IMG/VR virus record: IMGVR_UViG_3300036770_006893
Coordinates: 1 to 64,000 of that record
DNA length: 64,000 nucleotides
Direction: 5' to 3' (one strand)
The translations under genes and the position numbers were made by a program. This document shows, piece after piece, positions 1 to 64,000 of the stretch; positions within the stretch are counted from its first letter, which is position 1; every line of letters starts with the position of its first letter. The notes under the pieces were generated by a model. The model ran no database searches. It saw only the letters and a program-made list of their open reading frames with translations, and had not been told where the DNA came from.

Positions 1-3000
1 TATCTTGCTGGTTCTGGTGATACATTAGATACGTTATGGCTTTCATCGTAGCAGACTTCATGTATGCTGTATGTGATGGTAGGTTCATCAAAACTAGTAT
101 GCTTCGTTGTTTGTTTAACAACTCTAAAATCACAAGTCATCGCCTAGCCCTTTCAATGATTGAGTATACCCTGGTGGTTTGTCTTTGTCAAGTAGAGAGC
201 GTCTTTCTTCTCTTAGTCCAGCGATTTCTTTGTTTAATGTTCTGATTTCAGATTTGAGGCTCTGAATAAGATATAGTTTATTAAACTCGCCAGCTTCATA
301 ACCAGCATTAAAAGATGCCTTTAACCATTCTTTGATGTTTTTCCAGTTATCAACCTCATCCTTAGGATTAACAACAAGATCGTCGTATGCTCTTTCACAC
401 CTAAGAGAGAATCCTTCTATTTCATTCAACCAATCTTCAAATGTTTTTGTCATCCCAAATTCTTTCCAAGTAGTCTAAAGTGTCTTTAACTGTACCGTCA
501 TCGTAGAAACAATCAAGATCGGTTTGTGTTATCTTTTTGTATAAATCAGACCGAACTAGGTGCAGAACATTCATTATTGCCTGACCATGACGAAGTTCAA
601 ATTCGTTTTCATAATAAAACTTATCTGCTTTGTCTAAGAATTGTTCAAAATTAATCATCTAAGTCTAGATTCTGTAAATGTGTTCGTGGATAGCCAGCAT
701 CATCATAATCGTAAGTCATAGTCATTTCCTCACTATGCCATTGTATCACAGTCTCTAGTGCTTTGTCAAGACTGTCAAAATAATGAATTCTTGAAGATCC
801 AAGAACATAAGAATAAATACTGACTCCAGTAATTATACCTTTACATTCTTTGTCACTCCAATAATCTCCAAATTCGATGCTAATACTACCTTCGCTGCTT
901 TTACAGTGACCATCTGAATATTTAAAATAATGGTCATATGCTTCTTTGAGAAGTTGGCGAATTTTAATTAGTTTTATAAAATCATCTTTATTCATTGATC
1001 GCCTCGTTTTGATATTTCAAAACTCCAGTAAGAATATTCTTCAACCCCATCCCATTCTTCATCATAATTTAATCGTAGTCCTACGCTACAATATGGACAA
1101 AAAAGCATCCTGTTACTGTTATATTGTTCAGTAAGATTTTCCCAACTTATAAGAGATGAAATATCTTTTTCACAACTAGGACAATAATAACTCATACAAA
1201 TAACCTATCTTGCAGTAATTGCTTGACTGTTTCTGTTACGTCGATTCCGTTGACAATAATATTGTTTTCGCCACTCTTTATTGGATTATTTGGTATATTT
1301 TCTGCAACTCTATTATAGAGCCAAAAGATAACAAACTTTTGTTCTTGTGTTAAATTAATCATAATCAAAACACTCCATTTTTTTGATTTGTCCCCTTTTA
1401 AGATATCTTATATCATTGTCAATATATTCTTTGGCTTGTTCGATTGTGAAAAACTTATTAACGCTACGTAACATTCCGCTACCAACATATTCGTAATCAG
1501 AAACCCAGTACCAAAATAGCAAACCTTTTTTACGAATCTGATACCATTCTTCATTATTACCATTAGAAAATTTGCAAATTTTATATTTACTCATAAGTAT
1601 TCTACCCCCTCAAAAGGGTCTTTGTCATAAGGATAATTGAATGGCCCCAAAATCTGACGTCTTTTTTCTTTGAGAAAACTTAATACGTCAAAAAAACACT
1701 CCTCACAAAGATCAATGTTGTATTTGGATCCATCGTCTTTTGACCCATATCCCCAACAACTTTCTAGAGTAGCATAATCCGGCCCAACATTCGTATTAAT
1801 TGTAGTGCTTTTTCCGCAAGCGTCACAATTAACATCATCGACAACTCTTTTTAATTGTTCTTTAAAAGTTTTCATTTGCGTACTTTCGTTATTTCGAATC
1901 CAAATCCTAACAAACGACAGCTAAAACCCTTTCCCCAGTCATATGTATAATAATAGATTTCGGTGGTTAGATCGAGGCTAAAACCATACTGATATAAATC
2001 ATCAGACGGGTGCCAATCGGTATCCATCTTAGGACGTTTGTGAAATAAGAAATTAAAAGGATGAAACCATTTGATTTTTAAATTGTCAAACCATTGAGGT
2101 TTTGCCAAATCCGCAAAATATTGATGCTCACACTCCACACTACAGACCCAAAACCCATTATGCAATTCCCACCCATTATTATGTTCAATTACTGGACAAA
2201 GATAACTATCATTAACAGATTCTTTTCTTTCACAAGTATAGATATATCGCCCACAAACCATACAAGTTTCAGTAGGAGCATCTGGATCGCAACATTTGGT
2301 ATCAGTGTCCATAGTTTGTATCTTTATAAATCTCTGGATATTTATTCTCAAGAATCTCTGAATCGTCCTCTATGTCACAATGATACAATGCGTATTGGTA
2401 AAATGCAAGACCTTCAAATTTGCTTTCCGGCCAATTTCCATAAGTCTTATCATAGTCTACAACTATAGATCGTAGTTTATCTAAAAATTCTTGATTAGTC
2501 ATAATACTTCTGTAAGAATTCTCCAACTTTTAAGAGTAAGTCCTTCGTTAATAATTTCGATAGGTTTGCCCTTGAGTTGATCTATACTAGTTACTTTAGC
2601 GTCTTTGAGCAGTTTATTAACTTTTTTTACCATATCTGCTCTTTGTATTTGTCGATCTTTCTCTGTCCATTTAGTATATTTGTCCACCTTAACATCCTCA
2701 CTCCAACCACCATCAATAAAATCTACACAACCCTTACCATTAAAATTTAATACAAACGTAAGTCCAAACTGCATATCTTGGTATCCGCCATATCCGAAAT
2801 ATACTTTTTCAATTTTACCAAGTTCTTTAGTCATTCAATCCTCCTTTGCTGCCTTGATAATAGCGTCTCGTGATACTACAACAGTTACTTTATGATTATT
2901 TGTATTCCATTCGTGCCACGCTCTACATAATGCACACCCGTGTTCATATTCAGCACAATTTTCTCCCCAAATATCAATCATTTCATTAAACGTAAGAGGA

Positions 3001-4655
3001 ATTGTAACTTCCACAAAATTTAAACTAAAACCGTAGTGGGCTTTCAAGTTTTCTAATTGAGTTTCTTGAGTTAGTAGACTTTTATGCACGGATTATCTCC
3101 TCGCACCCTGCTCGACAATCTTTTAATTGATTAGATTGTATACATCTCCAAAGTTTTCCCTTATCATGAATAGCCACACAATTCATCGCTCCATGAATTT
3201 TACAATGCGGGGTTGGCTTGCAACTATTAGTAGACTTAACTTCTACCAAATCAAATCTACTATTGTTATCGTTGATAGGTTGAATAGTCATGAATTATCT
3301 TCTTCGTGCTTACTTATTCCACAATAATCGCACTTATAAATTCTATGAGATCGTACTAAATTATAACCATGAAAACTAAATTTATGTCCTATTTTTTCAC
3401 ATTCTTGTCTTATCTTTTTCATTGCAGGATTATGGATTCTATTATCATAATCTCGTAAAAACTCTCTCATTTTAGAGTTTCTTTCTTCCCATAGTTTTAT
3501 CTTTTGGTCGTATATTTGTTGGTGATTCATTGCCAACCATTATTAATGGCATCCCATGTTACATCTTTATATTTTGGGTAATCAACGGGCCAGTATTTGG
3601 GTCGTTCTTGCTTTTCTTGTGGATAATATGGTCTAGAATACTGTAGTTGTTCCACTGTTTTAATCAGTTGTCTAACAACAGTTTCAAGATTCAATAGTGA
3701 TTCTAATACCACATCAATCTTTGGTTTAGATTTTTTAACTGACTTGTGTTTACTTTTCTTTTTCATTTTTTTCCACTAATTTTAGTATTGATCCATCTTT
3801 AAATTGAAGAATAAGAGTTTCTGGTTTAGAGAAAGATAGAGTATAACTAACAATATTTTTGTGTTGTCGTAAAATTTCTAGCAACTTATCCATAAACTAC
3901 CAGTGATGAATAATATTTGCAATAATAAAAGCACAAGTAATAAAATTGATCAATATAATACTTAACTTAATAGTAAATGCTGTCCATGCTTCGTATTGAG
4001 TTAATATAGGAATGTCGGGAGCATCATAATCATCTTTTCCGACTCTATGATCTATTGCTCTTGCTAAGATTAGCAATTTTCTATTCATTAGTTGGAGGCA
4101 AAGGATTATTGTTTACAGGAATATACTTTTGAAGTGTAGCCAACTTCCCATCAGCATCATCTAAGATATCCACATATTTCTTTAGTTCTTCAAGGATATC
4201 GGAATGTTCGCCAATGCCTACGCTATTATTCATATAAAGATTAAGAGTAGCCACTGCTTCACTGATTTTAGAATTATAATGATCGACCAGAGCCTTTAGA
4301 AAAAGATTCATACTATCTCCTTAATTGTTAACTATTTTCTTGAGTTTTTTACTTAAAGATTCTATTACTTTATTTACCGCCGTACTAACACTATAGTCTT
4401 TTTTGTAAGCGTTAAGAGCGTCTAACATTCTCCATGCTTCTTGCTTACTAATATCTATATTCATATTACTAATTCTATAAAATTTTCGCCATCAATATCT
4501 GTTTGAATTAAAACCGGATCTATATTTTCATATTCATCTAGGTCGTAGTCATATACAACTACTTCAAATTCATCAGAATCTTCTAATGAAGTCAACTCTT
4601 TATCTTTAAGAATGAGTTTAATTTGTTTCATTTCTAAAACTTTCGCATAGAGTTG

Positions 4656-5222
4656 TTATCCTACAAAACAGCCTCTTGAGTTAAATAGTTTTTGTATTTC
4701 TTTGAAACTCCACGGCTCTCCAAATATTTTACCATAGTTTACTGTATTGTCAACCCCAACGTCTAAAGTTAATCTTTTTGAGGTTTGATCTTCATTATCT
4801 AATTTAGAGTGAACATGACCGTATAGCATATAACTACCCTTATGACTAGACGGCCAACTTCTGTGGGGATAATGACTTAGAAATATTTTTTGATTACAAT
4901 AGATTATTTCTTTAGTATCTTGAAGAGTAGAGAATCCATTCATATCAGTAGTATTTTTATCTGGAAAATAATCTTTATGTTTTTCGTGATTACCCCATAT
5001 TAGATGAACATTTTTACAATTAATACGAATTCTATAGTCTATTGGTTTTTTGCTTTTAAAACAAAAATCTCCAAGCACATATAGGGTGTCTTCATAATCA
5101 ACAACTTTATTTATCTGATCTAGTATGTGCTTATTCATAATATGAACATCATCAAAAGGACGATTACAATATTTGATTATATTGTTATGTCCAAAATGAC
5201 AATCAGATGTAAAGTATATCAT
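4656..5222 (-). CDS. Calcineurin-like metallophosphoesterase
   Basis: Motifs FTSDCHFGH, LGDF, GNHE, SHYP, GHVH. Confidence 0.9.
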   Translation of the reverse strand: MIYFTSDCHFGHNNIIKYCNRPFDDVHIMNKHILDQINKVVDYEDTLYVLGDFCFKSKKPIDYRIRINCKNVHLIWGNHEKHKDYFPDKNTTDMNGFSTLQDTKEIIYCNQKIFLSHYPHRSWPSSHKGSYMLYGHVHSKLDNEDQTSKRLTLDVGVDNTVNYGKIFGEPWSFKEIQKLFNSRGCFVG

Positions 5223-5626
5223 TATTCAACAACATAACCTTCTACTTTTGCTTCTTCATCACTTAATACTTTCATCCAAGCCAATACAACTTCGCCATTT
5301 TTAATTTTTCTATTACGCAACTTTCCTTTGTTGCCAGAATATTCACAAATGCAACCACTCATACTCTCTGCCATATTAACTACGCCATTGATATAATCAT
5401 CAGCACCATACTTATACATCCTAAGTAAAGAAAATTTTTCTTTAATTTGTGACCAATAAAAATCTATAACTTTACCTTGTTTTGTTGAATAGTCTATATA
5501 ATGTTGAATAACTCCACAACAACGATTAATTATTTCGTACCAACCGTCGCCACACTCAATATACTTGAGATTTTTGAATTGGTTTGGATACTTTTCGTAT
5601 AGTTGGTTTTGTAGTTCCGCGTCCAT
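5222..5626 (-). CDS. Conserved hypothetical phage protein
   Basis: ECGDGW...QIKEKF..LR...ICE pattern resembling a common phage ORF family; coupled to its neighbour. Confidence 0.55.
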   Translation of the reverse strand: MDAELQNQLYEKYPNQFKNLKYIECGDGWYEIINRCCGVIQHYIDYSTKQGKVIDFYWSQIKEKFSLLRMYKYGADDYINGVVNMAESMSGCICEYSGNKGKLRNRKIKNGEVVLAWMKVLSDEEAKVEGYVVE

Positions 5627-5849
5627 TTTACTTTGCCTTATACTTCTTTTGTTTTTGAAGCATGGAAAGAATACTCATATACTTTTCAGCATCACTCTTG
5701 CTATTAAATTCGGTTACAATGGCCTGACCATCACTCTTGGGGAGATTAATAGGCTGACCATTTTGGGTAACAACAAACTTACCATTCTTTTCAACAACAC
5801 CAAGACTCATAGTTATCCTCTAAGGTAAAAGAAACGAAACACACTTGTA

Positions 5850-6287
5850 TTATACTGGACTTTGACTATATGTCAAATCACGCTCTACCATTTTCCCATC
5901 ACGAACCACATAGATGCAAACATTATTATGAGATGATCTAATATATTCTCGACCACCATCAATCATATTGCCATTATCAAAACTCTTATAATCATGGTGA
6001 GACTGAGAGTATTGAAGATCGCCGTCATCATCTTCTACCATACCAAATGTATATCTCTCTATTGCGTCAGCACTAAAAATTACATAAGATCCATCTTCAT
6101 AATTGATACCTATACCAAAATACCTGTTACCAAATGTTGGATGTGGAGTATTCCTATAGAAAATATCCACAGGTCGATCACTCATATTATAATCTGTGGT
6201 ACAAACATAACTGATAGGGACATTATCCTTCTGTGAATAATGCTCAATAACCTTATCAGTATTGGTAGTTGGAAAGTGTTTAATCAT
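5850..6287 (-). CDS. Hypothetical phage protein
   Basis: 145-aa ORF in the operon; C-terminal SHHDY...IDGGREY motif. Confidence 0.55.
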   Translation of the reverse strand: MIKHFPTTNTDKVIEHYSQKDNVPISYVCTTDYNMSDRPVDIFYRNTPHPTFGNRYFGIGINYEDGSYVIFSADAIERYTFGMVEDDDGDLQYSQSHHDYKSFDNGNMIDGGREYIRSSHNNVCIYVVRDGKMVERDLTYSQSPV

Positions 6288-6888
6288 TTTCGAAAATAAT
6301 TACTTAAGGTAAAAAACATAGTAGACCAACAACAAATAAAAATGCCGACTCTTTCTGTCTGATCTGGATCTCCATCTTTTTTAAGAGTCCAAATGAGTAT
6401 GCTAGCAATAGCACTGCTTATGCCTGTAATAAAAAATACATTGGGCCAAAATTTGTTTTGCTTCATAAATTGGCGTTTTCTTCTTCTAGATATTGACGAA
6501 TATCGTTTTGAAACTCTTCCAATTCTTCTCCCAAAACAACAGCAGCACAATACAAGATATGATCTCTTGGATCATTTCCATCATTGATATATTCTTGGTA
6601 ACTAATTTGTTCACTATCACTATCAAAAATATATCTAGCACACTCCATAGCCGCATCTGTATAAGACAGTTCAGTTTGACTTTTCATTTCTTTCTCCAAT
6701 TTCTAGATGGATCACGACGCTTGGGTTTAACATAGTGAGTAACTTTAACTGTTTGTTCCACAGTATACGGATACATATTATTGATCCTTATTTCTGGAAT
6801 CAGATAAGGATCAGATTGTGGCGGTTTAGTGTCGTAGTATCCAGTAGCGATATTGACAATCTTTTTAACACTATCCATCCAATTATAC

Positions 6889-7386
6889 TCACCCATACTG
6901 AGTCCATTTCCTTTCGCTAATAATATCCTTATACTTTTCGCCAGCAGGAGTTAGTTGCACCATACCATCCACACAAAAGATACAACCATCCTTATCGCCC
7001 GGATTATCATATCTATCACCACCTTCTTCATCATAGTGATCGAAATGCAAAGATAGTCCAGTATTCTTATTAAAAACAGTTTTAAGATTGGTTACAAGAA
7101 TTTCATATTGATCGAAGATATCTTCCACAATCTGTTCTTCTGTCAACTCCAATCGAATAGTAGCCTTAGACTCATCATCAAGCACAGCATCATGCAAAGC
7201 ATCAATAATTTGGTCATTATCACTCCATGCGAGCCATCGACCAATATTCCCCCATCCGACACCATCAAAATACTTAGCCTTTTCAATAGCCTTGATTTCA
7301 TCTGGACAAATCTTTTTCAGATCATCATATTCGATAACAAAACTGCCAACAGCAAAACTGCCCATTCCCATAACTTTGTTCTCCAA
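6889..7386 (-). CDS. Hypothetical acidic protein
   Basis: 165-aa ORF coupled to downstream ORFs; probable start at MGMGSF. Confidence 0.6.
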   Translation of the reverse strand: MENKVMGMGSFAVGSFVIEYDDLKKICPDEIKAIEKAKYFDGVGWGNIGRWLAWSDNDQIIDALHDAVLDDESKATIRLELTEEQIVEDIFDQYEILVTNLKTVFNKNTGLSLHFDHYDEEGGDRYDNPGDKDGCIFCVDGMVQLTPAGEKYKDIISERKWTQYG

Positions 7387-7436
7387 GGACGATTAACATA
7401 GTTTAACACACCTTCCGCAACTGTCAACTCTGCTCA

Positions 7437-8246
7437 TCATGTTTTTTGTACTACGGCGTTTTCAAAAATTCCGTGAGCAATATAATGATCAATTAATGAG
7501 TCTTTTGTGATTAAGGGTTTGAGGTTATAGTTATTTTTTTTGTACTGATTTGTATCAAATTTTTTTGGCAAAAAGAAATTAGGCACACTGTTTAATAAAT
7601 TTGTATATTTACTATTTTTGATAGCGTTTTCTGAGACGATATCATAATTGTCATATAATGAAAGTCTTTTTAAGTGTTTTTGATGTGTTTCTAGTGGATA
7701 TTTACAATCGGCTATTGAATTAGATAGTATCTCCATTCTAGATTCTACTGCCTGTAAACAAAACTTGCTATCGGCAGTTTTTATTAGTCTGGTATTTGGA
7801 TATATAGTGTCAATAGGAGGAAAATTTGCAAATCTGATATATTTTTTCAGATCACTATAAGTGTCGATATAAAAACAAATATCTAAAGGTACGCCAAAAA
7901 TATGCATGTGATAACCATATTTAAATGATGGTTGATTATCGCTTGTATAAGATGAATTATGAGTACCAAAATTTCTTATCGGTTCATAGGTTCTAAATGG
8001 CTTAACGGTATAAATCCTTTTGTCCTCAGAATAAACGATAAAGTCACTAGTTAATAACTTATTAAGAAAATGTGATCTATTTGAAATATTGACTTTGATA
8101 TCAATATCTTTTATAGTGCTTAATGGTCTATGTAAATAGAATACTTCGCAGATACTTCCTACAAAAGTGATAGAATCACCAAAAATTCTACATAAATTAT
8201 TTATTACTAGTTTTTTAGCTGATGATTTTATATCACTCATACCCAT
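7437..8246 (-). CDS. Putative nucleotidyltransferase-fold protein
   Basis: N-terminal FVGS-x15-DIDI resembles the Pol-beta-superfamily hGS..DhD motif; C-terminal FDxxxY...HY..HG segment. Confidence 0.35.
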   Translation of the reverse strand: MGMSDIKSSAKKLVINNLCRIFGDSITFVGSICEVFYLHRPLSTIKDIDIKVNISNRSHFLNKLLTSDFIVYSEDKRIYTVKPFRTYEPIRNFGTHNSSYTSDNQPSFKYGYHMHIFGVPLDICFYIDTYSDLKKYIRFANFPPIDTIYPNTRLIKTADSKFCLQAVESRMEILSNSIADCKYPLETHQKHLKRLSLYDNYDIVSENAIKNSKYTNLLNSVPNFFLPKKFDTNQYKKNNYNLKPLITKDSLIDHYIAHGIFENAVVQKT

Positions 8247-8249
8247 CCT

Positions 8250-8633
8250 TTAGATGTAACAGTGGCGTCTAAATATAATACCCTTTTGATTGGATATGGG
8301 TATGAAGTTATCTAATTTTGTTGTTTTGCAAACCACCCAGCCATATTTAGGCTTATCGTCATTCCAATAAAGAAGCTCATCGGTTTCTTTTACTAAATGT
8401 CGATTATAGTCATCTATCCAGGCATTTTTATCTGGGTACTTAAAACTATGACTAAAGGTAATAGCTCCGATAATTCTTGCTTTAAATTTACCAGATTTTC
8501 CAGGCGTTTCTATAAGTGCTAGTTCAACTCCTTCATACTTTTTAGGCAGCGGGTACGTTCGTGTTTCTACGCTTTTGTCGCCATTTATTAATAGAGTTGA
8601 CCAAGGAACCTGTACGTTTAAACCAACTGTCAT
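8250..8633 (-). CDS. ASCH domain protein
   Basis: QVPWSTLLINGDKSVETR matches the ASCH PW..LI..G.K..E.R signature; later G.IIGAITF and YGW. Confidence 0.8.
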   Translation of the reverse strand: MTVGLNVQVPWSTLLINGDKSVETRTYPLPKKYEGVELALIETPGKSGKFKARIIGAITFSHSFKYPDKNAWIDDYNRHLVKETDELLYWNDDKPKYGWVVCKTTKLDNFIPISNQKGIIFRRHCYI

Positions 8634-8895
8634 TTTGTAGCCCCGCCAAAGTAGAAATTCAGAATAAGTTTACATGGATGATATTTAGAATAAAATACAA
8701 TACTACCATCTTCGTTTTGAGAGATTGTACCGCCATGTAAAATATGTCCAATGGTATAATCATCATTTAGTAGATGTAGTTCAAACTGTTGATGAAACCA
8801 ATTCCAATAATTATACTGAAAAATATCATCTCCAGTACGGAGATCAATCATAGCAGTATTTTCTAAATTTTTTAGTAAATAGTCGTGAAACGTCA

Positions 8896-9168
8896 TCAGT
8901 CAACCCTAATATCCATAACGTGAGTTTCTGGTGTGCCAAATCCATTTTTACAAGTAAACTTTAGAGTAACAGTATTTCCACTAACTTTGGTATAAAATTC
9001 ATGAAAAACTAAAGTATCTGGATAATTAACCATAGCACGAACCTTATCCTTTGCTCTCAAAATTTTATCAATATCATCTGCCCTAGCAACAGTAGGATTT
9101 ATAATAATTGAATATGAAATTCCAACAACAGAAAGACCAATAATAATTGCAGTAATAAACTTTTTCAC
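8896..9168 (-). CDS. Small secreted or membrane-anchored protein
   Basis: MKK plus hydrophobic N-terminus; C-terminal KNGFG. Confidence 0.5.
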   Translation of the reverse strand: MKKFITAIIIGLSVVGISYSIIINPTVARADDIDKILRAKDKVRAMVNYPDTLVFHEFYTKVSGNTVTLKFTCKNGFGTPETHVMDIRVD

Positions 9169-9467
9169 ATATTCTCCTTCAAAACTTGATAAATAATATA
9201 CAAAAACAAAACAATTATACCTAAATAAATAGAGCCTATCTCTAACTTCTTTGTTCTTTCATATACTAAATAATAATCATAAATAGCATTATCAATTTCT
9301 GTTTTACTATATCCTTCTGACTCTAATTTCCAATAAACTTGATCTTGATTTAGTTCGCCCGAATAATATTTTTTACAAACCAGATACAAAATATAATCTG
9401 TATCAATATTTCTATATTCCATAGTGGCCTCCGTGATATTTTGCCGCCTACAAAATATGCTTTATAT

Positions 9468-10043
9468 TTAGTTATCTAATCTCCCACTTACTTCTGTCCA
9501 GATTAACAAATCAATATCTGCCAAAGACAAATCTGGGTACGATTCTCTCATAAGAGAGATACTAATACTCGACCACTTCTCGTACTCCTGTTTATTCTGT
9601 GGAGTATCTCTTGGAGCATCTTCATATCCAGAATGATTACGAATCCATTTTAGAATATGGGTATCAAGCACAGCGTATTCACAATTTTCTCTAGTATGAA
9701 GTAGAAAAAATCTTGCGGTTTTTGGTCCAACCCCATAAACGCTAGTCAGATCATCAAGATCACAATTTCTTAAATCTAAATCAATAGATTGCTCAATAGC
9801 CTTTGAAAGCCTAGTGTATTGACCAGACTTAATACTTAGCAACTTATTATGAATATCAATCTGTTGAAGATAACCAAATGGAGTATCCCACGGAGTCATA
9901 TCTTCTAAAAATTGAGACAACTTAATGCTAGCACTATCAGAATTTTTACCAGCAACAAACAAACAAAACAGCCAGAAAGTTTCTAGTTCACTATCTGTTC
10001 TATTATAATTTGTAATGTTTTTAGGATCAATAGTTGTTGTCAT
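9468..10043 (-). CDS. HhH DNA glycosylase/lyase (8-oxoguanine glycosylase-like)
   Basis: HhH motif VYGVGPKTARFFLL with Lys, followed by AVLDTHIL with Asp; ends DLLIW. Confidence 0.7.
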   Translation of the reverse strand: MTTTIDPKNITNYNRTDSELETFWLFCLFVAGKNSDSASIKLSQFLEDMTPWDTPFGYLQQIDIHNKLLSIKSGQYTRLSKAIEQSIDLDLRNCDLDDLTSVYGVGPKTARFFLLHTRENCEYAVLDTHILKWIRNHSGYEDAPRDTPQNKQEYEKWSSISISLMRESYPDLSLADIDLLIWTEVSGRLDN

Positions 10044-11742
10044 AGATTATGAATCCTTATACAAACCAACACTCAGGTCGCCGTTTCTATAATTTTCGTT
10101 ACGATTATAGATTGGAAAGTTACCATGAAAATTTGGGTCAATAGCCTTGATAAAATTATCCGTAAACTTAGCACCTTCCCAAAAATCACTGAATGTTTTA
10201 ACTCTTTCTACAGTAGAATTTCTGACAACGATAAAAGTCCAATTCATTAGATATTAACTCCTTGTTTGTAATATCTTTCACACCTCTTAATAAAGTCTGG
10301 AAGAATTTTTCTAAGACTGTGGGGCATACTATTGAAATATTTAACATCAAAATTGTCGCATCGCCCAAGGGCAATATTTAGACCCATCTTCTTGTTAAAC
10401 TTATCTCCCTTGCGACACTGAGAATACCCTATTGTAAATGACCCATCTCCTTGGTTCTTTTTGGCTACTAAAACACCAACAGGATCACCATTTTTATTAC
10501 GCTTATATGTAACTAGTGTATAGGCAGGAATCATTGTTTGCTCTCCAGTGTTAGATGGTTGATAGTTGTGTCATACCAGAGGTATCGGCAGTTGTCAATA
10601 GATGCCTTTAGTCGATATTTTCCTTCATCCACTCTCTATTCATGCTCAAATATTGAAAAATATAGTATGCTGTGTTTGAAATATTGTCGCCGGATTCGTA
10701 GTGGGTTCGTGCAATGTTTTGGATAGTATACTTTTCATCATCAGAAAGAGGAGAGTCTTTTTCCAGACCATCGTACTCGCTATCAATATAGTCTGCAACA
10801 CCATACATAAAGTCTTTGAAAGAATCATACTTTTTCATGTTAATTCTCCAAAAACTTGTTGATAAAATCGGCCAGACCCTTTAGTTCTTCTCTTGTTATA
10901 GTATAATTGTTAGTATCCCAAGAAATACTATTGGTAACTGTCATATCTACTGTGGAATTTAGTTTCTCAAAATAGAATCTAAATACATTTGCTTTGTAAA
11001 AATCTGCTTTAATTACATCATCCATTAGTTGCCTCTTTCAAATCTCTTGACAAAGTTTGTGACGCCTCACGCACAGTGGGGAGCCAATAAAAATCATAGA
11101 TTTCATTCCATGATGGAAAAGAGTAGAAAGGATCGCCTTCGTTCATACAATTCCCTTTACTATCATAAACATCATAAAAGGCTACATTTCTATTGTCAAA
11201 ATCCTCCATAGAATCATAACAAGCATAAACATTAAAATAACCATAACTAATTGATTGGTCATAAACATACTTAGCAACAAGTTCATTCATTAGATTAAAT
11301 CAACCTCCATAAAATCCATATCAAGATTGAGTTCATCCCAATCAGACTGAGTAACATTTCCCACTACCAAATAATTATCATCTTTAGAATAGTCTTGATT
11401 TCTATCATACTGAATATAAAAAACTTCAGACTTTGATGACTTCATTTGATTAAGATCAATAACTAATTCTTGAGCCTCTTTATGACCGACAACATTACTA
11501 AAACACTTAATCATTTGGCATCATCATGGAAAGAGTTGTCGAAACTATGAAAAAGACCATCAACATCATCAGTAGTCCAAGGATAATTCGGACTATTGTT
11601 TTCGTAATGCTTCAAATGCTCACTCAAACATTCCAGAGCATCCAAAATCATTTCCATATCGTGTTTTTCAATGTAGTGGTTCACAAATTTCTCCAATGGG
11701 TGTAGCGTTAGTATACTACGTTATCGTCGTTTGTCAACCGCA

Positions 11743-11790
11743 ACTAAAGAGAAAGTGGCGAGAACTTTTGATTCCCGCCACATTTTCAAT
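11743..11790 (-). terminator. Probable intrinsic terminator after Hsp20
   Basis: Stem GTGGCG...CGCCAC with adjacent A/T run, just downstream of the Hsp20 stop. Confidence 0.5.
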
Positions 11791-11811
11791 AATCTAAACT
11801 AGATTGTAGAA

Positions 11812-12300
11812 TCACTCAATTGTTAATTTTTTAACTTTTTGGACTTGTGCTGCAATTTTTTTTAATCCAAATTTAACTCGCAAAATACCGTCTTTCAAAG
11901 ATAAAACTGGATCTTTATCATCAATATCTTCTGGTAGTCTTATGACACGCCTAAATTCCTGGCCGCTCAATTCTCTAATAGCATAATTATCTGTTTTATC
12001 CATGAAATCTTCATGTAAAAACCCACCAACAGTAATTAATCGACCATGCTCATCTTCTGTTAATTCAACAGTTAAATCATCTTTAGCAACTCCTGGTACA
12101 CTATATTGAAGAACCCAAGAATCTTCTGTTTTAATAGCATCCATCAAAGGATAGCCTTTACCCTTTTTATTTAAGCCGCTAAAAAAGTCATGCCCAAAGA
12201 TATTATTCATAGCATGATCTAATTCTTTACTAATTTCAGAAAAAAGATCAACTCTACGAGGGGCAAGATAGCCATTACGAGAATGTAAAGTTAAAGTCAT
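11812..12300 (-). CDS. Small heat-shock protein (Hsp20/alpha-crystallin)
   Basis: YPLMD...LQYSVPGVAKDDLTVEL...FRRVIRLPEDI...LKDGILRV; GGAGG RBS supports a start at 12300 rather than 12312. Confidence 0.9.
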   Translation of the reverse strand: MTLTLHSRNGYLAPRRVDLFSEISKELDHAMNNIFGHDFFSGLNKKGKGYPLMDAIKTEDSWVLQYSVPGVAKDDLTVELTEDEHGRLITVGGFLHEDFMDKTDNYAIRELSGQEFRRVIRLPEDIDDKDPVLSLKDGILRVKFGLKKIAAQVQKVKKLTIE

Positions 12301-12596
12301 AATAACCTCCATTACTAACTATAAACATAGTTTAATGTAAAAATTAGCCCACATTAGTGGCACTAAAATAGATTATCAAACCTATCAAGTGTATAATATT
12401 ACCTCTTAGAGGTTTGTCAAGTTGTTACTTGATCCATTCGTAGTATCCATGATTCATAGCATCCTCAATACTGCTCTCAGGATTCTCTTTCATATACTTT
12501 AGAGCAAAATATACTACTTCATTAACTAGTCCATATTTTTGTGCATCCCTAATAAAAGCATCAACAATATCAATTTCAGTATTAATGTCTCTCATT

Positions 12597-12971
12597 TTAG
12601 TCTGAACACCACCCACCAACAGCGTAGTGAATTTTATCACCACTCTTAAAAGGAACACCCAGAGGATTATTCCACTTTTCATGCTTTGTTTCGATATAAT
12701 CAACAGCCTTATCTTCACTATCAAAAGGATCGATACTTACCCACTTGATAGTATCTTCCATTGTGTTAATTTGACCAGTATAACCTAGATCATCAACTGC
12801 TTCATCATAAGCAGCATCATAATCAAAGTCCTCATCATCTTCATCGTAATTGTCGCTGATATAATCATGAGGATAACTTTCTTCAATTTCAATCTTATCC
12901 TGAATCCATAGTGATTGAATTTTTTGTTTGTTATCTGTTTCGTAAACTCTATAATCAAATGAGGCGCCCAT
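12597..12971 (-). CDS. Hypothetical acidic protein
   Basis: 124-aa ORF with an Asp/Glu-rich centre. Confidence 0.6.
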   Translation of the reverse strand: MGASFDYRVYETDNKQKIQSLWIQDKIEIEESYPHDYISDNYDEDDEDFDYDAAYDEAVDDLGYTGQINTMEDTIKWVSIDPFDSEDKAVDYIETKHEKWNNPLGVPFKSGDKIHYAVGGWCSD

Positions 12972-15900
12972 TATTTTCTCCTACTTTATTAATAAAACCA
13001 GCCAATAACTTTAGATCACTTTCGCTAAAACGTATAGAATAAGGTTCACTATCAAAGGTATAGATTTCAAGTAAAAATGGTTTGTGTTTTAGATTAGGAT
13101 TGTGCTTGATAAGCACCATGCTGTCATCAAGATGAATTTCACTAGTCATTTTGGCTTTTCAATTAATTGAACAACACTTCCATCCTTAAACTTTATCTCT
13201 ATCCACTCTTTCCAGGGAATATTAAAGTCAAAATTAAATACATGATCAATAGATACAATAGGACAAGTTTTTTTGCCTAATCTACCAGTTAGATAACCTA
13301 TTAGTTGATTCATTTTTTCTCGTCCTTATAGAATATCACTACATTACTACCATAGTTTGTAGTTATCATTATCTTTCGCTCGTCGTATTCTAGATCATGC
13401 TTATAACAGAAATCTTCTGCTTCTCGTATAAGATTCTTCAAAGAAAGATCGTGACCGTATAATTCTTGTTGGTTATTCATTGTTCTAAAATCCTGTAAAA
13501 TAAACAATAAATGACACTATCTTATAACTAATAGTAAGTTGATAAAGCCATTCTTCAAATGTATTTATTTTCATAGACTTCTTTTTTTTGTAACATGGCA
13601 GGTGAGGTATCATTACCAATACTCTGAAAATAACACCGATATCTAGGGTCACTGTTCCAGACCACAGGCTTTATTTTCTCATATCAGTCAAATCCCATTC
13701 TCCTTTTCCTTGTCTTACCATGTTTTTTGTATTGAAAATGCCCCAATTATCTGACGTTGAAACCCTAAAATACGGGAAACAGAGGTCAAGGACATTACCT
13801 CCCGGCGATCAACCCGGTGGTGAGTGTTAATTCACTTCTTCTCCAGTATTATACTCAATTACCGGCTTTTTACAAGCCTCTATCATTCTTTCTAGGTTCC
13901 ACTGCAACCCCTCTAAATCATCAGATATTGGATGAGCCAAACTTTCAGAAATATTAACAATGTCTCCGTTGTTATCATAATAAACCTCATGAATACCATA
14001 ACTAATATCGGTATCTCCAAGAGGAATTTTAGTTACTGTTTTTACTACTCTATATGACCAACTCATTTTCTGCTCTCCAATTCAATTATACGCTCATATA
14101 TTTCATGTGTAATAAGTTCAACAAAGATTATCTCGTCTTTAGATAAAACATCATCAAGAAATTGACTAAACTCACGAATATCACCAATATGAGTAGGCGA
14201 ACCTATATCGTTAGTATTCTTCCAGAACTTTAGTTGTTGTTCTAGAAATTCTATAACTTTAAGTTGTTTGGGCGAGGGTTTCATTTTTCTCTTTTAGGCA
14301 ACCTTTTAGGTTCTACTGTAGACTTATTTTGTTCGTTTATTTCTGGAAGTTCCAACTCATCAACCTCTGCTGATCTTATAGCATCTAGCATCTTATTCAG
14401 ATTTTGGAGTCTTTCGACCAACTCTTGTCCCACGTTCATTTGTTGTTTATCGGTACTCATGGTAGTTGTAGTTTAACAGAAGTTTCTGGTTTGTCAACAC
14501 GTAATTGTGACGGTTTTTCTTAAAATGTTATTTGTATATATTTTACTTTCATTTTCCAAAAATTTTATAGCCTCATTTTCACTATCGAATTCAGGGATAT
14601 GTGTAGTCCAACCATAATCAGTATTATACCAACAACGAAACCATCTATTAAATAACCATCCTTGGGTTTGTATCTGATACCAAATTTCTCCAAGACCATT
14701 TTCAAATTTGACTATTTTATATTTGCCTTTTGGTTTGTACTCGGTTATTGTTGATAGTTTTTTTTCGCACATTATTCAAGTCCCATTTCTTGATCTAATT
14801 CGCTTAATTTTTGTAAAGCCGCTAATCTTTGTTTTTGACTCTTGTAAAGATTTACTGATCTATTATGTAATTCTACAACATATTCCGCCGTTTCTTTATC
14901 TATACTACCATCTGGTATAATATAATCAAATTCATCAACTCTTTCAGCATCTCCTACCTTATTTTTATACAGTATCTTTTCTGTGGGAAGTATGAGTCTA
15001 CACCAGCAACTTTCTCCAGTATTACAAGTGTCTAATTTCCAAGGAATAGTTAAACTATACTTGTGGGCTTCGTCGTAATTTTCAAAAATTTGGTTACTCA
15101 TTAGGATACCACAATCTTAACACCATCAAATTCATAACGATCAATACTAATTGAACCAGGAGAATTAGTCCAGTATTGATTATTTCTTATGGGCCTATTT
15201 ATAGCTTTAAATTTAAAAGAGTATTCTCCATCTCCATAGCCTTTACGAAGATGCTCATAAAGAATATTCTTAACATCTTCCTCCGATAAATCAATCTCTA
15301 TTTTGTTTTGTATTTTCATTTTGACTTACCTTCAATCAATTTCATTTAAAGTAACTTTCCGTATATTATTAGGATCAAACCCTACCAACTGATAATAAAA
15401 CTGAAATAGTCTTTCAATCCTCATACTAATATCATATATTGTTCTTACATCTTCTATAGTATGTGGATCTATACTGTCCCTATAATCCTGCACACAACTA
15501 ATAGCATAAGCAATATCTTCCGATAATGGGGTAGGATTCATACATTTCTCTCGACTAATTTTTCAATCCCGCCAGTTGGCCCATTAACTATCTCCATCAT
15601 AATATTATTACATTCTAAAATATCTTCATAAATATCTTGATAATCTTTATCATCTTGAAGATGAACCAGTGGCATGAGTCTTTGGATAAGATCAAACTGG
15701 TCATTTAATACGGTTTTCATATCTTGTATATCTTCGTTAGTCATTTAATTACCAATAGCCTATCTATAAAACTCAAACACTGCATAAATGCAATAAAATA
15801 AAGAACATAATATTCCCAGCGTGGAATAGTTATCATTTCTTAGCCTTTTTCTGAGATAATCTTGTTTCAGGCTTTCTAGACTGGGGGGCTTTAGGAATCT

Positions 15901-17674
15901 TTTTCCACATTTTATCCACAATATTCATTTCTCTAATACGATATGGTCGGCCATCAAAGTCAGCATTTAAGTACCATGACTCTGCAATCTTTCTAGTTTT
16001 ACAAACTATCTCTATGGCCTCATAAATACTTCCAGCACCATATTCACAGACTATAGCATAGACTTTCATTTCTTTTCTCCAATAGTCTTATAAATAAAAT
16101 CGGCTAAACCTTTTAATTCTTCTCTACTACAAGTATATCCCACACAACTATCATTTCGGTCATTATAGATACTAACAAACATATTACTATCACTCCAAAG
16201 ATCCACCCTAATATCAATCATTTTATTCTTGTCAAGATAATATTGAACTGCTTTATCGGTCATTATTTTTCTCCAATAGTTTCCTCTAGCAGACTAATGG
16301 CCGTTTCTAAAAATAAATCACAAGTTGCCCAATTAGCATCCTCAATAGTATTATCCCAACTAATAATAAAGTTACGGATTCTTTCCTTTAGTTCATTAGT
16401 CATTATTTTTCTCCAAAGTATCATTCAGATAATCGACCAAATTTTCCACTTTATCCGTTGTCCAAATATAAGAACAACCATTATTCTCACCATGCTCAAT
16501 ATCCAACTGATAACTTTCCAGAGCATCAAGAATTAGACCAATATCATGCTTATCAAGATTAATGTTCATTTTGTTCTTTCCACTAATTTTTCAATTCCAC
16601 CAACCGGCCCACAAACTATCTCCATCATAACTTTGTTACAACCTTTTATATCATCACAAAGAGACTGAGACAATACACTTTGACAGCCAGATTTTTGTAG
16701 TCTGTCAATGTAATCAAATTGTTCGTTCAGTATGGATTTAATATCGTTAATATCTTCGTTAGTCATTATTTTTCTCCAAGGGTTTCAAGCATAAAATCGA
16801 CCAAATCCATTAGTTCATACTCGTCTGTAAATACAACATGATTCTTTGTTTCATTACTATTAGAAAGAATTAGAGTAGTATCCTACCATTCTTCACAATA
16901 GATAAAATAAAGTGTTGACCGAAATATGATGTTTTAGTTTGCATTTGCGGGTTCCTTGCCCATATTCGTATCCATTCTTTTCATTTCTGTGGGATTAGTG
17001 TTTCATTTACCATAATTAAAGAATTGATTATTCTGAATAAGGGGGCGGATTTCTCTAAGACGGTTATGAATAATGGTCAAATTCTTTGCTTGTGGAGTAA
17101 TCTTTTCGGCTAAAGTTTGACTAATAACGGTTCTAAGAATCGCTATTTCTTTGTCTGTTAGCAACACGTTACGATACATAAACTTTCATTTTCCTCGTTA
17201 AATATTAAGAAAAATACCATTACTACCAGTACCAGTATACCATGAAACGGCAGGATTGTCAATAGGGTATATCGGCCATTTCCTAAAGTGGTCTTTAGCC
17301 CATTTAGAATACGGGCAAATTCAATAAGTAAAAATACGCCACTTTTATTCAGAAGAAGGTCATATTTACTCAATAACCGATGATATAATTGGTTCTGAGG
17401 ATTTTTGAGAGGAATATTCTAGGGTTTTTGCAGGGGGAGATTTAAGTTTTATGTAATAATTTGCTACATATCTTGTGGAAACCATAGCAAAAACTGTGAC
17501 AATAGCAACTAGAATCAAACTTTTTATGAAAGGTTTGTGGAATTCATTATTCATCATCAATTTCTCCATATTCGTTAGTTAAATAAATGTATAGGCCCAT
17601 ATATAAAATTATGCAGGTGAAAATTATCAAATATCCGTGTGATTGAAATAGGCCAAGATTATTCATAGAGTATT

Positions 17675-18055
17675 TTACCTAATGTTATTTAGTTCTCTCT
17701 GTGCTTTGTTGTACCATTGGGGATTTTGGGTTCTTAAATAACTTAGGTACATATTAAAAATTGATTCTGTGACCTCTTTGTATCCGTTGGTGGATTTACA
17801 AACCTTGTCCAAAAAAGAGTTTTTACTATCGGAAACAGAATATTTGGGAAAAGGATCATACAGTAACTTAGGGCCAGAGACTCTAACGAAAAACTTGAAA
17901 AAAGATGGTGTTTTATTTTGTATGTGTTTACTTAGGCCGCTTTTCACAGCTTTGGCAAAAACCTTGTTAGATTCTTTTGATGCTAGAGAATTTTGATTTT
18001 CGTCAGAAAATTCTTCGTGTTGAAAAGTTGTATAGTACTTAGTTTGTTCTTGCAT
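17675..18055 (-). CDS. Hypothetical protein
   Basis: 126-aa ORF with AGGA RBS. Confidence 0.6.
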   Translation of the reverse strand: MQEQTKYYTTFQHEEFSDENQNSLASKESNKVFAKAVKSGLSKHIQNKTPSFFKFFVRVSGPKLLYDPFPKYSVSDSKNSFLDKVCKSTNGYKEVTESIFNMYLSYLRTQNPQWYNKAQRELNNIR

Positions 18056-18401
18056 AAATAGTCCTTCTTAGTATAGTATGTGGTTTATCATAAAATGACA
18101 AGGTGTTAAAAACAGACTGACTGCGACCATCTCGACGATCAGATTATATTAGCTGGGACAATCTAAATTCTTATATTCTAATTTAGGGATATGTGAAACA
18201 TCATCATATGATATTTCTTTTATAGATATTGTTAATATCAATTCTTTATGCTCGTTGCTATGCTTGACTATTTCTCTTTGGATTAAGGAGCATATATAGT
18301 CACAAGTTATGTTTTGGCCGGCTAATTTTATTGCTATCATTTTTTTTTGGTGTATTAGAAATAAGTCTACAAACATCATCCTTTTTACGGAGAACTTAAT
18401 C

Positions 18402-18719
18402 ATGGCCTATACTGTTAATCCAACAGGAGTTTTTGGTACTGGTATCACTGTTAATGGTGCTGGTATTACTATTCCTTATTCGGCTCTAGAAAGTTATTCT
18501 TCTGCGACATCTGGTGACGTAAGAGAACTAGTCTATTCTTTCTTAGAAAAACTTGCCGACGTTGTTGTTAATCTACCAACTACTGGAACTAATGCTCGCT
18601 GGGGCAAAGTTTCTGTGAGTAGAGGCGTAAGCGTTATCAATGATGAAACACTACGCAAAACATATTCTGTCGGTATTGATCTCAATATTCAGTCTCTTGA
18701 TGTTGTAGATGAAGCCTGA
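18402..18719 (+). CDS. Isolated plus-strand gene, possibly late or structural
   Basis: GGAGA RBS before MAYTVNPTG (the track start at 18309 is probably too early); own GGTGTA motif upstream and terminator downstream. Confidence 0.65.
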   Translation: MAYTVNPTGVFGTGITVNGAGITIPYSALESYSSATSGDVRELVYSFLEKLADVVVNLPTTGTNARWGKVSVSRGVSVINDETLRKTYSVGIDLNIQSLDVVDEA

Positions 18720-18747
18720 TTCTTGTTAATAAAATAACAAGCAAATA

Positions 18748-18785
18748 AAGCTAGGGAGCTGTTGAGGCTCCCTGCTTTTTTTTAT
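18748..18785 (+). terminator. Intrinsic terminator
   Basis: GGGAGC-loop-GCTCCC stem followed by a T run. Confidence 0.75.
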
Positions 18786-18910
18786 ACATCCATTAGTTAT
18801 AATAAGCAGATGGCCAGAATTGTAAAGTTGATTATATTTTTTGCGAATATGCGAATATCATACGGTACGAAAAACTGACTGACTACCACCAATTAACCGA
18901 TCCTATTACA

Positions 18911-19468
18911 TTAGGTGAGACTAGCCTCTATATTAGTATCTACTACTACTAGTTTATAGTTATAGTTTAGTAAAATATTTTTAGTTTTTTCAAAATTTGA
19001 ACCAATATTAAATGCTCCATCAGAATGAACAAACTCAAAAAATATATATGGAACCACATGTTTCGTAAAATCAATGGAGCCAACGATAACAGAATCTAAA
19101 CCTTCAGCGTCTATATATAGTCTATCTGGTTTATATTTTGATAATAAATCATTAATATTAATAGCTGGAACTGATATAGTTTCAATATTTTGATGATGAT
19201 GTTTGATTAGATGATCAAATACTAAAGATGAATGAGCATCATAACTTTGATCTTTTGGGGCATATAGGTTGACAAACTTGCTATCGTCCACTACAATCGC
19301 ATTGTGTAAAAAGGTGCAGTTTGGTACGTTAGCGTAGGTTTCTTTGCATTTGTTAAGTGCTCCTATATTAGCATCAATTAAAATAATATTATCAATATTT
19401 GGATTTGATTTTATATAACTAAATACATGATCATTACCGTCATTGCATCCGATTTGTACTATATTCAT
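18911..19468 (-). CDS. FkbM-family SAM-dependent methyltransferase
   Basis: IVQIGCNDG, IDAN, LYIDAEGLD, FFE motifs. Confidence 0.8.
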   Translation of the reverse strand: MNIVQIGCNDGNDHVFSYIKSNPNIDNIILIDANIGALNKCKETYANVPNCTFLHNAIVVDDSKFVNLYAPKDQSYDAHSSLVFDHLIKHHHQNIETISVPAININDLLSKYKPDRLYIDAEGLDSVIVGSIDFTKHVVPYIFFEFVHSDGAFNIGSNFEKTKNILLNYNYKLVVVDTNIEASLT

Positions 19469-19551
19469 AATTTATACTATTTTTGTTTTGCTTTTTAGTA
19501 TTAAAATAGTCGAAGAGCACATGCTCCACCATGCAAAATATTTGGTTGAAA

Positions 19552-19624
19552 AGCAGCAGAAGGGAATCGAACCCTCAACATTCAGGATGGAAACCTGACA
19601 CTCTGCCAATTGAGTTACTGCTGC
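19552..19624 (-). tRNA. tRNA-Gly(TCC)
   Basis: Cloverleaf: GCAGCAG/CTGCTGC acceptor, TCAGG-TT TCC AT-CCTGA, TTCGATT T-loop. Confidence 0.92.
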
Positions 19625-19933
19625 GTTGTTAAGCCTGACTATCAATATTATTGTTTTGGTTATTAGGCTCTTTATGAACCAAAGGAATTATATCTCCATC
19701 ATGAGCACTTTTCCAAGCAAGCATCCTTCTTTCATCATCCACAATAAATCTCAGAGTACCATCCTTGTGATAAAATGCCCACGCTACTGGTTTTTGATCG
19801 TTACTCATTTTATATGTTCCTTAAATTTGACTGACTACCACCAACAAACCGATCCGATAGGATTAGAAGAAACAAACATATCCCCAGGCTTTTGACCTGA
19901 GGAATATTGTTTGTTCATTGTGTAGGAATATTA

Positions 19934-20146
19934 TCAGCGAGCCTGACGAGCAGATCGTCTTGACCTAATATTACTAAAAGTATTTTTTGTTACTCTAACA
20001 GGAACTGACACAATATTCTTGGCAGTATCCACAACGCCTGAAACAGCTTTTCTAACAGGTCGATTACAACTTCCTCTAGAGCAATCTCCAGCAAAAACAG
20101 AAGAACACATTGATAGCACAGCAATAATAATTAGTAAATTTTTCAT
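19934..20146 (-). CDS. Small secreted basic protein
   Basis: Signal peptide ending VFA, then GDCSRGSC and repeated PVR. Confidence 0.6.
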   Translation of the reverse strand: MKNLLIIIAVLSMCSSVFAGDCSRGSCNRPVRKAVSGVVDTAKNIVSVPVRVTKNTFSNIRSRRSARQAR

Positions 20147-21161
20147 AATAAGTCTTTCTATATTTGAGTTTATCTAGTAAAATATTCTTGATACTTCTTA
20201 TTGTTATCTTGAATAAATTTTTCTGTAGTTATGTAATTATAGTCCATTGTATTATCCATGGGTTCGTTTTGCGTTGATGTATACAAAGTACTATAATCCA
20301 TCTTGCCAATAGTTGTTTCTTTACTATAGTCTTCTAGCAATAGTTTTGAAGCTAATAGTAACGATAAGCAGCTTTTAGTTTTTAATACTAACACCTTACA
20401 TCCGTTTCATACCATCGATCACGCCAAGAGCCAAAGCACCACAAAAGCAAATAATAAAAATATGTCACCTCTAGGCTAGAATAGAACACTGAACACACAC
20501 ACCATTGTACCACATCGGGTGGCTTGTCGCAAGTCCTTGAGTATAAACGACTTACAACACATAACGACTTATTGGTTTTTTTATTAGTGGCAACTCCTTT
20601 CTTGACAACTACAGAGAAAATGGTTATATATTATGCAGCGCGGGTGAGAATACTATATAACTATCTACTAGATATACATACCTCTTCGTCTATTTCCACA
20701 TAATCCTCCAAAAGCCACAAGTGGCTATTAACGCAGTTTTCAAAACAAGGAAAAACAGGAGGCTCTTCTTCTGAACAGCAAATAGCTTTGCAAATTACGC
20801 ATCTCCATATCCTAATTGTTTTAATGTCTGCAAAACATGTAGAAATAAGAATCAAAAACAATAATGTTGAATGAATAATAATTTTATTGTGCATTATACT
20901 GTTTTCTATTCGGTGTATTGACAACTTTCTCAAGCATTCTATAATAGATATGAACACAACACACACTAGGTTTTATTTAGCAGAAAAGAAAAGTTTATTA
21001 GGAGCAAAAAAATCCACTAAACAAACTCTTTAACTTCACTAATATTCTCAGGGCCAAAACCACCGAAAAACTCAGGATCATTATACAACTTATCATTTAA
21101 GTATTGGGCGATACTATCATAGTCATTCTCTAGATCGGGATCATCAATACCGAGTTCCATC

Positions 21162-21546
21162 TCAATTTTTACAAGCTTCATTCTTCTGCTCCATAATTAA
21201 TTGATTCATATAGATACTAGCAACATTACTCCACTCTTTGCATTCATCCATATATCTTTTATCTCCGGTATCTGTATACCAATTGAGTTTGTGCTGAGCA
21301 CAGTCTAGAGCATGATTAATTGCGTATACTAGGCTTTCCATCATTATCCTTTCTCAGATTATACATATAAATATTAGCCACATCCAAATAAATCCTACAC
21401 TCTTCCATATACTTATCATCCTTAGTATCAATATACCTTTGAAGACGATCACCGCTTCTACTTAGTACATAATTAAGAGCATTAAGAATCTCATCCATTT
21501 TTAACCTCTCCTTCTGCATCATCAATATACCACTCATATTCACCAT
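21162..21546 (-). CDS. Two tandem paralogous small proteins (21316-21546 and 21162-21344)
   Basis: Shared pattern ..ALN..L....L..Y.DT.D..YM.EC.....VA.IYM. Confidence 0.7.
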
Positions 21547-21971
21547 CTATAGCAAATCCGGTCAAATCTTCACTGAGACTATCAATAGCAAAATCTGCCT
21601 CCTGACTATTAACATCACTAATCTCAGGAAAATCAAAAACTACATAAACTTTCATAAGACCCTCTATTTTCGCTGACTATCAACAAGACCAGCAATCAGG
21701 CAGCATCAGGTGGGACACATAAATGATAATAGAATAATCAAAATATTTTCTACTATCTCTTTCATCTAATCTCATCCTCTAATATTTCTCCTAAACCCTT
21801 GCTGGTAAACGACTTACGACTCCATTGTATCGTCTAGAGGCTGGAGTAGCAAGCAACCTTTTTGAGATTCTTTGACAAAGTTTCGATCCTTGCCATTTTG
21901 ACAGGTGCCGCGTGAGATCTGCCATTTTGGCAGTGGTTGCGCCCTGCCTGCCATTTTGACAGGCGAGGTCA

Positions 21972-22011
21972 GGGCCGCCGTAGGTTATTCCCTCGTTCCC
22001 TACGGCGACCC
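21972..22011 (-). terminator. Long GC hairpin downstream of the DUF932 gene
   Basis: GGGCCGCCGTAGG ... CCTACGGCGACCC stem. Confidence 0.55.
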
Positions 22012-22038
22012 ATCACTCACCACGCCACGAAAGGAAGA

Positions 22039-22983
22039 CTAGATCGCGTTGGCAAACTCTAGGGCAGATTCCAACGCCTTATTATTCTCATTAGCATTCT
22101 GGCCGAACCAGAGGCTATCGAGCCGATTGTCGGTCGTGCGACCCTTACCATAGTTCAGATATTCATTGAACCCGTTATAAGCGGCCCACCAAGTACCGCG
22201 AACATTAGTCGCAGTTTGCTTCGGGCCTTCGATACGAGCAAGAATATCGTCCATAATATTACGGGTACGAGTTTTAATATCTTCGTCAGCACCCTTAATA
22301 TTCAGCACAACCTTAACATACTTCTCAATATCCTTCTGGTTGAAACTCTTACTAGCGAGGAACCGATACTGCTCCGCAGTAGCCTCAAATCCAGCATTAA
22401 TATTGTCCATAATATCACGCACTTGTTCCAGATTCTTCTGGCTGGAGCGAGTGTGACGAATACGGATCAACTTGCTATCATTATGCTTGTGAGCATATGA
22501 GAGAGTATTGACACAAACAACACGAATCGGCGTATAGCCTACGCGAATAGCAGTAGTACCGTCGTGACTATTACTCAGCAGGATAAACTTGCTAACCTCA
22601 TCACCCGGAACAATCTCAGCGTTGTCTCGGTTGAGTTGAGCCAGCACCCAAACCTTCTGACCGCTATGCAGCGATCCGGCAGTATGAATAGCACACTCAT
22701 TAGCATCAAGAAACGGCTGGAACCAATCGAACGCATCACGATTCTGAAGGGGCGTATAGCGAGGCCCGACAACGCCAAGAATGCTACCATCGCTCTTGCG
22801 ATATGTTGCACGATGGTTTACGGGCGTACCATCAACGGTCTGCAAATCCTTCAGACCTACTTCCCAATCCAGACCAGCAGCGACGATAGCATCGTTTACG
22901 TTGATACCCTCGTCAACACTATTGCCAAGGCCATGCCAAGGCGTCTCACCAACAAACATCATCTTTTCAACAGCAGCAGGCAT
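22039..22983 (-). CDS. DUF932 family protein (TIGR03299-like)
   Basis: MPAAVEKMMFVGETPWHGLG...TAGSL..G..VWVLA...LLSNSHDGT...RVVCVNTL; GGAG RBS supports a start at 22983. Confidence 0.88.
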   Translation of the reverse strand: MPAAVEKMMFVGETPWHGLGNSVDEGINVNDAIVAAGLDWEVGLKDLQTVDGTPVNHRATYRKSDGSILGVVGPRYTPLQNRDAFDWFQPFLDANECAIHTAGSLHSGQKVWVLAQLNRDNAEIVPGDEVSKFILLSNSHDGTTAIRVGYTPIRVVCVNTLSYAHKHNDSKLIRIRHTRSSQKNLEQVRDIMDNINAGFEATAEQYRFLASKSFNQKDIEKYVKVVLNIKGADEDIKTRTRNIMDDILARIEGPKQTATNVRGTWWAAYNGFNEYLNYGKGRTTDNRLDSLWFGQNANENNKALESALEFANAI

Positions 22984-23125
22984 CTTAATCTCCTTCGTGT
23001 GGGTTAACTTCTTTCGTTCCGATACGCTGATTCTACAATATGTATTCGGCTTGTCAACCCCAGGAAATGAAGAAAATTTTTCTGCCATTTTGGCAGGCGG
23101 GCCGCGGATGCTGCCATTATGGCAG

Positions 23126-23602
23126 TCATCTAATATTTAGAAGAGGAACCCCAAGATCACGCTTACATAGACGAGAACCATCCTCATTATCTTTATATGC
23201 ACATTCATTAGGCAAGTAGCAATATACGCCCTGGCAAACGCTACGAGCATATTCTTCTTTTATAACCTTTTTAATATGCCTTACGGTTGAACCAGAACAG
23301 ATTAAATCGTCTAATATAATATATCGAAAAGGGGCCACTCCCTCGGTACGAAACTCTGAATAGCATCGTTCCCCCTTTCTTACCACAACAATATTCTTGT
23401 TGAGCAACTCTGCGATTTGTGGAACTACCATCAATCCACTTACACCGCAGCAGGCGATACTATCGAAAGTATTCTCTATTTTCCTAAGATTACAAACAGC
23501 ACTAATAATAATCTTATTTCTAGCCTTATGATTCAAAACGTGACAAGTGTGGCTAGCACCCTGAATATATTTACCTTCGGCTGTTTTTCTAATGTCTTCC
23601 AT
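23126..23602 (-). CDS. Type I phosphoribosyltransferase-like protein
   Basis: PRPP-binding motif IILDDLICSGST; probable start at MEDIRK. Confidence 0.8.
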   Translation of the reverse strand: MEDIRKTAEGKYIQGASHTCHVLNHKARNKIIISAVCNLRKIENTFDSIACCGVSGLMVVPQIAELLNKNIVVVRKGERCYSEFRTEGVAPFRYIILDDLICSGSTVRHIKKVIKEEYARSVCQGVYCYLPNECAYKDNEDGSRLCKRDLGVPLLNIR

Positions 23603-23614
23603 AGGAGAGTCAAA

Positions 23615-23706
23615 GATGGACGGCACGATTCGAACGTACTAAAGAAAGGAAAGATAAAGCGGTATGCTTATTTATAGAATACTTGTCCCACCAAGTTGCG
23701 TCCATC
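23615..23706 (-). ncRNA. tRNA-like element (8-bp acceptor, intact T-arm, no canonical anticodon arm)
   Basis: GATGGACG/CGTCCATC stem; GTACG-TTCGAAT-CGTGC T-arm; ACTTG/CAAGT D-like stem. Confidence 0.5.
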
Positions 23707-23722
23707 AGAGGAGAAAGGCTAT

Positions 23723-23896
23723 TTATTCGTTATCTAGTTCATCAACCACATTATGGTAGTAATGCTCATATTCTCTTTCGTCCTCAAGATTATCATAATC
23801 ATCATAATCTGGTTCGTCAGAGTAGTTAGCATAATCATACAGTTCATCAGCATCTTCAACTACACGATCATAATCAAACTCATATTCATCATACAT
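23723..23896 (-). CDS. 57-aa extremely acidic D/E/Y-rich protein (below the ORF-track cutoff)
   Basis: AGGAG RBS; MYDEYEFDYDRVVEDADELYDYANYSDEPDYDDYDNLEDEREYEHYYHNVVDELDNE; 25 of 57 residues are D/E. Confidence 0.75.
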   Translation of the reverse strand: MYDEYEFDYDRVVEDADELYDYANYSDEPDYDDYDNLEDEREYEHYYHNVVDELDNE

Positions 23897-23948
23897 AGCC
23901 GTTTTCTCCTTTCGATCCTATCTTACACCAAACTAACGAACCGTCAAG

Positions 23949-24020
23949 TAGGCCCGCAGGGACATGCACCCCGTTCCATAGATTAAAAGTCTATTGCATC
24001 ACTACTAATGCTTCGAGCCC
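23949..24020 (-). tRNA. tRNA-Lys(TTT), atypical T-loop
   Basis: ATAGA-CT TTT AA-TCTAT anticodon arm; GGGCTCG/CGGGCCT acceptor; T-loop TGCATGT. Confidence 0.8.
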
Positions 24021-24031
24021 AAATCGGCCAA

Positions 24032-24403
24032 TCACCACCAACTATCGTAATATACTTTGTTGCCGTTGTCAAGAGCGGATCTAGCCTCTTGAATAAACTG
24101 TAAATCTTTTTCTCTATAATAGTCGTCGCTATTATCGCCAAAGAAAAATCCAGCAGTTTGTGGCATACGATTATTTGTGATATCTTTTTCTAGAGATTCT
24201 AAATCCTCATAAGATAGTTCCACAGGAACACAGTTGAAATCGCTAAGTCCCATAGAATCAGGCTCTGCGTTTTCATTCGGACGACCCTTGCTCTCCCACA
24301 GATTCTCCATCCACCCCTGAAGATTAGGGTGCTTTCTCCAATAGGCAATCTCATTCTTATTGCCTTCAGAATCAATACTATAAGCAAACTGATCCAAACC
24401 CAT
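24032..24403 (-). CDS. Conserved hypothetical phage protein
   Basis: MGLDQFAY...WRKHPNLQGWME...Y.SWW pattern; own promoter at 24423-24450. Confidence 0.7.
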   Translation of the reverse strand: MGLDQFAYSIDSEGNKNEIAYWRKHPNLQGWMENLWESKGRPNENAEPDSMGLSDFNCVPVELSYEDLESLEKDITNNRMPQTAGFFFGDNSDDYYREKDLQFIQEARSALDNGNKVYYDSWW

Positions 24404-24514
24404 CTCTTTCTCCTTTAGTAGGAGTATACCGTTTGTTATCGACTTGTCAAGAGTAAAAACTTTAACTTTTCGCTGACTATCGCCAAGACCGCAAATCCGT
24501 AGGATTAGGTAGTA

Positions 24515-24601
24515 CGGAATCTGAGGGATTCGAACCCCCGGAGGATTTTAACCCTCGGCGGTTTAGTAAACCGCTGCCTTAAACCGCTCGGCCAAGATTC
24601 C
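24515..24601 (-). tRNA. tRNA-Ser(ACT)
   Basis: GCGGT-TT ACT AA-ACCGC, long variable arm, G73, TTCGAAT T-loop. Confidence 0.88.
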
Positions 24602-24670
24602 AAAAGCGGATTTTTGTTAGGCTCAGAACCCGCTAAACTGGCATCGTAACTCAGACCGTCAGCCTCCGAA

Positions 24671-24755
24671 CACCAGAGATAGGACTCGAACCTATAGTGT
24701 CTATAAATGACGGAGGATTAACAATCCTCTGCGTTTACCATTCCGCCACTCTGGT
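24671..24755 (-). tRNA. tRNA-Asn(GTT) with a long variable arm
   Basis: GAGGA-TT GTT AA-TCCTC; ACCAGAG/CTCTGGT acceptor; G73; variable arm GTC-ATTTATA-GAC. Confidence 0.8.
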
Positions 24756-25383
24756 ATATTTTTATAATTTCTTTTCTATTTGTTGGTATATTGTATGATT
24801 TTGCCCATTTTCTTAATGCATTATCTGTTACTCCAAAACTTTTGGCTGCCTTTGTCCAGTTATTTTTTATCAAGATATTTATAAGTTGTTGTTTTGTTGG
24901 TCTATTAGTTATTTTTCTTAAACTTTTTTTAGAACAAGAACTAGAACAATAATATTTATTATTAGTTTCTTTTTTACATATCTTACATTGTTGTTTTGTT
25001 TTTACTCTCTTTTTTGTAGTTATATCTTTAAACTCGCTAAGAGCATCGTGAGTTTCTCTATGACAGTTAGCACAAAGTAATAAACATTTATCTGCTTCTT
25101 TTTTTAGTATTACTAATGACTTAGTGAGACCTCTTTGACTTAACCCGAATTCTTTTTCTTTAGGGTCTTTATGATGAAAGTCCATCGCCGCAATACATTT
25201 ATTGTATCCACAATTTTCACATTTACCACCTTTGTATTCTACAAGAGCTTTTTTTAAGTCTTTCCTTCTTTTTGTTACATAGTATCTATTTTTACATCTA
25301 TTACAACAAAATTTTCCATTATCTCGTAATGATGCTTCATTAGAACATAAATGCCACAAACATTTCATAGTATAACTCCACAT
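24718..25383 (-). CDS. HNH-type homing endonuclease-like gene inside the tRNA cluster
   Basis: CENCGYNKC..AMDFHH.DP...LLCANCHRE, extra Cys clusters and a C-terminal HTH-like segment; its 3' end overlaps the tRNA-Asn gene; start probably at MKCLW. Confidence 0.8.
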   Translation of the reverse strand: MWSYTMKCLWHLCSNEASLRDNGKFCCNRCKNRYYVTKRRKDLKKALVEYKGGKCENCGYNKCIAAMDFHHKDPKEKEFGLSQRGLTKSLVILKKEADKCLLLCANCHRETHDALSEFKDITTKKRVKTKQQCKICKKETNNKYYCSSSCSKKSLRKITNRPTKQQLINILIKNNWTKAAKSFGVTDNALRKWAKSYNIPTNRKEIIKIYQSGGMVNAEDC

Positions 25384-25433
25384 GTTATACTATAATACGC
25401 CAAGGTTCGAATTTTCAAAGATCTTTTTACTAA

Positions 25434-25505
25434 TTCCGGAGTCTGGGTACGATCCAGAAATAAACGGTCCAAAGCCGTTTGTGATACCAGTTTCACCACT
25501 CCGGA
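25434..25505 (-). tRNA. tRNA-Gln(TTG)
   Basis: AACGG-CT TTG GA-CCGTT; TCCGGAG/CTCCGGA acceptor; T-loop ATCGTAC. Confidence 0.85.
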
Positions 25506-25506
25506 G

Positions 25507-25579
25507 AGCCGGTAGTAGGATTTGCACCCACGACATTCAAATTACAAATTTGACACTCTACTAACTGAGTTATACCGGC
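25507..25579 (-). tRNA. tRNA-Thr(TGT)
   Basis: TCAAA-TT TGT AA-TTTGA; GCCGGTA/TACCGGC acceptor; T-loop TGCAAAT. Confidence 0.88.
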
Positions 25580-25580
25580 A

Positions 25581-25654
25581 TGGTCAGGGGCTGGACTTTA
25601 ACCAGCGACCTCCGGCGGATCCTCCGGTGTTCTGTCTACTGAACTACCCAGACC
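25581..25654 (-). pseudogene. Degenerate tRNA-like gene, anticodon undetermined
   Basis: D-arm GTTC/GAAC and T-arm GCTGG-TTAAAGT-CCAGC present; anticodon arm CCGG-AGGATCCG-CCGG is non-canonical. Confidence 0.6.
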
Positions 25655-25864
25655 TCACATATCATACTCTTGTCGCCACTGTTTGTCAATATCATTTCGA
25701 GTACGACGTCTTTTTGGCCGACTATCCATCGTAGTATCACGATACTCTTTATGACCAGTAGATACTTCCCAAGGCTTTTTAACCTTGAGTTTAATATTGT
25801 TGCCGTACTTGCGGCGAGGACGCATATCGTCGTTGTTGGGGAGGGTAATCATACCATTGACCAT
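25655..25864 (-). CDS. Small basic protein, paralog of 35119-35292
   Basis: KPWEVSTGH...DSRPKRRRTR motif. Confidence 0.65.
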   Translation of the reverse strand: MVNGMITLPNNDDMRPRRKYGNNIKLKVKKPWEVSTGHKEYRDTTMDSRPKRRRTRNDIDKQWRQEYDM

Positions 25865-26125
25865 TTTCGTGCTGATAAAAAACCTTGTCTACATTAGGAT
25901 CGTATGCCATTAAGCAATATTGTATCGGATGATTCGTTTTTGTCAACTCCTGTTTTTCCTCTAAAGCAGGAAGTTTAATCTCACCCTTTTGATAATCCTT
26001 TACACCATTATATGCGAATCCTAAAATAGCAATAATAACCCCTATCCATTGCAGCATAACTGTTCTCCTTGCTGATTGTTTTTGCTCGTCCATGAGCATA
26101 ATATCGGCGGCTGGACTGAAAAACT

Positions 26126-26710
26126 TTAGTCATGATCAGAATATCTGCCTGCACACTTATCACAAAAGCATTCGAAATCTTCCGCTCCATCCCAACATAC
26201 TTCTGGAAATCGCTCGTCTGCTTCTAGACTTTCAGCACCAAAGTCAATCGCTACAAGAATCTTCTTTTTATCACGCTTGACATATCCTAGGTTATATTCA
26301 TGGGCATCACGATAATAAATGCCATTATCCTCCATATCTCCGATCAGATCATTAATCTTTTCGTAGTTAGAACACCAATCACAGTTAGCACAATCTCCGT
26401 CGCAATCTATTGATTTACAACTATATGGACTAGCAATCTCTGTAAGATAACCCCAGTTACTTAGAACCATTTTTTCTTTTGACCTATACCCACCACGACC
26501 GTCAGACTCTGCGAAATAGTTCGGAATCCTAATGCGACACACTGGACTCAAAACCTTTGGAGCCATCATCGGAGATAAATGACTTTGTACAGCATGGGCG
26601 AAAGTAGCCAAACTTTTATTAGGAAAACCCTTAAATCCATAAGATTGATTTTTAACCTTATAGAAAGTATTCTGGCTACCACTATCAACATATTTTCCAA
26701 CGTATGCCAT
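26126..26710 (-). CDS. Protein kinase-like / phosphotransferase fold protein
   Basis: G-loop-like VDSGSQNTFY, Lys in YGFK, catalytic loop YRDAHEYN, DFG. Confidence 0.7.
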   Translation of the reverse strand: MAYVGKYVDSGSQNTFYKVKNQSYGFKGFPNKSLATFAHAVQSHLSPMMAPKVLSPVCRIRIPNYFAESDGRGGYRSKEKMVLSNWGYLTEIASPYSCKSIDCDGDCANCDWCSNYEKINDLIGDMEDNGIYYRDAHEYNLGYVKRDKKKILVAIDFGAESLEADERFPEVCWDGAEDFECFCDKCAGRYSDHD

Positions 26711-27316
26711 AACTTTTCTCCTTGTGTAGGCATTCTACAATAAGTTATCGGCTTGTCAACTAAGAAAATCCAGTAATCTTTTATGCCATTTTGGCAGTCG
26801 TGGCGGGCGGTCTGCCATTATGGCAGTCCCGCTTCTCTCTCATTAGCCTTATTGATAACCCTTTGTGTTTTAATAACTTGGGTCAATCGGTCAGCACTCT
26901 TATAGTCTCTCATGCCTCTCTCATCAACATAAAAATACTCATCTAGAACATCAAAATGATTAATGTCTTTAAAAACTTCGATAGCAGCATCTAGTGGACT
27001 ACTATTAGGAATGCTAACAATCTTTTCGACCGTATTACTTTTTACGTACCACTTACCCATCTGCTCAACTCCCCAAAGAGATTAGGATAGTATCATCATC
27101 GTCATGATTATTATAATCTAAACGACCAACAGTTATTTCGGCATCATCTAAAATATTTTCCAGTTGACTAGGACTAATAAGCGTATCATAGTTAGTACCA
27201 AAACTAATATCACTATTAGAAATAGCGTCCATCACACTACCCAAATCCAAACAGTTGTATTCACAAACATCTTGAATACTAACACACTTATATGTAAAAC
27301 TTTTCATATTATAATC

Positions 27317-28021
27317 CTAGTGAGCAGGAAAGAGAACATTAGCCAAACCGCGAACACACAAGTCGCATGATATACTATCTTTCGTGCCGGTGCAAGTGAT
27401 TTCCGACCGACCACGACGGATTTCGGGACACGTTACAAACTTGCTGCCGTTCAGTACCACAAGTTTCGGCAAGGCTTTCCGCCATGCTTCGGCCTTGACC
27501 TTGCTTTTGGGTCGCTTCGGTGCGATTTTCATATCACTATCACACCATGCAAACAACTTGAAACCCTGAGCCATAGCCTCGCCCATATCTTTATCGTCAT
27601 GGACACTAGCATATACATTCATATACTTTTCCAGACTAACAAGCCTATCATCATAAATATGAGTATAAAACCACATATCGGGCAGACTATCACCATCGGC
27701 CAGAATACTCTCACACGCCCATGTCCAGTTTGCCAAATAGTCTAAGTCTAGTTCACCATTTAGAAAAAAGTCGCCTCTTTCATGAACTCTAATACTTTTA
27801 TTTCTACGCTTTGCATCCAAAATCATAGCACGAATCTTATTCTTTTCTGTAACAAGATTCTGCATACCAGCAGGACGAACGCCCGGATAAATCTTTTCCG
27901 TCTGCTCTGCATAGCAGCCGTTTCCAAGATAATCACAATCCGATGGACAAGTATCTCCAACTGGCCTACTAACCACAACACAGTTTTTTCCCAGTTTATC
28001 GTTACCGTCTGCAACTTTCAT
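27317..28021 (-). CDS. Gp88-like Cys-rich protein (radical-SAM-related family)
   Basis: TCPSDC-x6-CYA and IRVHERGDF, WFYT motifs. Confidence 0.65.
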   Translation of the reverse strand: MKVADGNDKLGKNCVVVSRPVGDTCPSDCDYLGNGCYAEQTEKIYPGVRPAGMQNLVTEKNKIRAMILDAKRRNKSIRVHERGDFFLNGELDLDYLANWTWACESILADGDSLPDMWFYTHIYDDRLVSLEKYMNVYASVHDDKDMGEAMAQGFKLFAWCDSDMKIAPKRPKSKVKAEAWRKALPKLVVLNGSKFVTCPEIRRGRSEITCTGTKDSISCDLCVRGLANVLFPAH

Positions 28022-28200
28022 CGTGTTCTCCTTTTGCTCTAATGGATTCTACTATACGTTATCGGCTTGTCAACCTAAAAAATCCACAAAAAAACTCTGC
28101 CATTTTGGCAGGCCGCCCGCGATCTATGCCAATTTGGCAGGCAAATCTCCACGCCTTGCTAAGATTTGGTGTATCTCTATTATAACTATAAGGAGTTTAT

Positions 28201-28779
28201 ATGAAAAAGAACAAAACTAGCAAAGCTAAAATAGCTAATAATACTAAATGGGCTAATAAGAACCGCGACAAAGTTAAAGTATATAAGCAAAAATATAAAA
28301 ATAAAACTAAAGATTATAATAGATCATTAGTACAACAAATTAAAGAAAATAGCTCATGTAGTATTTGTGGCGAAACTAGATTCTATTGTTTAGATTTTCA
28401 TCATAGAGATCCATCTACAAAAAAAGATACTGTATGCAATTTAATACGGCATGGTTATTCTACACAAATCATTAAAGAAGAAATAGATAAATGCAATATT
28501 ATTTGTTCTAATTGCCATCGTAAAGAGCATACAAATACATACAAATATCTTACCAAAAAAGCTAGATATGTATTAGAACTAAAGGAAAAATCCTGTTGCT
28601 CTAAGTGCGGATTATCTATACCAGAATGCTTAGATTTCCATCATATTAACGATAATAAAACAGATGGTATAGGTGCTATGCTAAGAAATAAAAACTTTTT
28701 ATTAGAAGATATTAAAACTGAAATACAAAAATGTATAATAGTATGTTCTAACTGTCACAGAGAAATACATAATAAGTAA
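28201..28779 (+). CDS. HNH endonuclease-like protein with two tandem domains, opposite to the local orientation
   Basis: Two C..CG....CLDFHH...IICSNCHR repeats; abuts tRNA-Arg. Confidence 0.8.
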   Translation: MKKNKTSKAKIANNTKWANKNRDKVKVYKQKYKNKTKDYNRSLVQQIKENSSCSICGETRFYCLDFHHRDPSTKKDTVCNLIRHGYSTQIIKEEIDKCNIICSNCHRKEHTNTYKYLTKKARYVLELKEKSCCSKCGLSIPECLDFHHINDNKTDGIGAMLRNKNFLLEDIKTEIQKCIIVCSNCHREIHNK

Positions 28780-28780
28780 A

Positions 28781-28853
28781 TACTGCCGGAAGGATTTGCA
28801 CCCTCGTAAATCAACTTAGAAGGTTGATGCCTAATCTACTCGGCCACGGCAGC
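28781..28853 (-). tRNA. tRNA-Arg(TCT)
   Basis: TCAAC-CT TCT AA-GTTGA; GCTGCCG/CGGCAGT acceptor; T-loop TGCAAAT. Confidence 0.88.
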
Positions 28854-28919
28854 ATAAAAACCGATAGCCGCCAGTTCAACACTAGCGGTCTATCGGATAT
28901 TATAGCAGTTATGCTAGGC

Positions 28920-29189
28920 TCAGACAAGAACCTCCTCTTGCTTTTCCACCTTGCTGTTATGAGCATCGCCAGCAGCCTTAGCGGTTACACCAGTAACCCT
29001 AGCACGCCAGACCTTGTAACCCTGCTCGCTAAAAGCCTTGACTTCGCCAGCCTTGACATTAGCATGAACATCACCGGGCAGAGCATCACGCAGACACTCG
29101 CTAATCGAATCCACAACAACCTCACGGTCAAGATCGCCAGCCACAATATCAACAACAAAAGAAAACTTCTTCATGGTAAATCTCTCCAA
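28920..29189 (-). CDS. Hypothetical protein
   Basis: 89-aa ORF in the cassette behind the promoter at 29305-29332. Confidence 0.65.
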   Translation of the reverse strand: MERFTMKKFSFVVDIVAGDLDREVVVDSISECLRDALPGDVHANVKAGEVKAFSEQGYKVWRARVTGVTAKAAGDAHNSKVEKQEEVLV

Positions 29190-29441
29190 GTTAGTGTCAA
29201 TCGAACCAATAAAACAATCATATCACGCAATCATCACTTGTCAAGAGCCAATCCGAACTTTTTTGTTGTCGTGATCGGTTGGCGTCTTGTCGTGTGATGC
29301 TATCATTGTACCACTGTTATCGTCACTGTCAAGCCGCTTGCTGAATCTTTTTTTGGATTTTTCGTAAGTGTATGCTGCTACAGAGGTTACGTCATATCTG
29401 TCATTTTGGCAGTTCGGCCGCGGTGCCTGCCGCTTTGGCAG

Positions 29442-29810
29442 TTATGAGAGATAACCCTCACAACCCAAAGAGGTCAGGTCACGCAGCAGATTTTCCGCCA
29501 TCTCAGCATTTTTGAGAGTGATGCTGTTGGTGTGGTGAGTAGCAGGAACGAACCTGTCGCCCTTCCAGCCGCCAACCAGATCATCAGTCCAATCCTTCGA
29601 CTCCTTCAAACCCCAGCCCGTATACTGGCGAATAATCTTGATGCAAGGAATACGATTATCCAAACTCATACCATTCGTGATCGTAACAGTACAACGCTGG
29701 TTCACACCCAACGCAACCTCAACAGCCTGCGTGATACGCTCTCTAATGTTCTCCCTAGCATAAAAAGCAAGTTCCATAGCCTCACGAACGCTCATTTCCA
29801 ACTTGATCAT
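29442..29810 (-). CDS. Ribosomal protein L7/L12 C-terminal-domain-like protein
   Basis: RIPCIKIIRQYTGWGLKESKD parallels the bL12 KVAVIKAVR..TGLGLKEAKD motif; ends AE.L...L...G.E. Confidence 0.7.
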   Translation of the reverse strand: MIKLEMSVREAMELAFYARENIRERITQAVEVALGVNQRCTVTITNGMSLDNRIPCIKIIRQYTGWGLKESKDWTDDLVGGWKGDRFVPATHHTNSITLKNAEMAENLLRDLTSLGCEGYLS

Positions 29811-30289
29811 ATAGCAAAACTTTCTGTATATTTAGGTTCGATTTCGTAAATACCGTCAAAACTACCGTTACGCTCTTCTAGAATATAAACTTGCTTACCA
29901 TCAGTAATCAAGGTGTCATATTCTGTTCCATCCCAAACGAACTCGTTATTGTCGCTTTCTCGTCGCCAATGCGGGTCACGAATAGGATTATAAAACAACT
30001 TTTCAAGATTGTCAACAGGCAACCGTGGAAAAAAACTTTTCCTTAGCATAACCTCTTCACATCTTACCCAACCACTAACATCATGCACACCAGCCTCGTA
30101 TACCTGTTTAGCCTTATTGGGCCGGTTCCACAATATACAACCCCTCATTTCCAACTGGTATTCTTTCGGGTCGTGGTAATATACATCAACAGTCTTACCA
30201 CCCTGCTTAACTTTCACTTGCCAGTGCATATAATGTTCACCGTTAGACAAATGAAATCGAACTTCGGCGTGTAGTGGTTTCGTTTTCAT
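29807..30289 (-). CDS. Hypothetical protein
   Basis: 160-aa ORF immediately downstream of the promoter at 30296-30324. Confidence 0.7.
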   Translation of the reverse strand: MKTKPLHAEVRFHLSNGEHYMHWQVKVKQGGKTVDVYYHDPKEYQLEMRGCILWNRPNKAKQVYEAGVHDVSGWVRCEEVMLRKSFFPRLPVDNLEKLFYNPIRDPHWRRESDNNEFVWDGTEYDTLITDGKQVYILEERNGSFDGIYEIEPKYTESFAI

Positions 30290-31554
30290 GCTTCTAGTAT
30301 ACCTTATCGACCAACTCTTGTCAAGACCTTTAAACTTTCGCTGACTACAGCCACCCCAGCCAAATCCGAAGGATTAGGAAAAACAATGTCGGCTTCCGCC
30401 ATACTCGACCAGCATTTCAGATAGCCTCTTTTGATATCATTGTGGCTATCCCCGTCCATTGTTTCCTTAAGTATACCATTAGTATCGGCACTGTCAATAC
30501 CAATCTATAAGAAAAATATTCTGCCATTTTGGCAGTTGCGCCGCGGCTCCTGCCGTTTTGGCAGCTAGGAGTTTTTATGCACTAGATCAATATACTTTTC
30601 TACTAGTTCGTAGGTATCAATCTGGTGAATGTTTATTAATTCTTTAGCCTTAGTAATGGATGCTTTATTCATGGCATTCATACGAGAGTTAAAGAAGTTG
30701 ATGATATAAACCATAGCCTGATCCTTAGTCATATTTTTAGGATCAGTACCGAGCAAGTCGCTAAAGTTTTTAGCCATTATTATTCCTCATGAAATCCCCA
30801 ACGGCCACTATCGCCCCAAACCTCTCTACTTTTAGGATAATCGTCAGGATAATCTCTTGCAGAACCGTCAGCATTAACCGGCCTACGTGGCCTAGTCATT
30901 TCAGGATTGTATGGCATCCACCACGGAGTATCCATACGATCTACAACCCCCAAAGATTCTTTACAATAGATGATATGATGGCTCACCGGATCGTCAGGAG
31001 AATACTTATACTGACCAAACCACACACCAATATACTTACCATAATAGTAGATAAGTTGTCCATCTTCTGGTTGACGATCAAAAAAACTAATCCATTCCAT
31101 TACCAACCCTCCGGCATAGGAATATCACCAAGATACATATAATATGCAACTTCATTAGCATCAAGAGTTTCCCAACCGCTATTGTGATAACCCCAAGAGG
31201 AACCATCCCAATATAGTTCACTAGGCTTGTTATTGCCAATAATAGCACAGAGATAATAGCCTATATCAATAGGTTGTCCACTTCGCCATTCCATTATTTA
31301 CCCCTCGTAATAATCACACACTTTGTACCCTTATCCTCATCAGTATACCTAAGACACTCATGAGACCCATAATACCAAACATCATTCTTAGAAAAGTTGA
31401 ATATAATCTCTTCCGTATGAAGTTGAGTATCATCATACCCACCCTCATAACCCAGAGTCAATACCCTCATATCCCCAGGATAATCCTTCAACTGCTCAAT
31501 CAGTTCGTTAACTGTCATGTTTGCATTCTACCCTATAGTTATCGTCATGTCAAT

Positions 31555-31965
31555 AAGAAAAAACCAGCGGAACCTTTTACGCCCCAGTTCCTATAACCCA
31601 TACGATTGCCCCTTGTCAGGATCGGATGGAAACCGCCCACGGAAACCTTCCTAGGATTGGTCATGACTCAATCCGTCTGGCTCTTGGGGACGATTACTGG
31701 TTGTGTTGTAAACCAGCGAGTCATTTACGATCCGACTCTTAACCGTCCACGCCATGCAGGGCTTTTAACCCCGTCTTACAGGTATATTCACGGTTACTGG
31801 TTGTATTAGAGCGTGGACAGGGATTCGCACCCCATTAGATTGGTATACTATCCTAACGTATAACCCCGTTAGGCAACCCCACGCTGCATAACAGCCGTAG
31901 GTTTATCGTACAGGTTATCCCAATCTAGTCGCTAGACCCACGCAAGTTTGTTTTGGTTTACTCAA
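31555..31965 (-). ncRNA. Candidate ~400-nt structured RNA with a tRNA-like domain (31810-31885)
   Basis: No credible minus-strand ORF despite its own strong promoter (31968-31995); AGCGTGG/CCACGCT stem closing GGG-TGCGAAT-CCC; further stems. Confidence 0.45.
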
Positions 31966-32075
31966 TCATTCTACAATCTAGTATCGTCTTGTCAAGAGAA
32001 AAAATCCACAAAAAAATGTCTGCCACTTTGGCAGATTTCGCGGCCCCTCTGCCGTTATGGCAGGCGGGGTTTTCT

Positions 32076-32558
32076 TTAGGCCTCTATTTCGTCTTCAGAA
32101 AAAAAGTTCTCTAAATCGAACTCGTTCCAAATAGCCATAGGAATCATATCCTTGCTGGTATATTCGATATAGTTATCAAAACCATTATCATAAATACCAC
32201 AGAAAGCCATGCCCGGCTCAAAATAGGACGCCTTTACATTGTATCCCAACTCTATCAGTTTCTCATACAATCCGATAGGGGGCGACCAAGCAGAGTCAAA
32301 TGTACCACTAACCTGATTACCAACCCTAGTAGCCTTTAGCCCATAATACTCTTCTTTATCTGTACCAATATCGGCCCCAATGTCCCACTTGGTTCCCCAG
32401 TTATTCACACAAAAATCCCACCAACCATCCCCAATATCTTCCGGCATGGGAATAAACTCATTACAAGTCTCACCTCTATTATAAGCCGCCTCAAAACGAT
32501 CAACCATAGCAGGATCGCTATGTTCAACAGTCAGATTGTTCAAGCACCAGTTTGGCAC
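32076..32558 (-). CDS. DUF1281/YubB ferredoxin-like domain protein
   Basis: MPNWC.N, NWGTKWD, FDSAWSPP, EPGMAFCG signatures. Confidence 0.8.
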   Translation of the reverse strand: MPNWCLNNLTVEHSDPAMVDRFEAAYNRGETCNEFIPMPEDIGDGWWDFCVNNWGTKWDIGADIGTDKEEYYGLKATRVGNQVSGTFDSAWSPPIGLYEKLIELGYNVKASYFEPGMAFCGIYDNGFDNYIEYTSKDMIPMAIWNEFDLENFFSEDEIEA

Positions 32559-32753
32559 AAATCACCTATCTTTCTATTCAGTTGGCACTAGGAGAGGGAA
32601 GTTTACGCTCATTGCAAATCATAACAGTATCGGCAATCATGTCAATACCAGCAGAAATAAGATTATACTGATCGTCTGGTTTCATATCAGTCATAGCGGT
32701 ATGAATCACACAAACAGCAAACTGTTCCAGAATCTGAGTCAACTCGTTTTTCG

Positions 32754-33302
32754 TCATGCTGCTCTCCTTTTTTTATCGGTTGTCAATCCCAAAAAACTAT
32801 ACAAATCTTGTCCAATCATCTTGCTATGTTTGCCGTGGTATATAGAGTACCCTTCTCGACCTCTTTTCAACTCACCATTACAGATTCTAGCATATACGGC
32901 TCGCTTAGTCAAGATACGAAAATCCACATTATACGGTGTCACATATACCAAAACCAGTCGATCAAAACACTCTGGTTTTACCCCAGGAAAGGTATAGGTG
33001 TAATAAACCTGTCCCCTACGAGTCGCGCGTTTTTCTGCCAAACTACTTTTGACTTCGATTTTTTCAGTACCGGCCCACAGATCACACCTTTGATTCGTTC
33101 CACCCTTCTTAGCCATATCATAGCCAGCATAACCAAATAGGGTCATGACTAGAGCCTCTGTATTATCGCTACGCTCAGTTTTGCTCTGAGTGCATAAATC
33201 ATAAGAAACATCGTTCTGCTCTGGACTATAATAATCATAATCCTTAGCATACATCTCTTTTACCAACTTCTTAGCCTTATGGAGATCCTTCAGCGTAAGC
33301 AT
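32754..33302 (-). CDS. Putative PD-(D/E)xK nuclease-fold protein
   Basis: RCDL...KIEVKSS motif followed by a hydrophobic strand (FDRLVLVYV). Confidence 0.55.
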   Translation of the reverse strand: MLTLKDLHKAKKLVKEMYAKDYDYYSPEQNDVSYDLCTQSKTERSDNTEALVMTLFGYAGYDMAKKGGTNQRCDLWAGTEKIEVKSSLAEKRATRRGQVYYTYTFPGVKPECFDRLVLVYVTPYNVDFRILTKRAVYARICNGELKRGREGYSIYHGKHSKMIGQDLYSFLGLTTDKKRRAA

Positions 33303-33477
33303 CTCTTTACTCCTTAGAACCGTACCAGATATATCGGCATTTTATCAGCCGTTCGCCACTTGTCAATAAAAACTTTGACAAAATATAACTGTCATTTTGG
33401 CAGATTGGGCGCAAAAACTGTCATTTTGGCTGACAACACCCATGCCGCCCGAATCCGAAGGATTAGCAGGAACAGAA

Positions 33478-33550
33478 TAGCGCCACGGAGGATCGAACTC
33501 CGATCTCCGGGATGAAAGCCCGGTATACTAAACCATTATACTATGGCGCC
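33478..33550 (-). tRNA. tRNA-Glu(TTC)
   Basis: CCGGG-CT TTC AT-CCCGG; GGCGCCA/TGGCGCT acceptor; TTCGATC T-loop. Confidence 0.9.
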
Positions 33551-33826
33551 ATATCTAACAGGCTATTTTTTCAATCCAAATATAACTACCATACTTTTCT
33601 TGAGCACGACGCAACGCATCAGTTTCGCTCATAGCAACAACATAACCAACAAAACGATTATTTTGGAAAACTCTCCAAGAATAATCAGCATAACAGTCGA
33701 TGTTTGTAGCAATCATATGTTTATTGTATCGGTTCCTATACGACTGTCAAGAGAGAAAAAATACTGCCATTTTGACAGAAATCGCGGCCCGCCTGCCATT
33801 ATGGCAGAGCGTTTGGCTCAACCCTC

Positions 33827-34234
33827 TCAAAAGAGGAGGCTGGCCAAGCCGGTCTTGAACGCAACCCCACCGAGGAGGGGACGACGCACGTTGCGTGTAC
33901 GCTCCGCATAGAAGTTGCGAATCTTACCATCGGGAGTCTGTGCAGTCACAAGATGACGGCTACGCTGAAACTCAGGATCGTTCCTACGATAGCGACTGGT
34001 GCGATTCAGACGAGCAATCCAATCGTCGGAAAAACGATGAACCTCAAGCACCTTAGCCATAAAACGCTCGGGAGTTCCGGTTACTGGCTGAACATATTCG
34101 AAGTTGTAAACACTACCCACCTTAGCGTTGCTCAAACTATCACGAAGACCAAGATAGATATGAAACAGGCTAAAGGCAATCAGACCAGCAACCACACCAC
34201 CAGCAAAAACCGCAAACATCGTAACGTCGTTCAT
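33827..34234 (-). CDS. Membrane-anchored hypothetical protein
   Basis: N-terminal TM helix followed by a beta-rich domain. Confidence 0.6.
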   Translation of the reverse strand: MNDVTMFAVFAGGVVAGLIAFSLFHIYLGLRDSLSNAKVGSVYNFEYVQPVTGTPERFMAKVLEVHRFSDDWIARLNRTSRYRRNDPEFQRSRHLVTAQTPDGKIRNFYAERTRNVRRPLLGGVAFKTGLASLLF

Positions 34235-34299
34235 ATCAAACCCTTTCGTTTATAAATCCTTCACTCAATAAAACTAGCATACCACAAGAAAAAACTTTG

Positions 34300-34635
34300 T
34301 CAAGCCGGGACAGCCAAAACGCTTTCCATAAGATTTTTAGCAATCTCATGAAAGTTCACAGCACAAACACTAGCATTCAATAGATCGGCCCAAATCGTTC
34401 CGGTCACATTAGCCTCACCAAGAACACTTTCCATCTGATTGTTATAACTATCCTTCAGTTTTTCGGTCAACAAACAAACAGCGTCCTCTTCCTTGCTAAA
34501 ATGGATTTGCTCCTCAGCACGATAATGATACAGTTCTAAAGCCATCTGACGCCAGTAAGAACTTGACGATTCATTGTTGTCGATCCACAACTGAACAGCC
34601 CACGTTTCGTAGTTAGAGTAGCCATTATAGGTCAT
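34300..34635 (-). CDS. Conserved hypothetical phage protein
   Basis: YNGYSNYETWAVQLWIDN motif; own promoter. Confidence 0.7.
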   Translation of the reverse strand: MTYNGYSNYETWAVQLWIDNNESSSSYWRQMALELYHYRAEEQIHFSKEEDAVCLLTEKLKDSYNNQMESVLGEANVTGTIWADLLNASVCAVNFHEIAKNLMESVLAVPA

Positions 34636-35118
34636 TGTAGTTTCCTTTGGGGTGATGCTCTAAGGATACCATATAGATCGGCACTGTCAAGCAAGAACTT
34701 GAAAAATATTTTTGCTGCCATTTTGGCAGGCCGGGCGCCACACCTGTCATTTTGGCAGATAGGTTATTTCCTGACCGTTTTCGATCATCGCAGCGTAAAT
34801 AGATATACGCTTATCCTTCTCACGCTTCTCAATCTGGTGGTCAGTTTCAACGCTGTCACGAGAATCACACTTGCGTTCCAGATCGGCCAGCGACACACTA
34901 TCGGTACGATTGTCGCGGAAATCTTCAGGCAGCCAGTGATTCGGAACCACAATCACATCCTTGATAACTCGCTCAAACTCAGCAATCAGTTCATATCCGT
35001 TCATCTTTTTTCTCCTGTGATGAATAGATTATACAGCCGTTATTGTGCTTGTCAACAAAAGAAAATCATTTTTTGCTGACTACAGCCACTCTAGCCAAAT
35101 CCGTAGGATTAGGTAAGA

Positions 35119-35292
35119 CTAGTCGTAGTCTCTTATGGCCCTACGCTTTTGATCGCCGCGAGTGCGACCACGTTTGGGGCGATTGTCGTGAGAACCGCTA
35201 CCACTAATATGGTTTGCGTGTCCGCGACCAACTTCCCAAATCGGCTTCACGTTGAGCCGAATCGAATCGTACTTTTTATTTCGCTTACCCAT
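35119..35292 (-). CDS. 57-aa basic protein (below the track cutoff)
   Basis: MGKRNKKYDSIRLNVKPIWEVGRGHANHISGSGSHDNRPKRGRTRGDQKRRAIRDYD, directly behind the promoter at 35302-35329. Confidence 0.7.
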   Translation of the reverse strand: MGKRNKKYDSIRLNVKPIWEVGRGHANHISGSGSHDNRPKRGRTRGDQKRRAIRDYD

Positions 35293-35410
35293 GATGCTAT
35301 GATTCTACAATACTATCGGTCAGTGTCAAGAGAAAAATCCACAAAATATTTATATGCCATTTTGGCAGAAATCGCGGCCCCGCTGCCATTTTGGCAGATC
35401 GGGGTTTTAT

Positions 35411-35632
35411 TCAGTAATCATCCCCATAGTGGCCGTAATACTCATCTTCACCCCAACCCGCCGAACCTAATGCGGATTCGTGATCTCCATCCATGCTATC
35501 ATCATAGTCATCGGTGAAGTCGTTATAATCATCATAGTTGACATCATCGGCTTCGTGCGATTCATCATCAATCCACGGCCAAATGGTACGCTCGGCCATC
35601 TCATCGAAACGATCAAAAGAATCCTGGCTCAT
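35411..35632 (-). CDS. Highly acidic small protein
   Basis: MSQDSFDRF...DGDHESALGSAGWGEDEYYG; RBS supports a start at 35632. Confidence 0.7.
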   Translation of the reverse strand: MSQDSFDRFDEMAERTIWPWIDDESHEADDVNYDDYNDFTDDYDDSMDGDHESALGSAGWGEDEYYGHYGDDY

Positions 35633-36255
35633 CTTATTATCCCTTCGGGTGAAAAAGAACAATCAAACCATACACACAGTATAAAGCCACAGCGGCGATT
35701 GTCAATAGGGTGTTCACTGAACATTCCCCCAAAATGGATCGTCCGCTGGAACAAACTCATCCACAATCCCGACTACTTCGGCCCAATCCCAAAAATCGGT
35801 CATGTTCTCCGGATCGTCAATCGGCTCGACCATAGGTTCAATCGTACCCTCGTCGGCCAGTTGATTCAGAATAGCGTTGATCGCGTCCGTATCGTCGAGC
35901 AGAGCCATCATTCGAGGAAACTGGTTCATGGTCATTTCTCCGTTGGGATGATACGCTGATTCTACAATAGAATATCGGCTTGTCAACTAAAAAAATCCAC
36001 AAAAATATCTCTGCCATTTTGGCAGTCCGGCCGCGGAAACTGCCATATTGGCAGCCCCTTGTTCAGTTTATAATGTAGGTAATATAACAACCCACAATAA
36101 AAGAAAAACTCAACAGAATATAATCCGCTTTATTCATCTTTTTCACTTATAGGAAAAATAAACTCACAAATACTATAAACACAAATACCACCAATAACAA
36201 ATCCAGCAAAGAATACTCCCCAGTTTACATATTCGGCCATCCCTAGCCCCTTTCT

Positions 36256-36795
36256 TTAAGAGTTAACTAAAATATTATCTTCAAACTCTGTACCATCCTG
36301 CAAATACCACTGATACTTTTTCTGGTAAACTTTAACAGGAGAATACTTGTTGATCCTATCCTTTGTGGTGCTGGTTCGCCATCCACCACTATTCAACTTA
36401 ACCGTACCATTAGGATAGAACCTCACAACCGCTGTACCATGCAACCGAATAGAGATACTATTATCATATTCGATTTCAGCGTATGTATTATTACCAATCT
36501 TTCGCTCGGTTCGCATAGTCTTACCATAAACCATGCTCAATGCTTCGGCGTAAGTCATTTTATTTTCCTCTGATTACAGAGCCTTGATTTTATTTAGAAT
36601 CTTAGCCACACCATCAAAATCGAGCCAGCCTAAAACATCTGCGGTAATGGGCGTATTATATGTAATCTCTCCATTATTGTCAAGTACCGCAACCTCAAAA
36701 AGTCCGTCGTTTCCACCGTATGTATTAGGGCCAGAAACCACACTTGACCCATAGCCGTTAGGAAACCGATAAATCTTCTGGTATGAATCAAACAT
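36256..36795 (-). CDS. Two conserved hypothetical phage proteins (36574-36795, 36256-36558)
   Basis: YRFPNGYG.SVV...GLFEVAVLD and GGWRTSTTKDRIN motifs; GAGG RBSs. Confidence 0.7.
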
Positions 36796-39464
36796 TTTCT
36801 ACTCCAAAGAAAGCAACCAAACCATACCACCCAATATCCATCCTGTCAATACTAAACTAATAACTTCCATTATTTTATCCAACTTGCCACATAACACCCA
36901 AACCCGAAGCAAGCCATTATAGCAGATAGTTCGCAAACAGTCAATACCATTTTACCCTCGTTTTTCGCTGACTATAGCCCACCTTGCCAATCCGATAGGA
37001 TCGGATGATACAATCACTTGGCGTGAATAAAAACTTTTTTACTAACGGTCTGATTTGTTACAGTAACAATCCAGTTTTTACCGCTACCATCCTCACGCAT
37101 GATACTATTGATAATACCAACGTGAACATTCCCCCTAGGATCAAACACGCTACCATACTTTCCCGTACGCATAGCGGCCATAATCTTATCTAGACTATTC
37201 ATCACGACACCCCCATCCAAGCGGCATTTTCCACACAATAAAGATAGAACATATCGTTCAACACCTCTCGATAGTTAGTATCGGTCAGCAGACGACGGTC
37301 CCGAGTAGACTCACACTCAGCATACAACCCACCGTCAGGAGTTGCAAGTAGAGTGATATTATGGCTCTCGCTGCCCCAAATCTGAGTCAGAGCATCTTTG
37401 ATTTTGTTGATTCCCATTTTCTTTTCCTCGCTGCTAGGTATATCGGTATTCTACAGGGTGAACCTTGAATGTCAAATAAAAAAATCAGAAAAATATTCGG
37501 CTGCCATTTTGGCAGATTTTGCGGCCCGGCTGCCATTTTGGCAGTATCAAAATCCCTTATGATGCTCTACCAGCATATGTAACATAATCTTTTCTGTTAT
37601 CATAACCGTGATACCTATAAGTAGGTTCACACATAAACGCTAATACATCCTTCATTTTATCAAAAGTGTAAGTCGCATGTGTAACTTTACTACGCAGCAC
37701 ATACTTTACAATCTGGCAATCAAAGTGCAGATTATAGTTATCCGCTTCGGCTTTGTTCTCAATATCAACCAATCTGGATCTCATATTATCACTCTACAGA
37801 AAAAGTAACAAGATTATTCACAAGTACGCTCTTAACCAACCTATTATCCTGTTGGATAACAACCATTTCACCCTTATCAGGATCGGTAGAGGGCCAACTC
37901 CAAACGTCGATAATAACACCAGTAAAGATACGGCCATCCTTACGTTGACAAGTAAAATGCTTGTTATAGTGTTCACGCATACTCATATTACTATTCCTTT
38001 CAACCAAACTCTTCATACTCTTCATCACTCAAATACGGCTCATTTGGACGGTAGCAGTTATAACTACCATAATGATCCGCATTAGTTTCATAATCACACT
38101 CTCGACCGCAACGCGAGCAAGTAGGTTCGTAATCAACAATATCAACCCTAACACCGCAACAGTTACTATTCATCTTTCAACCAATCACAAACAACGGAAT
38201 GTAAACAAACAAGTAAGCCCAAAAACCAACCAGAAAACCTACCAGACTCAGACCACTAATCATACCAAAAGTATCGGTATCGTGGCCGAACAGATTGTAA
38301 CAAATCCACTTTTTCATTGTGAATACTTTCCAGCGAGAAATCCGAGACAAAACACGATATTCAGAATCGGTAAAACTAGCACAAAAAATATAAAACCAGC
38401 ACGATACATTTTCTTTCTCTCCTGACTATTCTACCAGACTTTTTCTACTTGTCAACCCCTCAAAGCGGGGGGACTACTCTTGAACTTGAACTTTGATTGA
38501 ATGTGAAGTTCATCCATCACGAACGTGACAGCATCGTAAAGGATTCCACGGAAAACGTAATACTTCATTCGCATATCAAACAGTTTGACCGTACCATCCT
38601 CTTGCGGGTGGACAGTGAAACCAGCATCATAAGCGTAACGATTGAAACGACCAGTGATCGTGGAACGGGCTGGCATTGGCTTGATTTTCATTTTCTTTCT
38701 CTCTTTCTCTACTGACTATTCTACCAGACTTTTCTGCCCCGTAAACCCCCATCATGAGGGGTAGATGGTTTCCAGGGTCTTACGATTTTCGTCGATTCGC
38801 ACGATAGCCAAATCGTACTGGTAAAGGCTAGACTTGGTAGCAGATCGATAGGCTACAGTAGCCTCTTCGAGCGTAGCGTACACGTTGGACTGAACAAAAC
38901 CATCAAAACGCAAAGCAAACATTCTCAACTCTCTTTCTTTCTCTTTCTCTTTCTCTTTATATCGACATTATACCAAGCCCAACTTGAATGTCAAACAAAA
39001 AAATCGGTCGAAAAAAAGTTTTTTGTGGCATGATATTTGCTAGTAGCAAACCGCGTACCAAAAAAGTTTGGCACGATATTTGCTGACGCTGCCATTTTGG
39101 CAGGCCGCGCGCGATTTCTGCCATTTTGGCAGCGTATTCTCGCTGGCTACTGCCATTATGTCAGCCGATAGGATCGGCTGTTACAACCCCCTCTCAGTAG
39201 GGGTGTCCGTATGCGTCCAGCCCCTTAGGGTATCGCTTGTCAAAATCTTCTACCCTGACGCAATAATCGTTCAGTTTCTGGTAGAAAGTATCTGCAGAGC
39301 GAAGCAAAACATTTTCGGGATGATTGTTGATTCGTAAGAAAAATCCACCACCCCCCGATGGAGTGATATCAAACCGTACATCATCATCCATCATTTCATA
39401 GATAGCGTCGATGATTTCCTGAGCCGTAACGATTGAACCGATCATTTTTTGGGTTCCTTTCTTT

Positions 39465-39776
39465 TCAGTGGGTAATAACTTCGCGATTGTATGTATACGT
39501 CCACCACACTTCGCACTCTTCAAGATAGATCGACCGATAGGTGGGGCTAGGGTCGCGAGGATAATACCATTCAATCGTGACCAGCGTACCCTTAGGATAA
39601 GCCGCAACCTTGACGATATTTCCGGCGTAACCCTTCCCGTTATGCTTGACGCACTCGAAACCCTTATTTACGGCAACCGTGCCGAACTTGTCGCAACGCA
39701 TTTCCATTTCCGTTTCCATTTTCATTTCTCCCTTGTGATGATTAGATCCTACATTAGATGTCGGCATTGTCAACAA
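39465..39776 (-). CDS. Small beta-rich protein, paralog of 41434-41688
   Basis: ECVKHNGKGYAGNIVKVAAYPKGTLVTI...YRSIYLEEC; start probably 39725. Confidence 0.7.
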   Translation of the reverse strand: MLTMPTSNVGSNHHKGEMKMETEMEMRCDKFGTVAVNKGFECVKHNGKGYAGNIVKVAAYPKGTLVTIEWYYPRDPSPTYRSIYLEECEVWWTYTYNREVITH

Positions 39777-40215
39777 AAAAAATCACTCGATTTCAACCGA
39801 CGTCCATTCCTGGCAATCTGGGCAAATCACGACGATATCATCGACCGGGTCGCTTGGGCAAGGTACATCAACCGGGCAGCCGCAGCACTGCGAGATATAT
39901 TCAACATCATCAAACATTTTCAATCTCCCTTTTCCTTTTCACTTATCCTACATAGTGTATCGGCATTGTCAAAAAAAAGAAATAGAGAAATCGTTGGTGA
40001 AGTTTTCCCCACAAAAATATTTTCGTTTGGCATGATATTTGCTGGGGGCAGTTTGGCATGAGATTTGCTGTGCCTGCCATTTTGGCAGAAAACGCGGCCC
40101 ATCTGCCGTTTTGGCAGTCATATCTCGCTGGCTACTGCCATTATGTCAGCCGATAGGATCGGCTAGTACAACCCCTCCGAAGAGGGGAGTACCAACCAAC
40201 CCTACCTTTGGGGGG

Positions 40216-40395
40216 TTAGGCAAAATCTTCCTCGCCCTGAAAATCGTCGAGCCACTCATCATCCGTGTCGATCCAATCCTCATCATCTCCCATGATCGGA
40301 TCCCAACCGGTAGCATCCGTCACGAGCCACTCGCGACCATCCTCGTCCGTCATGCTGTCGGCCACAATCCGCTCAAAATCGTGAAGCATTTTCAT
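40216..40395 (-). CDS. 59-aa acidic protein (below the track cutoff)
   Basis: MKMLHDFERIVADSMTDEDGREWLV...WLDDFQGEEDFA; paralog of 41969-42130. Confidence 0.75.
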   Translation of the reverse strand: MKMLHDFERIVADSMTDEDGREWLVTDATGWDPIMGDDEDWIDTDDEWLDDFQGEEDFA

Positions 40396-41433
40396 TTCCT
40401 TTATTATCGGGTCAACAGAACAGCAATCGCCAACGATTTCCGATCATAGCAGCCATAGATGCCGCCGTCAATCAGAATCGTCCAGAATCCGTGTCGAGTT
40501 GGATGCGGGATAACTTTCATGCTCATATTCTACAATATATAATCGTCAAGTCAAATAAAAAAAATGAGAAGAAAAAATATTTTGTTTTGGCACGATATTT
40601 GCTGACGCTGCCATTTTGGCAGGCCGCGGGCGATTTCTGCCATTTTGGCAGTCCCTCCCCCATAATGGGGGAGAACATATGTATACCCTACCGATAGGGG
40701 GTCAATCCCCCAAATAACTTTCCATAAAATCAACATACCAGCACATAAAAGCCTTCCCCGCCTCATGTACGGTATATGAAACAAAAGCCGACACTACGAT
40801 ACAGGCGAACAGTATAGAAAAATCGTTCATTCTCAACCCTCCCAAGCAAACGGAGAAACTTCCTCACCCATAGCGGCGATAGCATCATACTGTGACCGCA
40901 AAGCCTCTACACGCTCCCGACTACCCGGCTTGCCAACCTTGATAATCATCGTATCCTCACCCCCACTATAGCGGGGGTCAACCTTCTCCACCTTCTCGAC
41001 TGCGGTTTCCCGCATAGCCTTACGATTGAACTTCAAAACCTTCTCACTGCGAATCGTGCCGCCATCGGCGGTACTCTTGTCGCAAGGGATTGCCAGACCC
41101 ACGAAGCACAGATACGCTTGACGCTTGGCGTTTTCAATAATCGGAAACATTTTGGATACCCTTAGTGGTGAAGTGAAAAACTTATTTGCAGGAAACAACA
41201 ACGAACCCGACAGGATTGCATACGCTCAACTTGTCGGCATCAACTTGGGCAGACTCCCGACTATTATATACCTTGCCGGGTTCGACACCAGCACAAGCAC
41301 ACGTTTCGGGCTGACTGTAGGCGTTGAGGGGTGTGGCCCCTTCATACGCTCGCGAACTTTTCATAATGATGAACATGACCACTTTCCTTCTGACTTGATC
41401 CTACCAAACTTTTCCAGACTATTCAACCCCCTC

Positions 41434-41688
41434 TCAATAGGGGGCTGGCTCGCCAGCATACCAGACCTTGCAATCTTCAAGGTAGATCGACCGATGCGAC
41501 ATCGGCATTTCACCGACACTATACATCCGACCATCATTTTCCAGAGGCTCGGCGTATGCAATCGTGACCAGCGTACCGCGAGGATATGCGGCAACCTTGA
41601 CGATATGGCCAGCGTAATGCTTGCCGTTCAACTTCTCACACTCAAAATCGAAACCAACTTGAACCGTTCCGAACTTGCTCATCTTCAA
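41434..41688 (-). CDS. Small beta-rich protein, paralog of 39465-39776
   Basis: ECEKLNGKHYAGHIVKVAAYPRGTLVTI...HRSIYLEDC. Confidence 0.7.
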   Translation of the reverse strand: MKMSKFGTVQVGFDFECEKLNGKHYAGHIVKVAAYPRGTLVTIAYAEPLENDGRMYSVGEMPMSHRSIYLEDCKVWYAGEPAPY

Positions 41689-41968
41689 CTCTCCTGTGGT
41701 GATGCTTTGATTCTACATTAGGTATCGGCATTTGCAAGAAAAAAAAATAGTCGAAAAAAAAGATTTTTTGGCACAAGATTTGCTGTTGCCATATTGGCAG
41801 AGCGTTTGGCACAAGATTTGCTGTAACTGCCATTTTGGCAGATTTCGCGCGATTTCTGCCATTTTGGCAGGTTGCCTCTTCTGCCGTTTTGGCAGTCGCT
41901 AACCGCCCGGTTTGGGTGGTACAATCCCCCATTGGGGGGATAGTTTGGTTTCCCTACCTTTGGGGGAG

Positions 41969-42130
41969 TTATGCGAACTCCTCTTCCCCGTAAACGTCCC
42001 AGTCTGCATCTTCTTCGTAGTCGATATATTCTTCCTCGTCGTCCCAATCTACCCCAGCATATCCAACCAGCCAATCTTTCCCATCTTCGCAAGTCATGCT
42101 ATCCGCGATAATCCTTTCAAACTCGCTCAT
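41969..42130 (-). CDS. 53-aa acidic protein (below the track cutoff)
   Basis: MSEFERIIADSMTCEDGKDWLV...DWDVYGEEEFA. Confidence 0.75.
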   Translation of the reverse strand: MSEFERIIADSMTCEDGKDWLVGYAGVDWDDEEEYIDYEEDADWDVYGEEEFA

Positions 42131-42399
42131 TTGGCATCCTCCGTTTGGGGGGTATTCTTCTTGGCCTGATCCTTACGCCATTGTTCCACAAACTTTACAT
42201 AATCGTCAACTTCACCGTAACGGTTATCCTTCTGGTAATCGTAACCGTCATCCGAACCGATGGGACGATAGGAAGAACGGTAGGAACGATAGTCGGAAGC
42301 GTAACGGCTAAACCTTTTCATCTTTTTCTCTCTTTCTTTCTCTCTTACTCTTATATCGGGATTCTACAATAGGATTCTTGAATGTCAACTAAAAAAAAA

Positions 42400-42639
42400 T
42401 CACGGAAGATACATATCGTTCACAACGTATCCGATTTCGTCGATTTCGATATATCCGCCATCGTCACAGAATCCGATTTCATCGTTGATTTCGATGCCAT
42501 TATCATTCTCACGAACACGGGCGAGCAGGTCGCCAGCGAAAGCCACGCGATTTACCAGTGTATCCAACGTGTTGTGATTCAGAAACTCGGTCAACTCGGC
42601 CACAGTATTCAGAACGATCAGGTTAGCAAACATTTTCAA
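42400..42639 (-). CDS. Hypothetical acidic protein, first gene of the leftward region
   Basis: Directly downstream of the promoter at 42660-42687. Confidence 0.7.
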   Translation of the reverse strand: MKMFANLIVLNTVAELTEFLNHNTLDTLVNRVAFAGDLLARVRENDNGIEINDEIGFCDDGGYIEIDEIGYVVNDMYLP

Positions 42640-43023
42640 CTCTCGCTTTCTTTCTCTCGATTATACAATAGAGTATCGGAATGTCAACAAAAAAAAATCA
42701 CAAAAAATCTCACTGGCGAAAACTTCACCGCCTCAGGTTTGGCACGAGATTTGCTACAGAGTTTCCCCACCTATGGGGGGTTTTTTCATTTTCCCTCTGA
42801 TGGGGGGTTTATCCCCCAAAAACCGCGGGTGGTCTAAACACAATAACCCCACCACAACCATTAAGTATCACCTAATCCTACAAGATGCAACCATAAGATT
42901 ATGTGTAGATTACAATATTATTGTGCGCAGACTCTAGAAGCTGATGTTACAGATTGTTAGATAAGCTATTATGGTTTTATTTTTTTTGTTACTATGGTGT
43001 ATTCCATATCAAGGAGAAATTTT

Positions 43024-43368
43024 ATGTCTATATTTGTTCCTAATACCGGCGAGCTGCCAAATAAAATATCTAACATCTATGGCTATTATTATGATGATGA
43101 ATTTGCAACAGGAGTACCTTTTGGAGTAGCAAATCCAAACTATGGTTCAATTGTTGTTGATTCTCATATTGCTGATCCTATAGATCCTCAAAAACCATTC
43201 GCAAAAAATAATGATCGACCAATAGCTGTGGGACTTGATGAAACAAGCATTAATAGCAACGATACTCACCAGTCCTCCTACTATCCTGAACAAGAAAACT
43301 TTGGGACCCAAAGCCCTTTTCAGTATATATATAATGGTCCCAACAAAGACAGAATAGGAGTATTTTAA
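43024..43368 (+). CDS. Hypothetical protein, first gene of the rightward region
   Basis: AAGGAG RBS supports a start at 43024; GGTGTA motif at 42996. Confidence 0.65.
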   Translation: MSIFVPNTGELPNKISNIYGYYYDDEFATGVPFGVANPNYGSIVVDSHIADPIDPQKPFAKNNDRPIAVGLDETSINSNDTHQSSYYPEQENFGTQSPFQYIYNGPNKDRIGVF

Positions 43369-44558
43369 TGAGTGAGCCAATCTGTGCTGCTTTACAAGAT
43401 AGAATCAACAAAGGGGTTACAATTGTTGATGCTTTACAAGCAGACATATCTAATCTACAAAAACAGGCTCAAACAGCAGATACAGCTATAAAAATAGCTA
43501 GTATACAAGCAAGAATAAAAATCTCTAACGACAAACTTGCAGAATTACGACAAGAACTAGCGCGCTTACAGGCAGAATTTAACAAAAGATTTCCTAACGG
43601 ATTTCAATGCCAACCCCCAGACACATCAAATTGTCCTAAAGAGAAAAGCAAATCTTTACTAACACCAGGTTCAGATAAATTTTGTCCAGTCAAGCAAGAT
43701 GTATCTGAATTACAAACTCAAAAACAACAGTTAGAAACTGAAAGAGACACAGTTTTAGCTCAGATGAACGACCCATTATGCACAAGCAATGGAGTCGATA
43801 ATTATAAGCAATATGAGGCTCTAGGCAATGATCGCAACAATGCTTGTTTTTACTACGCTGGTTATAGCGAAGAGTTTAAGAAACTAATTCAAGCAGTATT
43901 CAAGGCATCTAAGCCGCTTAGTAGACCTAGAGTCTTGACCGCAAGCATAAATAAATTCAAAAGAGCAGTAGAAAACCTGAATAATGCTCGCCCCGCAGAA
44001 ACAGAAAGAATCAAAAAAGAATTCGAAAAGAAAATTCAAGAGCTAGACGATAAAATAGAAGAATTGGACGATCCTTTAAGCGATACTAACGAAGCCCTAC
44101 AACAACAACTACAAGACATATCAAAAGAGGTTTTTCAAAAATGCATAGAAAAAAATCCCATTAAAATATCTGCTAATGCCACTATAACAGCAACACAAGG
44201 GTCTCAGCTTGGTGGCCAGGGCGTTCAAATAAACATACAAGATGCAGCAGATATAGTAACAGTCGATCAAGAAAACGTTGCAGTAAGCATAGATGTACCA
44301 GCCGCTCTTGCAAAACTGGGAGAAATAAGCTGCAAACCAGATGCTATAGTTACATATCCGGTACAAATATCTGTTAATGTTAGTCTAGATCCCCAAAGCT
44401 CTTCTGATATATCTTTATGTTTTACTGATCAGTTTGATAGAGCAAAAAGAGCACAAAAAATTGGTCCTTATACTACTCAAGGCTCAAACTGTCCTAATGG
44501 ACCTCAATTTAATGGTAATATTACATTAAACCATTGCGTATCAAAACCAGAAGAATAA
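43368..44558 (+). CDS. Coiled-coil hypothetical protein with scattered Cys
   Basis: 396-aa ORF with heptad-rich segments. Confidence 0.65.
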   Translation: MSEPICAALQDRINKGVTIVDALQADISNLQKQAQTADTAIKIASIQARIKISNDKLAELRQELARLQAEFNKRFPNGFQCQPPDTSNCPKEKSKSLLTPGSDKFCPVKQDVSELQTQKQQLETERDTVLAQMNDPLCTSNGVDNYKQYEALGNDRNNACFYYAGYSEEFKKLIQAVFKASKPLSRPRVLTASINKFKRAVENLNNARPAETERIKKEFEKKIQELDDKIEELDDPLSDTNEALQQQLQDISKEVFQKCIEKNPIKISANATITATQGSQLGGQGVQINIQDAADIVTVDQENVAVSIDVPAALAKLGEISCKPDAIVTYPVQISVNVSLDPQSSSDISLCFTDQFDRAKRAQKIGPYTTQGSNCPNGPQFNGNITLNHCVSKPEE

Positions 44559-44568
44559 GAGTATAATT

Positions 44569-44901
44569 ATGACTAGAAGATTATTTAAAGGCCCATTAAA
44601 TTCTGATAAAAATGTTAAAGCCTTTCTTCATAGCGTTAATGATTATTTTGAATCTCCAAATCCATCTAGCATTGATGCTATAACAAAAAATATTAATCGT
44701 GCTTATTTTGGCCAGCCAGCCGATCTAACACTAGAGCCTAAGTGTCCGCCGCCAGAAGATAGACCGTGCGAAGGATGTGGCCCCACACCAACTCCGCAAC
44801 CCACTCCAGAGCCCACACCAACAAATACTCCCGTACCACCAACTCCCACACCAAGCTACACAATAGAGCTATTATCCGCTATGGTTGGCTTGATTCCATA
44901 A
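44569..44901 (+). CDS. Hypothetical protein with a Pro/Thr-rich linker
   Basis: PTPTPQPTPEPTPTNTPVPPTPTP. Confidence 0.6.
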   Translation: MTRRLFKGPLNSDKNVKAFLHSVNDYFESPNPSSIDAITKNINRAYFGQPADLTLEPKCPPPEDRPCEGCGPTPTPQPTPEPTPTNTPVPPTPTPSYTIELLSAMVGLIP

Positions 44902-44935
44902 AAAAAGCGGACCATAAAGGGCCCGCTCTTTTATA
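44899..44935. terminator. Probable bidirectional terminator
   Basis: A6-GCGG...CCGC-TCTTTT between convergent genes. Confidence 0.55.
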
Positions 44936-44956
44936 GTCAATAATATATTACAACGT

Positions 44957-45184
44957 TCAACTATCATTACTCAAAGAATTAATAGGGGTCGGCACATTTT
45001 TCTTTGGTCTGCCACGAGACTTCTTTAGAGACAGCTTTCGCCTTTGTCGCCTAACCATAGCTGTGGTTATATTTTGTCCTGTCATTTGACTTAATTTAGC
45101 TGCTAAATTTTCATCGCATAGTAAAGTATGGTTATTTTGAATATAGTCGATTTCTGAACTTGTCCATTTTTTATATGTTGCCAT
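44957..45184 (-). CDS. Small HTH DNA-binding protein
   Basis: KWTSSEIDYI...LAAKL...TAMVRRQRRKL plus an AT-hook-like GRP. Confidence 0.65.
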   Translation of the reverse strand: MATYKKWTSSEIDYIQNNHTLLCDENLAAKLSQMTGQNITTAMVRRQRRKLSLKKSRGRPKKNVPTPINSLSNDS

Positions 45185-45397
45185 AAATGTGTTCCTTTTT
45201 TGATTAAAATATTGACTCGCAATAGAGCAAAGTTACTATATACTAACAGTTGATCATTTTCTGGCAAGGAGAAATTATGACAGAAGACCATATTAAATTT
45301 GTAAGCTCTATTTTGGAAGTTAAAGCTTCCGGCCTGGATAATGAAATTATAAACGATCTATCATTACCCCCAGGCAAAAGTATAGCAGAATTATTAT

Positions 45398-46018
45398 ATG
45401 ACCAAAAAACCAAAGAAGAAAACAAATAAATTACCAAATAACGTAGATGAACAGGAATTCATAAGAGTATTAGACGTTATTAGTAAAAAACTAGGCCACA
45501 AATTTAAATTTGGCTATCATGATTTTGATGATATGAAACAGCAGGCCGCTATATTTGCTCTAGAGGGACTAGAGAAATATGACAATTCTAGACCACTAGA
45601 AAACTTTTTGTGGATCCATGTTAGAAATAGACTATTCAACTACAAAAGAAACAACTACCAGAGACCAGACAAACCCTGCTTAACTTGCCCCTTCTATGAC
45701 AAACACTATTCTTGCTCAAATAATCAATGCTCAGAGTTTAAAGATAAAACCGAATGCGAACTATATAATTCATGGTCATCAAGAAATGACGCCAAGAAAA
45801 ATATTATGCAACCATCTTATATTGATCACGACATACCAAACTCAAACAACTTACTAAACACTATACAAAACGAAGAAATAATAAAATTTTTGGACGAAAA
45901 TGTTAGCACAGAATACAGAGAGTCATATCTTAAGCTAAAACACGGAGACAAAATTCCCAAGCCACAACTAGTAAAACTTCAAAACTACATACTGTTACTA
46001 ATGAAAAATTTTGAGTAA
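45398..46018 (+). CDS. Phage RNA polymerase sigma factor (sigma70 region 2-like)
   Basis: DDMKQQAAIFALEGLEKYDNSRPLENFLWIHVRNRLFN matches the region 2 pattern; Cys-rich insert follows. Confidence 0.75.
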   Translation: MTKKPKKKTNKLPNNVDEQEFIRVLDVISKKLGHKFKFGYHDFDDMKQQAAIFALEGLEKYDNSRPLENFLWIHVRNRLFNYKRNNYQRPDKPCLTCPFYDKHYSCSNNQCSEFKDKTECELYNSWSSRNDAKKNIMQPSYIDHDIPNSNNLLNTIQNEEIIKFLDENVSTEYRESYLKLKHGDKIPKPQLVKLQNYILLLMKNFE

Positions 46019-46838
46019 TACCATGGCCAGTAAAAAAAGAGGACAACTTAGCTTAGAAGAAGAAAAATTTATCAGAGATCAATATGGGTCTTTAACCATA
46101 GAAGATATAGCAAATCAGCTCAATAGAAATATCGACCCTATTAAAAGATATATAAAAGAAAATAATTTAACAACAGTAAATAATAGTGAAGAGCTTAGAG
46201 ACAACGAAATATTAAAACAAAAACTTCACAGCAAAACTTTTTGGCCAGAGATCAAGAGACAGTTTGATGAGGATAGTGGAGAACTTCAATACTTTGAAGA
46301 TACATGGGTTGGCCTTATTAAACAATTTAGAGAAGATGTTTTACCAGCAGAAGAACTGCAAATTAAACAATTTATCACCATCGATATTCTCATCAACAGA
46401 AGTATGAAAGAAAGAAAAAGACACATAGCAGAAACTGAAAAGCTTCAAAAACAAGTTGATAAAGAATACGAAAAACCAGAAGATCAGAGAGATATACCAA
46501 AACTGGCCAACCTCGAAACACAATTAAGTTTTGCTAGAAATAGTATTTCCAACTATACAAATGAATATACCAAACTCCTAAATGAACAACAAAAAATTAG
46601 CAAAGACCTTAAAGCCACTAGAGAACAAAGAATCAAAAGAATAGAAGATGGTAAAAGTAGTTGGGTTGGACTAATTCGCATGCTTGAGGATGAAGAAATA
46701 AGAGAAAAAGAAGGCAAACAAATGGAAATATTAGCTTTAGCCACCAACAAAGCCAAAGATCACTTATATCAATATCATACATATCAGGACAATGTGGTAG
46801 ACAAACCATTTTTAACATCAGAAAGCGTAGAGGACTAA
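46011..46838 (+). CDS. Hypothetical protein, possible terminase small subunit
   Basis: N-terminal HTH-like segment, coiled coil, and position upstream of TerL; function inferred from position only. Confidence 0.4.
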   Translation: MSNTMASKKRGQLSLEEEKFIRDQYGSLTIEDIANQLNRNIDPIKRYIKENNLTTVNNSEELRDNEILKQKLHSKTFWPEIKRQFDEDSGELQYFEDTWVGLIKQFREDVLPAEELQIKQFITIDILINRSMKERKRHIAETEKLQKQVDKEYEKPEDQRDIPKLANLETQLSFARNSISNYTNEYTKLLNEQQKISKDLKATREQRIKRIEDGKSSWVGLIRMLEDEEIREKEGKQMEILALATNKAKDHLYQYHTYQDNVVDKPFLTSESVED

Positions 46839-46839
46839 C

Positions 46840-47838
46840 ATGAAAAAAACCGCATTAATCACAGGAATTACAGGTCAAGACGGATCATATTTGGCCCACC
46901 TACTCTTGCACAACAACTATAATGTTATTGGTTTATATAGACGATCTAGCACAGATAATTTTCACAGAATAAATGACATAAATAGTCCAAATTTTGTCTT
47001 AGAAGAATTTGATCTAACAGATAGTAGCGGATGCTATAGAATTATAGAAAAATATCGTCCAGACGAATTATACAATTTGGCCGCTCAAAGTCATGTTGGT
47101 ACTAGTTTTAGTCAACCAATAACAACCTTTCAGATTGATACTATGGGACTACTGCACTTACTAGAAGCTGTTAGATCTTGCTCTAATCACACCAAAGTAT
47201 ATCAAGCTAGCACTAGCGAAATGTTTGGGTCTAATTATGACCAAAATGAAGCTCTTGGCAAATATCAAAATGAAAATACGGTTTTTTTGCCCCAAAGTCC
47301 GTATGCTGTGGCCAAATTGGCTAGTCATAGACTAATACAGATTTATCGCGAAGCTTATGGACTATTTGCATGTTCAGGCATCTTATTTAATCATGAGAGC
47401 CCAAAAAGAGGGTCTAATTTTGTTACTAGAAAAATTACATCATATATCGGTCAGCTTGTTAATAATAAAATTTCATCAGAAAATAAACTACACCTAGGCA
47501 ACATAGAAGCTCATAGAGATTGGGGACACGCTAAAGATTATGTTAAAGCCATGCACTTAATGATGCTTCAAGAACAACCTGACGACTTTGTTATAAGTAC
47601 GGGCTCAACTCATTCAGTAAAAGAATTTCTAGAAATTGCTTTTAATTTAGTCGGATTAAATTGGCAAGATTATGTTGTGATTGATCCACAATTTTATCGC
47701 CCTTGTGAAGTTGAATTTTTAAAGGGAGATAGCTCCAAAGCTAGAAGAGTATTATCTTGGGAGCCCAATATTTCTTTTCAGCATTTGGTGATAGAAATGG
47801 TTAACTCTGACATAGAGTATTATAAAAATGTTTCGTAA
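46840..47838 (+). CDS. gmd: GDP-mannose 4,6-dehydratase
   Basis: ALITGITGQDGSYLA, YNLAAQSHV, YQASTSEMFG, SPYAVAK, ILFNHESP, RDWGHAKDYV. Confidence 0.97.
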   Translation: MKKTALITGITGQDGSYLAHLLLHNNYNVIGLYRRSSTDNFHRINDINSPNFVLEEFDLTDSSGCYRIIEKYRPDELYNLAAQSHVGTSFSQPITTFQIDTMGLLHLLEAVRSCSNHTKVYQASTSEMFGSNYDQNEALGKYQNENTVFLPQSPYAVAKLASHRLIQIYREAYGLFACSGILFNHESPKRGSNFVTRKITSYIGQLVNNKISSENKLHLGNIEAHRDWGHAKDYVKAMHLMMLQEQPDDFVISTGSTHSVKEFLEIAFNLVGLNWQDYVVIDPQFYRPCEVEFLKGDSSKARRVLSWEPNISFQHLVIEMVNSDIEYYKNVS

Positions 47839-48103
47839 TTTTGATGACCCTCAATATAAGCAGTGGCGAAAAAAGGTTTATACTAGAGATAATTTTACTT
47901 GTCAATGGCCAGGTTGTGGAGATAAAAAAAAATTGAATGCGCATCATATTAAAACTTGGAGTGAGTATCCTTCTTTAAGGTTTGTGGTAGAAAACGGTAT
48001 TACTCTTTGTAGAAATCATCATAAAATGATAAAAAATCTTGAACATATTTATGAGGCTATTTTTTTTAAAATATTAGCGAACAAAAACAATGAAAAATCA
48101 TGA
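47828..48103 (+). CDS. HNH endonuclease (terminase-associated type)
   Basis: W...VYTRDNFTCQ..GC...LNAHHI...NGITLC..HH. Confidence 0.88.
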   Translation: MFRNFDDPQYKQWRKKVYTRDNFTCQWPGCGDKKKLNAHHIKTWSEYPSLRFVVENGITLCRNHHKMIKNLEHIYEAIFFKILANKNNEKS

Positions 48104-48557
48104 CTTTACTATCATAATAGATACCAGAGAGCAACAGCCCTGGATGTTTGATAATTATACCACAGCAAATAAAAAATTAGACACAGGAGACTACAGTATA
48201 GAAGGATTAGAGCATTTACTATGTATAGAACGAAAAAAGAGTGTTAGCGAATTTGCAAATAATATCATAGAATCTAGATTTAAAGATGTTATTATGCGAA
48301 TGAGTCAGCTTAAATATTCTTTTTTACTTCTCGAATTCGATCTAAAAGATGTATTAATATATCCTGTTGGTAGTACCGTACCTAAAAGAATGTGGGATAA
48401 AATTAAGATATCTCCAGCATTTTTAATGAAAAATCTTTTAGAGCTTCAATTAAATCACAATATAAAAGTAGTATTTTGTGGGAGCGCCAGTAATGCTGAA
48501 AAAATGGCAGAATATATTCTCAATAAGGTAAACTATATTGAAAAATTCAACAAATAA
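48090..48557 (+). CDS. ERCC4-domain nuclease
   Basis: IIIDTREQ, LDTGDYS, IERK motifs. Confidence 0.85.
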   Translation: MKNHDFTIIIDTREQQPWMFDNYTTANKKLDTGDYSIEGLEHLLCIERKKSVSEFANNIIESRFKDVIMRMSQLKYSFLLLEFDLKDVLIYPVGSTVPKRMWDKIKISPAFLMKNLLELQLNHNIKVVFCGSASNAEKMAEYILNKVNYIEKFNK

Positions 48558-50568
48558 AATATTTGATGATGCATGGTTGGGTCTTGGGGATCTTTCGTCC
48601 CTTAGTATCCTCGATAATCCTATGATACATAGGAGCAAGGTAGATATAGAAAATCCTGACCTACACCTAGTAAAACTTTTAAGAAATCCCAAATACATAG
48701 GTACTACTTGTAAATTGCTTTTTGGTATAGAGCTTCACCCAATACAAATTGCTATATTGCAAGAATTTTGGATACGAGCTTTTCCTATGTATATAGCTAG
48801 TCGTGGATGGGGTAAAAGCTTTTTGCTAGCTTTGTATTCTATATTGCGTTGTGCGTTTTTCCCAGGCACCAAAATTGTTATAGTTGGTTCTGCTTTTAGA
48901 CAGAGTAAGATTATTTTCGAATATATGGAAACTATATGGAGAAGTAGCCCAATATTAAGGAGTATATTTAACGGTAATGATGATGGCCCTAGGCGAGATG
49001 TTGATAGATGTACTATCAGACTAGGAGACAGCTGGGCTATAGCTATTCCTATGGGCGACGGCAGCAAGATTAGAGGCTTAAGAGCACACATAATTATTGC
49101 TGACGAATTTGCGTCTATTAGTCCGGAAATATATGAAACTGTTGTTTCTGGATTCGCTGCGGTTAGCGCTAGTCCTATACAAAATGTCAAGGAAGAAGCC
49201 AAAAAACAAGCCATGAAAGAAGCTGGTATATGGAATGAAGATTTAGAAGCATTAGACTATAAAATGGGTAATCAAGCAATTATAAGTGGCACGGCTGATT
49301 ATGCATTCAAGCATTTTGCCTCATACTGGAAAAGATATAAGGCAATTATAGAGAGCAAGGGCGACACAACTGTGCTACAAGACATATTTAAGGGAGATGT
49401 TCCTAGTAATTTTAACTGGAAAGATTATTGTATTATTAGGATACCTTATGAATTAATACCCAAAGGTTTTATGGACGATAAACAGGTTAGTAGAGCAAAA
49501 GCAACTATACATACTGGCGTATATAACATGGAATACGCAGCTTGTTTTGTAAGTGATAGTGAAGGGTTTTTTCGAAGATCTTTAATAGAGAGCTGTGTTG
49601 TTTCTGATACCAAACCAATTGTTATTAATGAAAAACCGATTGTTTTTGATGCTACGACTGTTGGAAACCCATCTTGTAACTATGTTTACGGTATTGATCC
49701 GGCTAGTGAACAAGATAACTTTAGTATAACCATACTCGAAGTACATCAAGATCATTCTCGACTTGTTTATTGTTGGACTACTAATAGAAGCAATTTTAAA
49801 GAAAGACAAAAAACAGGTTTAATTAATGAGTATGATTTTTATGGATTTTGTGCTAGAAAAATTAGAAACCTTATGAAAATTTTTCCATGTAGTAGACTAG
49901 GTATTGATGCTCAGGGGGGTGGCGTAGCAATAGAGGAGGCGCTTCATGATCCAAATAAATTAGAAGACGGTGAGCAATTATTATGGCCCATTATAGATCC
50001 AAATAAATCAAAAGATACTGATGATCAGCCAGGACTACACATTATAGAGTTGGTTCAATTTGCTAAGGCTGATTGGACTAGTCAAGCTAATCACGGTCTA
50101 CGAAAAGATCTTGAAGATAAGGTTTTATTATTTCCGCGATTCGATAATTTAACTTTGGGTTTAGCGTTAGATAGCGAAAACAAAAATATATTAGAATCAG
50201 AATTAAATCCTATTTATGATACTCTTAGCGAATGCATATTAGAAATAGAAGAACTTAAAAATGAATTGACCACAATAGTCATGACACAAACTAGTACTGG
50301 CCCAAACGCTAGAGACAGATGGGATACTCCAGAACTAAAATTACCAAATGGTAAAAAGGGTAGATTACGCAAAGATAGATACAGCTCATTAGTAATAGCC
50401 AATATGATAGCTAGACAAATGCACAGATCTCTCAAAACAATAGAATATGATGTTATAGGAGGAAATGCCAGATCATATACAGGCAAATCCGGTCAAATGT
50501 ATAAAGGACCAGACTGGTTTATAAACGGTGGCGGAAATGATGACATTTATACAGGAATTTACAGATAG
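48538..50568 (+). CDS. terL: Terminase large subunit
   Basis: Walker A ASRGWGKS, IRGLRA, Walker B IIIADE, nuclease YGIDPA, KDRYS. Confidence 0.92.
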   Translation: MKNSTNKIFDDAWLGLGDLSSLSILDNPMIHRSKVDIENPDLHLVKLLRNPKYIGTTCKLLFGIELHPIQIAILQEFWIRAFPMYIASRGWGKSFLLALYSILRCAFFPGTKIVIVGSAFRQSKIIFEYMETIWRSSPILRSIFNGNDDGPRRDVDRCTIRLGDSWAIAIPMGDGSKIRGLRAHIIIADEFASISPEIYETVVSGFAAVSASPIQNVKEEAKKQAMKEAGIWNEDLEALDYKMGNQAIISGTADYAFKHFASYWKRYKAIIESKGDTTVLQDIFKGDVPSNFNWKDYCIIRIPYELIPKGFMDDKQVSRAKATIHTGVYNMEYAACFVSDSEGFFRRSLIESCVVSDTKPIVINEKPIVFDATTVGNPSCNYVYGIDPASEQDNFSITILEVHQDHSRLVYCWTTNRSNFKERQKTGLINEYDFYGFCARKIRNLMKIFPCSRLGIDAQGGGVAIEEALHDPNKLEDGEQLLWPIIDPNKSKDTDDQPGLHIIELVQFAKADWTSQANHGLRKDLEDKVLLFPRFDNLTLGLALDSENKNILESELNPIYDTLSECILEIEELKNELTTIVMTQTSTGPNARDRWDTPELKLPNGKKGRLRKDRYSSLVIANMIARQMHRSLKTIEYDVIGGNARSYTGKSGQMYKGPDWFINGGGNDDIYTGIYR

Positions 50569-50613
50569 TTGTGTATATAATTATATTACATTAGTATTAC
50601 AATACGATTAACT

Positions 50614-52830
50614 ATGGCAAAAAAAATAAATAAAGAAAAAAATAGTGCAATTTCTGATGCTAGAATAGTCCCAGAAGAGGCTTATGTTACTTGGGGGGAT
50701 GATCTTGTTAGCAAAAAAGAAGCTTTGACCGAGTCTTCTGCGTCTTTAGATGAGTTTACTCTTATAGAAAGAGCTTCTGCCACTAGAAGATATGGACTAG
50801 ATTATTCTAAACTAGACGGTCAAACTGGTGGTAGGCCAGGACTAACTAAATCAGACTACTATTATTTTAGGCCAGATGAGGCACCTCCTCAAAAACTAAA
50901 GTATATTTTACGCAGAGCTGATGATATATATCAAAGAGTTGGTTTAGTTAAGAACGTTATTGATCTTATGGGAGATTTTGCTAGTCAAGGCATTAGGTTG
51001 GTTCATAGAAATAAGCGTATTGAAAGATTCTATAGACAGTGGTTCAAAAAAATTAATGGCAAAGATCGAAGTGAAAGATTTTTAAACAATCTATATAAAA
51101 GCGGCAATATAGTTATAGATAGAAGAACAGCAAAAATAAGCGTAAAAGTTGCCGATCATCTTTATAGATCATTAGGTAAATCAGACTATCAGATATCTGA
51201 AGATATCAATATTCCTTTAGAAAAAAGAGAAATACCCTGGAAATATACATTTATCGATCCTGTTTTTGTTGACGTGGCTGCTGGCGCATTATCTTCTTTT
51301 ATATCAAGTAAACAGTACGAGCTTCAAATTCCAGCTAATCTTAAAAAAATTATTAATAGCCCCAAAACCGACGCTGAAAAAAAAGTAGTAGATTCTTTAC
51401 CACCAGAAATTATTGAAGCGGCTAAAACTAAAAAGAACTATCCATTAGACCCAAACAAAACTCTAGTTTTTCACTACAAAAAAGATGATTGGCAGGCCTG
51501 GGCCTATCCTATGATATATGCTATTATGGATGATATAACTGTAATAGAAAAACTAAAATTAGCAGATATGGCAGCATTAGATGGTGCAATAAGTAATATC
51601 AGAATTTTTAAACTGGGTAGCCTAGAACACAGAATAGCTCCTACCAAAGCAGCAACTGCTAAGCTAGCTCAAATACTGGGCAATAATGTTGGTGGAGGCA
51701 CAATGGATTTGATTTGGGGCCCAGATATTGAATTATTAGAGAGTAATACAAATGTTCATAACTTTTTGGGAGAAGGTAAATATATACCTCATTTAAATGC
51801 TATATATGCTGGCCTAGGAATTCCTCCAACACTCACAGGAACTTACGGCGCAGCTGGTACAACAAACAATTTTATAAGCCTAAAAACACTAACACAAAGA
51901 TTGCAATACGGCAGAAATGTTTTGGTAGATTTTTGGGATCAAGAAATAGCGCTAGTTCAAAAAGCTATGGGGTTTAAATACCCAGCCAAAATAGAATTCG
52001 ACAGAATGGATCTGAGCAATGAAGAAAGCGAAAAGGCGCTATTAATTCAATTAGCTGATCGTAACTTGATCAGCGATGAGCTATTACAAACAAAATTTGG
52101 CTTTGATCCCGAAATAGAAAAGTCTAGACTGAATAGAGAGCATAGAGACAGAAAGGGTAATAGGATGGTGGCTAAATCTGGACCTTGGTTTGATCCTCAG
52201 CTAGAAAACGCTCTTAAGAAAATAGCTCTGCAATCGGGTATAGTTGCTCCAAGTGAGGTCGGATTAGATCTAAGTAAAAAGAAACCTGGCGAGAAAAATG
52301 CTTTGGAGCATAAGATCAAAAATGCTAACCCAACGCAGTTGGCAAAAGATTCGCCAGAATCTTTGCCAGGACAACCGGGACAAGGAAGGCCAAAAAACTC
52401 TAAGGATGGTCAGCAACGAAAAACAAAAGTCTTCAAACCACAAACAGGTGCTTCTTTAGAAGTTTGGGCCAATAGAGCACAAGACCAGATTGCAGACATA
52501 ATGAATCCTATAATGCTAGAATTTTACAAGAAAAAAAATGTTAGATCATTATCCTCCCAAGAGTCTAATGAGCTAGACATAGTAAAAACAAAAATTCTTT
52601 TTACAATGGAACCGTTTTCGAAAGTGTGCCATGACACAGTTAATGCCTGTCTACATCATATCAATAAGCCACAAACATTTGAAATATTAAACGGTTATAA
52701 TAAATGGTTTAAAGCTCTTCAAAATAATATAGAATCGACACTATCGGTAGAGGAACAAAAACGAGCCAAAGCATCTTTTTATGTGATGGTGTATGAAAAT
52801 ACTATCGCTAATAATGGAGAATCAAAATGA
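50614..52830 (+). CDS. Portal protein
   Basis: Follows TerL; LVKNVIDLMGDFA, IYAGLGIP..L, IEFDRMDL portal-like segments. Confidence 0.8.
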   Translation: MAKKINKEKNSAISDARIVPEEAYVTWGDDLVSKKEALTESSASLDEFTLIERASATRRYGLDYSKLDGQTGGRPGLTKSDYYYFRPDEAPPQKLKYILRRADDIYQRVGLVKNVIDLMGDFASQGIRLVHRNKRIERFYRQWFKKINGKDRSERFLNNLYKSGNIVIDRRTAKISVKVADHLYRSLGKSDYQISEDINIPLEKREIPWKYTFIDPVFVDVAAGALSSFISSKQYELQIPANLKKIINSPKTDAEKKVVDSLPPEIIEAAKTKKNYPLDPNKTLVFHYKKDDWQAWAYPMIYAIMDDITVIEKLKLADMAALDGAISNIRIFKLGSLEHRIAPTKAATAKLAQILGNNVGGGTMDLIWGPDIELLESNTNVHNFLGEGKYIPHLNAIYAGLGIPPTLTGTYGAAGTTNNFISLKTLTQRLQYGRNVLVDFWDQEIALVQKAMGFKYPAKIEFDRMDLSNEESEKALLIQLADRNLISDELLQTKFGFDPEIEKSRLNREHRDRKGNRMVAKSGPWFDPQLENALKKIALQSGIVAPSEVGLDLSKKKPGEKNALEHKIKNANPTQLAKDSPESLPGQPGQGRPKNSKDGQQRKTKVFKPQTGASLEVWANRAQDQIADIMNPIMLEFYKKKNVRSLSSQESNELDIVKTKILFTMEPFSKVCHDTVNACLHHINKPQTFEILNGYNKWFKALQNNIESTLSVEEQKRAKASFYVMVYENTIANNGESK

Positions 52831-54368
52831 TTATTTTTCAGCAGGAGTACGATGACGGAGTCGCCGACAATATAAGAGCATCTGCATCAATTTCTTACGC
52901 TAGTGCAGTTAATACATGCACAGACGAACACCTATTAAGCAAGATTAAAAATATAAAAAGCATAGCTTCTATTAAAGATACAGATTTATATTATGTTCAG
53001 TCTATTTTAGTTAGTTCTAGTTGGAATAAAAATGACGACATTTTTGATAAAAAAGAAGTTTGGGCCGCAAGAAACACGCCCGAAGACAAGCCAACTAATC
53101 TTGAACATAATGAAAGCATTATAATAGGACATATAACATCTAATTGGCCTATTACAGACGACGGTATGGTGATCGATAGTGAGACACCAATAGAAGACTT
53201 ACCAGAAAAATATCACATATTAACCGGCGCAGTTATTTATAGAGGATTTAGCGATCCTGATCTTAAGGCCAGATCTGAACAACTTATAGCGGAAATAGAA
53301 TCCGGTCAAAAATATGTGAGTATGGAATGTTTTTTTAATGGTTTTGACTATGGTTTAATAGATAAAGCTACGGGTAAATATAAAATATTAAGTAGAAATA
53401 ATGAAACAGCATATCTTACTAAACATCTTAGATGCTACGGAGGATTAGGAGAGCACGAAAACTATAAAATAGGTAGAGTCTTAAGAAATATAACTTTCTC
53501 AGGAAAGGGCTATGTAGACAAACCAGCTAACCCAGATAGTATAATATTTACTAAGCCACAACAAGAAACACAGGCCGTAGAAAATAATACGGATGAAAAA
53601 AATGCTATTTTTTCAATTGGAGGTGTATCAAATAATCAGTCAATACTCAATACGGAGAAATCTATTATGAGCGATATCGAACCAGTCCTAAAAGACGTTG
53701 CCGAACTTAAAAATAAAGTAGAGTCCATGACGGACTGTTCAGAAACTGTTAAAGAAGCCTATGCTTCAGCATCTGCTCTTAAAGACAAAAATATCGAGCT
53801 AGAAAATACTATTTCTACTAACTTAGCCAGCATAGAAGAACTAAAGGCTGCTCTTGAAGCTTCAAATGTCGAAAAAGAAGAAGCTATGAAAAAGATGAAA
53901 GAAGAAGTTGGTATGAAAGAAGAAGAAATGAAAAAAATGAAGGCTGAACTAGATTCCGCACTAGAATCGCTAGCAGCTTACAAAGACAAAGAAGCAGAAA
54001 TGATGAAGAAAGAGAAGCAAATGAAGAGGATGGCCGCGCTAATCGAGAGTGGTGTTGACTCAGAACTAGCTTCTGCTACAGTAGACAAGTTCGAGAGTTT
54101 AGACGATTCGTCTTTTGATGCTATGGCAGAAGTTTTTGCTGCTATGATGCCCAAGAAAAAGATGAAAGACGAGGAAGAAGCTATGATGATGAAAAAGAAA
54201 GCTTCTGAAGAAATAGCTGCTTCTACTGACCCAGAAGTTTTAGAAACTGCTGAAGTTAGTGAAACAGAAGTTAATCTTAGTGTTGGCGGTGAAGAAGAAT
54301 CTTCTTTAGAGTCAACTAGAGCGGCTTTAGTTGAATTTGTTGAGAGTAGACTAGGTAAAAAACTTTAA
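52827..54368 (+). CDS. Prohead protease with C-terminal scaffold
   Basis: Between portal and capsid; WNKNDDIF, NLEHNE..IIGH, VSMEC; K/E/M-rich coiled-coil C-terminus. Confidence 0.75.
   Translation: MIIFQQEYDDGVADNIRASASISYASAVNTCTDEHLLSKIKNIKSIASIKDTDLYYVQSILVSSSWNKNDDIFDKKEVWAARNTPEDKPTNLEHNESIIIGHITSNWPITDDGMVIDSETPIEDLPEKYHILTGAVIYRGFSDPDLKARSEQLIAEIESGQKYVSMECFFNGFDYGLIDKATGKYKILSRNNETAYLTKHLRCYGGLGEHENYKIGRVLRNITFSGKGYVDKPANPDSIIFTKPQQETQAVENNTDEKNAIFSIGGVSNNQSILNTEKSIMSDIEPVLKDVAELKNKVESMTDCSETVKEAYASASALKDKNIELENTISTNLASIEELKAALEASNVEKEEAMKKMKEEVGMKEEEMKKMKAELDSALESLAAYKDKEAEMMKKEKQMKRMAALIESGVDSELASATVDKFESLDDSSFDAMAEVFAAMMPKKKMKDEEEAMMMKKKASEEIAASTDPEVLETAEVSETEVNLSVGGEEESSLESTRAALVEFVESRLGKKL
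53667..54368 (+). CDS. Probable in-frame internal scaffold protein
   Basis: GGTGTA motif (53622) and GGAGA RBS (53654) precede in-frame Met281, where the coiled coil starts. Confidence 0.55.
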   Translation: MSDIEPVLKDVAELKNKVESMTDCSETVKEAYASASALKDKNIELENTISTNLASIEELKAALEASNVEKEEAMKKMKEEVGMKEEEMKKMKAELDSALESLAAYKDKEAEMMKKEKQMKRMAALIESGVDSELASATVDKFESLDDSSFDAMAEVFAAMMPKKKMKDEEEAMMMKKKASEEIAASTDPEVLETAEVSETEVNLSVGGEEESSLESTRAALVEFVESRLGKKL

Positions 54369-54382
54369 TAAGGGAGATTAAA

Positions 54383-54841
54383 ATGGCTCTTAAATCAGAT
54401 CGTATCGAATCATACACAGATATTTCATTTTTCATGGATTCAACTGGCGAACGCGGCGGTGTCGTGGTTCACGGCTCAAGCGGTAGCGGAGTATCAATGG
54501 ATGATGGTAATGCTGTTGTAACCTACCCAACAGGTGTTGTTGCTGGTACCAAACCCGCCGGTCTTTTGCTAAACGATGTTGTTAATATTGACCTAACTCG
54601 TCAACACATCAATTGGTACAGAGACGAGGTTCAGGTTGGAGGCAAAGTAACATTGTTGCGTCAAGGCCAAGTAACAACGAATGTTGTGTCAACGGGCGTA
54701 GCTCCTGTTGCTGGCGATGCAGCTTATTACGATGCTTTTGGCAGACTAACAACTGTCAGTACCGACAGTACTCAGGTTGGTAGATTCTTGAGCAGTGTTG
54801 ATTCCGATGGTTATGTCAAAGTAGATATCAATATCACCTGA
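54383..54841 (+). CDS. Capsid decoration/cement protein
   Basis: About 150 aa, immediately before the MCP; P.GLLL...GxxAYY....L...GRFL pattern. Confidence 0.65.
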   Translation: MALKSDRIESYTDISFFMDSTGERGGVVVHGSSGSGVSMDDGNAVVTYPTGVVAGTKPAGLLLNDVVNIDLTRQHINWYRDEVQVGGKVTLLRQGQVTTNVVSTGVAPVAGDAAYYDAFGRLTTVSTDSTQVGRFLSSVDSDGYVKVDINIT

Positions 54842-54854
54842 AAGGGAGAAAAAA

Positions 54855-55865
54855 ATGTCAGCTAAAACACAGAAATTTCAGCCAACGCCAGAACTAACAG
54901 ATCTTTTAGTTCGTTCTGGTTCTCAAAATAGAGAAGTTGCTCTTGCTGCTAATGCAGAATTTGCAAAAGCTCTTGAATTACCGCTAAGAAAGGGTCTTCT
55001 TAGTGGCGATATTCTAGATGGCATTTTTGAGCCAATTCAGTTAGCTCAGAGTGCTACTCCAGAATTTCCACTAGATTTTTTGGCTCCTGGAACCGAAAAG
55101 GACTTTGTGGCCTACACAATTCCTAATCATGGTTATATTCCAGAGCGCCATGTTGAAAGCGATTATGTCATGGTACCAACCTACGACATTGGCGCATCAA
55201 TCGATTATCTCTTAAAGTACGCTAGAGATGCTCGCTGGGATGTTGTTGGTCGTGCCATGGAAGTTCTAGAGAGTTCATTTGTTAAAAAGATGAACGACGA
55301 TGGCTGGCATACCATTTTAGCCGCTGGTGTTGATCGCAACATTGTGGTTTATGATAGTGATGCTGATGCTAATCAGTTCACAAAGAGATTGGTAAGCTTA
55401 ATGAAGACAGTTATGCGCAGAAACGGTGGCGGTAATAGCGCCAGTAACAATCGCGGAATGTTAACTGATCTTTATGTTAGCCCAGAAGCTATGGAAGATA
55501 TTCGCAACTGGGGCGTTGATCAGGTCGATGAAATTACTCGTAGAGAAATCTACACTGCTGCTGATGGTACTCTCAACAGAGTGTTTGGAGTTAATCTACA
55601 CGACCTAGACGAACTAGGTGTTGGTCAAGAATATCAGCTATTCTATGGTGATGTTCTCAACGGAACACTACCAACCGGAGATAGCGAAGTTGTTGTTGGT
55701 CTAGACCTTAGAAAGAGCGACAGCTTTATTATGCCTGTTCGCGAACAAGTCCAGATCTTTGAAGACGAAACCCTACATCGTCAAAAACGAGCTGGTTTCT
55801 ATGGTTGGGCCGAACAAGGCTTTGCTGTTCTTGATAATCGTAGAGTTCTAATCGGCTCTCTATGA
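54855..55865 (+). CDS. Major capsid protein
   Basis: 336 aa, strong GGGAG RBS, position after protease/decoration genes, followed by a terminator; HK97-like size. Confidence 0.85.
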   Translation: MSAKTQKFQPTPELTDLLVRSGSQNREVALAANAEFAKALELPLRKGLLSGDILDGIFEPIQLAQSATPEFPLDFLAPGTEKDFVAYTIPNHGYIPERHVESDYVMVPTYDIGASIDYLLKYARDARWDVVGRAMEVLESSFVKKMNDDGWHTILAAGVDRNIVVYDSDADANQFTKRLVSLMKTVMRRNGGGNSASNNRGMLTDLYVSPEAMEDIRNWGVDQVDEITRREIYTAADGTLNRVFGVNLHDLDELGVGQEYQLFYGDVLNGTLPTGDSEVVVGLDLRKSDSFIMPVREQVQIFEDETLHRQKRAGFYGWAEQGFAVLDNRRVLIGSL

Positions 55866-55896
55866 TGATCATCGATTAGCTTATGCTATTCAATTA

Positions 55897-55931
55897 AAAC
55901 TAGGCTGGCCTTTATGGCCAGCCTTTTTTTT
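55897..55931 (+). terminator. Intrinsic terminator after the capsid operon
   Basis: AGGCTGGCC-TTTAT-GGCCAGCCT followed by a T run. Confidence 0.9.
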
Positions 55932-55976
55932 AGGTGTAATAATACTATATAACTCTATTACAGATAAGGCTACACC

Positions 55977-56381
55977 ATGGCAGCAAGTCGCTATGATTTC
56001 GATATCGAGCAGGGTTCGTCTTTTGCGATAAGTATCGTTTATAAAGATGCCGAAAAGAATATTGTCGATTTAACAAATTGGTGTGCGAGACTAACATGGA
56101 AAACAAATAATAATCTTACTCAGATATTTACAACAGAAAATTTAGACTTTTCCGCATATAAATTCTTTATAGATGGACCCAATGGCAAGATTACTTTTAT
56201 GATCCCAGCTTCTGCTACTAATTATTTTGATTTTAAAACTGCTAAATACGATCTGGAAATACAAAGTCCCGATGACTTATATGGTGGCGGTGGCAAATTT
56301 ACCACACGAATATTGTTTGGTGTAATTAATCTTATTAAGAGATACAGTAAATCTGGTTCAGATTTGGATTGTCAAATATGA
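55977..56381 (+). CDS. Virion structural protein (BppU N-terminal/Ig-like)
   Basis: YDFDIEQG..F...YKD...DLT....YDLEI pattern. Confidence 0.55.
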   Translation: MAASRYDFDIEQGSSFAISIVYKDAEKNIVDLTNWCARLTWKTNNNLTQIFTTENLDFSAYKFFIDGPNGKITFMIPASATNYFDFKTAKYDLEIQSPDDLYGGGGKFTTRILFGVINLIKRYSKSGSDLDCQI

Positions 56382-56671
56382 GTAATTTTTATGTTGAAAT
56401 TGTTGACAGACCAATATATTATCTAGATATTGATAGCTCTATTAATAATGAAATAAATAATATAGAAATTATTAAATATAATGACTATAGCTTAGAAATT
56501 GTTAATACTGAGAGAGTTTTGGCTAGCGATTTGCCAGATGATATTCCAATATCAAAAATTGTTGGAAATTTACCAATATCCAGAATAGACTTTACAGATG
56601 AATATGGAGTTGGTTTTGATGGTTTAGACGCTTATTTAGATCAATATGAGTTTGAATGCGGCCCCCCATAA
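56369..56671 (+). CDS. Hypothetical virion-associated protein
   Basis: Coupled within the structural operon. Confidence 0.55.
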   Translation: MSNMSNFYVEIVDRPIYYLDIDSSINNEINNIEIIKYNDYSLEIVNTERVLASDLPDDIPISKIVGNLPISRIDFTDEYGVGFDGLDAYLDQYEFECGPP

Positions 56672-56701
56672 TACTCAATACATTTAAAACGGAGAAATAT
56701 A

Positions 56702-58666
56702 ATGGCTGTTAACACAAGAATTCAACTAAGAAGAGGCTCGACAGCTCAATGGGCAGCTATGTCAGGAGTATTAGCTGAGGGCGAAATTGGTGTTGAGCTT
56801 TTAGCTAATGGTTTGAGAAGATTCAAAATAGGTGGTAATTCACTGCCATGGGAATCATTACCGTACGCTAACTTACCAGCTAATAGCGGCTTCATTACTG
56901 AGGGCGATGGTATTAGTTTGGGTTTTGATGCTTTGGGATCCGGGCTAAACATAGGAGTTGATACAGATTGGCTAAATAACTATTTAACAACAGGAACTCT
57001 AAATAGCGAACAAATAGAAGATTTGATTGGGTCAAGGATTTCTGGAGTAAGCGGTATAGTAACAGCATATAGCGACGATACCGGAATAACACGAATTGGA
57101 CTAGCAGATAATAGTATTGAATTAATCGATATTACTGATTTAGATGAAGACTTAAGAACATTTCTAGCCACCCCTACTGCTACTAATTTGCGACTAGCCA
57201 CTAGTGGCACAACAGGTAGTGGAAATTTAGTTTTTGATACTAATCCGATTTTTGCGGACGGCGTATCGATTCAAGGAACATTAATAGTAAATAATATCAG
57301 CGCAGATGGTAATCCTTTAATTATTGGTTCAGACGGTGATGATGTCGGTATCTCTAGTGGTGGTCAGGGCGGTAATGTTACCATAGGAGCTTCTTCAGAA
57401 AATGTCAATATATTAGGAAATCTTAAAATTAACAACGTTAGTGTTACTAGTAATGCTAGTGAGCTTAATTTAGTTGACGGCTCTTCGGCTGGTACTATTG
57501 TTCCTAACAAGGCTGTTATTTATAGTACTGAAGGTTTTGTAAGGGCTAGCGGCTTCTACGGACCAGGCGACTTTTGGGGGATTTCCACTAGCGGTGATGC
57601 AACTCTTGCTAATATTGGTGCGAGTAGCTTAACGACAACTAATAACGTTACTGTTGGTGGAAACCTCATCGTTCACGGAACAACGACCACTGTTAATAGC
57701 ACCGTTGTTAATATTGGTGACAATATTATTAGAGTAAATACTAGTGGCTTAAACACTGGTGGTTTTGAAGTATTTAAGGGTGGCGATCCTAATACTAGTG
57801 GTAATTATGAGAGCTTGGTTTGGAATACATCAAATGCCTCGTGGCAATTTAGTGGCCCAAAAGTTTCTAGTACCGGATTGCTTGTTGGAAGAACACTAGA
57901 GTCAACAGTGGCTTCTGGTGTTGCGCCAATTGTGGTCGAGTCTCCCACGCTAGTGACTAATCTTAATGCTGATCTATTAGATGGTCAGCACGGATCTTAT
58001 TACTTAAACTATGATAATTTTAGCAATATCCCCACTATTGGTAATGGTACCTTAACTTTAGGTGTTAGTGGTATTGGTTTAACTGGAAGCGCAAGCTTTA
58101 GCGCTAATGATACTGGTAATACTACATTTACTGTTACTAGTAATGCCACCCCAGCAAATATTCCAAATACATTAGTTGCTAGAAATGCTTTTGGTAATTT
58201 TACAGCTAGTAATATTACCGCTAGTGGTTTTTATGGTGATTTTATAGGCAATGGTGCTCAAATAACTAGCCTAAATGCTAGCAATATTAGTACCGGAACA
58301 TTAGCGTCTGGTTTGTTGCCAAATGTTAGTGTTGGAAGTACCTCAACTGGTCCATCATCAACTTTTGTTAGTAGTGTTACAACAGATAGCAAGGGTCGAG
58401 TTACTAGCATAAATACCACTAGTCATATTTTGGCTAGTACTAGTGCTACTGGTATAGCTAGTTTTGATTCTGACGATTTTAGTGTTGTTAATGGTGTTGT
58501 TAGTATTAATGTTAGCGGAGTAGACAACAATCAACTTAAAAATGATAGAGTAACAATAGGACAAACTCCGTTAATATTGGGTAGTACATATAGTGCTATT
58601 AGCGGAGTTAGTGCTGCTAATCCAGTTGTATTAACATACTTTGCTATTGACGGCGGATCGCCTTGA
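56702..58666 (+). CDS. Tail fibre with an Mtd-N-like N-terminus
   Basis: RIQLRRGSTAQW...LAEGEIGVE...FKIG...W..LPY; G/T/S/N-rich; NLNADLLDG motif. Confidence 0.8.
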   Translation: MAVNTRIQLRRGSTAQWAAMSGVLAEGEIGVELLANGLRRFKIGGNSLPWESLPYANLPANSGFITEGDGISLGFDALGSGLNIGVDTDWLNNYLTTGTLNSEQIEDLIGSRISGVSGIVTAYSDDTGITRIGLADNSIELIDITDLDEDLRTFLATPTATNLRLATSGTTGSGNLVFDTNPIFADGVSIQGTLIVNNISADGNPLIIGSDGDDVGISSGGQGGNVTIGASSENVNILGNLKINNVSVTSNASELNLVDGSSAGTIVPNKAVIYSTEGFVRASGFYGPGDFWGISTSGDATLANIGASSLTTTNNVTVGGNLIVHGTTTTVNSTVVNIGDNIIRVNTSGLNTGGFEVFKGGDPNTSGNYESLVWNTSNASWQFSGPKVSSTGLLVGRTLESTVASGVAPIVVESPTLVTNLNADLLDGQHGSYYLNYDNFSNIPTIGNGTLTLGVSGIGLTGSASFSANDTGNTTFTVTSNATPANIPNTLVARNAFGNFTASNITASGFYGDFIGNGAQITSLNASNISTGTLASGLLPNVSVGSTSTGPSSTFVSSVTTDSKGRVTSINTTSHILASTSATGIASFDSDDFSVVNGVVSINVSGVDNNQLKNDRVTIGQTPLILGSTYSAISGVSAANPVVLTYFAIDGGSP

Positions 58667-58697
58667 TATTACTTTAACATAAAGGACAAAATATGTT

Positions 58698-59435
58698 ATG
58701 GCAATATATGGTGGACCAGATATAGTTACTGATGGTTTAGTGTTGTGCTTAGATGCTGCTAATACGAAGAGTTATCCCGCTTCGGGATTTTTACTATATG
58801 ATCTTATTGGAAATATTCAAGTAGATTTTGAAAATAAAGCAACTCTAGAAAATAAATCATTAATTTTCGACGGATCAACTAACAAAATCGGCTTGATACC
58901 AGCACCAAATAGATTATTGGATAGTTGCACAGAAGTTTGGTTTAAAACAAATGGGACACAACCTAGTGCGTATAGTATGATTTTTGGTTATGAACATGTT
59001 GGTAGTACTTATTCCCGTTACACTACTGGCCCGATAGCAATAACATCAAATAATAAAATATTCACTTCAGTTATTACTAGTACACAAGGATATAGACAAC
59101 TTACATCCAATCTAACATTGGAAAATAATAAGTTTTATCATGTATGTTTAAATAAAGACACTATCGATGGAACTTTAACTTTCTATATTAATGGAGTTTT
59201 TGATAGCTCAACAACATTTGATGCTGACAATTTATCAGCATGGCCTAGTGCTGGAAATTATATAGGTAGAAATTACCTTGATATGGGCGGATATAATTTA
59301 GGTACCGGATCTTCTTTTATAGGAACTGGGTATTTAAACGGTTCTGTATCGATAGGTAAAATGTACAACAAAACACTATCCTCTGAAGAAATTGCAATAA
59401 ATTATCAATCTCTTAAAGGAAGGTTTGGATTATAA
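58698..59435 (+). CDS. LamG/ConA-like lectin-domain protein 1
   Basis: GP.IVTDGLVLCLDAAN.KSY ... NY.SLKGRFGL. Confidence 0.8.
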   Translation: MAIYGGPDIVTDGLVLCLDAANTKSYPASGFLLYDLIGNIQVDFENKATLENKSLIFDGSTNKIGLIPAPNRLLDSCTEVWFKTNGTQPSAYSMIFGYEHVGSTYSRYTTGPIAITSNNKIFTSVITSTQGYRQLTSNLTLENNKFYHVCLNKDTIDGTLTFYINGVFDSSTTFDADNLSAWPSAGNYIGRNYLDMGGYNLGTGSSFIGTGYLNGSVSIGKMYNKTLSSEEIAINYQSLKGRFGL

Positions 59436-60148
59436 TGGCAAACTTGTATGGCCCACGCATAGTTACAGATGGTTTGGTTTTGTATTTAGATGCTGCTAAT
59501 AATAAAAGTTATCCGGGAAACGGAAACGTATGGTATGACATAAGTGGAAATAATAGAAACTATTCTATAAACACAAATTTTGTATCGTGGAATTCTACCA
59601 CCAAACAATTCGATGTATCCTATAACGCTTCTTTATTCAATTTTATTGGACCTCCATCGGACTCCTTTGGTTTTAATAGTAATATGGAGCATACAATATT
59701 GTGTTTCAATAGCGTATCAATACTATATTCCAGCGTATTTTTTAGTTGGGGCGCAAGTCCAAATACTGGGACAGATACTAGAGCTATTTTTACCCATTTT
59801 CCTTGGGGTAATGCTTTTATATATGACGTTGGAGGGTGCTGCGCTGCCACACAAAGACTATATAACTCTACTTTAAGCTCTACTATAGGAACCAATAAAT
59901 TCTTTTGTGGTACGTGGCGAACCAGGACGAATACCACTCCCAATAGAGAATTTTTTCAAAATGGAGTATCTATGATAAATTCTGGATCTAATAGCACAGC
60001 TACCATGACTTGGAATAGAAGCGATCCTGCTGGTATTGCTTTTAGATGGGCGGGCAAAATAAGTAATTTTTTAGCTTACAATAGGGCTTTAACAAATGAA
60101 GAAATTTTGTATAATTATAATGCCTTAAAAGGAAGATTCGGGCTATGA
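59435..60148 (+). CDS. LamG/ConA-like lectin-domain protein 2
   Basis: Same conserved termini. Confidence 0.8.
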   Translation: MANLYGPRIVTDGLVLYLDAANNKSYPGNGNVWYDISGNNRNYSINTNFVSWNSTTKQFDVSYNASLFNFIGPPSDSFGFNSNMEHTILCFNSVSILYSSVFFSWGASPNTGTDTRAIFTHFPWGNAFIYDVGGCCAATQRLYNSTLSSTIGTNKFFCGTWRTRTNTTPNREFFQNGVSMINSGSNSTATMTWNRSDPAGIAFRWAGKISNFLAYNRALTNEEILYNYNALKGRFGL

Positions 60149-60840
60149 GCTACTCTAACGGACCACGAATAGTAACAAACGGATTAATTTTATGTTTGGA
60201 TGCTGGTAATAGTAAAAGTTATCCGGGGAGTGGGAGTGTTTGGTATGACTTAAGCGGTAATAATAACAACGCAACGCTCAATAATGGTTCTTCTTACATT
60301 TCAATTAATGGGGGAAGTATTCGGACAGATGGTTATGATGATTATATAGGTATTTCAAATAATGATAATCTTGGAGATAACTTTAGTGCTTTTTCAATAA
60401 ATTTTACAGCTCTTACAAGAACAGGAGCAGGAGCAGATGCTATTGGATATATTATACATAGAAGTACCTCCCCTATTATAGGATCTTCTGTTTATGCTAT
60501 TTACATGGCCAATAATTCACTAACTTTTACAATAAATGGAACTAGCAATCTTATTCAAATTCCAGACAGGCATAATATTATCTCCGACTACTGTTATACA
60601 TGGAATGGTTCGCTAGTTTCTTGTTATGTCAATGGGATTTTGTATCAAAGCATATCTTTTTCTACATTCACAAACACAAGAGCAGGATCTGTACTTAACT
60701 TAGGTTCAACATCATTAAATGCTGGTTATAGACCGGCTAATTGTGATTTCTACAACTTCAGGATCTATAATAGGTCTTTGTCGTTGACAGAAATCCAACA
60801 AAACCACAACGCCTTAAAAGGGCGCTTTGGACTACCCTAG
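60145..60840 (+). CDS. LamG/ConA-like lectin-domain protein 3
   Basis: Same conserved termini. Confidence 0.8.
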   Translation: MSYSNGPRIVTNGLILCLDAGNSKSYPGSGSVWYDLSGNNNNATLNNGSSYISINGGSIRTDGYDDYIGISNNDNLGDNFSAFSINFTALTRTGAGADAIGYIIHRSTSPIIGSSVYAIYMANNSLTFTINGTSNLIQIPDRHNIISDYCYTWNGSLVSCYVNGILYQSISFSTFTNTRAGSVLNLGSTSLNAGYRPANCDFYNFRIYNRSLSLTEIQQNHNALKGRFGLP

Positions 60841-60887
60841 AATAGTGTAATATAATATATAGACTCCTAGTATAAAATGGTCAAAAT

Positions 60888-63800
60888 ATGCCAATAAATA
60901 ACCTTATTACCGTTAGAAAAGGTACTGAAGCAGAGTGGTACTCGTCTGCGGCCATATTGGCCAACGGAGAGCCAGGATTAGACACCACAAACGGTATATT
61001 TAAAATTGGTGACGGAGTCTCTACTTGGGAAAATCTTTTAAATCATGGGGTTTTTTCTGATTTAGAGTCTCAAAATGTAGCCGTTTATAGTTCTGTTAGT
61101 GGAGCCACTCTGCTAACTGTAGAAGGAACAAATGGGTCATTATTTAGTGTTGTAGATAATTTAAGCGGCACTTTAATGAGTGTTAATAATAATGCTGGAT
61201 TACCAGTGTTCGAAGTTTTTAGTGATGATAGCATAGTTGGCGGAAGATTTGGTCAAAATGATTGGGTTATTAGTAGTAGTGGCAACATAGGCATAGGAGT
61301 AGCAGATCCGGCCTATAAAGTTTCTGTTAGTGGAAATGTTAATGTTTCAGGAAATGTAATTGCAGAAACTGGTATCGTTAATCAAATAGTATTTAATACT
61401 GGCTTAGCAGATCCCGATCTTTTGGCTGGCCAATTACAATGGAATAACACAGAAGGCACGCTTGATCTTGGTTTAAATGATAGCTATGCTATGCACCTTG
61501 GTGAAGAAATGCTTTATAGAATTCGCAACACTACTGGATCAACGCTATTAGCAGGTCAGCCTGTTTATGCTAGCGGATTAAGCGCCGGAGGAAACAATCG
61601 GATAGAAGTTAATCTATATGTTGCTGATGGCAGTATACGAGAAGTCCGATTTATGGGATTAATAACAGAAGATCTAGCAGATGCTGGCAATAATGGATAC
61701 GCAACCCATTTTGGCTACATAAGAGGAGTTGACACCAGAGGAGACGCTGCCACATACGGAACAACAAACAAATTATGGGATACTGGCGAGCCAGCGTGGA
61801 ATGAGGGCGATATTCTCTATGTTCACCCAACAACTCCTGGCAAACTAACCAAGATTGAGCCAAAACATAGTATTAGTGTTGCTATAGTTACAAATAAAGC
61901 TAGTAACGGTAAATTATTTGTAAGGCCCACAACCTACGGTCACCTAGACGATAATCACGATGTTAATGTTAGCGGCGTTACAAACGGTCAATTTCTACAA
62001 TATGATTCAGCAACAGATTATTGGGTTCCGTCTAGTAGCGGAAATTTTACTAATCTAAATATTAATGGAAATCAAATTCCAATCGGTAGTGGTCTAGCTA
62101 ATCATATAGCTTATTGGAATAGTTCTAGCGGTTTAGTTGCTGATAGTGGTCAGCTTTATTGGGATAGTTCTAATAATAGATTGGGTATAGGAATAGATAA
62201 TCCAACAAGTAAATTAGAGGTTGGTGGATCAGCAAGAGTTAGTGGGGTTCTTAGCTTATACGATGATGGTGTTTCTGCTTGGAAAAATATAACAGCGGCC
62301 AGCAACAACTTAACTTTTGATGGTGTGCATGGTATTTTTGGATTCAGCATAGGCTTAAGAGGAAGTCGCGGTTCCGCTTGTGGAATGGAGAGCAACGCCA
62401 CAAATGGATATTTAGCATTAGCTGCTGGAGGAAGTGAAAGAGTTAGAATAGCCACAGATGGTAAAGTCGGCATTGGGACCACGAGTCCATCACACTCATT
62501 TCACGTTTCTGGCAGTGGCTTAGTCACAAACGGCTTTTATACAAACCATATTAATGTAAACAACTCTGTACTAACCTCTGCTAATGGCGCATTAGTTGTG
62601 AACGGAGTGATTACCACCCAGGGTAGTTCTGTTAGAGGCTCAGATTTTTCTATCTATGGAGATAACAATACTAGAATTTATAAACCCAATGGGTCTACAT
62701 TAGCAAGCAGCGTTTCTAACTCAGAATATAAACATTCTTTTGGTTTTAATTCTCTCGGTACGCATTATGATTGGGCAACTATCAATAGTACCGGATTGGG
62801 AATAGGAACAACCAGTCCCACAACAGCCCTAGACGTTAGCGGAGTTATAACAGCAACCGGCGGAAATAGCACTGATTGGAATACTGCTTTTGGTTGGGGA
62901 AATCACGCAATCGCCGGATATGCTCCATTAAATAGTCCAACTTTTACAGGAACACCATCCGCACCAACAGCAGCTAGTGGAACAAATACTACTCAAATTG
63001 CTACTACTGCATTTGTTAGAACAGAAATCACAAACCTAGTTGATTCGGCGCCAGGAACACTAGACACATTAAATGAATTAGCTGCGGCTCTTGGAGATGA
63101 TCCTAATTTTGCAACCACTGTGACTAACAACCTAGCGACAAAAGTTGCTGGTACAGGAACCACAAATAAAATTCCAAAGTGGGGCTCTTCTTCGGCTTTG
63201 ACAGATAGCATAATTACAGAGGCTAGTTCTGTGTTACAAATTGCTGGCTCAATACAAGGAGCTATTGATAACAACTATCTTAGCTTTGACGCAAATGCTA
63301 ATAGAGTTGGTATAACTAAAAAAGGTGGATTTTTTAGCAAATTTACTTACGGATCATCAGCCGAGTTTGCTATTGCCCAGTCTAACTCTACAGACATTTT
63401 ACCAACAGGAACCTTCACAGACAGATTTATCATTACATCGAATGGTACTATTAGATTCCCTGGGTTGACCAGTAATGGGTTTTTAAAAACTGGTAGTAGT
63501 AATGGTACTTTGAGTGTTGATACAACATCATACCAGCCATTGTTAACAAATCCGGTTACAGGATCAGGAACAACAAATTATGTTAGTAAATGGACAAGCA
63601 GTTCATCCCAGGGAAATAGTATAATATCCGATGATGGAGTTACCTGCGCCATAGGAACTGCTGGAGGAACAAGAGTTCAAATAGCAGGAATTGGTGGGGC
63701 CAATGCTGTTAGTGAATATTTTTCTACTCAATCTAACCCTAGATGGCAAATAGGTAGGGATTTGTTAGGAGGAGGATTGGCAGGTATAGGTTTTGGTATA

Positions 63801-64000
63801 GGAACTTCTACTATTGCTGCTGGTGGTGTTGCTATAGGATATGCTGCTAGTAGAGAAATGGGTTTTTACACATCCAACGGATCATCTCTTGTAGAAAGAA
63901 TGAGAATAGACGATGCTGGAAATATTGGGATAGGTACCTCTAACCCAACCGTCAAATTAGATATAGAAGGAAAGGGCAAATTTGGAGAACCAGGATATTA
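60888..64000 (+). CDS. Long tail fibre, truncated by the window end (absent from the ORF track)
   Basis: MPINNLITVRKGTEAEW...GEPGLDT..FKIGDG; in-frame APGTLDTLNELAAALGDDPNFATT near 63050; GIGT.SP repeats; frame spot-checked, not read codon by codon. Confidence 0.8.
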   Translation, partial: MPINNLITVRKGTEAEWYSSAAILANGEPGLDTTNGIFKIGDGVSTWENLLNHGVFSDLESQNVAVYSSVSGATLLTVEGTNGSLFSVVDNLSGTLMSVNNNAGLPVFEVFSDDSIVGGRFGQNDWVISSSGNIGIGVADPAYKVSVSGNVNVSGNVIAETGIVNQIVFNTGLADPDLLAGQLQWNNTEGTLDLGLNDSYAMHLGEEMLYRIRNTTGSTLLAGQPVYASGLSAGGNNRIEVNLYVADGSIREVRFMGLITEDLADAGNNGYATHFGYIRGVDTRGDAATYGTTNKLWDTGEPAWNEGDILYVHPTTPGKLTKIEPKHSISVAIVTNKASNGKLFVRPTTYGHLDDNHDVNVSGVTNGQFLQYDSATDYWVPSSSGNFTNLNINGNQIPIGSGLANHIAYWNSSSGLVADSGQLYWDSSNNRLGIGIDNPTSKLEVGGSARVSGVLSLYDDGVSAWKNITAASNNLTFDGVHGIFGFSIGLRGSRGSACGMESNATNGYLALAAGGSERVRIATDGKVGIGTTSPSHSFHVSGSGLVTNGFYTNHINVNNSVLTSANGALVVNGVITTQGSSVRGSDFSIYGDNNTRIYKPNGSTLASSVSNSEYKHSFGFNSLGTHYDWATINSTGLGIGTTSPTTALDVSGVITATGGNSTDWNTAFGWGNHAIAGYAPLNSPTFTGTPSAPTAASGTNTTQIATTAFVRTEITNLVDSAPGTLDTLNELAAALGDDPNFATTVTNNLATKVAGTGTTNKIPKWGSSSALTDSIITEASSVLQIAGSIQGAIDNNYLSFDANANRVGITKKGGFFSKFTYGSSAEFAIAQSNSTDILPTGTFTDRFIITSNGTIRFPGLTSNGFLKTGSSNGTLSVDTTSYQPLLTNPVTGSGTTNYVSKWTSSSSQGNSIISDDGVTCAIGTAGGTRVQIAGIGGANAVSEYFSTQSNPRWQIGRDLLGGGLAGIGFGIGTSTIAAGGVAIGYAASREMGFYTSNGSSLVERMRIDDAGNIGIGTSNPTVKLDIEGKGKFGEPGY

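What the first reader, a model, noticed from the sequence alone, without database searches (positions are those of the whole stretch)
18116..42881. Second bipartite motif (CTGACTA ... AATCC-GWA-GGATT) at other cassette junctions
Seen: five full copies, with 21-23 nt (two helical turns) from CTGACTA to ATCCG at 19831, 24473, 30341, 35076 and 36968, plus partial copies. At 24.47, 30.34 and 35.07 kb it occupies the upstream-of--35 position that Box A holds elsewhere. At 21.67 and 36.96 kb it lies between cistrons with no evident promoter. An inverted half sits at the strand switch (42871). Inference: a second regulator defining another promoter class, or an RNA processing/antitermination signal.
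Basis: partly seen in the sequence, partly recalled or inferred. Interest (0 to 1): 0.6.

Follow-up and report, generated by a model that had tools for sequence, protein, structure and literature searches.

The report
Conserved junction element between phage gene cassettes
The motif is real: a roughly 53-base non-coding element that marks the boundaries between small early-gene and tRNA units in a clade of uncultured 200-240 kb phages. It is the seam where those units are swapped between genomes, not a signal for a second promoter class, and it carries an unexplained pair of co-varying direct repeats.

Summary
Confirmed, but it must be read on the minus (coding) strand. The element runs GT-N5-CCTAA, a small inverted repeat (AATCC-TWC-GGATT), two 9-nt units each starting TGGab, then TAGTCAG-CGARAA.

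**Copies in this genome.** The 224-kb genome has six strong copies, two degenerate and three weak or variant ones. All lie on one strand between 18.1 and 40.2 kb. Block shuffles of the window gave none.

**Conservation.** The element occurs in more than 119 IMG/VR stretches and 7 MAG contigs. Five complete relatives (terminase 79-82% identical) carry 4-9 copies each, on one strand, in the same region.

**Context.**
- It follows ORFs, often supplying their stop codon, or follows tRNAs.
- It precedes whatever comes next: a sigma-70 promoter at a variable 9-42 nt (46%), an RBS plus start codon, a tRNA, or another copy.
- Between genomes, homology breaks at the element in 83% of pairs that share one flank.

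**Interpretation.** It is a unit-boundary and cassette-exchange seam, analogous to T4-type PeSLs, and not an operator for a second promoter class. RNA structure is weak.

**Unexplained.** The spacing is fixed (no one-unit form in all of IMG/VR), and the two units co-vary by identity rather than complementarity.

The parts
30333..30387 (-). Full copy of the junction element (best match, 74 bits). It lies inside a 51-codon ORF (30304-30459) that reads through it. A promoter starts 16 nt downstream.
35068..35122 (-). Full copy. The upstream ORF (35119-35292) stops at a TAG inside the element's 5' part. A consensus promoter starts 20 nt downstream.
24465..24518 (-). Full copy (14-nt spacer class) that starts at the 3' end of tRNA-Ser (24514-24602). 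A promoter starts 22 nt downstream.
33422..33476 (-). Full copy with TTGTCAG. It starts 1 nt after tRNA-Glu (33477-33551). Its tail overlaps the first of two Box A palindromes (33418-33431, 33389-33402), which are followed by a promoter.
36960..37014 (-). Full copy with a shifted hairpin (TCCGAT-CCT-ATCGGA). The promoter TTGACT-17-TATAAT starts 23 nt downstream.
19823..19876 (-). Full copy with a 4-nt loop, followed directly by the start codon of ORF 19629-19808, with no promoter between.
21665..21719 (-). Degenerate copy (29 bits). The hairpin is lost, but the 3' half is kept and is followed by an RBS plus ATG.
18871..18924 (-). Degenerate copy (27 bits) with an altered hairpin.
39135..39187 (-). 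Variant copy (19 bits). It has a 7-bp hairpin (AGCCGAT-CCT-ATCGGCT), TAGCCAG in place of TAGTCAG, and a core that resembles Box A. Two Box A palindromes follow.
40120..40172 (-). Second variant copy of the same kind (18 bits).
18109..18162 (-). Weak candidate copy (14.5 bits, E about 0.2-0.7).
42865..42881 (+). The 5' half of the element alone, on the opposite strand, at the point where transcription diverges. It is likely a recombination remnant cut in the loop.

Best explanation
Motif B is a non-coding unit-boundary ('punctuation') element of the early-gene and tRNA region of this phage clade, and it is the seam at which expression units are exchanged between genomes.

**Anatomy on the coding strand.** GT-N5-CCTAA comes first and often holds the upstream ORF's stop codon. 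Next is a small inverted repeat, AATCC-TWC-GGATT. Then come two 9-nt units that both begin TG(G/C)ab, then TAGTCAG, then an A-rich tail.

**Shown.**
- The element sits at the 3' end of an ORF or tRNA, so it is always transcribed as that unit's 3' UTR or trailer.
- It precedes any kind of next unit.
- It is confined to one strand and one 15-20 kb region, with 4-9 copies per genome, in a clade of 200-240 kb phages.
- Homology between genomes usually ends at it.

**Inferred.**
- The shared ~50 nt serve as portable homology for general recombination. The genome encodes a RecA/UvsX-like protein and no site-specific recombinase was found. Units are inserted, deleted and replaced in this way, as proposed for PeSLs of T4-type phages.
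- The invariant blocks at a fixed distance are held by a sequence-specific factor that reads the sense strand. The most likely form is the RNA of the upstream unit, marking or processing its 3' end. This is more likely than a promoter operator.

**Not explained.** Why the two units must carry the same variable bases.
For: - **Real and clustered.** Six full copies against 0 in shuffles, none elsewhere in 224 kb, all on the minus strand.
- **Conserved.** A model search found 221 matches in 847 kb of these loci. Five complete relatives with terminase 79-82% identical have 4-9 copies each, on one strand, 10-30 kb from the terminase gene.
- **Boundary position.** 28 of 58 upstream ORFs stop inside the element, at its TAA or TAG. 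39 of 216 copies start within 12 nt of a tRNA 3' end. Downstream lies a promoter in 84 of 184, an RBS plus start in 37, and other units in 63.
- **Seam.** Of 206 pairs of copies that share one flank, 172 are unrelated on the other flank. Contigs of relatives from DNA and RNA libraries break homology at 35070, 35112, 35115 and 30379, joining other cassettes there. A half element lies at 42865-42881.
- **Recombination machinery.** A RecA-like gene is present; no tyrosine or serine recombinase or Y1 transposase was found.
- **Specific recognition.** Spacing is 15 nt in 150 copies and 14 nt in 31. All of IMG/VR holds 0 one-unit forms and only 2 longer forms.
- **Sense-strand reading.** Strict co-orientation with genes, and 25 G-U against 6 A-C cells in the stem.
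Against: - No experiment or RNA end maps to the element. Only assembled contigs were available, and contigs break at repeats anyway.
- The hairpin is weak: alifold gives 4 bp at -1.5 kcal/mol, and most copies fold no better than shuffles.
- Stem covariation is not significant: 12 double-sided cells against 7.4 +/- 2.3, reached by 25 of 500 shuffles.
- Many degenerate copies lose the hairpin.
- Seams at a repeat would arise whatever the repeat's primary function is, so the seam does not reveal that function.
- Plain homologous recombination does not need a fixed-length variable core or identity between the two units.
- The RecA-like gene is only circumstantial.
Confidence: 0.5

Rival explanations
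1. It is a site-specific recombination or nicking site, an analogue of an integron attC or of a hairpin-plus-cleavage-site recognised by an HUH enzyme. Conserved arms bind the enzyme, and the variable core with its two identical pentamers is where strands are cut or exchanged and defines compatibility types.
For: - Conserved blocks flank a variable core of strictly fixed length.
- The core falls into discrete types, with 11 identical-triplet types.
- The core changes in both units together at the same junction in 7 of 11 changed pairs.
- Elements sit at cassette 3' ends and overlap stop codons, as attC sites do.
- Copies occur in tandem with only 8-10 nt between them.
Against: - No tyrosine or serine recombinase or Y1 transposase was detected in the complete genome.
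- The core is only weakly linked to either flank, and crossovers appear on both sides of it.
- The arms are not symmetric around the core.
- No circular or excised forms were observed.
Confidence: 0.15
2. It is a DNA operator for a second transcription regulator that defines another class of early promoters.
For: - At 24.47, 30.34, 35.07 and 36.97 kb it lies 16-23 nt upstream of -35.
- In relatives the commonest gap is 16 nt, in 33 of 84 copies.
- The inverted repeat could bind a dimer.
Against: - 54% of copies have no promoter behind them.
- The gap to -35 ranges from 9 to 42 nt.
- Copies precede tRNAs and start codons directly.
- When Box A is present, the element lies upstream of it.
- Core promoters behind the element and behind Box A are the same family.
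- Stem variants such as AACCC/GGGTT occur alongside the canonical stem in one contig, which a single dimeric reader would not tolerate.
Confidence: 0.1
3. It is a processive antitermination or regulatory RNA site of the nut/put kind, in which a hairpin plus a linear box loads a factor onto RNA polymerase.
For: - Bipartite layout of a hairpin plus a conserved linear sequence at a fixed distance.
- Strand-specific.
- It lies upstream of terminator-like Box A hairpins at 33.4, 39.1 and 40.1 kb, and upstream of a long hairpin with a T-run in relatives.
Against: - It sits at the end of units, upstream of the next promoter, not in the leader behind a promoter.
- There are 4-9 sites per genome, each behind a different short unit.
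- It shows no similarity to boxA or boxB and matches no Rfam family.
- The hairpin is weak and often lost.
Confidence: 0.08
4. It is a selfish or neutral dispersed repeat (MITE- or REP-like) with no role for the phage. It would be kept similar only by spread and gene conversion.
For: - Copy presence varies between orthologous junctions.
- Degenerate AT-rich copies and tandem arrays exist.
Against: - It has no terminal inverted repeats or target-site duplications.
- Invariant blocks and exact spacing persist across genomes whose flanking genes are only about 70% identical.
- It is restricted to one strand and one region in every genome.
- No transposase was found.
Confidence: 0.1

Closest known systems
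PeSL elements (promoter-early stem-loop) of T4-type phages (Arbiol et al. 2010, PMC2839356; Comeau et al. 2014, PMC4122927)
   Same: - A repeated intergenic motif with a stem-loop just upstream of sigma-70-like early promoters.
- Concentrated in a hyperplastic region of small ORFs and tRNAs of a large lytic phage.
- Found at the edges of insertions, deletions and replacements between related genomes.
- Half copies occur.
   Different: - PeSLs are composites of a terminator-like stem-loop with the promoter itself. Here the promoter is optional and at a variable distance.
- Here the stem is weak and has no T-run.
- The element carries extra invariant blocks (TAGTCAG) at a fixed spacing and a co-varying direct repeat.
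- The phage is not T4-like: its terminase is at most about 29% identical to isolates.
- In this window it is Box A plus its T-run that looks like a classical PeSL.
Integron attC sites
   Same: - They lie at the 3' end of each gene cassette and often overlap the stop codon.
- They are strand-specific.
- Sequence is conserved only in blocks around an imperfect inverted repeat.
- They mark where cassettes are exchanged.
   Different: - No integron integrase or any tyrosine recombinase was found.
- No R''/L''-L'/R' symmetric architecture and no GTTRRRY core.
- Many cassettes here carry their own promoter.
- The inverted repeat is only 5-7 bp.
REP/BIME elements and their RAYT transposases; IS200/IS605 ends
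   Same: - Short intergenic elements in 3' UTRs with a small hairpin and a conserved tetranucleotide-like block nearby (GTAG occurs within many copies).
- Read on one strand.
   Different: - No Y1/RAYT gene was found.
- No covariation between the hairpin foot and a distal cleavage site. The covariation seen is identity between two direct repeats.
Lambda nut / rrn antitermination sites
   Same: A small hairpin plus a conserved linear box, acting on one strand.
   Different: - Wrong position: unit end, not leader.
- No sequence similarity.
- Many copies per genome.
- No N-like or Q-like evidence.

Membership tests
PeSL (T4-type promoter-early stem-loop) | Stem-loop immediately upstream of a sigma-70-like early promoter, forming one composite unit | tested here: not met
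   A promoter follows only 84 of 184 copies, and the gap is 9-42 nt. In the window, 4 of 8 clear copies have a promoter 16-23 nt away.
PeSL (T4-type promoter-early stem-loop) | Located in hyperplastic regions and at the edges of indels or replacements between related phages | tested here: met
   172 of 206 one-flank-homologous pairs differ on the other flank. Contig joints and loose ends fall at element edges. The element is clustered in one region in six complete genomes.
PeSL (T4-type promoter-early stem-loop) | Stem-loop acts as a transcription terminator | tested here: not met
   The stem is 4-5 bp and A-T rich, at -1.5 kcal/mol consensus, with no T-run. True terminator-like hairpins follow the element in several cases. 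Function as such was not assayed.
PeSL (T4-type promoter-early stem-loop) | Mini-circles or deletions between tandem copies are detectable | not testable with these tools
   Only assembled contigs of public runs were available.
Operator of a promoter-class regulator | Fixed position relative to -35/-10, and present only at promoters | tested here: not met
   In contrast, the proximal Box A copy lies a near-fixed distance from -35 (mostly 22-25 nt from the 15-nt core; about 25 nt from the 14-nt match).
Structured RNA family (Rfam) | Match to a curated covariance model, or significant covariation in a consensus structure | tested here: not met
   Only tRNAs reach the gathering score, and nothing relevant appears at E<=10. 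Covariation: 12 cells against 7.4 in shuffles, reached by 25 of 500. z-scores are mostly not significant.
Intrinsic terminator | G+C-rich stem followed by a U-tract | tested here: not met
   No element copy appears in the terminator scan. Box A hairpins with T-runs do.
Integron attC | Partner integron integrase (tyrosine recombinase) in the genome | tested here: not met
   PF00589 finds nothing in the complete genome, while the controls ring.
Integron attC | Site at the 3' end of cassettes, overlapping stop codons, strand-specific | tested here: met
REP/RAYT or IS200/IS605 end | Y1 HUH transposase present; guide-to-cleavage-site covariation next to the hairpin | tested here: not met
   PF01797 is absent. 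Mutual information shows no link between the 5' flank of the hairpin and distal columns.
Protein-coding sequence | An open frame running from an upstream gene through the motif | tested here: not met
   At least 50 open codons upstream in only 2, 0 and 10 of 95 copies for the three frames. Two frames carry conserved stops. Copies follow tRNAs. A few short ORFs do read through, for example 30304-30459.

The most novel reading that the evidence does not exclude
The element is the recognition site of an undescribed sequence-specific machine of large environmental phages. This would be either a cassette recombination system without a known recombinase, or a new RNA signal. In it, two pentamers 9 nt apart must be identical: they co-vary by identity, not complementarity. 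That would imply that both are read by pairing with one and the same nucleic-acid partner, or that they mark a staggered exchange.
Probability: 0.2. Interest if true: 0.85.

Novelty: new variant of a known kind. Interest (0 to 1): 0.55.

Why it matters
Large uncultured phages carry long arrays of tiny early genes whose turnover is fast and poorly understood. This element gives a sequence handle on that turnover. It pinpoints the unit boundaries in more than a hundred contigs and shows where units are swapped. Because it is short and sharply defined, it is directly testable by end-mapping, pull-down, and deletion or core-swap mutants. The identity covariation of two direct repeats at fixed spacing is a kind of constraint that standard RNA-motif or operator models do not predict. 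Explaining it could reveal a new mode of recognition. Practically, the element and Box A together allow automatic segmentation of such hyperplastic regions into cassettes.

Tried and rejected
- **Coding.** No frame is open upstream, and two frames have conserved stops. TAGTCAG is invariant at the nucleotide level, so a short leader peptide starting at the DTG before unit 2 is unlikely.
- **Known RNA families.** None matched.
- **Intrinsic terminator.** Rejected.
- **General tRNA trailer signal.** Only 39 of 460 tRNAs are followed by the element, and the core type does not follow tRNA identity.
- **Slippage-driven homogenisation of the two units.** No one-unit or three-unit forms exist in the loci or in all of IMG/VR.
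- **A complementary partner for the variable core inside the element or its flanks.** None appeared in the mutual-information scan.
- **N4-type hairpin promoter.** No single-subunit or multisubunit phage RNA polymerase was found, although the control for PF00940 was silent, so this is inconclusive.
- **Sigma-54-like -24/-12.** The spacing is wrong by 2 nt (by inspection).
- **T-box-like UGGN pairing with tRNA CCA ends.** 15% of copies have TGC in both units.
- **Chi-like or ops-like reading.** This fits only one core type.
- **Literature search for the motif strings.** Only unrelated primer hits.
- **Similarity to isolated phages.** No nucleotide match, and terminase at most about 29% identical.
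- **RNA evidence.** The two metatranscriptome runs hold relatives' contigs across the region, but contigs cannot show RNA ends or rule out DNA carry-over.
- **Not run.** No protein-complex prediction and no large protein search were run, because the finding is non-coding.


Full report
**Setting.** The window is the first 64 kb of a 224,357-bp virus record rated complete. Bases 1 to about 42.8 kb are transcribed on the minus strand as many small ORFs plus eight tRNA genes. From about 43 kb the plus strand carries terminase, portal and tail genes. The phage has no close isolated relative: there is no nucleotide match, and its terminase is at most about 29% identical to Bacillus phage terminases. 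The segment 22-42 kb has a G+C fraction of 0.40-0.49, against 0.32-0.35 on either side.

**The observation.**
- CTGACTA alone is hardly enriched: 12 matches against 6.7.
- The bipartite pattern occurs six times, against zero in 300 composition-preserving shuffles, and nowhere else in the genome.
- The sixth copy is at 33430-33463 and has TTGTCAG.
- Because the genes run on the minus strand, the element has to be read as its reverse complement. Aligned copies then show a unit of about 53 nt. It consists of GT, five variable bases, CCTAA, the inverted repeat AATCC-TWC-GGATT, T, two 9-nt units that each begin TG(G/C) plus two variable bases, TAGTCAG, and CGARAA.
- A covariance model built from 106 copies finds six strong, two degenerate and three weak or variant copies in the genome. 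All are on the minus strand between 18.1 and 40.2 kb.
- A 5' half element lies on the plus strand at 42865-42881, where the two transcription directions diverge.

**Conservation.**
Most have the same 34-nt span from ATCC to TCAG.
- Seven MAG contigs also hold the element.
- The model finds 221 matches in 847 kb of these loci.
- Five complete contigs of 200-238 kb have terminases 79-82% identical to the window's. Each has 4-9 copies, all on one strand, within 15-20 kb, and 10-30 kb from the terminase gene on the opposite strand.
- Between the window and two of these genomes, the surrounding genes are only about 68-78% identical at the DNA level and form a mosaic. An orthologous pair of elements keeps all invariant blocks while differing in the variable columns.

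**What it is not.**
- It is not coding. Two frames carry conserved stops, the third is rarely open upstream, and copies follow tRNAs. A few short ORFs read through it, for example 30304-30459.
- It matches no Rfam family.
- As RNA it is weakly structured. RNAalifold keeps only a 4-bp stem at -1.5 kcal/mol. Most window copies fold no better than shuffles.
- Non-canonical copies keep hairpin potential only in part: 21 of 59 have z below -1.
- Some stems change on both sides (AACCC/GGGTT, AACC/GGTT, CCGAT/ATCGG), but the counts are not significant: 12 double-sided cells against 7.4 +/- 2.3.
- G-U cells outnumber A-C cells 25 to 6. This is a modest hint that the sense strand is the one being read.
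- It is not an intrinsic terminator.

**Context.**
- The element begins at or just after the end of the upstream unit. In 28 of 58 cases with a clear upstream ORF, the stop codon is the element's own TAA or TAG. In 39 of 216 cases the element starts within 12 nt of a tRNA 3' end, but only 39 of 460 tRNAs are followed by it.
- Downstream lie a sigma-70-like promoter in 84 of 184 copies (gap 9-42 nt, mode 16), an RBS plus start codon in 37, and other things in 63: a tRNA, another copy, or a long hairpin with a T-run.
- The window holds 37 near-consensus promoters on this strand between 17 and 43 kb. Those behind the element and those behind Box A share the same core, including a CCGATA motif in the spacer.
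- Box A (CTGCCAAAATGGCAG) occurs in about 20 pairs 29 bp apart. Its proximal copy lies a near-fixed distance from -35 (mostly 22-25 nt from the 15-nt core, about 25 nt from the 14-nt match) and often carries a T-run, so it looks like a terminator-promoter composite.
- Where both occur, the element lies upstream of Box A.
- Box A is present in only 26 of 119 relatives' loci, so the element is the more widespread of the two.
- Together these facts argue against an operator that defines a second promoter class.

**Seam of cassette exchange.**
- Among pairs of copies from different contigs that share one flank (at least 75% identity over 40 nt), 119 share only the upstream flank, 53 share only the downstream flank, and 34 share both.
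- The 5' variable bases travel with the upstream flank and the tail travels with the downstream flank. The core is only weakly linked to either, and the loop base is linked to neither. This suggests crossovers on both sides of the core.
- Contigs from public runs laid on 30200-36200 show relatives in which other units are joined exactly at element edges:
  - a DNA-run joint from 32557 to 35070;
  - loose ends at 35112 that continue into the gene end which precedes the 30.34-kb copy in the window;
  - a loose end at 35115 that continues into tRNA-Ser;
  - a joint from 30379 to 33555.
- The genome encodes a RecA/UvsX-like protein. No tyrosine or serine recombinase or Y1 transposase was detected.
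- This is the behaviour described for PeSLs in T4-type phages, although the anatomy differs.

**The unexplained part.**
- The distance from the inverted repeat to TAGTCAG is 15 nt in 150 copies and 14 nt in 31.
- In all of IMG/VR there is no copy with one unit, and only two with a longer gap.
- Within this fixed spacer, the strongest covariation in the whole element is identity between the two units at an offset of 9 nt. Observed against expected identity is 0.95/0.70 at position 3, 0.85/0.28 at position 4, and 0.66/0.32 at position 5. There is no excess at positions 6-9. There are 11 different identical triplets.
- At junctions where both flanks are homologous, position 4 differed in 11 pairs. 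In 7 of these, both units had changed together and stayed identical.
- The base before the second TGG is never C (0 of 149).
- No complementary partner was found. Unit-number slippage is excluded, and coding does not explain the pattern.
- I regard this as evidence that the element is read by something sequence-specific with strict geometry. What reads it remains open.

**Verdict.** The motif is real, strand-specific, and conserved in a clade of large uncultured phages. It is best described as a unit-boundary element and cassette seam. It works like a PeSL but is not a member by anatomy. The promoter-class reading is not supported. An RNA-level role at the 3' end of units is the most likely primary function but is unproven.

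Noticed in passing
window 21890-41894, minus strand: Box A (CTGCCAAAATGGCAG) occurs in about 20 pairs with exact 29-bp spacing. The promoter-proximal copy lies a near-fixed distance upstream of -35 (mostly 22-25 nt from the 15-nt core, about 25 nt from the 14-nt match) and is often followed by a T-run, so it scores as an intrinsic terminator. This gives a PeSL-like terminator-promoter composite. It is present in only 26 of 119 relatives' loci.
   Followed up: partly
window 17262-42687, minus strand: There are 37 near-consensus sigma-70 promoters (TTGACA, 16-17 nt, TAnnnT) in 26 kb. Many have a conserved CCGATA motif in the spacer and TAGAAT as the -10 hexamer. This may be a shared regulatory feature of the early promoters.
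   Followed up: partly
window 39135-39187 and 40120-40172: Two variant copies have a core (TGACATAATGGCAG) that resembles a Box A palindrome, and TAGCCAG in place of TAGTCAG. They link the two motif families. The element's tail CAGC(C/G)AAAA also resembles the left half of Box A.
   Followed up: partly
window 30304-30459, minus strand: A 51-codon ORF with its own promoter and RBS reads through the 30.34-kb copy in the one open frame and stops inside the next promoter's spacer. Its 3' part (GAGTATGGC...) is conserved at the nucleotide level upstream of the element in many relatives.
   Followed up: partly
L030:166-265 and the same sequence in L011, L017, L053, L055, L057, L064: In several relatives the element is followed by a conserved stretch of about 70 nt that folds into a long hairpin with a T-run (-24.7 kcal/mol for 100 nt) before the next promoter. 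It could be a terminator or a small RNA. It is absent from the window's genome.
   Followed up: partly
window 38422-38428 and 38712-38718: Two CTGACTA hits are not copies of the element. They belong to another repeat in which TAGAAT (a -10 hexamer) is followed by AGTCAG and a purine-rich GAGAGAAAG leader. Similar purine-rich leaders occur at promoters between 38.4 and 42.7 kb.
   Followed up: no
window 23949-24020, minus strand: An eighth tRNA is found by Rfam (42 bits) but not by ARAGORN. ARAGORN also reports tRNA-Ser with anticodon ACT at 24514-24602, which is unusual.
   Followed up: no
window 45398-46018, plus strand: This ORF has a sub-threshold match to sigma-70 region 2 (19.5 bits) just upstream of the structural genes. 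It may be a phage sigma factor for late transcription. No phage RNA polymerase was detected.
   Followed up: no
window 22000-42000: The cassette region has a G+C fraction of 0.40-0.49, clearly above the 0.32-0.35 of both flanks. One small protein here (36256-36558) matches the Kyanoviridae Gp96 family.
   Followed up: no
L026:2263-2502, L099:7583-7698, L092:1687-2084: In relatives, degenerate AT-rich copies of the element form tandem arrays with only 8-250 nt between them, sometimes with no ORF between.
   Followed up: partly

Follow-up and report, generated by a model that had tools for sequence, protein, structure and literature searches.

Promoter-early stem-loop (PeSL) cassettes have been described in the T4-type phages RB49/phi1, PST/T4 and nt-1/KVP40 (PMC2839356, PMC4122927), where each lineage keeps its own type of stem-loop with no protein dedicated to it (PMC4122927). 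The array analyzed here shares with them a near-consensus sigma-70 promoter that follows an AT-rich tract and a palindromic element, repeats placed between small ORFan genes of a hyperplastic early region, a lineage-typical palindrome, and indels between relatives that break at the cassettes; the phage also has some T4-like genes. However, a PeSL consists of one G/C stem and a T run, whereas here two identical 15-bp dyads with a 29-bp period enclose a conserved GC core, there is no compensatory variation, many cassettes add sigma-54-type motifs on the opposite strand, and the element is missing from half of the strong promoters. By this comparison the layout appears to be a variant, not previously described, of T4-type promoter/stem-loop cassettes.

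Phage lambda nut boxB and HK022 put are likewise interrupted palindromes of 15 nt whose A-rich centre falls on the sense strand, present in two copies in early transcripts before terminator-like structures. The rrnB P1/class I arrangement has in common with the array a strong core promoter, a T/A-rich tract at about -40 to -60 and two dyads about 30 bp apart; at rrnB P1 the Fis sites lie at -71 and -102. Integron attC sites and REP-BIME doublets also consist of paired palindromes that close gene cassettes at their 3′ ends; they can fold as stem/bulge/stem/loop, and cassette content differs among relatives. The sigma-54 systems glnAp2/NtrC and pspF-pspA/PspF (PMC3709507) share three features: the motif TTTGGCAC-N5-TTGCT, which fits the -24/-12 consensus, a sigma-70 promoter placed back to back with this motif, and two dyads separated by about three turns of the helix.

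The window (the whole 64,000-nt stretch analyzed, bases 1-64000 of the 224-kb IMG/VR contig IMGVR_UViG_3300036770_006893) derives from an uncultivated freshwater phage with some T4-like genes (rIIB, endonuclease VII). Together with a protein weakly resembling sigma region 2 and the cassette-breaking indels, these genes make the likeness to T4-type cassettes drawn in the first-pass annotation an apt one. About 90 kb more of the genome was reached through a 194-kb permuted copy, and protein screens covered ~150 of the 224 kb. Using the 206-aa sigma-like protein as query, 484 relatives were collected, of which the closest 80 were compared; its gene is the first well-conserved one on the late side.

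The palindrome CTGCCA-N3-TGGCAG (BoxA) occurs in 39 copies at 17 loci, as originally counted. The exact pattern has 21 matches, all within 21919-41870 (expected 0.00). Allowing up to two mismatches yields 40 matches (expected 1.07; maximum in any shuffle 3), 39 of them in 21890-41895, while the remaining one, at 48496, is chance-grade. All copies are intergenic by our own ORF calls, and at least one pair with a 29-bp start-to-start distance is present at each of the 17 loci. Confinement to this zone extends beyond the window: the exact doublets of the 224-kb contig all lie inside the array, and the ~90 kb of further genome contain no BoxA doublet, a single 2-mismatch look-alike and no sigma-54 motif. 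Exact doublets were found in 56 IMG/VR contigs, whereas the 185,579 bacterial genomes searched for doublets gave a single hit, in a 1.8-kb fragment. To judge from these sequence searches, the doublet is phage-specific. The features distinguished are as follows.

21890..21962, minus strand: leftmost locus, BoxA triplet 21890, 21919, 21948 (spacing 29, 29)
23030..23125, minus strand: cassette head, BoxA 23082/23111 and TTGACA-16-TAGAAT (23057-23030); box centres near -66 and -95; promoter of the DUF932 gene 22039-22983
26732..26826, minus strand: cassette head, BoxA 26783/26812, promoter 26759-26732
28046..28140, minus strand: cassette head, BoxA 28097/28126, promoter 28073-28046
29305..29441, minus strand: BoxA 29398/29427 with a more distant promoter 29332-29305 (offset 66)
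30470..30564, minus strand: cassette head, BoxA 30521/30550, promoter 30497-30470
31968..32063, minus strand: cassette head, BoxA 32020/32049, promoter 31995-31968; on the plus strand a longer CCCC..GGGG hairpin, with a T run after it, encloses the distal box
33339..33432, minus strand: cassette head just after tRNA-Glu, degenerate BoxA 33389/33418, promoter 33366-33339
33723..33807, minus strand: cassette head, BoxA 33764/33793, promoter 33750-33723 (short offset, 14)
34663..34758, minus strand: cassette head, BoxA 34715/34744, promoter 34690-34663
35302..35397, minus strand: cassette head, BoxA 35354/35383, promoter 35329-35302
35959..36054, minus strand: cassette head, BoxA 36011/36040, promoter 35986-35959
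37448..37544, minus strand: cassette head, BoxA 37501/37530, promoter 37475-37448
38967..39164, minus strand: composite head, promoter 38994-38967, A/T tract, plus-strand sigma-54 motifs 39026 and 39069, BoxA 39089, 39118, 39150
39468..39719, minus strand: F2 paralogue, small Sm/SH3-like barrel protein (further copies 41437-41682 and 37792-38028)
39945..40149, minus strand: composite head, promoter 39972-39945, plus-strand sigma-54 motifs 40028 and 40054, BoxA 40074, 40103, 40135
40527..40651, minus strand: composite head, promoter 40554-40527, plus-strand sigma-54 motif 40588-40603, BoxA 40608/40637; predicted sigma-54 start ~40614, the centre of the first box
41710..41895, minus strand: composite head, promoter 41737-41710, plus-strand sigma-54 motifs 41769 and 41807 interleaved with BoxA 41786, 41827, 41856, 41881
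42660..42790, both directions: BoxA-less divergence point, leftward consensus promoter 42687-42660 back to back with rightward sigma-54 motif 42740-42755
45398..46018, plus strand: 206-aa protein, possibly gp55-like, with a weak sigma-70 region-2 resemblance below threshold

On the minus strand the elements follow one another as first described: BoxA, 14 nt, BoxA, A/T tract, -35/-10 and small ORFs. A separate hairpin ahead of them, also part of that description, is not always present, since at 23111, 29427 and 30550 the distal box directly follows a stop codon. At ten loci (23082, 26783, 28097, 30521, 32020, 33389, 34715, 35354, 36011 and 37501) a leftward promoter is present and the proximal copy begins 23-26 bp past its TTGACA, in agreement with the earlier estimate of about 10; the other offsets are 14 (33764), 66 (29398) and 49-102 (the four loci with sigma-54 motifs). 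Across the family, a sigma-70-type promoter was recognized in ~111 cassettes without sigma-54 motifs, and in 69 of these the -35 hexamer follows the end of the proximal box by 22-25 nt; adjacent boxes are spaced by 29 bp in 364 of ~430 pairs. The core of the 14-nt spacer, CCGCGGCC/GGCCGCGG, is conserved. The tract between BoxA and the -35 hexamer is T-rich and UP-like, the promoter is near-consensus sigma-70, and 1-4 small genes follow; nearly all cassette genes are ORFans, so that their earlier designation as host-takeover genes is an assumption. Centres near -66 and -95 do not fit the usual face of class I activator positions (-61.5/-71.5/-92.5), to which they had been likened. Within the zone BoxA accompanies only about half the strong promoters of sigma-70 type, and the existence of BoxA-less twins argues against its being needed for promoter activity. 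The T tract, at 0-8 nt from the stem, occurs just as much where promoters lack BoxA and therefore belongs to the promoter.

Eight perfect matches to the sigma-54 consensus TGGCAY-N5-TTGCT were found in the window, between 39026 and 42755 (expected 0.14). All are oriented towards the late genes, and seven run directly into a BoxA centred on the predicted +1. The cassettes concerned are the four nearest the late genes, each with one or two motifs between the UP tract and BoxA, pointing in the opposite direction. At the motif 42740-42755 a hairpin and T run (42763-42790) coincide with the predicted +1, and this divergence region is kept in relatives. The BoxA loci and the window together contain 263 sigma-54 motifs, ~120 of which have a BoxA starting 16-21 nt after TGGCA, while the 80 relatives contain 152, all on the early side, against ~1.6 expected by chance. 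No such motif lies near 137 of 208 cassettes; in the window, 13 of the 17 loci have none. We infer that host sigma-54 may be used; a literature search revealed no report of phage sigma-54 promoter arrays.

Among the 80 closest relatives, BoxA is present in 3 and sigma-54 motifs in 48, many of which carry a different dyad with a GC core at the position of BoxA. This pattern indicates that one candidate operator replaces another between relatives. The breaks left by cassette gains and losses fall at BoxA, a check proposed in the first-pass annotation: in relatives, a cassette loss at the 37501/37530 head joins 37499 to 39088, and indel junctions, at or inside the boxes, are enriched there about 3-fold. 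Cassettes are gained and lost by breakage at the repeated ~100-bp heads.

The 685 BoxA copies collected show 348 one-sided changes and 3 compensated ones. Box positions are more than 90% conserved while outer spacer positions drift, complementary bases are under-represented at mirrored spacer positions (z = -5.8), and the centre arrangement that gives a perfect stem occurs in only 13 of 174 doublets. These data argue for selection on sequence, not on pairing. Moreover, each BoxA has a dyad symmetry of its own (6-N3-6), for which a simple long hairpin has no need. Other features count against an operator: in 85% of doublets it is the sense strand that has the A-rich centre, and tolerated transitions are biased 2.8-fold towards those keeping G.U pairing in the T-strand RNA, a bias that a symmetric dimer would not predict. 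As RNA, the doublet is also predicted to fold into a hairpin (-16 to -22 kcal/mol).

The observed geometry, conservation, distribution and junctions are best explained, with a probability of roughly 0.4, by PeSL-like cassettes whose boundary would be the operator of a putative dimeric protein, probably phage-encoded, that would gate the sigma-70 promoters and, in cassettes that have them, the opposed sigma-54-type promoters. The existence of this protein, its origin and the sign of its effect are what we infer. Two dimers of one sequence-specific protein, probably differing between lineages, would bind the doublet DNA 29 bp apart, with centres near -66 and -95. The near-consensus promoters and BoxA-less twins make gating, shut-off or insulation of a subset of early units likelier than a need for BoxA in firing, and in the four late-adjacent cassettes the same protein may sit on the sigma-54-type +1 and control antisense, late-ward transcription. 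Of the three readings offered at first, the single-factor regulon is thus the best, albeit unproven because screening of ~150 kb revealed no BoxA-binding protein; a recombination scaffold survives only as a by-product. None of the ~115 early ORFs of the window has a Pfam DNA-binding domain. The family best correlated with BoxA, F2, has an Sm/SH3-like fold, of a kind more usual in RNA-binding proteins. This counts against an operator, as do the conservation of PeSLs without a dedicated protein and box centres that do not coincide with the usual class I positions. Close homologues of F2 occur only in BoxA-bearing relatives, and divergent ones elsewhere.

The main rival, possible though less probable than the operator, is a PeSL stem-loop acting at the RNA level, in which the two boxes pair in one long hairpin in either direction. 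It would insulate cassettes by termination or pausing and, at the 5′ end of sigma-54-type transcripts, stabilize or attenuate them; a small RNA-binding protein, e.g. of the Sm-like F2 family, might bind it as N binds lambda boxB. The predicted hairpins have energies of -16.5 to -22.5 kcal/mol and z-scores as low as -4.2, and one lies at approximately the predicted +1 of every sigma-54 motif in the window, whether a BoxA doublet or the plain hairpin with T run at 42763, although 13 of 17 loci have no such motif. A terminator scan flags the proximal BoxA and T tract at five loci, but that tract is a promoter element. At several loci BoxA abuts a stop codon and is the sole hairpin ahead of the next promoter. 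The substitution bias is consistent with G.U wobble, yet compensatory changes are nearly lacking despite abundant G.U intermediates, the 3 x 3 internal loop is conserved rather than closed, and the loop is fixed at 14 nt with a conserved core that does not pair. The A-rich centre is strand-specific, and BoxA, a 15-nt unit, could form a 5-bp stem that closes an A-rich pentaloop, as in boxB. However, no boxA-type (CGCUCUUA) partner or arginine-rich N-like protein was identified, the elements are located where units end (3′) instead of directly behind promoters, and covariation is absent. Lineage-specificity of the stem-loops is itself a property of PeSLs (PMC4122927).

The tight coupling of BoxA to sigma-54 consensus motifs could also reflect UAS-like enhancers, on which a host enhancer-binding protein or an unrecognized phage one, bound to two dyads about three turns apart, would switch on the sigma-54-type promoters and damp the neighbouring sigma-70 ones. 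The two dyads look like an NtrC site (TGCACC-N5-GGTGCA) in shortened form, and the phage encodes a 60-aa PspC-domain protein (E = 3.7e-20); enterobacterial PspC helps release PspF from PspA. There is a precedent in the divergent pspF/pspA region, where PspF at its UAS activates the sigma-54 pspA promoter and represses the sigma-70 pspF promoter (PMC3709507). We nevertheless consider enhancers unlikely: the boxes lie immediately downstream, over the +1 (about -6 to +38 of the motif), instead of 80-150 bp upstream, most dyad pairs have no sigma-54 motif, no enhancer-binding protein, Sigma54_activat domain or GAFTGA ORF was found in ~150 kb of genome or in related loci, and the presence of sigma-54 in the host is itself presumed. 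Nor is BoxA itself a -24 element, since its G12 varies freely. Boxes that act as a sponge for a dimeric protein abundant in the host, or recruit it, comparable to the Fis sites above the rrn P1 UP element, would suit the 39 sites per genome copy and the two sites ~29 bp apart upstream of a UP-like tract. This reading is very unlikely because the doublet is nearly absent from the bacterial genomes and close relatives, found in many of the same lake samples, use another dyad; BoxA also misfits the Fis, CRP and LexA consensus sequences. We regard as the least probable of all attC-like or res-like sites at which a recombinase excises or inserts cassettes. The 44-bp element has a conserved central CG, folds like attC (stem, unpaired centre, stem, variable loop) and harbours the junctions, but homologous exchange between ~100-bp repeats, as proposed for PeSLs, explains these equally well. 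Furthermore, no integrase, other recombinase or RAYT transposase was found in ~150 of 224 kb, BoxA is strictly conserved in sequence whereas attC conserves structure, the cassettes here have promoters of their own, and the fixed promoter distance would be left unexplained.

The sigma-54-type motifs, the GC core of the spacer, the long RNA hairpin and the BoxA-less twins are features that the first-pass annotation did not include.

The first-pass annotation had described 39 copies of a 15-bp palindrome, CTGCCA-N3-TGGCAG (BoxA), in intergenic positions between 21890 and 41895. This array is real, strongly non-random and family-wide. Exact copies of BoxA occur 21 times in the window (0 expected), and a search allowing up to two mismatches gave 40 matches against 1.07 expected, the fortieth of which, at 48496, lies outside the array and is of chance grade. 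At each of the 17 loci two boxes start exactly 29 bp apart, forming a 44-bp doublet, as had been claimed. The order proposed for the minus-strand unit was also recovered: gene end, BoxA, 14 nt, BoxA, T-rich tract, promoter, Shine-Dalgarno sequence and small genes. The core promoter of these cassettes is TTGACA, 16-17 nt, TAGAAT (minus strand), and the reported distance of 23-26 bp to TTGACA was found at 10 loci. At the end of the upstream gene there is sometimes a CCCC..GGGG hairpin before BoxA, and sometimes a stop codon abutting the first box. Assuming a transcription start 7 nt downstream of the -10 hexamer, the box centres lie at approximately -66 and -95; class I positions are -61.5, -71.5, -82.5 and -92.5, on one helix face. 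Confinement of the motif to the array held in ~90 kb of the same genome outside the window, where there was one lone look-alike with two mismatches. A literature search for BoxA returned unrelated primer sequences only.

Exact doublets were present in 77 stretches from 56 IMG/VR contigs, while their bacterial occurrence among 185,579 species genomes was a single 1.8-kb MAG scrap. Many BoxA-family loci overlap or stem from related phages, so the following family counts are of non-independent events: the 29-bp spacing is found in 364 of ~430 neighbouring box pairs, conservation exceeds 90% at the 12 box positions, and, of 174 promoter-oriented doublets, 148 have their A-rich centre on the sense strand. 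In the spacer, the outer positions drift around a core that is CCGCGGCC or its reverse complement. From the end of the proximal box (nearer to the promoter) to the -35 hexamer there are 22-25 nt in 69 of ~111 cassettes, the latter being the sigma-54-free cassettes with a sigma-70-type promoter found, out of 208 distinct cassettes.

Sigma-70-type sites matching the consensus at 11 or more of 12 positions number 27 on the minus strand between 23 and 43 kb (overall total 95 vs 48.9 expected), with a conserved T-rich tract ahead of the -35 hexamer. Approximately half of these strong promoters lack BoxA, the two that come first at the divergence point (42687 and 42388) among them, so BoxA marks only a subset of the units and appears to be dispensable for the promoters. 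Since these promoters come close to the consensus by themselves, we favour gating, shut-off or insulation by BoxA over activation. Several BoxA-less promoters have a second repeated upstream element, CCTAATCCTWCGGATT..GGCTRTAGTCAGCRAAA, at 15-20 nt ahead of their -35 hexamer:

24455-24510, 30330-30385, 35060-35115 and 36950-37010, minus strand, second upstream element

Parts of this element (CCGATCCTATCGG) are found on the flanks of the third BoxA, too, at 39150 and 40135. The word GCCGATA(A/C) is conserved straight after TTGACA in most early promoters (e.g. 26752-26745, 28066-28059 and 35979-35972); it resembles the sigma-28 -10 word GCCGATAA, and a matching -35 element was not seen.

The cassette anatomy given in the first-pass annotation stands, but the sigma-54-type motifs within it had gone unnoticed. 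TGGCAY-N5-TTGCT occurs eight times in the window, against 0.14 expected, and always on the plus strand:

39026, 39069, 40028, 40054, 40588, 41769, 41807 and 42740, plus strand, sigma-54-type motifs (pattern match)

All eight agree exactly with the consensus (GG at -24 and GC at -12 in TGGCAC-N5-TTGCW). Seven of them have the T-rich tract of a leftward promoter on one side and the BoxA doublet on the other, and their predicted start, placed ~12 nt after the GC of the -12 element, coincides approximately with the centre of the first box. For the motif at 40588, the C of the -12 element is at 40602 and the predicted +1 at ~40614, within the box at 40608-40622. The motif at 42740 and the first leftward promoter stand back to back, and a plain hairpin with a T run lies at the predicted +1 of this motif. 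Over the BoxA loci and the window together, 263 such motifs were counted, with the family logo TTTGGCAC-RR-N-A-TTTGC-T, and BoxA starts 16-21 nt after TGGCA in ~120 of them. Eighty relatives, found through the 206-aa sigma-like protein encoded to the right of the array, carry 152 sigma-54-type motifs (~1.6 by chance), all on the early side of the sigma-like gene, with 102 pointing late-ward and 50 away. No such motif was found in ~90 kb of the same genome outside the window, and our literature search found no report of an excess of the sigma-54 consensus in phage early regions.

In a minority of cassettes the sigma-54-type motif is co-directional with the sigma-70 promoter, and four of these use the right half of BoxA itself as the -24 element. 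Reading BoxA as a sigma-54 -24 element or decoy, from the likeness of TTGGCAG to TTGGCAC, was rejected as a general explanation because BoxA varies freely at G12, where the essential GG has its second G. Among five related loci (L200, L203, L210, L249 and L263), some have face-to-face overlapping pairs of sigma-54 motifs (TGGCAC..TTGCT / AGCAA..GTGCCA), and some hold up to seven near-identical sigma-54-plus-dyad cassettes within 6 kb.

Our boldest reading, to which we give a probability of roughly one in five, is that a large family of uncultivated freshwater phages carries bidirectional switch modules in its early region. Strong sigma-70 early promoters and opposed promoters of the host sigma-54 type would share a private dyad operator placed on the sigma-54 start, and this operator would be exchanged between lineages together with its putative binding protein. 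A regulon of this kind, resting on sigma-54 closed complexes, would be a first among phages, with an activator or gate acting from a position not known for enhancer-binding proteins.

That the doublet is the operator of a putative lineage-specific protein acting on both promoter types is the reading that we prefer, though at short of even odds. Changes in the boxes comprise 348 one-sided cases and just 3 compensated pairs, despite common G.U-type intermediates; this points to a DNA site and speaks against the doubtful but possible alternative of an RNA hairpin serving as an insulator or 5′ cap. An internal AAA/AAA mismatch is retained, being closed in just 13 of 174 doublets, the loop length is fixed around an unpaired core whose mirror positions are anti-complementary (z = -5.8), and every box is a dyad on its own, all of which also counts toward DNA; a stem within the spacer was rejected on the same anti-complementarity. 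The hairpin draws support from the folding of the 44-nt unit, which on both strands forms a single hairpin (-16.5 to -22.5 kcal/mol), from the presence of a hairpin at the predicted +1 after each sigma-54 motif, from a bias of tolerated transitions toward G.U pairing in the T-rich strand (119 vs 43, a count that ignores shared ancestry), and from the Sm/SH3-like barrel modelled for F2, the small-protein family that correlates best with BoxA. A scan for hairpin-plus-T-run terminators flagged BoxA at five loci only; the T tract lies 0-8 nt from the stem. BoxA-less promoters carry this tract too, so it belongs to the promoter, and the two together do not appear to form a canonical terminator. In size and A-rich centre BoxA fits boxB of a lambda-type nut site, but it is without covariation; no nut-type boxA partner is conserved in the cassette alignments, and no early ORF has a family match to an N-like arginine-rich protein. 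Searches against known RNA families returned tRNAs only.

The remaining alternatives concern other DNA-level roles. We consider it unlikely that the doublet is a sigma-54 enhancer, as upstream activating sequences lie 80-150 bp upstream or at a distance, whereas BoxA occupies approximately -6 to +38. A site for a host factor seems very unlikely, and we rate lowest of all a site-specific recombination site, for which no cognate recombinase (as expected by analogy with integron attC sites) was found in ~150 of the 224 kb. Were the dyad an operator, as we prefer, the operator/regulator pairs swapped within the family would form a natural series, and its promoter parts would be compact and insulated; as an RNA element, it would be an unusual double-dyad terminator or 5′ cap.

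Comparison with relatives indicates what is kept and what is exchanged. The 80 closest relatives share 61-84% identity in the 206-aa protein; BoxA doublets are present in three of them and sigma-54 motifs in 48. Many BoxA-less relatives have another dyad at the same place after the sigma-54 motif, for example ..CGTAAGT-N13-ACTTACG.., with a GC core (GCGGCCGC, GGGCGGGCC) behind it and then a further copy of the dyad; a different dyad, CCTTAC-N6-GTAAGG, is found beside sigma-70 promoters. The layout is kept across relatives and the dyad sequence is exchanged. PeSLs, the promoter-early stem-loop cassettes of T4-type phages, likewise have stem-loops that vary among lineages (PMC4122927), so the swap alone is no proof that a protein is involved.

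Whether cassette boundaries in relatives fall at BoxA had been proposed as a check. Of the homology ends counted between the window and 70-85%-identical relatives, 16% lie within 5 bp of a BoxA locus (5% expected), and the hot spots (41870, 37544 and 28140) mark the distal doublet edge. Whole cassettes between two BoxA loci are missing in two relatives (L024 and L025), and in a metatranscriptome contig of a relative 37499 is connected directly to 39088, the joint lying within 16 box letters common to both sides. The metatranscriptome data are assembled contigs, undirected, without transcript ends and broken at repeats, and they show presence and this cassette-loss joint. No integrase or recombinase Pfam match was obtained in ~150 of the 224 kb, so homologous exchange is the simpler mechanism for cassette gain and loss.

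The array is best filed as a variant form of PeSL-type cassettes. It has their near-consensus promoter with an upstream AT-rich tract, a stem-loop directly upstream of the promoter (the doublet folds and ends 22-25 nt from the -35 hexamer), a location among small variable genes (here ORFans), and indel junctions at the cassettes; in PeSLs, too, junctions of indels and replacements fall at cassettes (PMC2839356, PMC4122927). ‘T4-type’ applies loosely, since the terminase and portal are distant from those of known phages. The principle of the T4-type promoter/stem-loop cassette is thus extended to a distant, abundant group of freshwater phages, in which the boundary element is under sequence-specific and not merely structural selection, and in which sigma-54-consensus motifs, ~100-fold in excess, are confined to early regions.

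Candidates for the binding factor were sought among the phage proteins. None of the ~115 early ORFs has a Pfam DNA-binding domain, no ORF with GAFTGA or an RpoN box was found in the window or the BoxA loci, and Sigma54_activat, RpoN and integrase domains were absent from ~150 of the 224 kb. A search of viral contigs for phage enhancer-binding proteins with a back-translated GAFTGA pattern gave only chance-grade hits among the matches listed. Close homologues of F2, which has three paralogues in the window, track BoxA, and a profile search found divergent members also in BoxA-less relatives. Its model is confident (pLDDT 88), with bL19, Hfq and LSm as the best structural neighbours, none of them significant; F2 may be regarded as a weak candidate for the BoxA binder. 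The most conserved early protein (105 aa, 40836-41150) gave a poor structure model (pLDDT 67) and no match in the protein atlas. Four further products are of potential regulatory interest:

L282:17777-17959, plus strand, PspC-domain protein (same phage, ~19 kb beyond the left end of the window)
L286:11425-12009, plus strand, sigma-70-family protein of 194 aa, region 4 E = 7.5e-13 (same phage population)
45398-46018, plus strand, 206-aa protein with a weak, below-threshold resemblance to sigma-70 region 2 and four invariant Cys
46011-46838, plus strand, 275-aa protein with 76% conservation among relatives and without a sequence match in Pfam or PDB

The first of these, 60 aa long, is one full PspC domain (E = 3.7e-20). 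In enterobacteria, PspC helps to free the sigma-54 activator PspF. PspF activates the sigma-54 promoter of pspA and represses the divergent sigma-70 promoter of pspF (PMC3709507). A link of the phage protein to the host phage-shock/PspF sigma-54 circuit is possible and is offered as a lead only. The 206-aa protein, possibly gp55-like, has its own sigma-70-like promoter near 45210 and 484 relatives in IMG/VR. By eye, the 275-aa protein has a helix-turn-helix-like N-terminus, and its remainder resembles one long coiled coil; a small terminase and a regulator are both conceivable identities. The candidate late-promoter word TACTATATAMCT showed no enrichment.

The window corresponds to bases 1-64000 of the 224-kb contig IMGVR_UViG_3300036770_006893. 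A 194-kb circular permutation of the same phage is present in another sample. Known phage records contain nothing similar at the DNA level or to the portal, and the terminase shares 25% identity with its counterpart in Bacillus phage Slash-like phages. The genome encodes rIIB, endonuclease VII, a clamp-loader-like AAA protein, DNA ligase, ThyX and ClpP. Left of 42.9 kb the genes are on the minus strand throughout; right of 43 kb are plus-strand late genes (terminase, portal and cement protein). The G+C content of the array is 40-49%, against 33% in the rest of the window. The step spans 21900-42850, with flanks of 32-36% (33% over 1-20 kb), and the conserved cassettes beside the late genes are the richest. 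Possibly, codon use in the early genes is fitted to the host for the time until phage tRNAs appear. Seven of the eight tRNA genes in the window lie inside the array:

23949-24020, 24514-24756, 25434-25579, 28780-28854 and 33477-33551, minus strand, tRNA genes in the array
19552-19624, tRNA gene outside the array

One tRNA was detected by Rfam only, and ARAGORN calls one tRNA-Ser with the odd anticodon ACT. Distinguishable protein-coding genes of the cassettes are:

22039-22983, minus strand, DUF932 protein (E = 2.5e-49); a BoxA cassette drives this gene, the array's largest
23126-23626 (PRTase-like), 27317-28021 (GP88-like) and 36256-36558 (Kyano_Gp96-like), the only other cassette genes with family matches
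40216-40395 and 41969-42130, minus strand, two paralogous, very acidic proteins of 53-59 aa (D/E-rich, W-rich)

The acidic paralogues belong to conserved cassettes and were mostly found in BoxA-bearing relatives. From L279:19430 onward, bordering on one side the ~150 kb covered, a gene of 5179 aa with a PhageMin_Tail match encodes a very long tape-measure-like protein.

Follow-up and report, generated by a model that had tools for sequence, protein, structure and literature searches.

What does a phage early control region gain from a dense cluster of sites resembling the -24/-12 boxes of the host's alternative sigma factor, sigma-54 (RpoN)? The question arises from the analysed window, a stretch of 64,000 nucleotides (positions 1 to 64,000 of the IMG/VR record IMGVR_UViG_3300036770_006893) from an uncultured giant phage. 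An earlier note, made from the sequence alone, had described eight plus-strand boxes with GG-N10-GC spacing and one head-to-head minus-strand copy, partly in tandem, between the leftward -35 hexamers and a palindromic element, Box A; it had read them as sites of non-productive RpoN binding that could titrate host RpoN-RNAP or repress the early promoters according to host nitrogen or stress state, and as implying an rpoN-positive host. The arrangement described in that note was confirmed (Table 1). The pattern TGGCAYRAKATTTGCT has eight exact plus-strand matches, whereas shuffled sequence gives none. The minus-strand copy has three mismatches to this narrow pattern, but only one to the generic sigma-54 consensus TGGCAC-N5-TTGCW; with this consensus and up to one mismatch the window yields ten hits against 1.5 expected, nine of them within 39026-42755, while the tenth, at 17486, lacks the GG, leaving no comparable site elsewhere in the window. 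The minus-strand copy is supported by relatives: the same composite of a box, 2-3 nt and an inverted box recurs in the related viral loci labelled L009, L013, L004 and L006, and four times in L200. The tandem pairs and the position between the -35 hexamers and Box A are also as described; the boxes occupy only the last five of about 18 cassettes, those nearest the strand switch.

Table 1. Positions of the sigma-54-type boxes and neighboring elements within the 64,000-nucleotide window.
Position	Strand	Feature	Sequence	Remarks
38967-38994	-	Consensus sigma-70-type early promoter	TTGACA, 16 nt, TATAAT	Back-to-back with the boxes
39026-39041	+	Sigma-54-type box	TGGCATGATATTTGCT	Promoter-proximal box, 31 nt from the -35 hexamer of the early promoter at 38967-38994
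39045-39060	-	Inverted sigma-54-type box	TGGTACGCGGTTTGCT	Convergent with the box at 39026, 3 nt gap
39069-39084	+	Sigma-54-type box	TGGCACGATATTTGCT	Exact match to the consensus; 4 nt before Box A
39089-39164		Box A palindromes	consensus CTGCCATTTTGGCAG	At 39089, 39118 and 39150; the first two are 29 nt apart with a GC-rich 14 nt spacer
39945-39972	-	Sigma-70-type early promoter	TTGACA, 16 nt, TAGGAT	
40028-40043	+	Sigma-54-type box		First of a tandem pair 26 nt apart
40054-40069	+	Sigma-54-type box		Second of the tandem pair; 4 nt before Box A
40074-40149		Box A palindromes		At 40074, 40103 and 40135
40527-40554	-	Sigma-70-type early promoter	TTGACT, 16 nt, TAGAAT	
40588-40603	+	Sigma-54-type box		Exact match to the consensus; 33 nt from the -35 hexamer and 4 nt before Box A
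40608-40651		Box A pair		At 40608 and 40637
41710-41737	-	Sigma-70-type early promoter	TTGCAA, 16 nt, TAGAAT	
41769-41784	+	Sigma-54-type box		First of a tandem pair 38 nt apart; a degenerate Box A at 41786-41800 lies between the two boxes
41807-41822	+	Sigma-54-type box		Second of the pair; 4 nt before a triple Box A
41827-41895		Box A palindromes		At 41827, 41856 and 41881
42660-42687	-	First early promoter of the leftward array	TTGACA, 16 nt, TATAAT	52 nt from the terminal box
42712-42870	+	Terminal module conserved in 7 relatives		In order: a small palindrome, the box, the hairpin with T run, further C/G hairpins, and a conserved block of about 25 nt
42740-42755	+	Terminal sigma-54-type box		No Box A; hairpin followed by a T run 9 nt downstream; 240 nt upstream of the first plus-strand late gene
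42763-42786	+	Hairpin followed by T6, terminator-like	CCCCACC-TAT-GGGGGG	Predicted sigma-54 start, 11 nt after TTGCT, falls on the first bases of the stem

The identification as sigma-54-type boxes rests on the consensus match, the rigid spacing and the pattern of tolerated variants. Five of the boxes match TGGCAC-N5-TTGCW perfectly, which is better than the established E. coli pspA promoter as read in this analysis. In more than 30 related viral loci, 122 of 139 TGGCA-to-TTGC pairs have N6 spacing and no other spacing exceeds four cases; among the 126 unique boxes the GG and GC never vary, and the variants that do occur (TGGTA, CGGCA, Y at -21, R at -20, W at -11) are those that sigma-54 tolerates. 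The boxes are also kept in register with their surroundings: the promoter-proximal box points away from the consensus sigma-70 early promoter and lies 31-33 nt from its -35 hexamer in 21 of 24 contexts, and the box next to Box A ends 3-5 nt before the first of two or three family-specific Box A palindromes. Here and in relatives they occur only in the cassettes nearest the strand switch; the genes of these cassettes have the most host-like codon usage, with a GC3 of 0.54 and CGN codons for arginine, in contrast to the late genes with a GC3 of 0.25 and AGA codons, and the phage tRNAs read A-ending codons. These cassettes are therefore probably the first expressed.

Whether the presumed binding factor is specific to this phage family or universal was addressed by searching other viral contigs for two or more such boxes within 35 nt. 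At least 120 other contigs carry such clusters, against 1 for a letter-permuted control pattern; 113 of these loci have no Box A, and they fall into about 30 protein-unlinked groups. Positions that the search did not force follow the sigma-54 consensus, with T at -27 in 0.66 and G at -20 in 0.70. A universal host factor is a more likely binder than the Box A protein, since the clusters occur in unrelated loci without Box A. The boxes are distinct from Box A: they carry Y where Box A carries G after TGGCA, and they occur in those loci that have no Box A. As a caveat, Box A shares TTTGGCA with the boxes in the same orientation, and this half of Box A is the more conserved one; some shared recognition is therefore not excluded.

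The interpretation offered in the earlier note is supported in part. Several features argue against ordinary productive promoters and for binding as such: tandem boxes overlap at 26-43 nt, including at a 26-29 nt period; convergent composites recur; about 20% of family boxes have the flipped orientation; no co-oriented gene follows the boxes; and no gene for an enhancer-binding protein (EBP) or RpoN was found in 403 kb of family loci plus a further 938 kb of sequence, although only about a third of the 224 kb phage genome was covered, so that a phage EBP may exist elsewhere. Purely non-productive binding is harder to reconcile with the observation that 80% of family boxes (107 of 134) point the same way, toward the late operon, and that a conserved plus-strand hairpin with a T run closes the array; neither would be necessary if only occupancy mattered.

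The reading preferred here, although tentatively and with less than even confidence, is that the nine elements are sigma-54 (RpoN) recognition boxes that form a conserved part of the immediate-early promoter cassettes of an uncultured jumbo siphophage family, and that they act first as high-affinity docking sites for host sigma-54 holoenzyme, an enzyme that forms stable closed complexes without an activator. A holoenzyme docked on the box would share the A/T-rich UP-like tract with the early promoter, and its body and melting region (-10 to +3) would lie over Box A; occupancy would tune the immediate-early cassettes by competing with the Box A-binding factor, for the shared upstream tract, or both. 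If an enhancer-binding ATPase is active, the boxes would fire rightward, antisense to the early genes and toward the late operon, and the conserved hairpin with T run would confine those transcripts. The sequence analysis itself establishes motif identity, conservation, spacing, register, location and independence from Box A; binding by host sigma-54 holoenzyme, the proposed competition and any firing are inferred from sequence alone, as is an rpoN-positive host, while the titration of host RpoN-RNAP and a link to nitrogen or stress state are no more than proposals of the earlier note, and the only RNA evidence consists of unstranded metatranscriptome contigs from relatives. Published work provides a precedent, in that sigma-54 holoenzyme binds in a transcriptionally inactive form and can repress promoters that its site overlaps; yet in the same study, intragenic sigma-54 sites in E. 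coli had no measurable roadblock effect (Bonocora et al. 2015, PMC4591121).

Among the alternatives, the most serious, although still unlikely, is that the boxes are productive, activator-dependent promoters forming a developmental switch: a phage or host EBP would make them fire rightward, convergent transcription and antisense RNA would shut off the immediate-early genes, the transcripts would either feed the late operon or stop at the terminal hairpin, and the Box A pairs and triplets would be the enhancer sites. The orientation bias, the confinement to the cassettes nearest the strand switch, and the conserved terminal box ahead of the first late gene, where the predicted start falls on the first stem bases in 6 of 7 relatives, are compatible with this view; so are the Box A sites, 15 bp palindromes in pairs 29 nt apart, with a third copy enriched in box-bearing cassettes (8 of 49 against 1 of 75). 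Paired palindromes about three helical turns apart are typical bEBP enhancers (NtrC, XylR), and FleQ is reported to act from sites just downstream of the promoter. However, no EBP was found in the window, in 20 kb to its right, in 403 kb of family loci, or in two collection scans; 13 of 17 Box A pairs in the window have no box; Box A overlaps -6 to +9 of the predicted promoter, a repressor-like position; tandem boxes 26 nt apart and convergent boxes 2-3 nt apart cannot all be used as promoters; no conserved co-oriented gene or RNA family lies downstream; and the hairpin with T run lies between the boxes and the late genes.

The remaining possibilities are less likely. The boxes could be operators for another DNA-binding protein, either a phage regulator recognizing TKGCW direct repeats 11 bp apart or the 35-37 bp palindromic composite, or the Box A-binding protein using the shared TTTGGCA. 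The convergent composite (a box, 2-5 nt, then an inverted box) is indeed a long palindrome of the kind that oligomeric regulators bind, and arrays with iteron-like periods exist, one of them (L278) flanking two DnaA boxes; but the identical bipartite consensus, including the unforced positions -27 and -20, occurs in the roughly 30 groups of loci with no detectable shared protein and GC from 0.31 to 0.64, a divergence across which a phage-encoded binder should not keep one specificity. The absence of Box A from those loci and the Y/G difference after TGGCA also count against this reading, and no RpoN-like DNA-binding protein is encoded nearby. Comparably doubtful is the titration idea of the earlier note in its global form, in which boxes on the replicated, many-copy genome would sequester sigma-54 or its holoenzyme and shut down the host sigma-54 regulon without any local role. 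Near-consensus, presumably high-affinity sites in dense clusters, orientation-independent arrays with a 26-29 nt period in many unrelated viral contigs, the absence of activator genes nearby, and the decoy function proposed for non-promoter sigma-54 sites (PMC4591121) are in its favor; but a pure sponge would not need the strict register with the -35 hexamer and Box A or the predominance of one orientation, there are only nine sites per genome, and no clear benefit of silencing the sigma-54 regulon is apparent. Finally, the boxes could be functionless copies spread by cassette duplication, since the cassettes are clearly paralogous and tandem modules 37-38 nt apart look like local duplications; this reading is strongly disfavored, as critical positions are invariant while the 5 nt spacer and the flanks vary across the 126 unique copies in diverged relatives, spacing is rigid, and the motif is clustered in unrelated viral contigs more than 100 times above a control.

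Comparison with individual systems places these features in context. Canonical sigma-54-dependent promoters such as glnAp2, pspA and nifH share the exact 10 nt between GG and GC, the extended consensus, and the T run before GC that is typical of strong closed-complex formers; the phage boxes differ in being stacked in tandem and convergently, in mostly pointing antisense to the neighboring genes, and in lacking an upstream enhancer at -80 to -150, a detected EBP gene and a co-oriented gene. The non-productive and intragenic sites of E. coli (PMC4591121) are bound in an inactive form, as is inferred for the phage boxes, and are likewise often not in front of genes and sometimes antisense, with conservation limited to the critical bases and with proposed decoy and repression roles; but they are scattered, single, mostly weaker and chromosomal, whereas the phage sites are consensus-grade, clustered, intergenic and in fixed register with a sigma-70 promoter and an operator-like palindrome. 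In pspF-pspA, whose layout was examined here, and in glnAp1/glnAp2 with NtrC, sigma-70 and sigma-54 promoters also lie back-to-back or in tandem, with paired palindromic regulator sites between or beside them that act on both; in the phage the palindromes lie immediately downstream of the sigma-54 box (-6 to +40), not upstream, and the unit is repeated in five successive cassettes. The early promoter arrays of T7 (A1-A3), T5 and the SPO1 host-takeover module resemble the phage cassettes in their many closely spaced small early genes, each with a near-consensus sigma-70 promoter and an A/T-rich upstream tract at one side of a strand switch; none of these is known to carry sigma-54 boxes or paired palindromes upstream of each promoter. 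NtcA sites in cyanophage genomes also embed binding sites for a host global regulator tied to nitrogen status in phage control regions, but NtcA is a CRP-family activator of sigma-70-type promoters, whereas the site considered here is for an alternative sigma factor that needs an ATPase to open DNA. In the lambda late control module pR'-tR', a promoter is followed almost at once by a terminator just ahead of a long late operon, matching the terminal box and hairpin with T run; yet pR' is a constitutive sigma-70 promoter with a Q-binding site and a 194 nt transcript, while here the predicted start lies on the hairpin itself and no antiterminator is known.

In the preferred view, the boxes would let host sigma-54 RNA polymerase modulate the immediate-early cassettes of this phage family, firing rightward only if an activator is present; together with the similar clusters in over a hundred other viral contigs, they suggest an undescribed way for phages to engage host RNA polymerase.

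The pattern described in the earlier note (TGGCAYRAKATTTGCT) has eight exact plus-strand matches in the window, whereas dinucleotide-preserving shuffles give none; the minus-strand copy (TGGTACGCGGTTTGCT) has three mismatches to this narrow pattern, but only one to the generic sigma-54 consensus TGGCAC-N5-TTGCW. With that consensus and up to one mismatch, the 64 kb window has ten hits against 1.5 expected; nine of them lie in 39026-42755, and the tenth lacks the GG. Five of the nine boxes match the consensus perfectly, a better agreement than that of the established Escherichia coli pspA promoter (TGGCACGCAAATTGTA), and four have one mismatch. All nine show the GG and GC dinucleotides separated by exactly 10 nt, and the extended consensus YTGGCACGr-N3-TTGCW is likewise represented. 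What the earlier note had observed, i.e., tandem pairs (26 and 38 nt apart), a head-to-head pair (with a 3 nt gap), and a position between the leftward -35 hexamers and the Box A palindromes, was confirmed in every detail.

The minus strand from about 42.7 kb leftward carries many small genes, and about 18 cassettes on it repeat a single plan. In plus-strand coordinates, a gene start is followed by a near-consensus sigma-70 promoter (TTGACA, 16-17 nt, TAKAAT), an A/T-rich tract, two Box A palindromes (CTGCCATTTTGGCAG) 29 nt apart with a GC-rich spacer, C/G hairpins, and the 3' end of the next gene. Only the five cassettes nearest the strand switch carry sigma-54-type boxes, which are inserted between the A/T tract and Box A. 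The minus-strand genes are real, since substitutions in relatives fall on third codon positions of the minus frame; ten small early proteins of the box-bearing cassettes were compared with PHROGs, which gave no function. To the right of the strand switch all genes are on the plus strand and are late genes, with terminase, portal and structural proteins. Box A itself is a 15 bp palindrome present in about 40 copies, in pairs exactly 29 nt apart whose 14 nt GC-rich spacer contains CGCGG; one pair lies upstream of nearly every early promoter, and the left arm varies (C4 to T, A6 to G) while the right arm is almost invariant. A block of about 50 nt, conserved in two cassettes and in relatives, holds a third Box A-like copy (CTGCCATTATGTCAG) and a 6 bp stem with a 3 nt loop (GCCGAT-AGG-ATCGGC). 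The spacer of the early promoters is itself conserved (TTGACA-n-GCCGATA...TGTAGAAT); GCCGATA resembles the sigma-28 -10 element, but the sigma-28 -35 element is absent. A sigma-28 -10 element, a Bacteroidota-type promoter (TTTG / TAnnTTTG) and a T4 MotA box were considered by eye and rejected for wrong spacing or incomplete match.

Coordinates of the features in the window and in other viral loci (positions without a prefix refer to the window; prefixes beginning with L denote individual viral loci)
Feature	Position	Strand	Remark
Sigma-54-type box	39026	+	start of exact match
Sigma-54-type box	39045-39060	-	inverted copy
Sigma-54-type box	39069	+	start of exact match
Sigma-54-type box	40028	+	start of exact match
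Sigma-54-type box	40054	+	start of exact match
Sigma-54-type box	40588	+	start of exact match
Sigma-54-type box	41769	+	start of exact match
Sigma-54-type box	41807	+	start of exact match
Sigma-54-type box	42740	+	start of exact match
Early cassettes	21.9 to 42.7 kb	-	about 18 repeats of one plan
Late genes	right of 42.99 kb	+
Box A palindromes	21890-41895		about 40 copies
Conserved block with third Box A-like copy	39133-39180 and 40118-40165
Conserved early-promoter spacers	35960-35990, 26740-26770, 39746-39773		examples
Small palindrome GGTGAA-n3-TTCACC	42712-42731 and 40003-40020		recurs in relatives
Phage tRNA genes	19552-33551		seven tRNAs
Possible sigma-70-family factor	45398-46018	+	206 residues
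Auxiliary genes of the late operon	46840-48557; L241:19051-19851
Mtd_N proteins	56702-58666 and 60888 onward; L241:10744-14430		654 and 1228 residues
Gene with PhageMin_Tail hit	L243:19430-20366		same phage, right of the window
Clustered boxes in other viral contigs	L291:7081-7292, L252:18-256, L254:12539-12706, L294:5746-6445		examples from viral loci L247-L359
Array with DnaA boxes	L278:1663-1855		seven sigma-54-type boxes
Boxes in inverted terminal repeats	L323:128-191 and 10570-10633		10.8 kb viral contig

Codon usage forms a steep gradient across the window. GC3 is 0.54 in the box-bearing cassettes, where 1 of 46 arginine codons is AGA; it is 0.36 in the cassettes at 22-33 kb that carry only Box A, with 24 of 92 AGA codons, and 0.25 in the late genes, with 121 of 173 (0.23-0.25 outside the two cassette groups), so that arginine codons switch from CGN to AGA. 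The seven phage tRNAs (Gly-TCC, Ser-ACT, Asn-GTT, Gln-TTG, Thr-TGT, Arg-TCT, Glu-TTC) read A-ending or AT-rich codons, mostly the former. It is inferred that the box-bearing cassettes are the first expressed and would be read by unmodified host machinery, and that an AT-rich phage infects a host of higher GC content. Searches bearing on the identity of this host yielded little: a motif scan of the genome contig collection gave no hits, the GDP-mannose dehydratase was only 52% identical to proteins of metagenome-assembled genomes, and a protein atlas returned viral taxa only.

No cultured phage matches; megablast and blastn searches of the region and a tblastn search of the portal found nothing, and the terminase is only about 25% identical to Bacillus siphophage terminases. 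Early in the late operon lies the gene for a protein with weak hits to Sigma70_r2 (Pfam, E 0.004) and to a PHROG sigma-factor family (E 5e-4), which may be a phage-encoded sigma-70-family factor for late genes. Auxiliary genes lie inside this operon: GDP-mannose 4,6-dehydratase, an HNH endonuclease and an ERCC4-type nuclease just before the terminase, and a sulfotransferase further right. Two large late proteins carry the N-terminal domain of the Bordetella phage major tropism determinant (Mtd_N); they could be receptor-binding proteins and perhaps targets of a diversity-generating retroelement. Walking rightward along the 194 kb JGI contig led to a called gene with a PhageMin_Tail hit that encodes 5179 residues, which would be an extraordinarily long tape-measure protein and implies a very long tail.

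A composite pattern of box plus Box A was found in 17 viral contigs, including the window's own 224 kb contig, and more than 30 loci hold Box A pairs. The family contains 126 unique TGGCA-N6-TTGC contexts, which do not count as independent evolutionary events since the cassettes are paralogous; their frequency matrix reads T-28, T-27, TGGCA, C/T-21, R-20, R-19, N, A-17, T-16, TTGC, T/A-11. Anchoring on one half alone recovers the other half at the exact spacing, the only variants being TGGTA and CGGCA; of 139 TGGCA-to-TTGC pairs, 122 have N6, and no other spacing exceeds 4. The box next to Box A ends 3-5 nt before it, and the promoter-proximal box starts 31-33 nt from the -35 hexamer in 21 of 24 unique contexts. 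Of 134 boxes, 107 point away from the early genes and 27 point with them. A composite of a box, 2-3 nt, and an inverted box recurs in several relatives; in the related locus L200 it lies between the Box A pair and the A/T tract. In each relative the boxes occupy only the three to five cassettes nearest a conserved terminal module, which holds a small palindrome, a box, about 9 nt, the hairpin CCCCACC-TAT-GGGGGG with a T run, further hairpins, and a conserved block of about 25 nt. The hairpin is a modest plus-strand terminator-like site (-8.6 kcal/mol, followed by T6), and the predicted sigma-54 start falls on its first stem bases in six of seven relatives. A small palindrome of the type GGTGAA-n3-TTCACC recurs just upstream of some boxes and of some Box A pairs; where it is present, the box-to-promoter distance grows by about 21 nt, or two helical turns.

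Clustered boxes are not confined to this family. A scan of all viral contigs for two generic boxes 5-35 nt apart returned at least 120 contigs, whereas a letter-permuted control pattern returned one. The 113 new loci contain no Box A; one of them, L328, is a false positive from a coding repeat, and the rest give 466 unique boxes, in which positions not forced by the search follow the sigma-54 consensus, with T at -27 in 0.66, G at -20 in 0.70, and R at -19. Preferred geometries are same-strand periods of 26-29, 36-37 and 46-47 nt, convergent offsets of 17-21 nt, and a divergent offset of 26 nt. The loci fall into about 30 groups with no detectable shared protein, and their GC content ranges from 0.31 to 0.64; the largest group comprises 80 loci with an SU10-like portal, and its array lies in the divergent region beside the packaging genes, a setting shared by many of the clusters. 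A search for cultured relatives of an array from another group found nothing. A general coupling of boxes to TTGACA hexamers was not seen in other phage groups; the 31-33 nt register is specific to this family. In locus L278 two perfect DnaA boxes (TGTGGATAA) sit in the middle of the array, which could be a replication origin or a DnaA-regulated control region; in locus L323 each inverted terminal repeat carries two boxes pointing inward, like early promoters at the ends of a protein-primed genome. Literature searches found no paper describing such arrays.

The same bipartite consensus with the same rigid spacing thus occurs in phage groups that share no detectable protein, which argues for a universal host factor; sigma-54 is, to our knowledge, the only one with this specificity, and sigma-54 holoenzyme from model bacteria recognizes the same consensus. 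Recognition by host sigma-54 holoenzyme is therefore considered rather likely, although it is inferred from sequence alone. The earlier note had named binding by the same factor as Box A as an outcome that would refute its reading; on the criteria of co-occurrence and shared recognition bases the boxes do not qualify as Box A operators, since the 113 other loci lack Box A, the terminal box in the window and in seven relatives has none, and the base after TGGCA is consistently Y in the boxes and G in Box A. As a caveat, boxes and Box A share TTTGGCA, and the right half of Box A (TTTGGCAG) has the same orientation as the boxes and is the more conserved half, which keeps the idea of a shared factor alive. 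The substitution pattern was rejected as evidence for a reading of Box A as a plus-strand RNA hairpin: substitutions are asymmetric, with 38 wobble-compatible on the plus strand against 9 on the minus strand, but there are no compensatory double changes, and the variants look inherited by cassette duplication. The boxes of the window do not correspond to replication-origin iterons, which would form a single cluster of direct repeats with DnaA boxes and an AT-rich unwinding region, bound by a phage initiator; they are spread over five promoter cassettes across 3.7 kb, each in register with a promoter. For other phages this reading is not excluded, given the DnaA boxes within the L278 array.

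No enhancer-binding ATPase (EBP; AAA+, GAFTGA family) or RpoN homologue turned up in the window (regular-expression, Pfam and local HMM and phmmer searches), in 20 kb to its right, in 403 kb of family loci, or in 938 kb around the arrays of other phages; two scans of the viral contig collection with PspF/NtrC peptide patterns, which have low sensitivity for divergent proteins, hit no family contig. These searches left out about two thirds of the phage genome, and a host EBP cannot be excluded; the Box A pairs look like enhancers, but lie downstream of the boxes. Other features are hard to reconcile with ordinary promoters: tandem boxes 26 nt apart and convergent boxes 2-3 nt apart cannot all be used, and Box A covers -6 to +9 of the predicted promoter. 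The neighboring genes are on the opposite strand, and an Rfam search found only tRNAs; the late operon is co-oriented but lies behind the hairpin with T run. Contigs from four metatranscriptome runs, all from relatives, are unstranded and end at repeated Box A sequences, so that they say nothing about transcript starts. Published work shows that sigma-54 holoenzyme typically sits on DNA in an inactive state and can repress promoters that its site overlaps; the same work found no roadblock effect for intragenic sites (PMC4591121). Yet the 80% orientation bias toward the late operon and the conserved plus-strand terminator-like hairpin suggest that direction matters, and that rightward transcription has to be stopped.

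A two-state reading is therefore adopted, tentatively and as somewhat less than an even bet. By default the boxes would dock host sigma-54 holoenzyme back-to-back with the immediate-early sigma-70 promoters; the holoenzyme would share the A/T-rich upstream tract and cover the first Box A, and would then compete with the putative family-specific Box A-binding factor, with the upstream contacts of the early promoter, or both. If an activator is available, the boxes would fire rightward, antisense to the early genes, and the terminal hairpin would confine those transcripts. The finding is real and more than chance, and its identification as sigma-54-type boxes is well supported by the sequence comparisons; binding by RpoN-containing RNA polymerase, the presence of rpoN in the host, the competition, and any firing are inferred. 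The functional inference of the earlier note, that tandem and convergent boxes pointing antisense to the genes fit non-productive binding better than promoters and could titrate host RpoN polymerase or repress early promoters according to host nitrogen or stress state, is only partly supported. Among the alternatives, an activator-driven early-to-late switch remains possible but unlikely; an operator for a protein other than sigma-54 is less likely, a global sigma-54 sponge slightly less likely again, and functionless duplication very improbable.

A more far-reaching possibility, not excluded although unlikely on present evidence, is that clustered consensus sigma-54 boxes are a widespread and so far undescribed phage device, in the form of tandem arrays with a 26-29 nt period, convergent palindromic composites, and boxes at strand switches or genome ends. 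Many unrelated phages would use them to capture host sigma-54 RNA polymerase, either as a sponge or boundary element, or for a transcription program opened by a non-canonical, non-AAA+ phage factor or by host activators that are switched on by infection or starvation; the nine boxes of the window would be one elaborated example, wired into immediate-early cassettes.

Sigma-54 is the one bacterial sigma factor that binds promoters tightly yet cannot start transcription without an ATPase, and as far as the searched literature shows, it plays no part in current models of lytic phage gene control. While the individual box is of the familiar -24/-12 type, the feature appears to belong to a broader, undescribed class of clustered sigma-54 boxes in phage control regions. 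This phage family places consensus boxes in strict register with the promoters inferred to be expressed first, and more than a hundred other viral contigs carry similar clusters without any activator gene found nearby; together, these observations suggest that phages engage host sigma-54 polymerase in a way not yet described, with possible roles as a brake or timer on early genes, a link to host nutritional state, a decoy, or a new route to open sigma-54 complexes.
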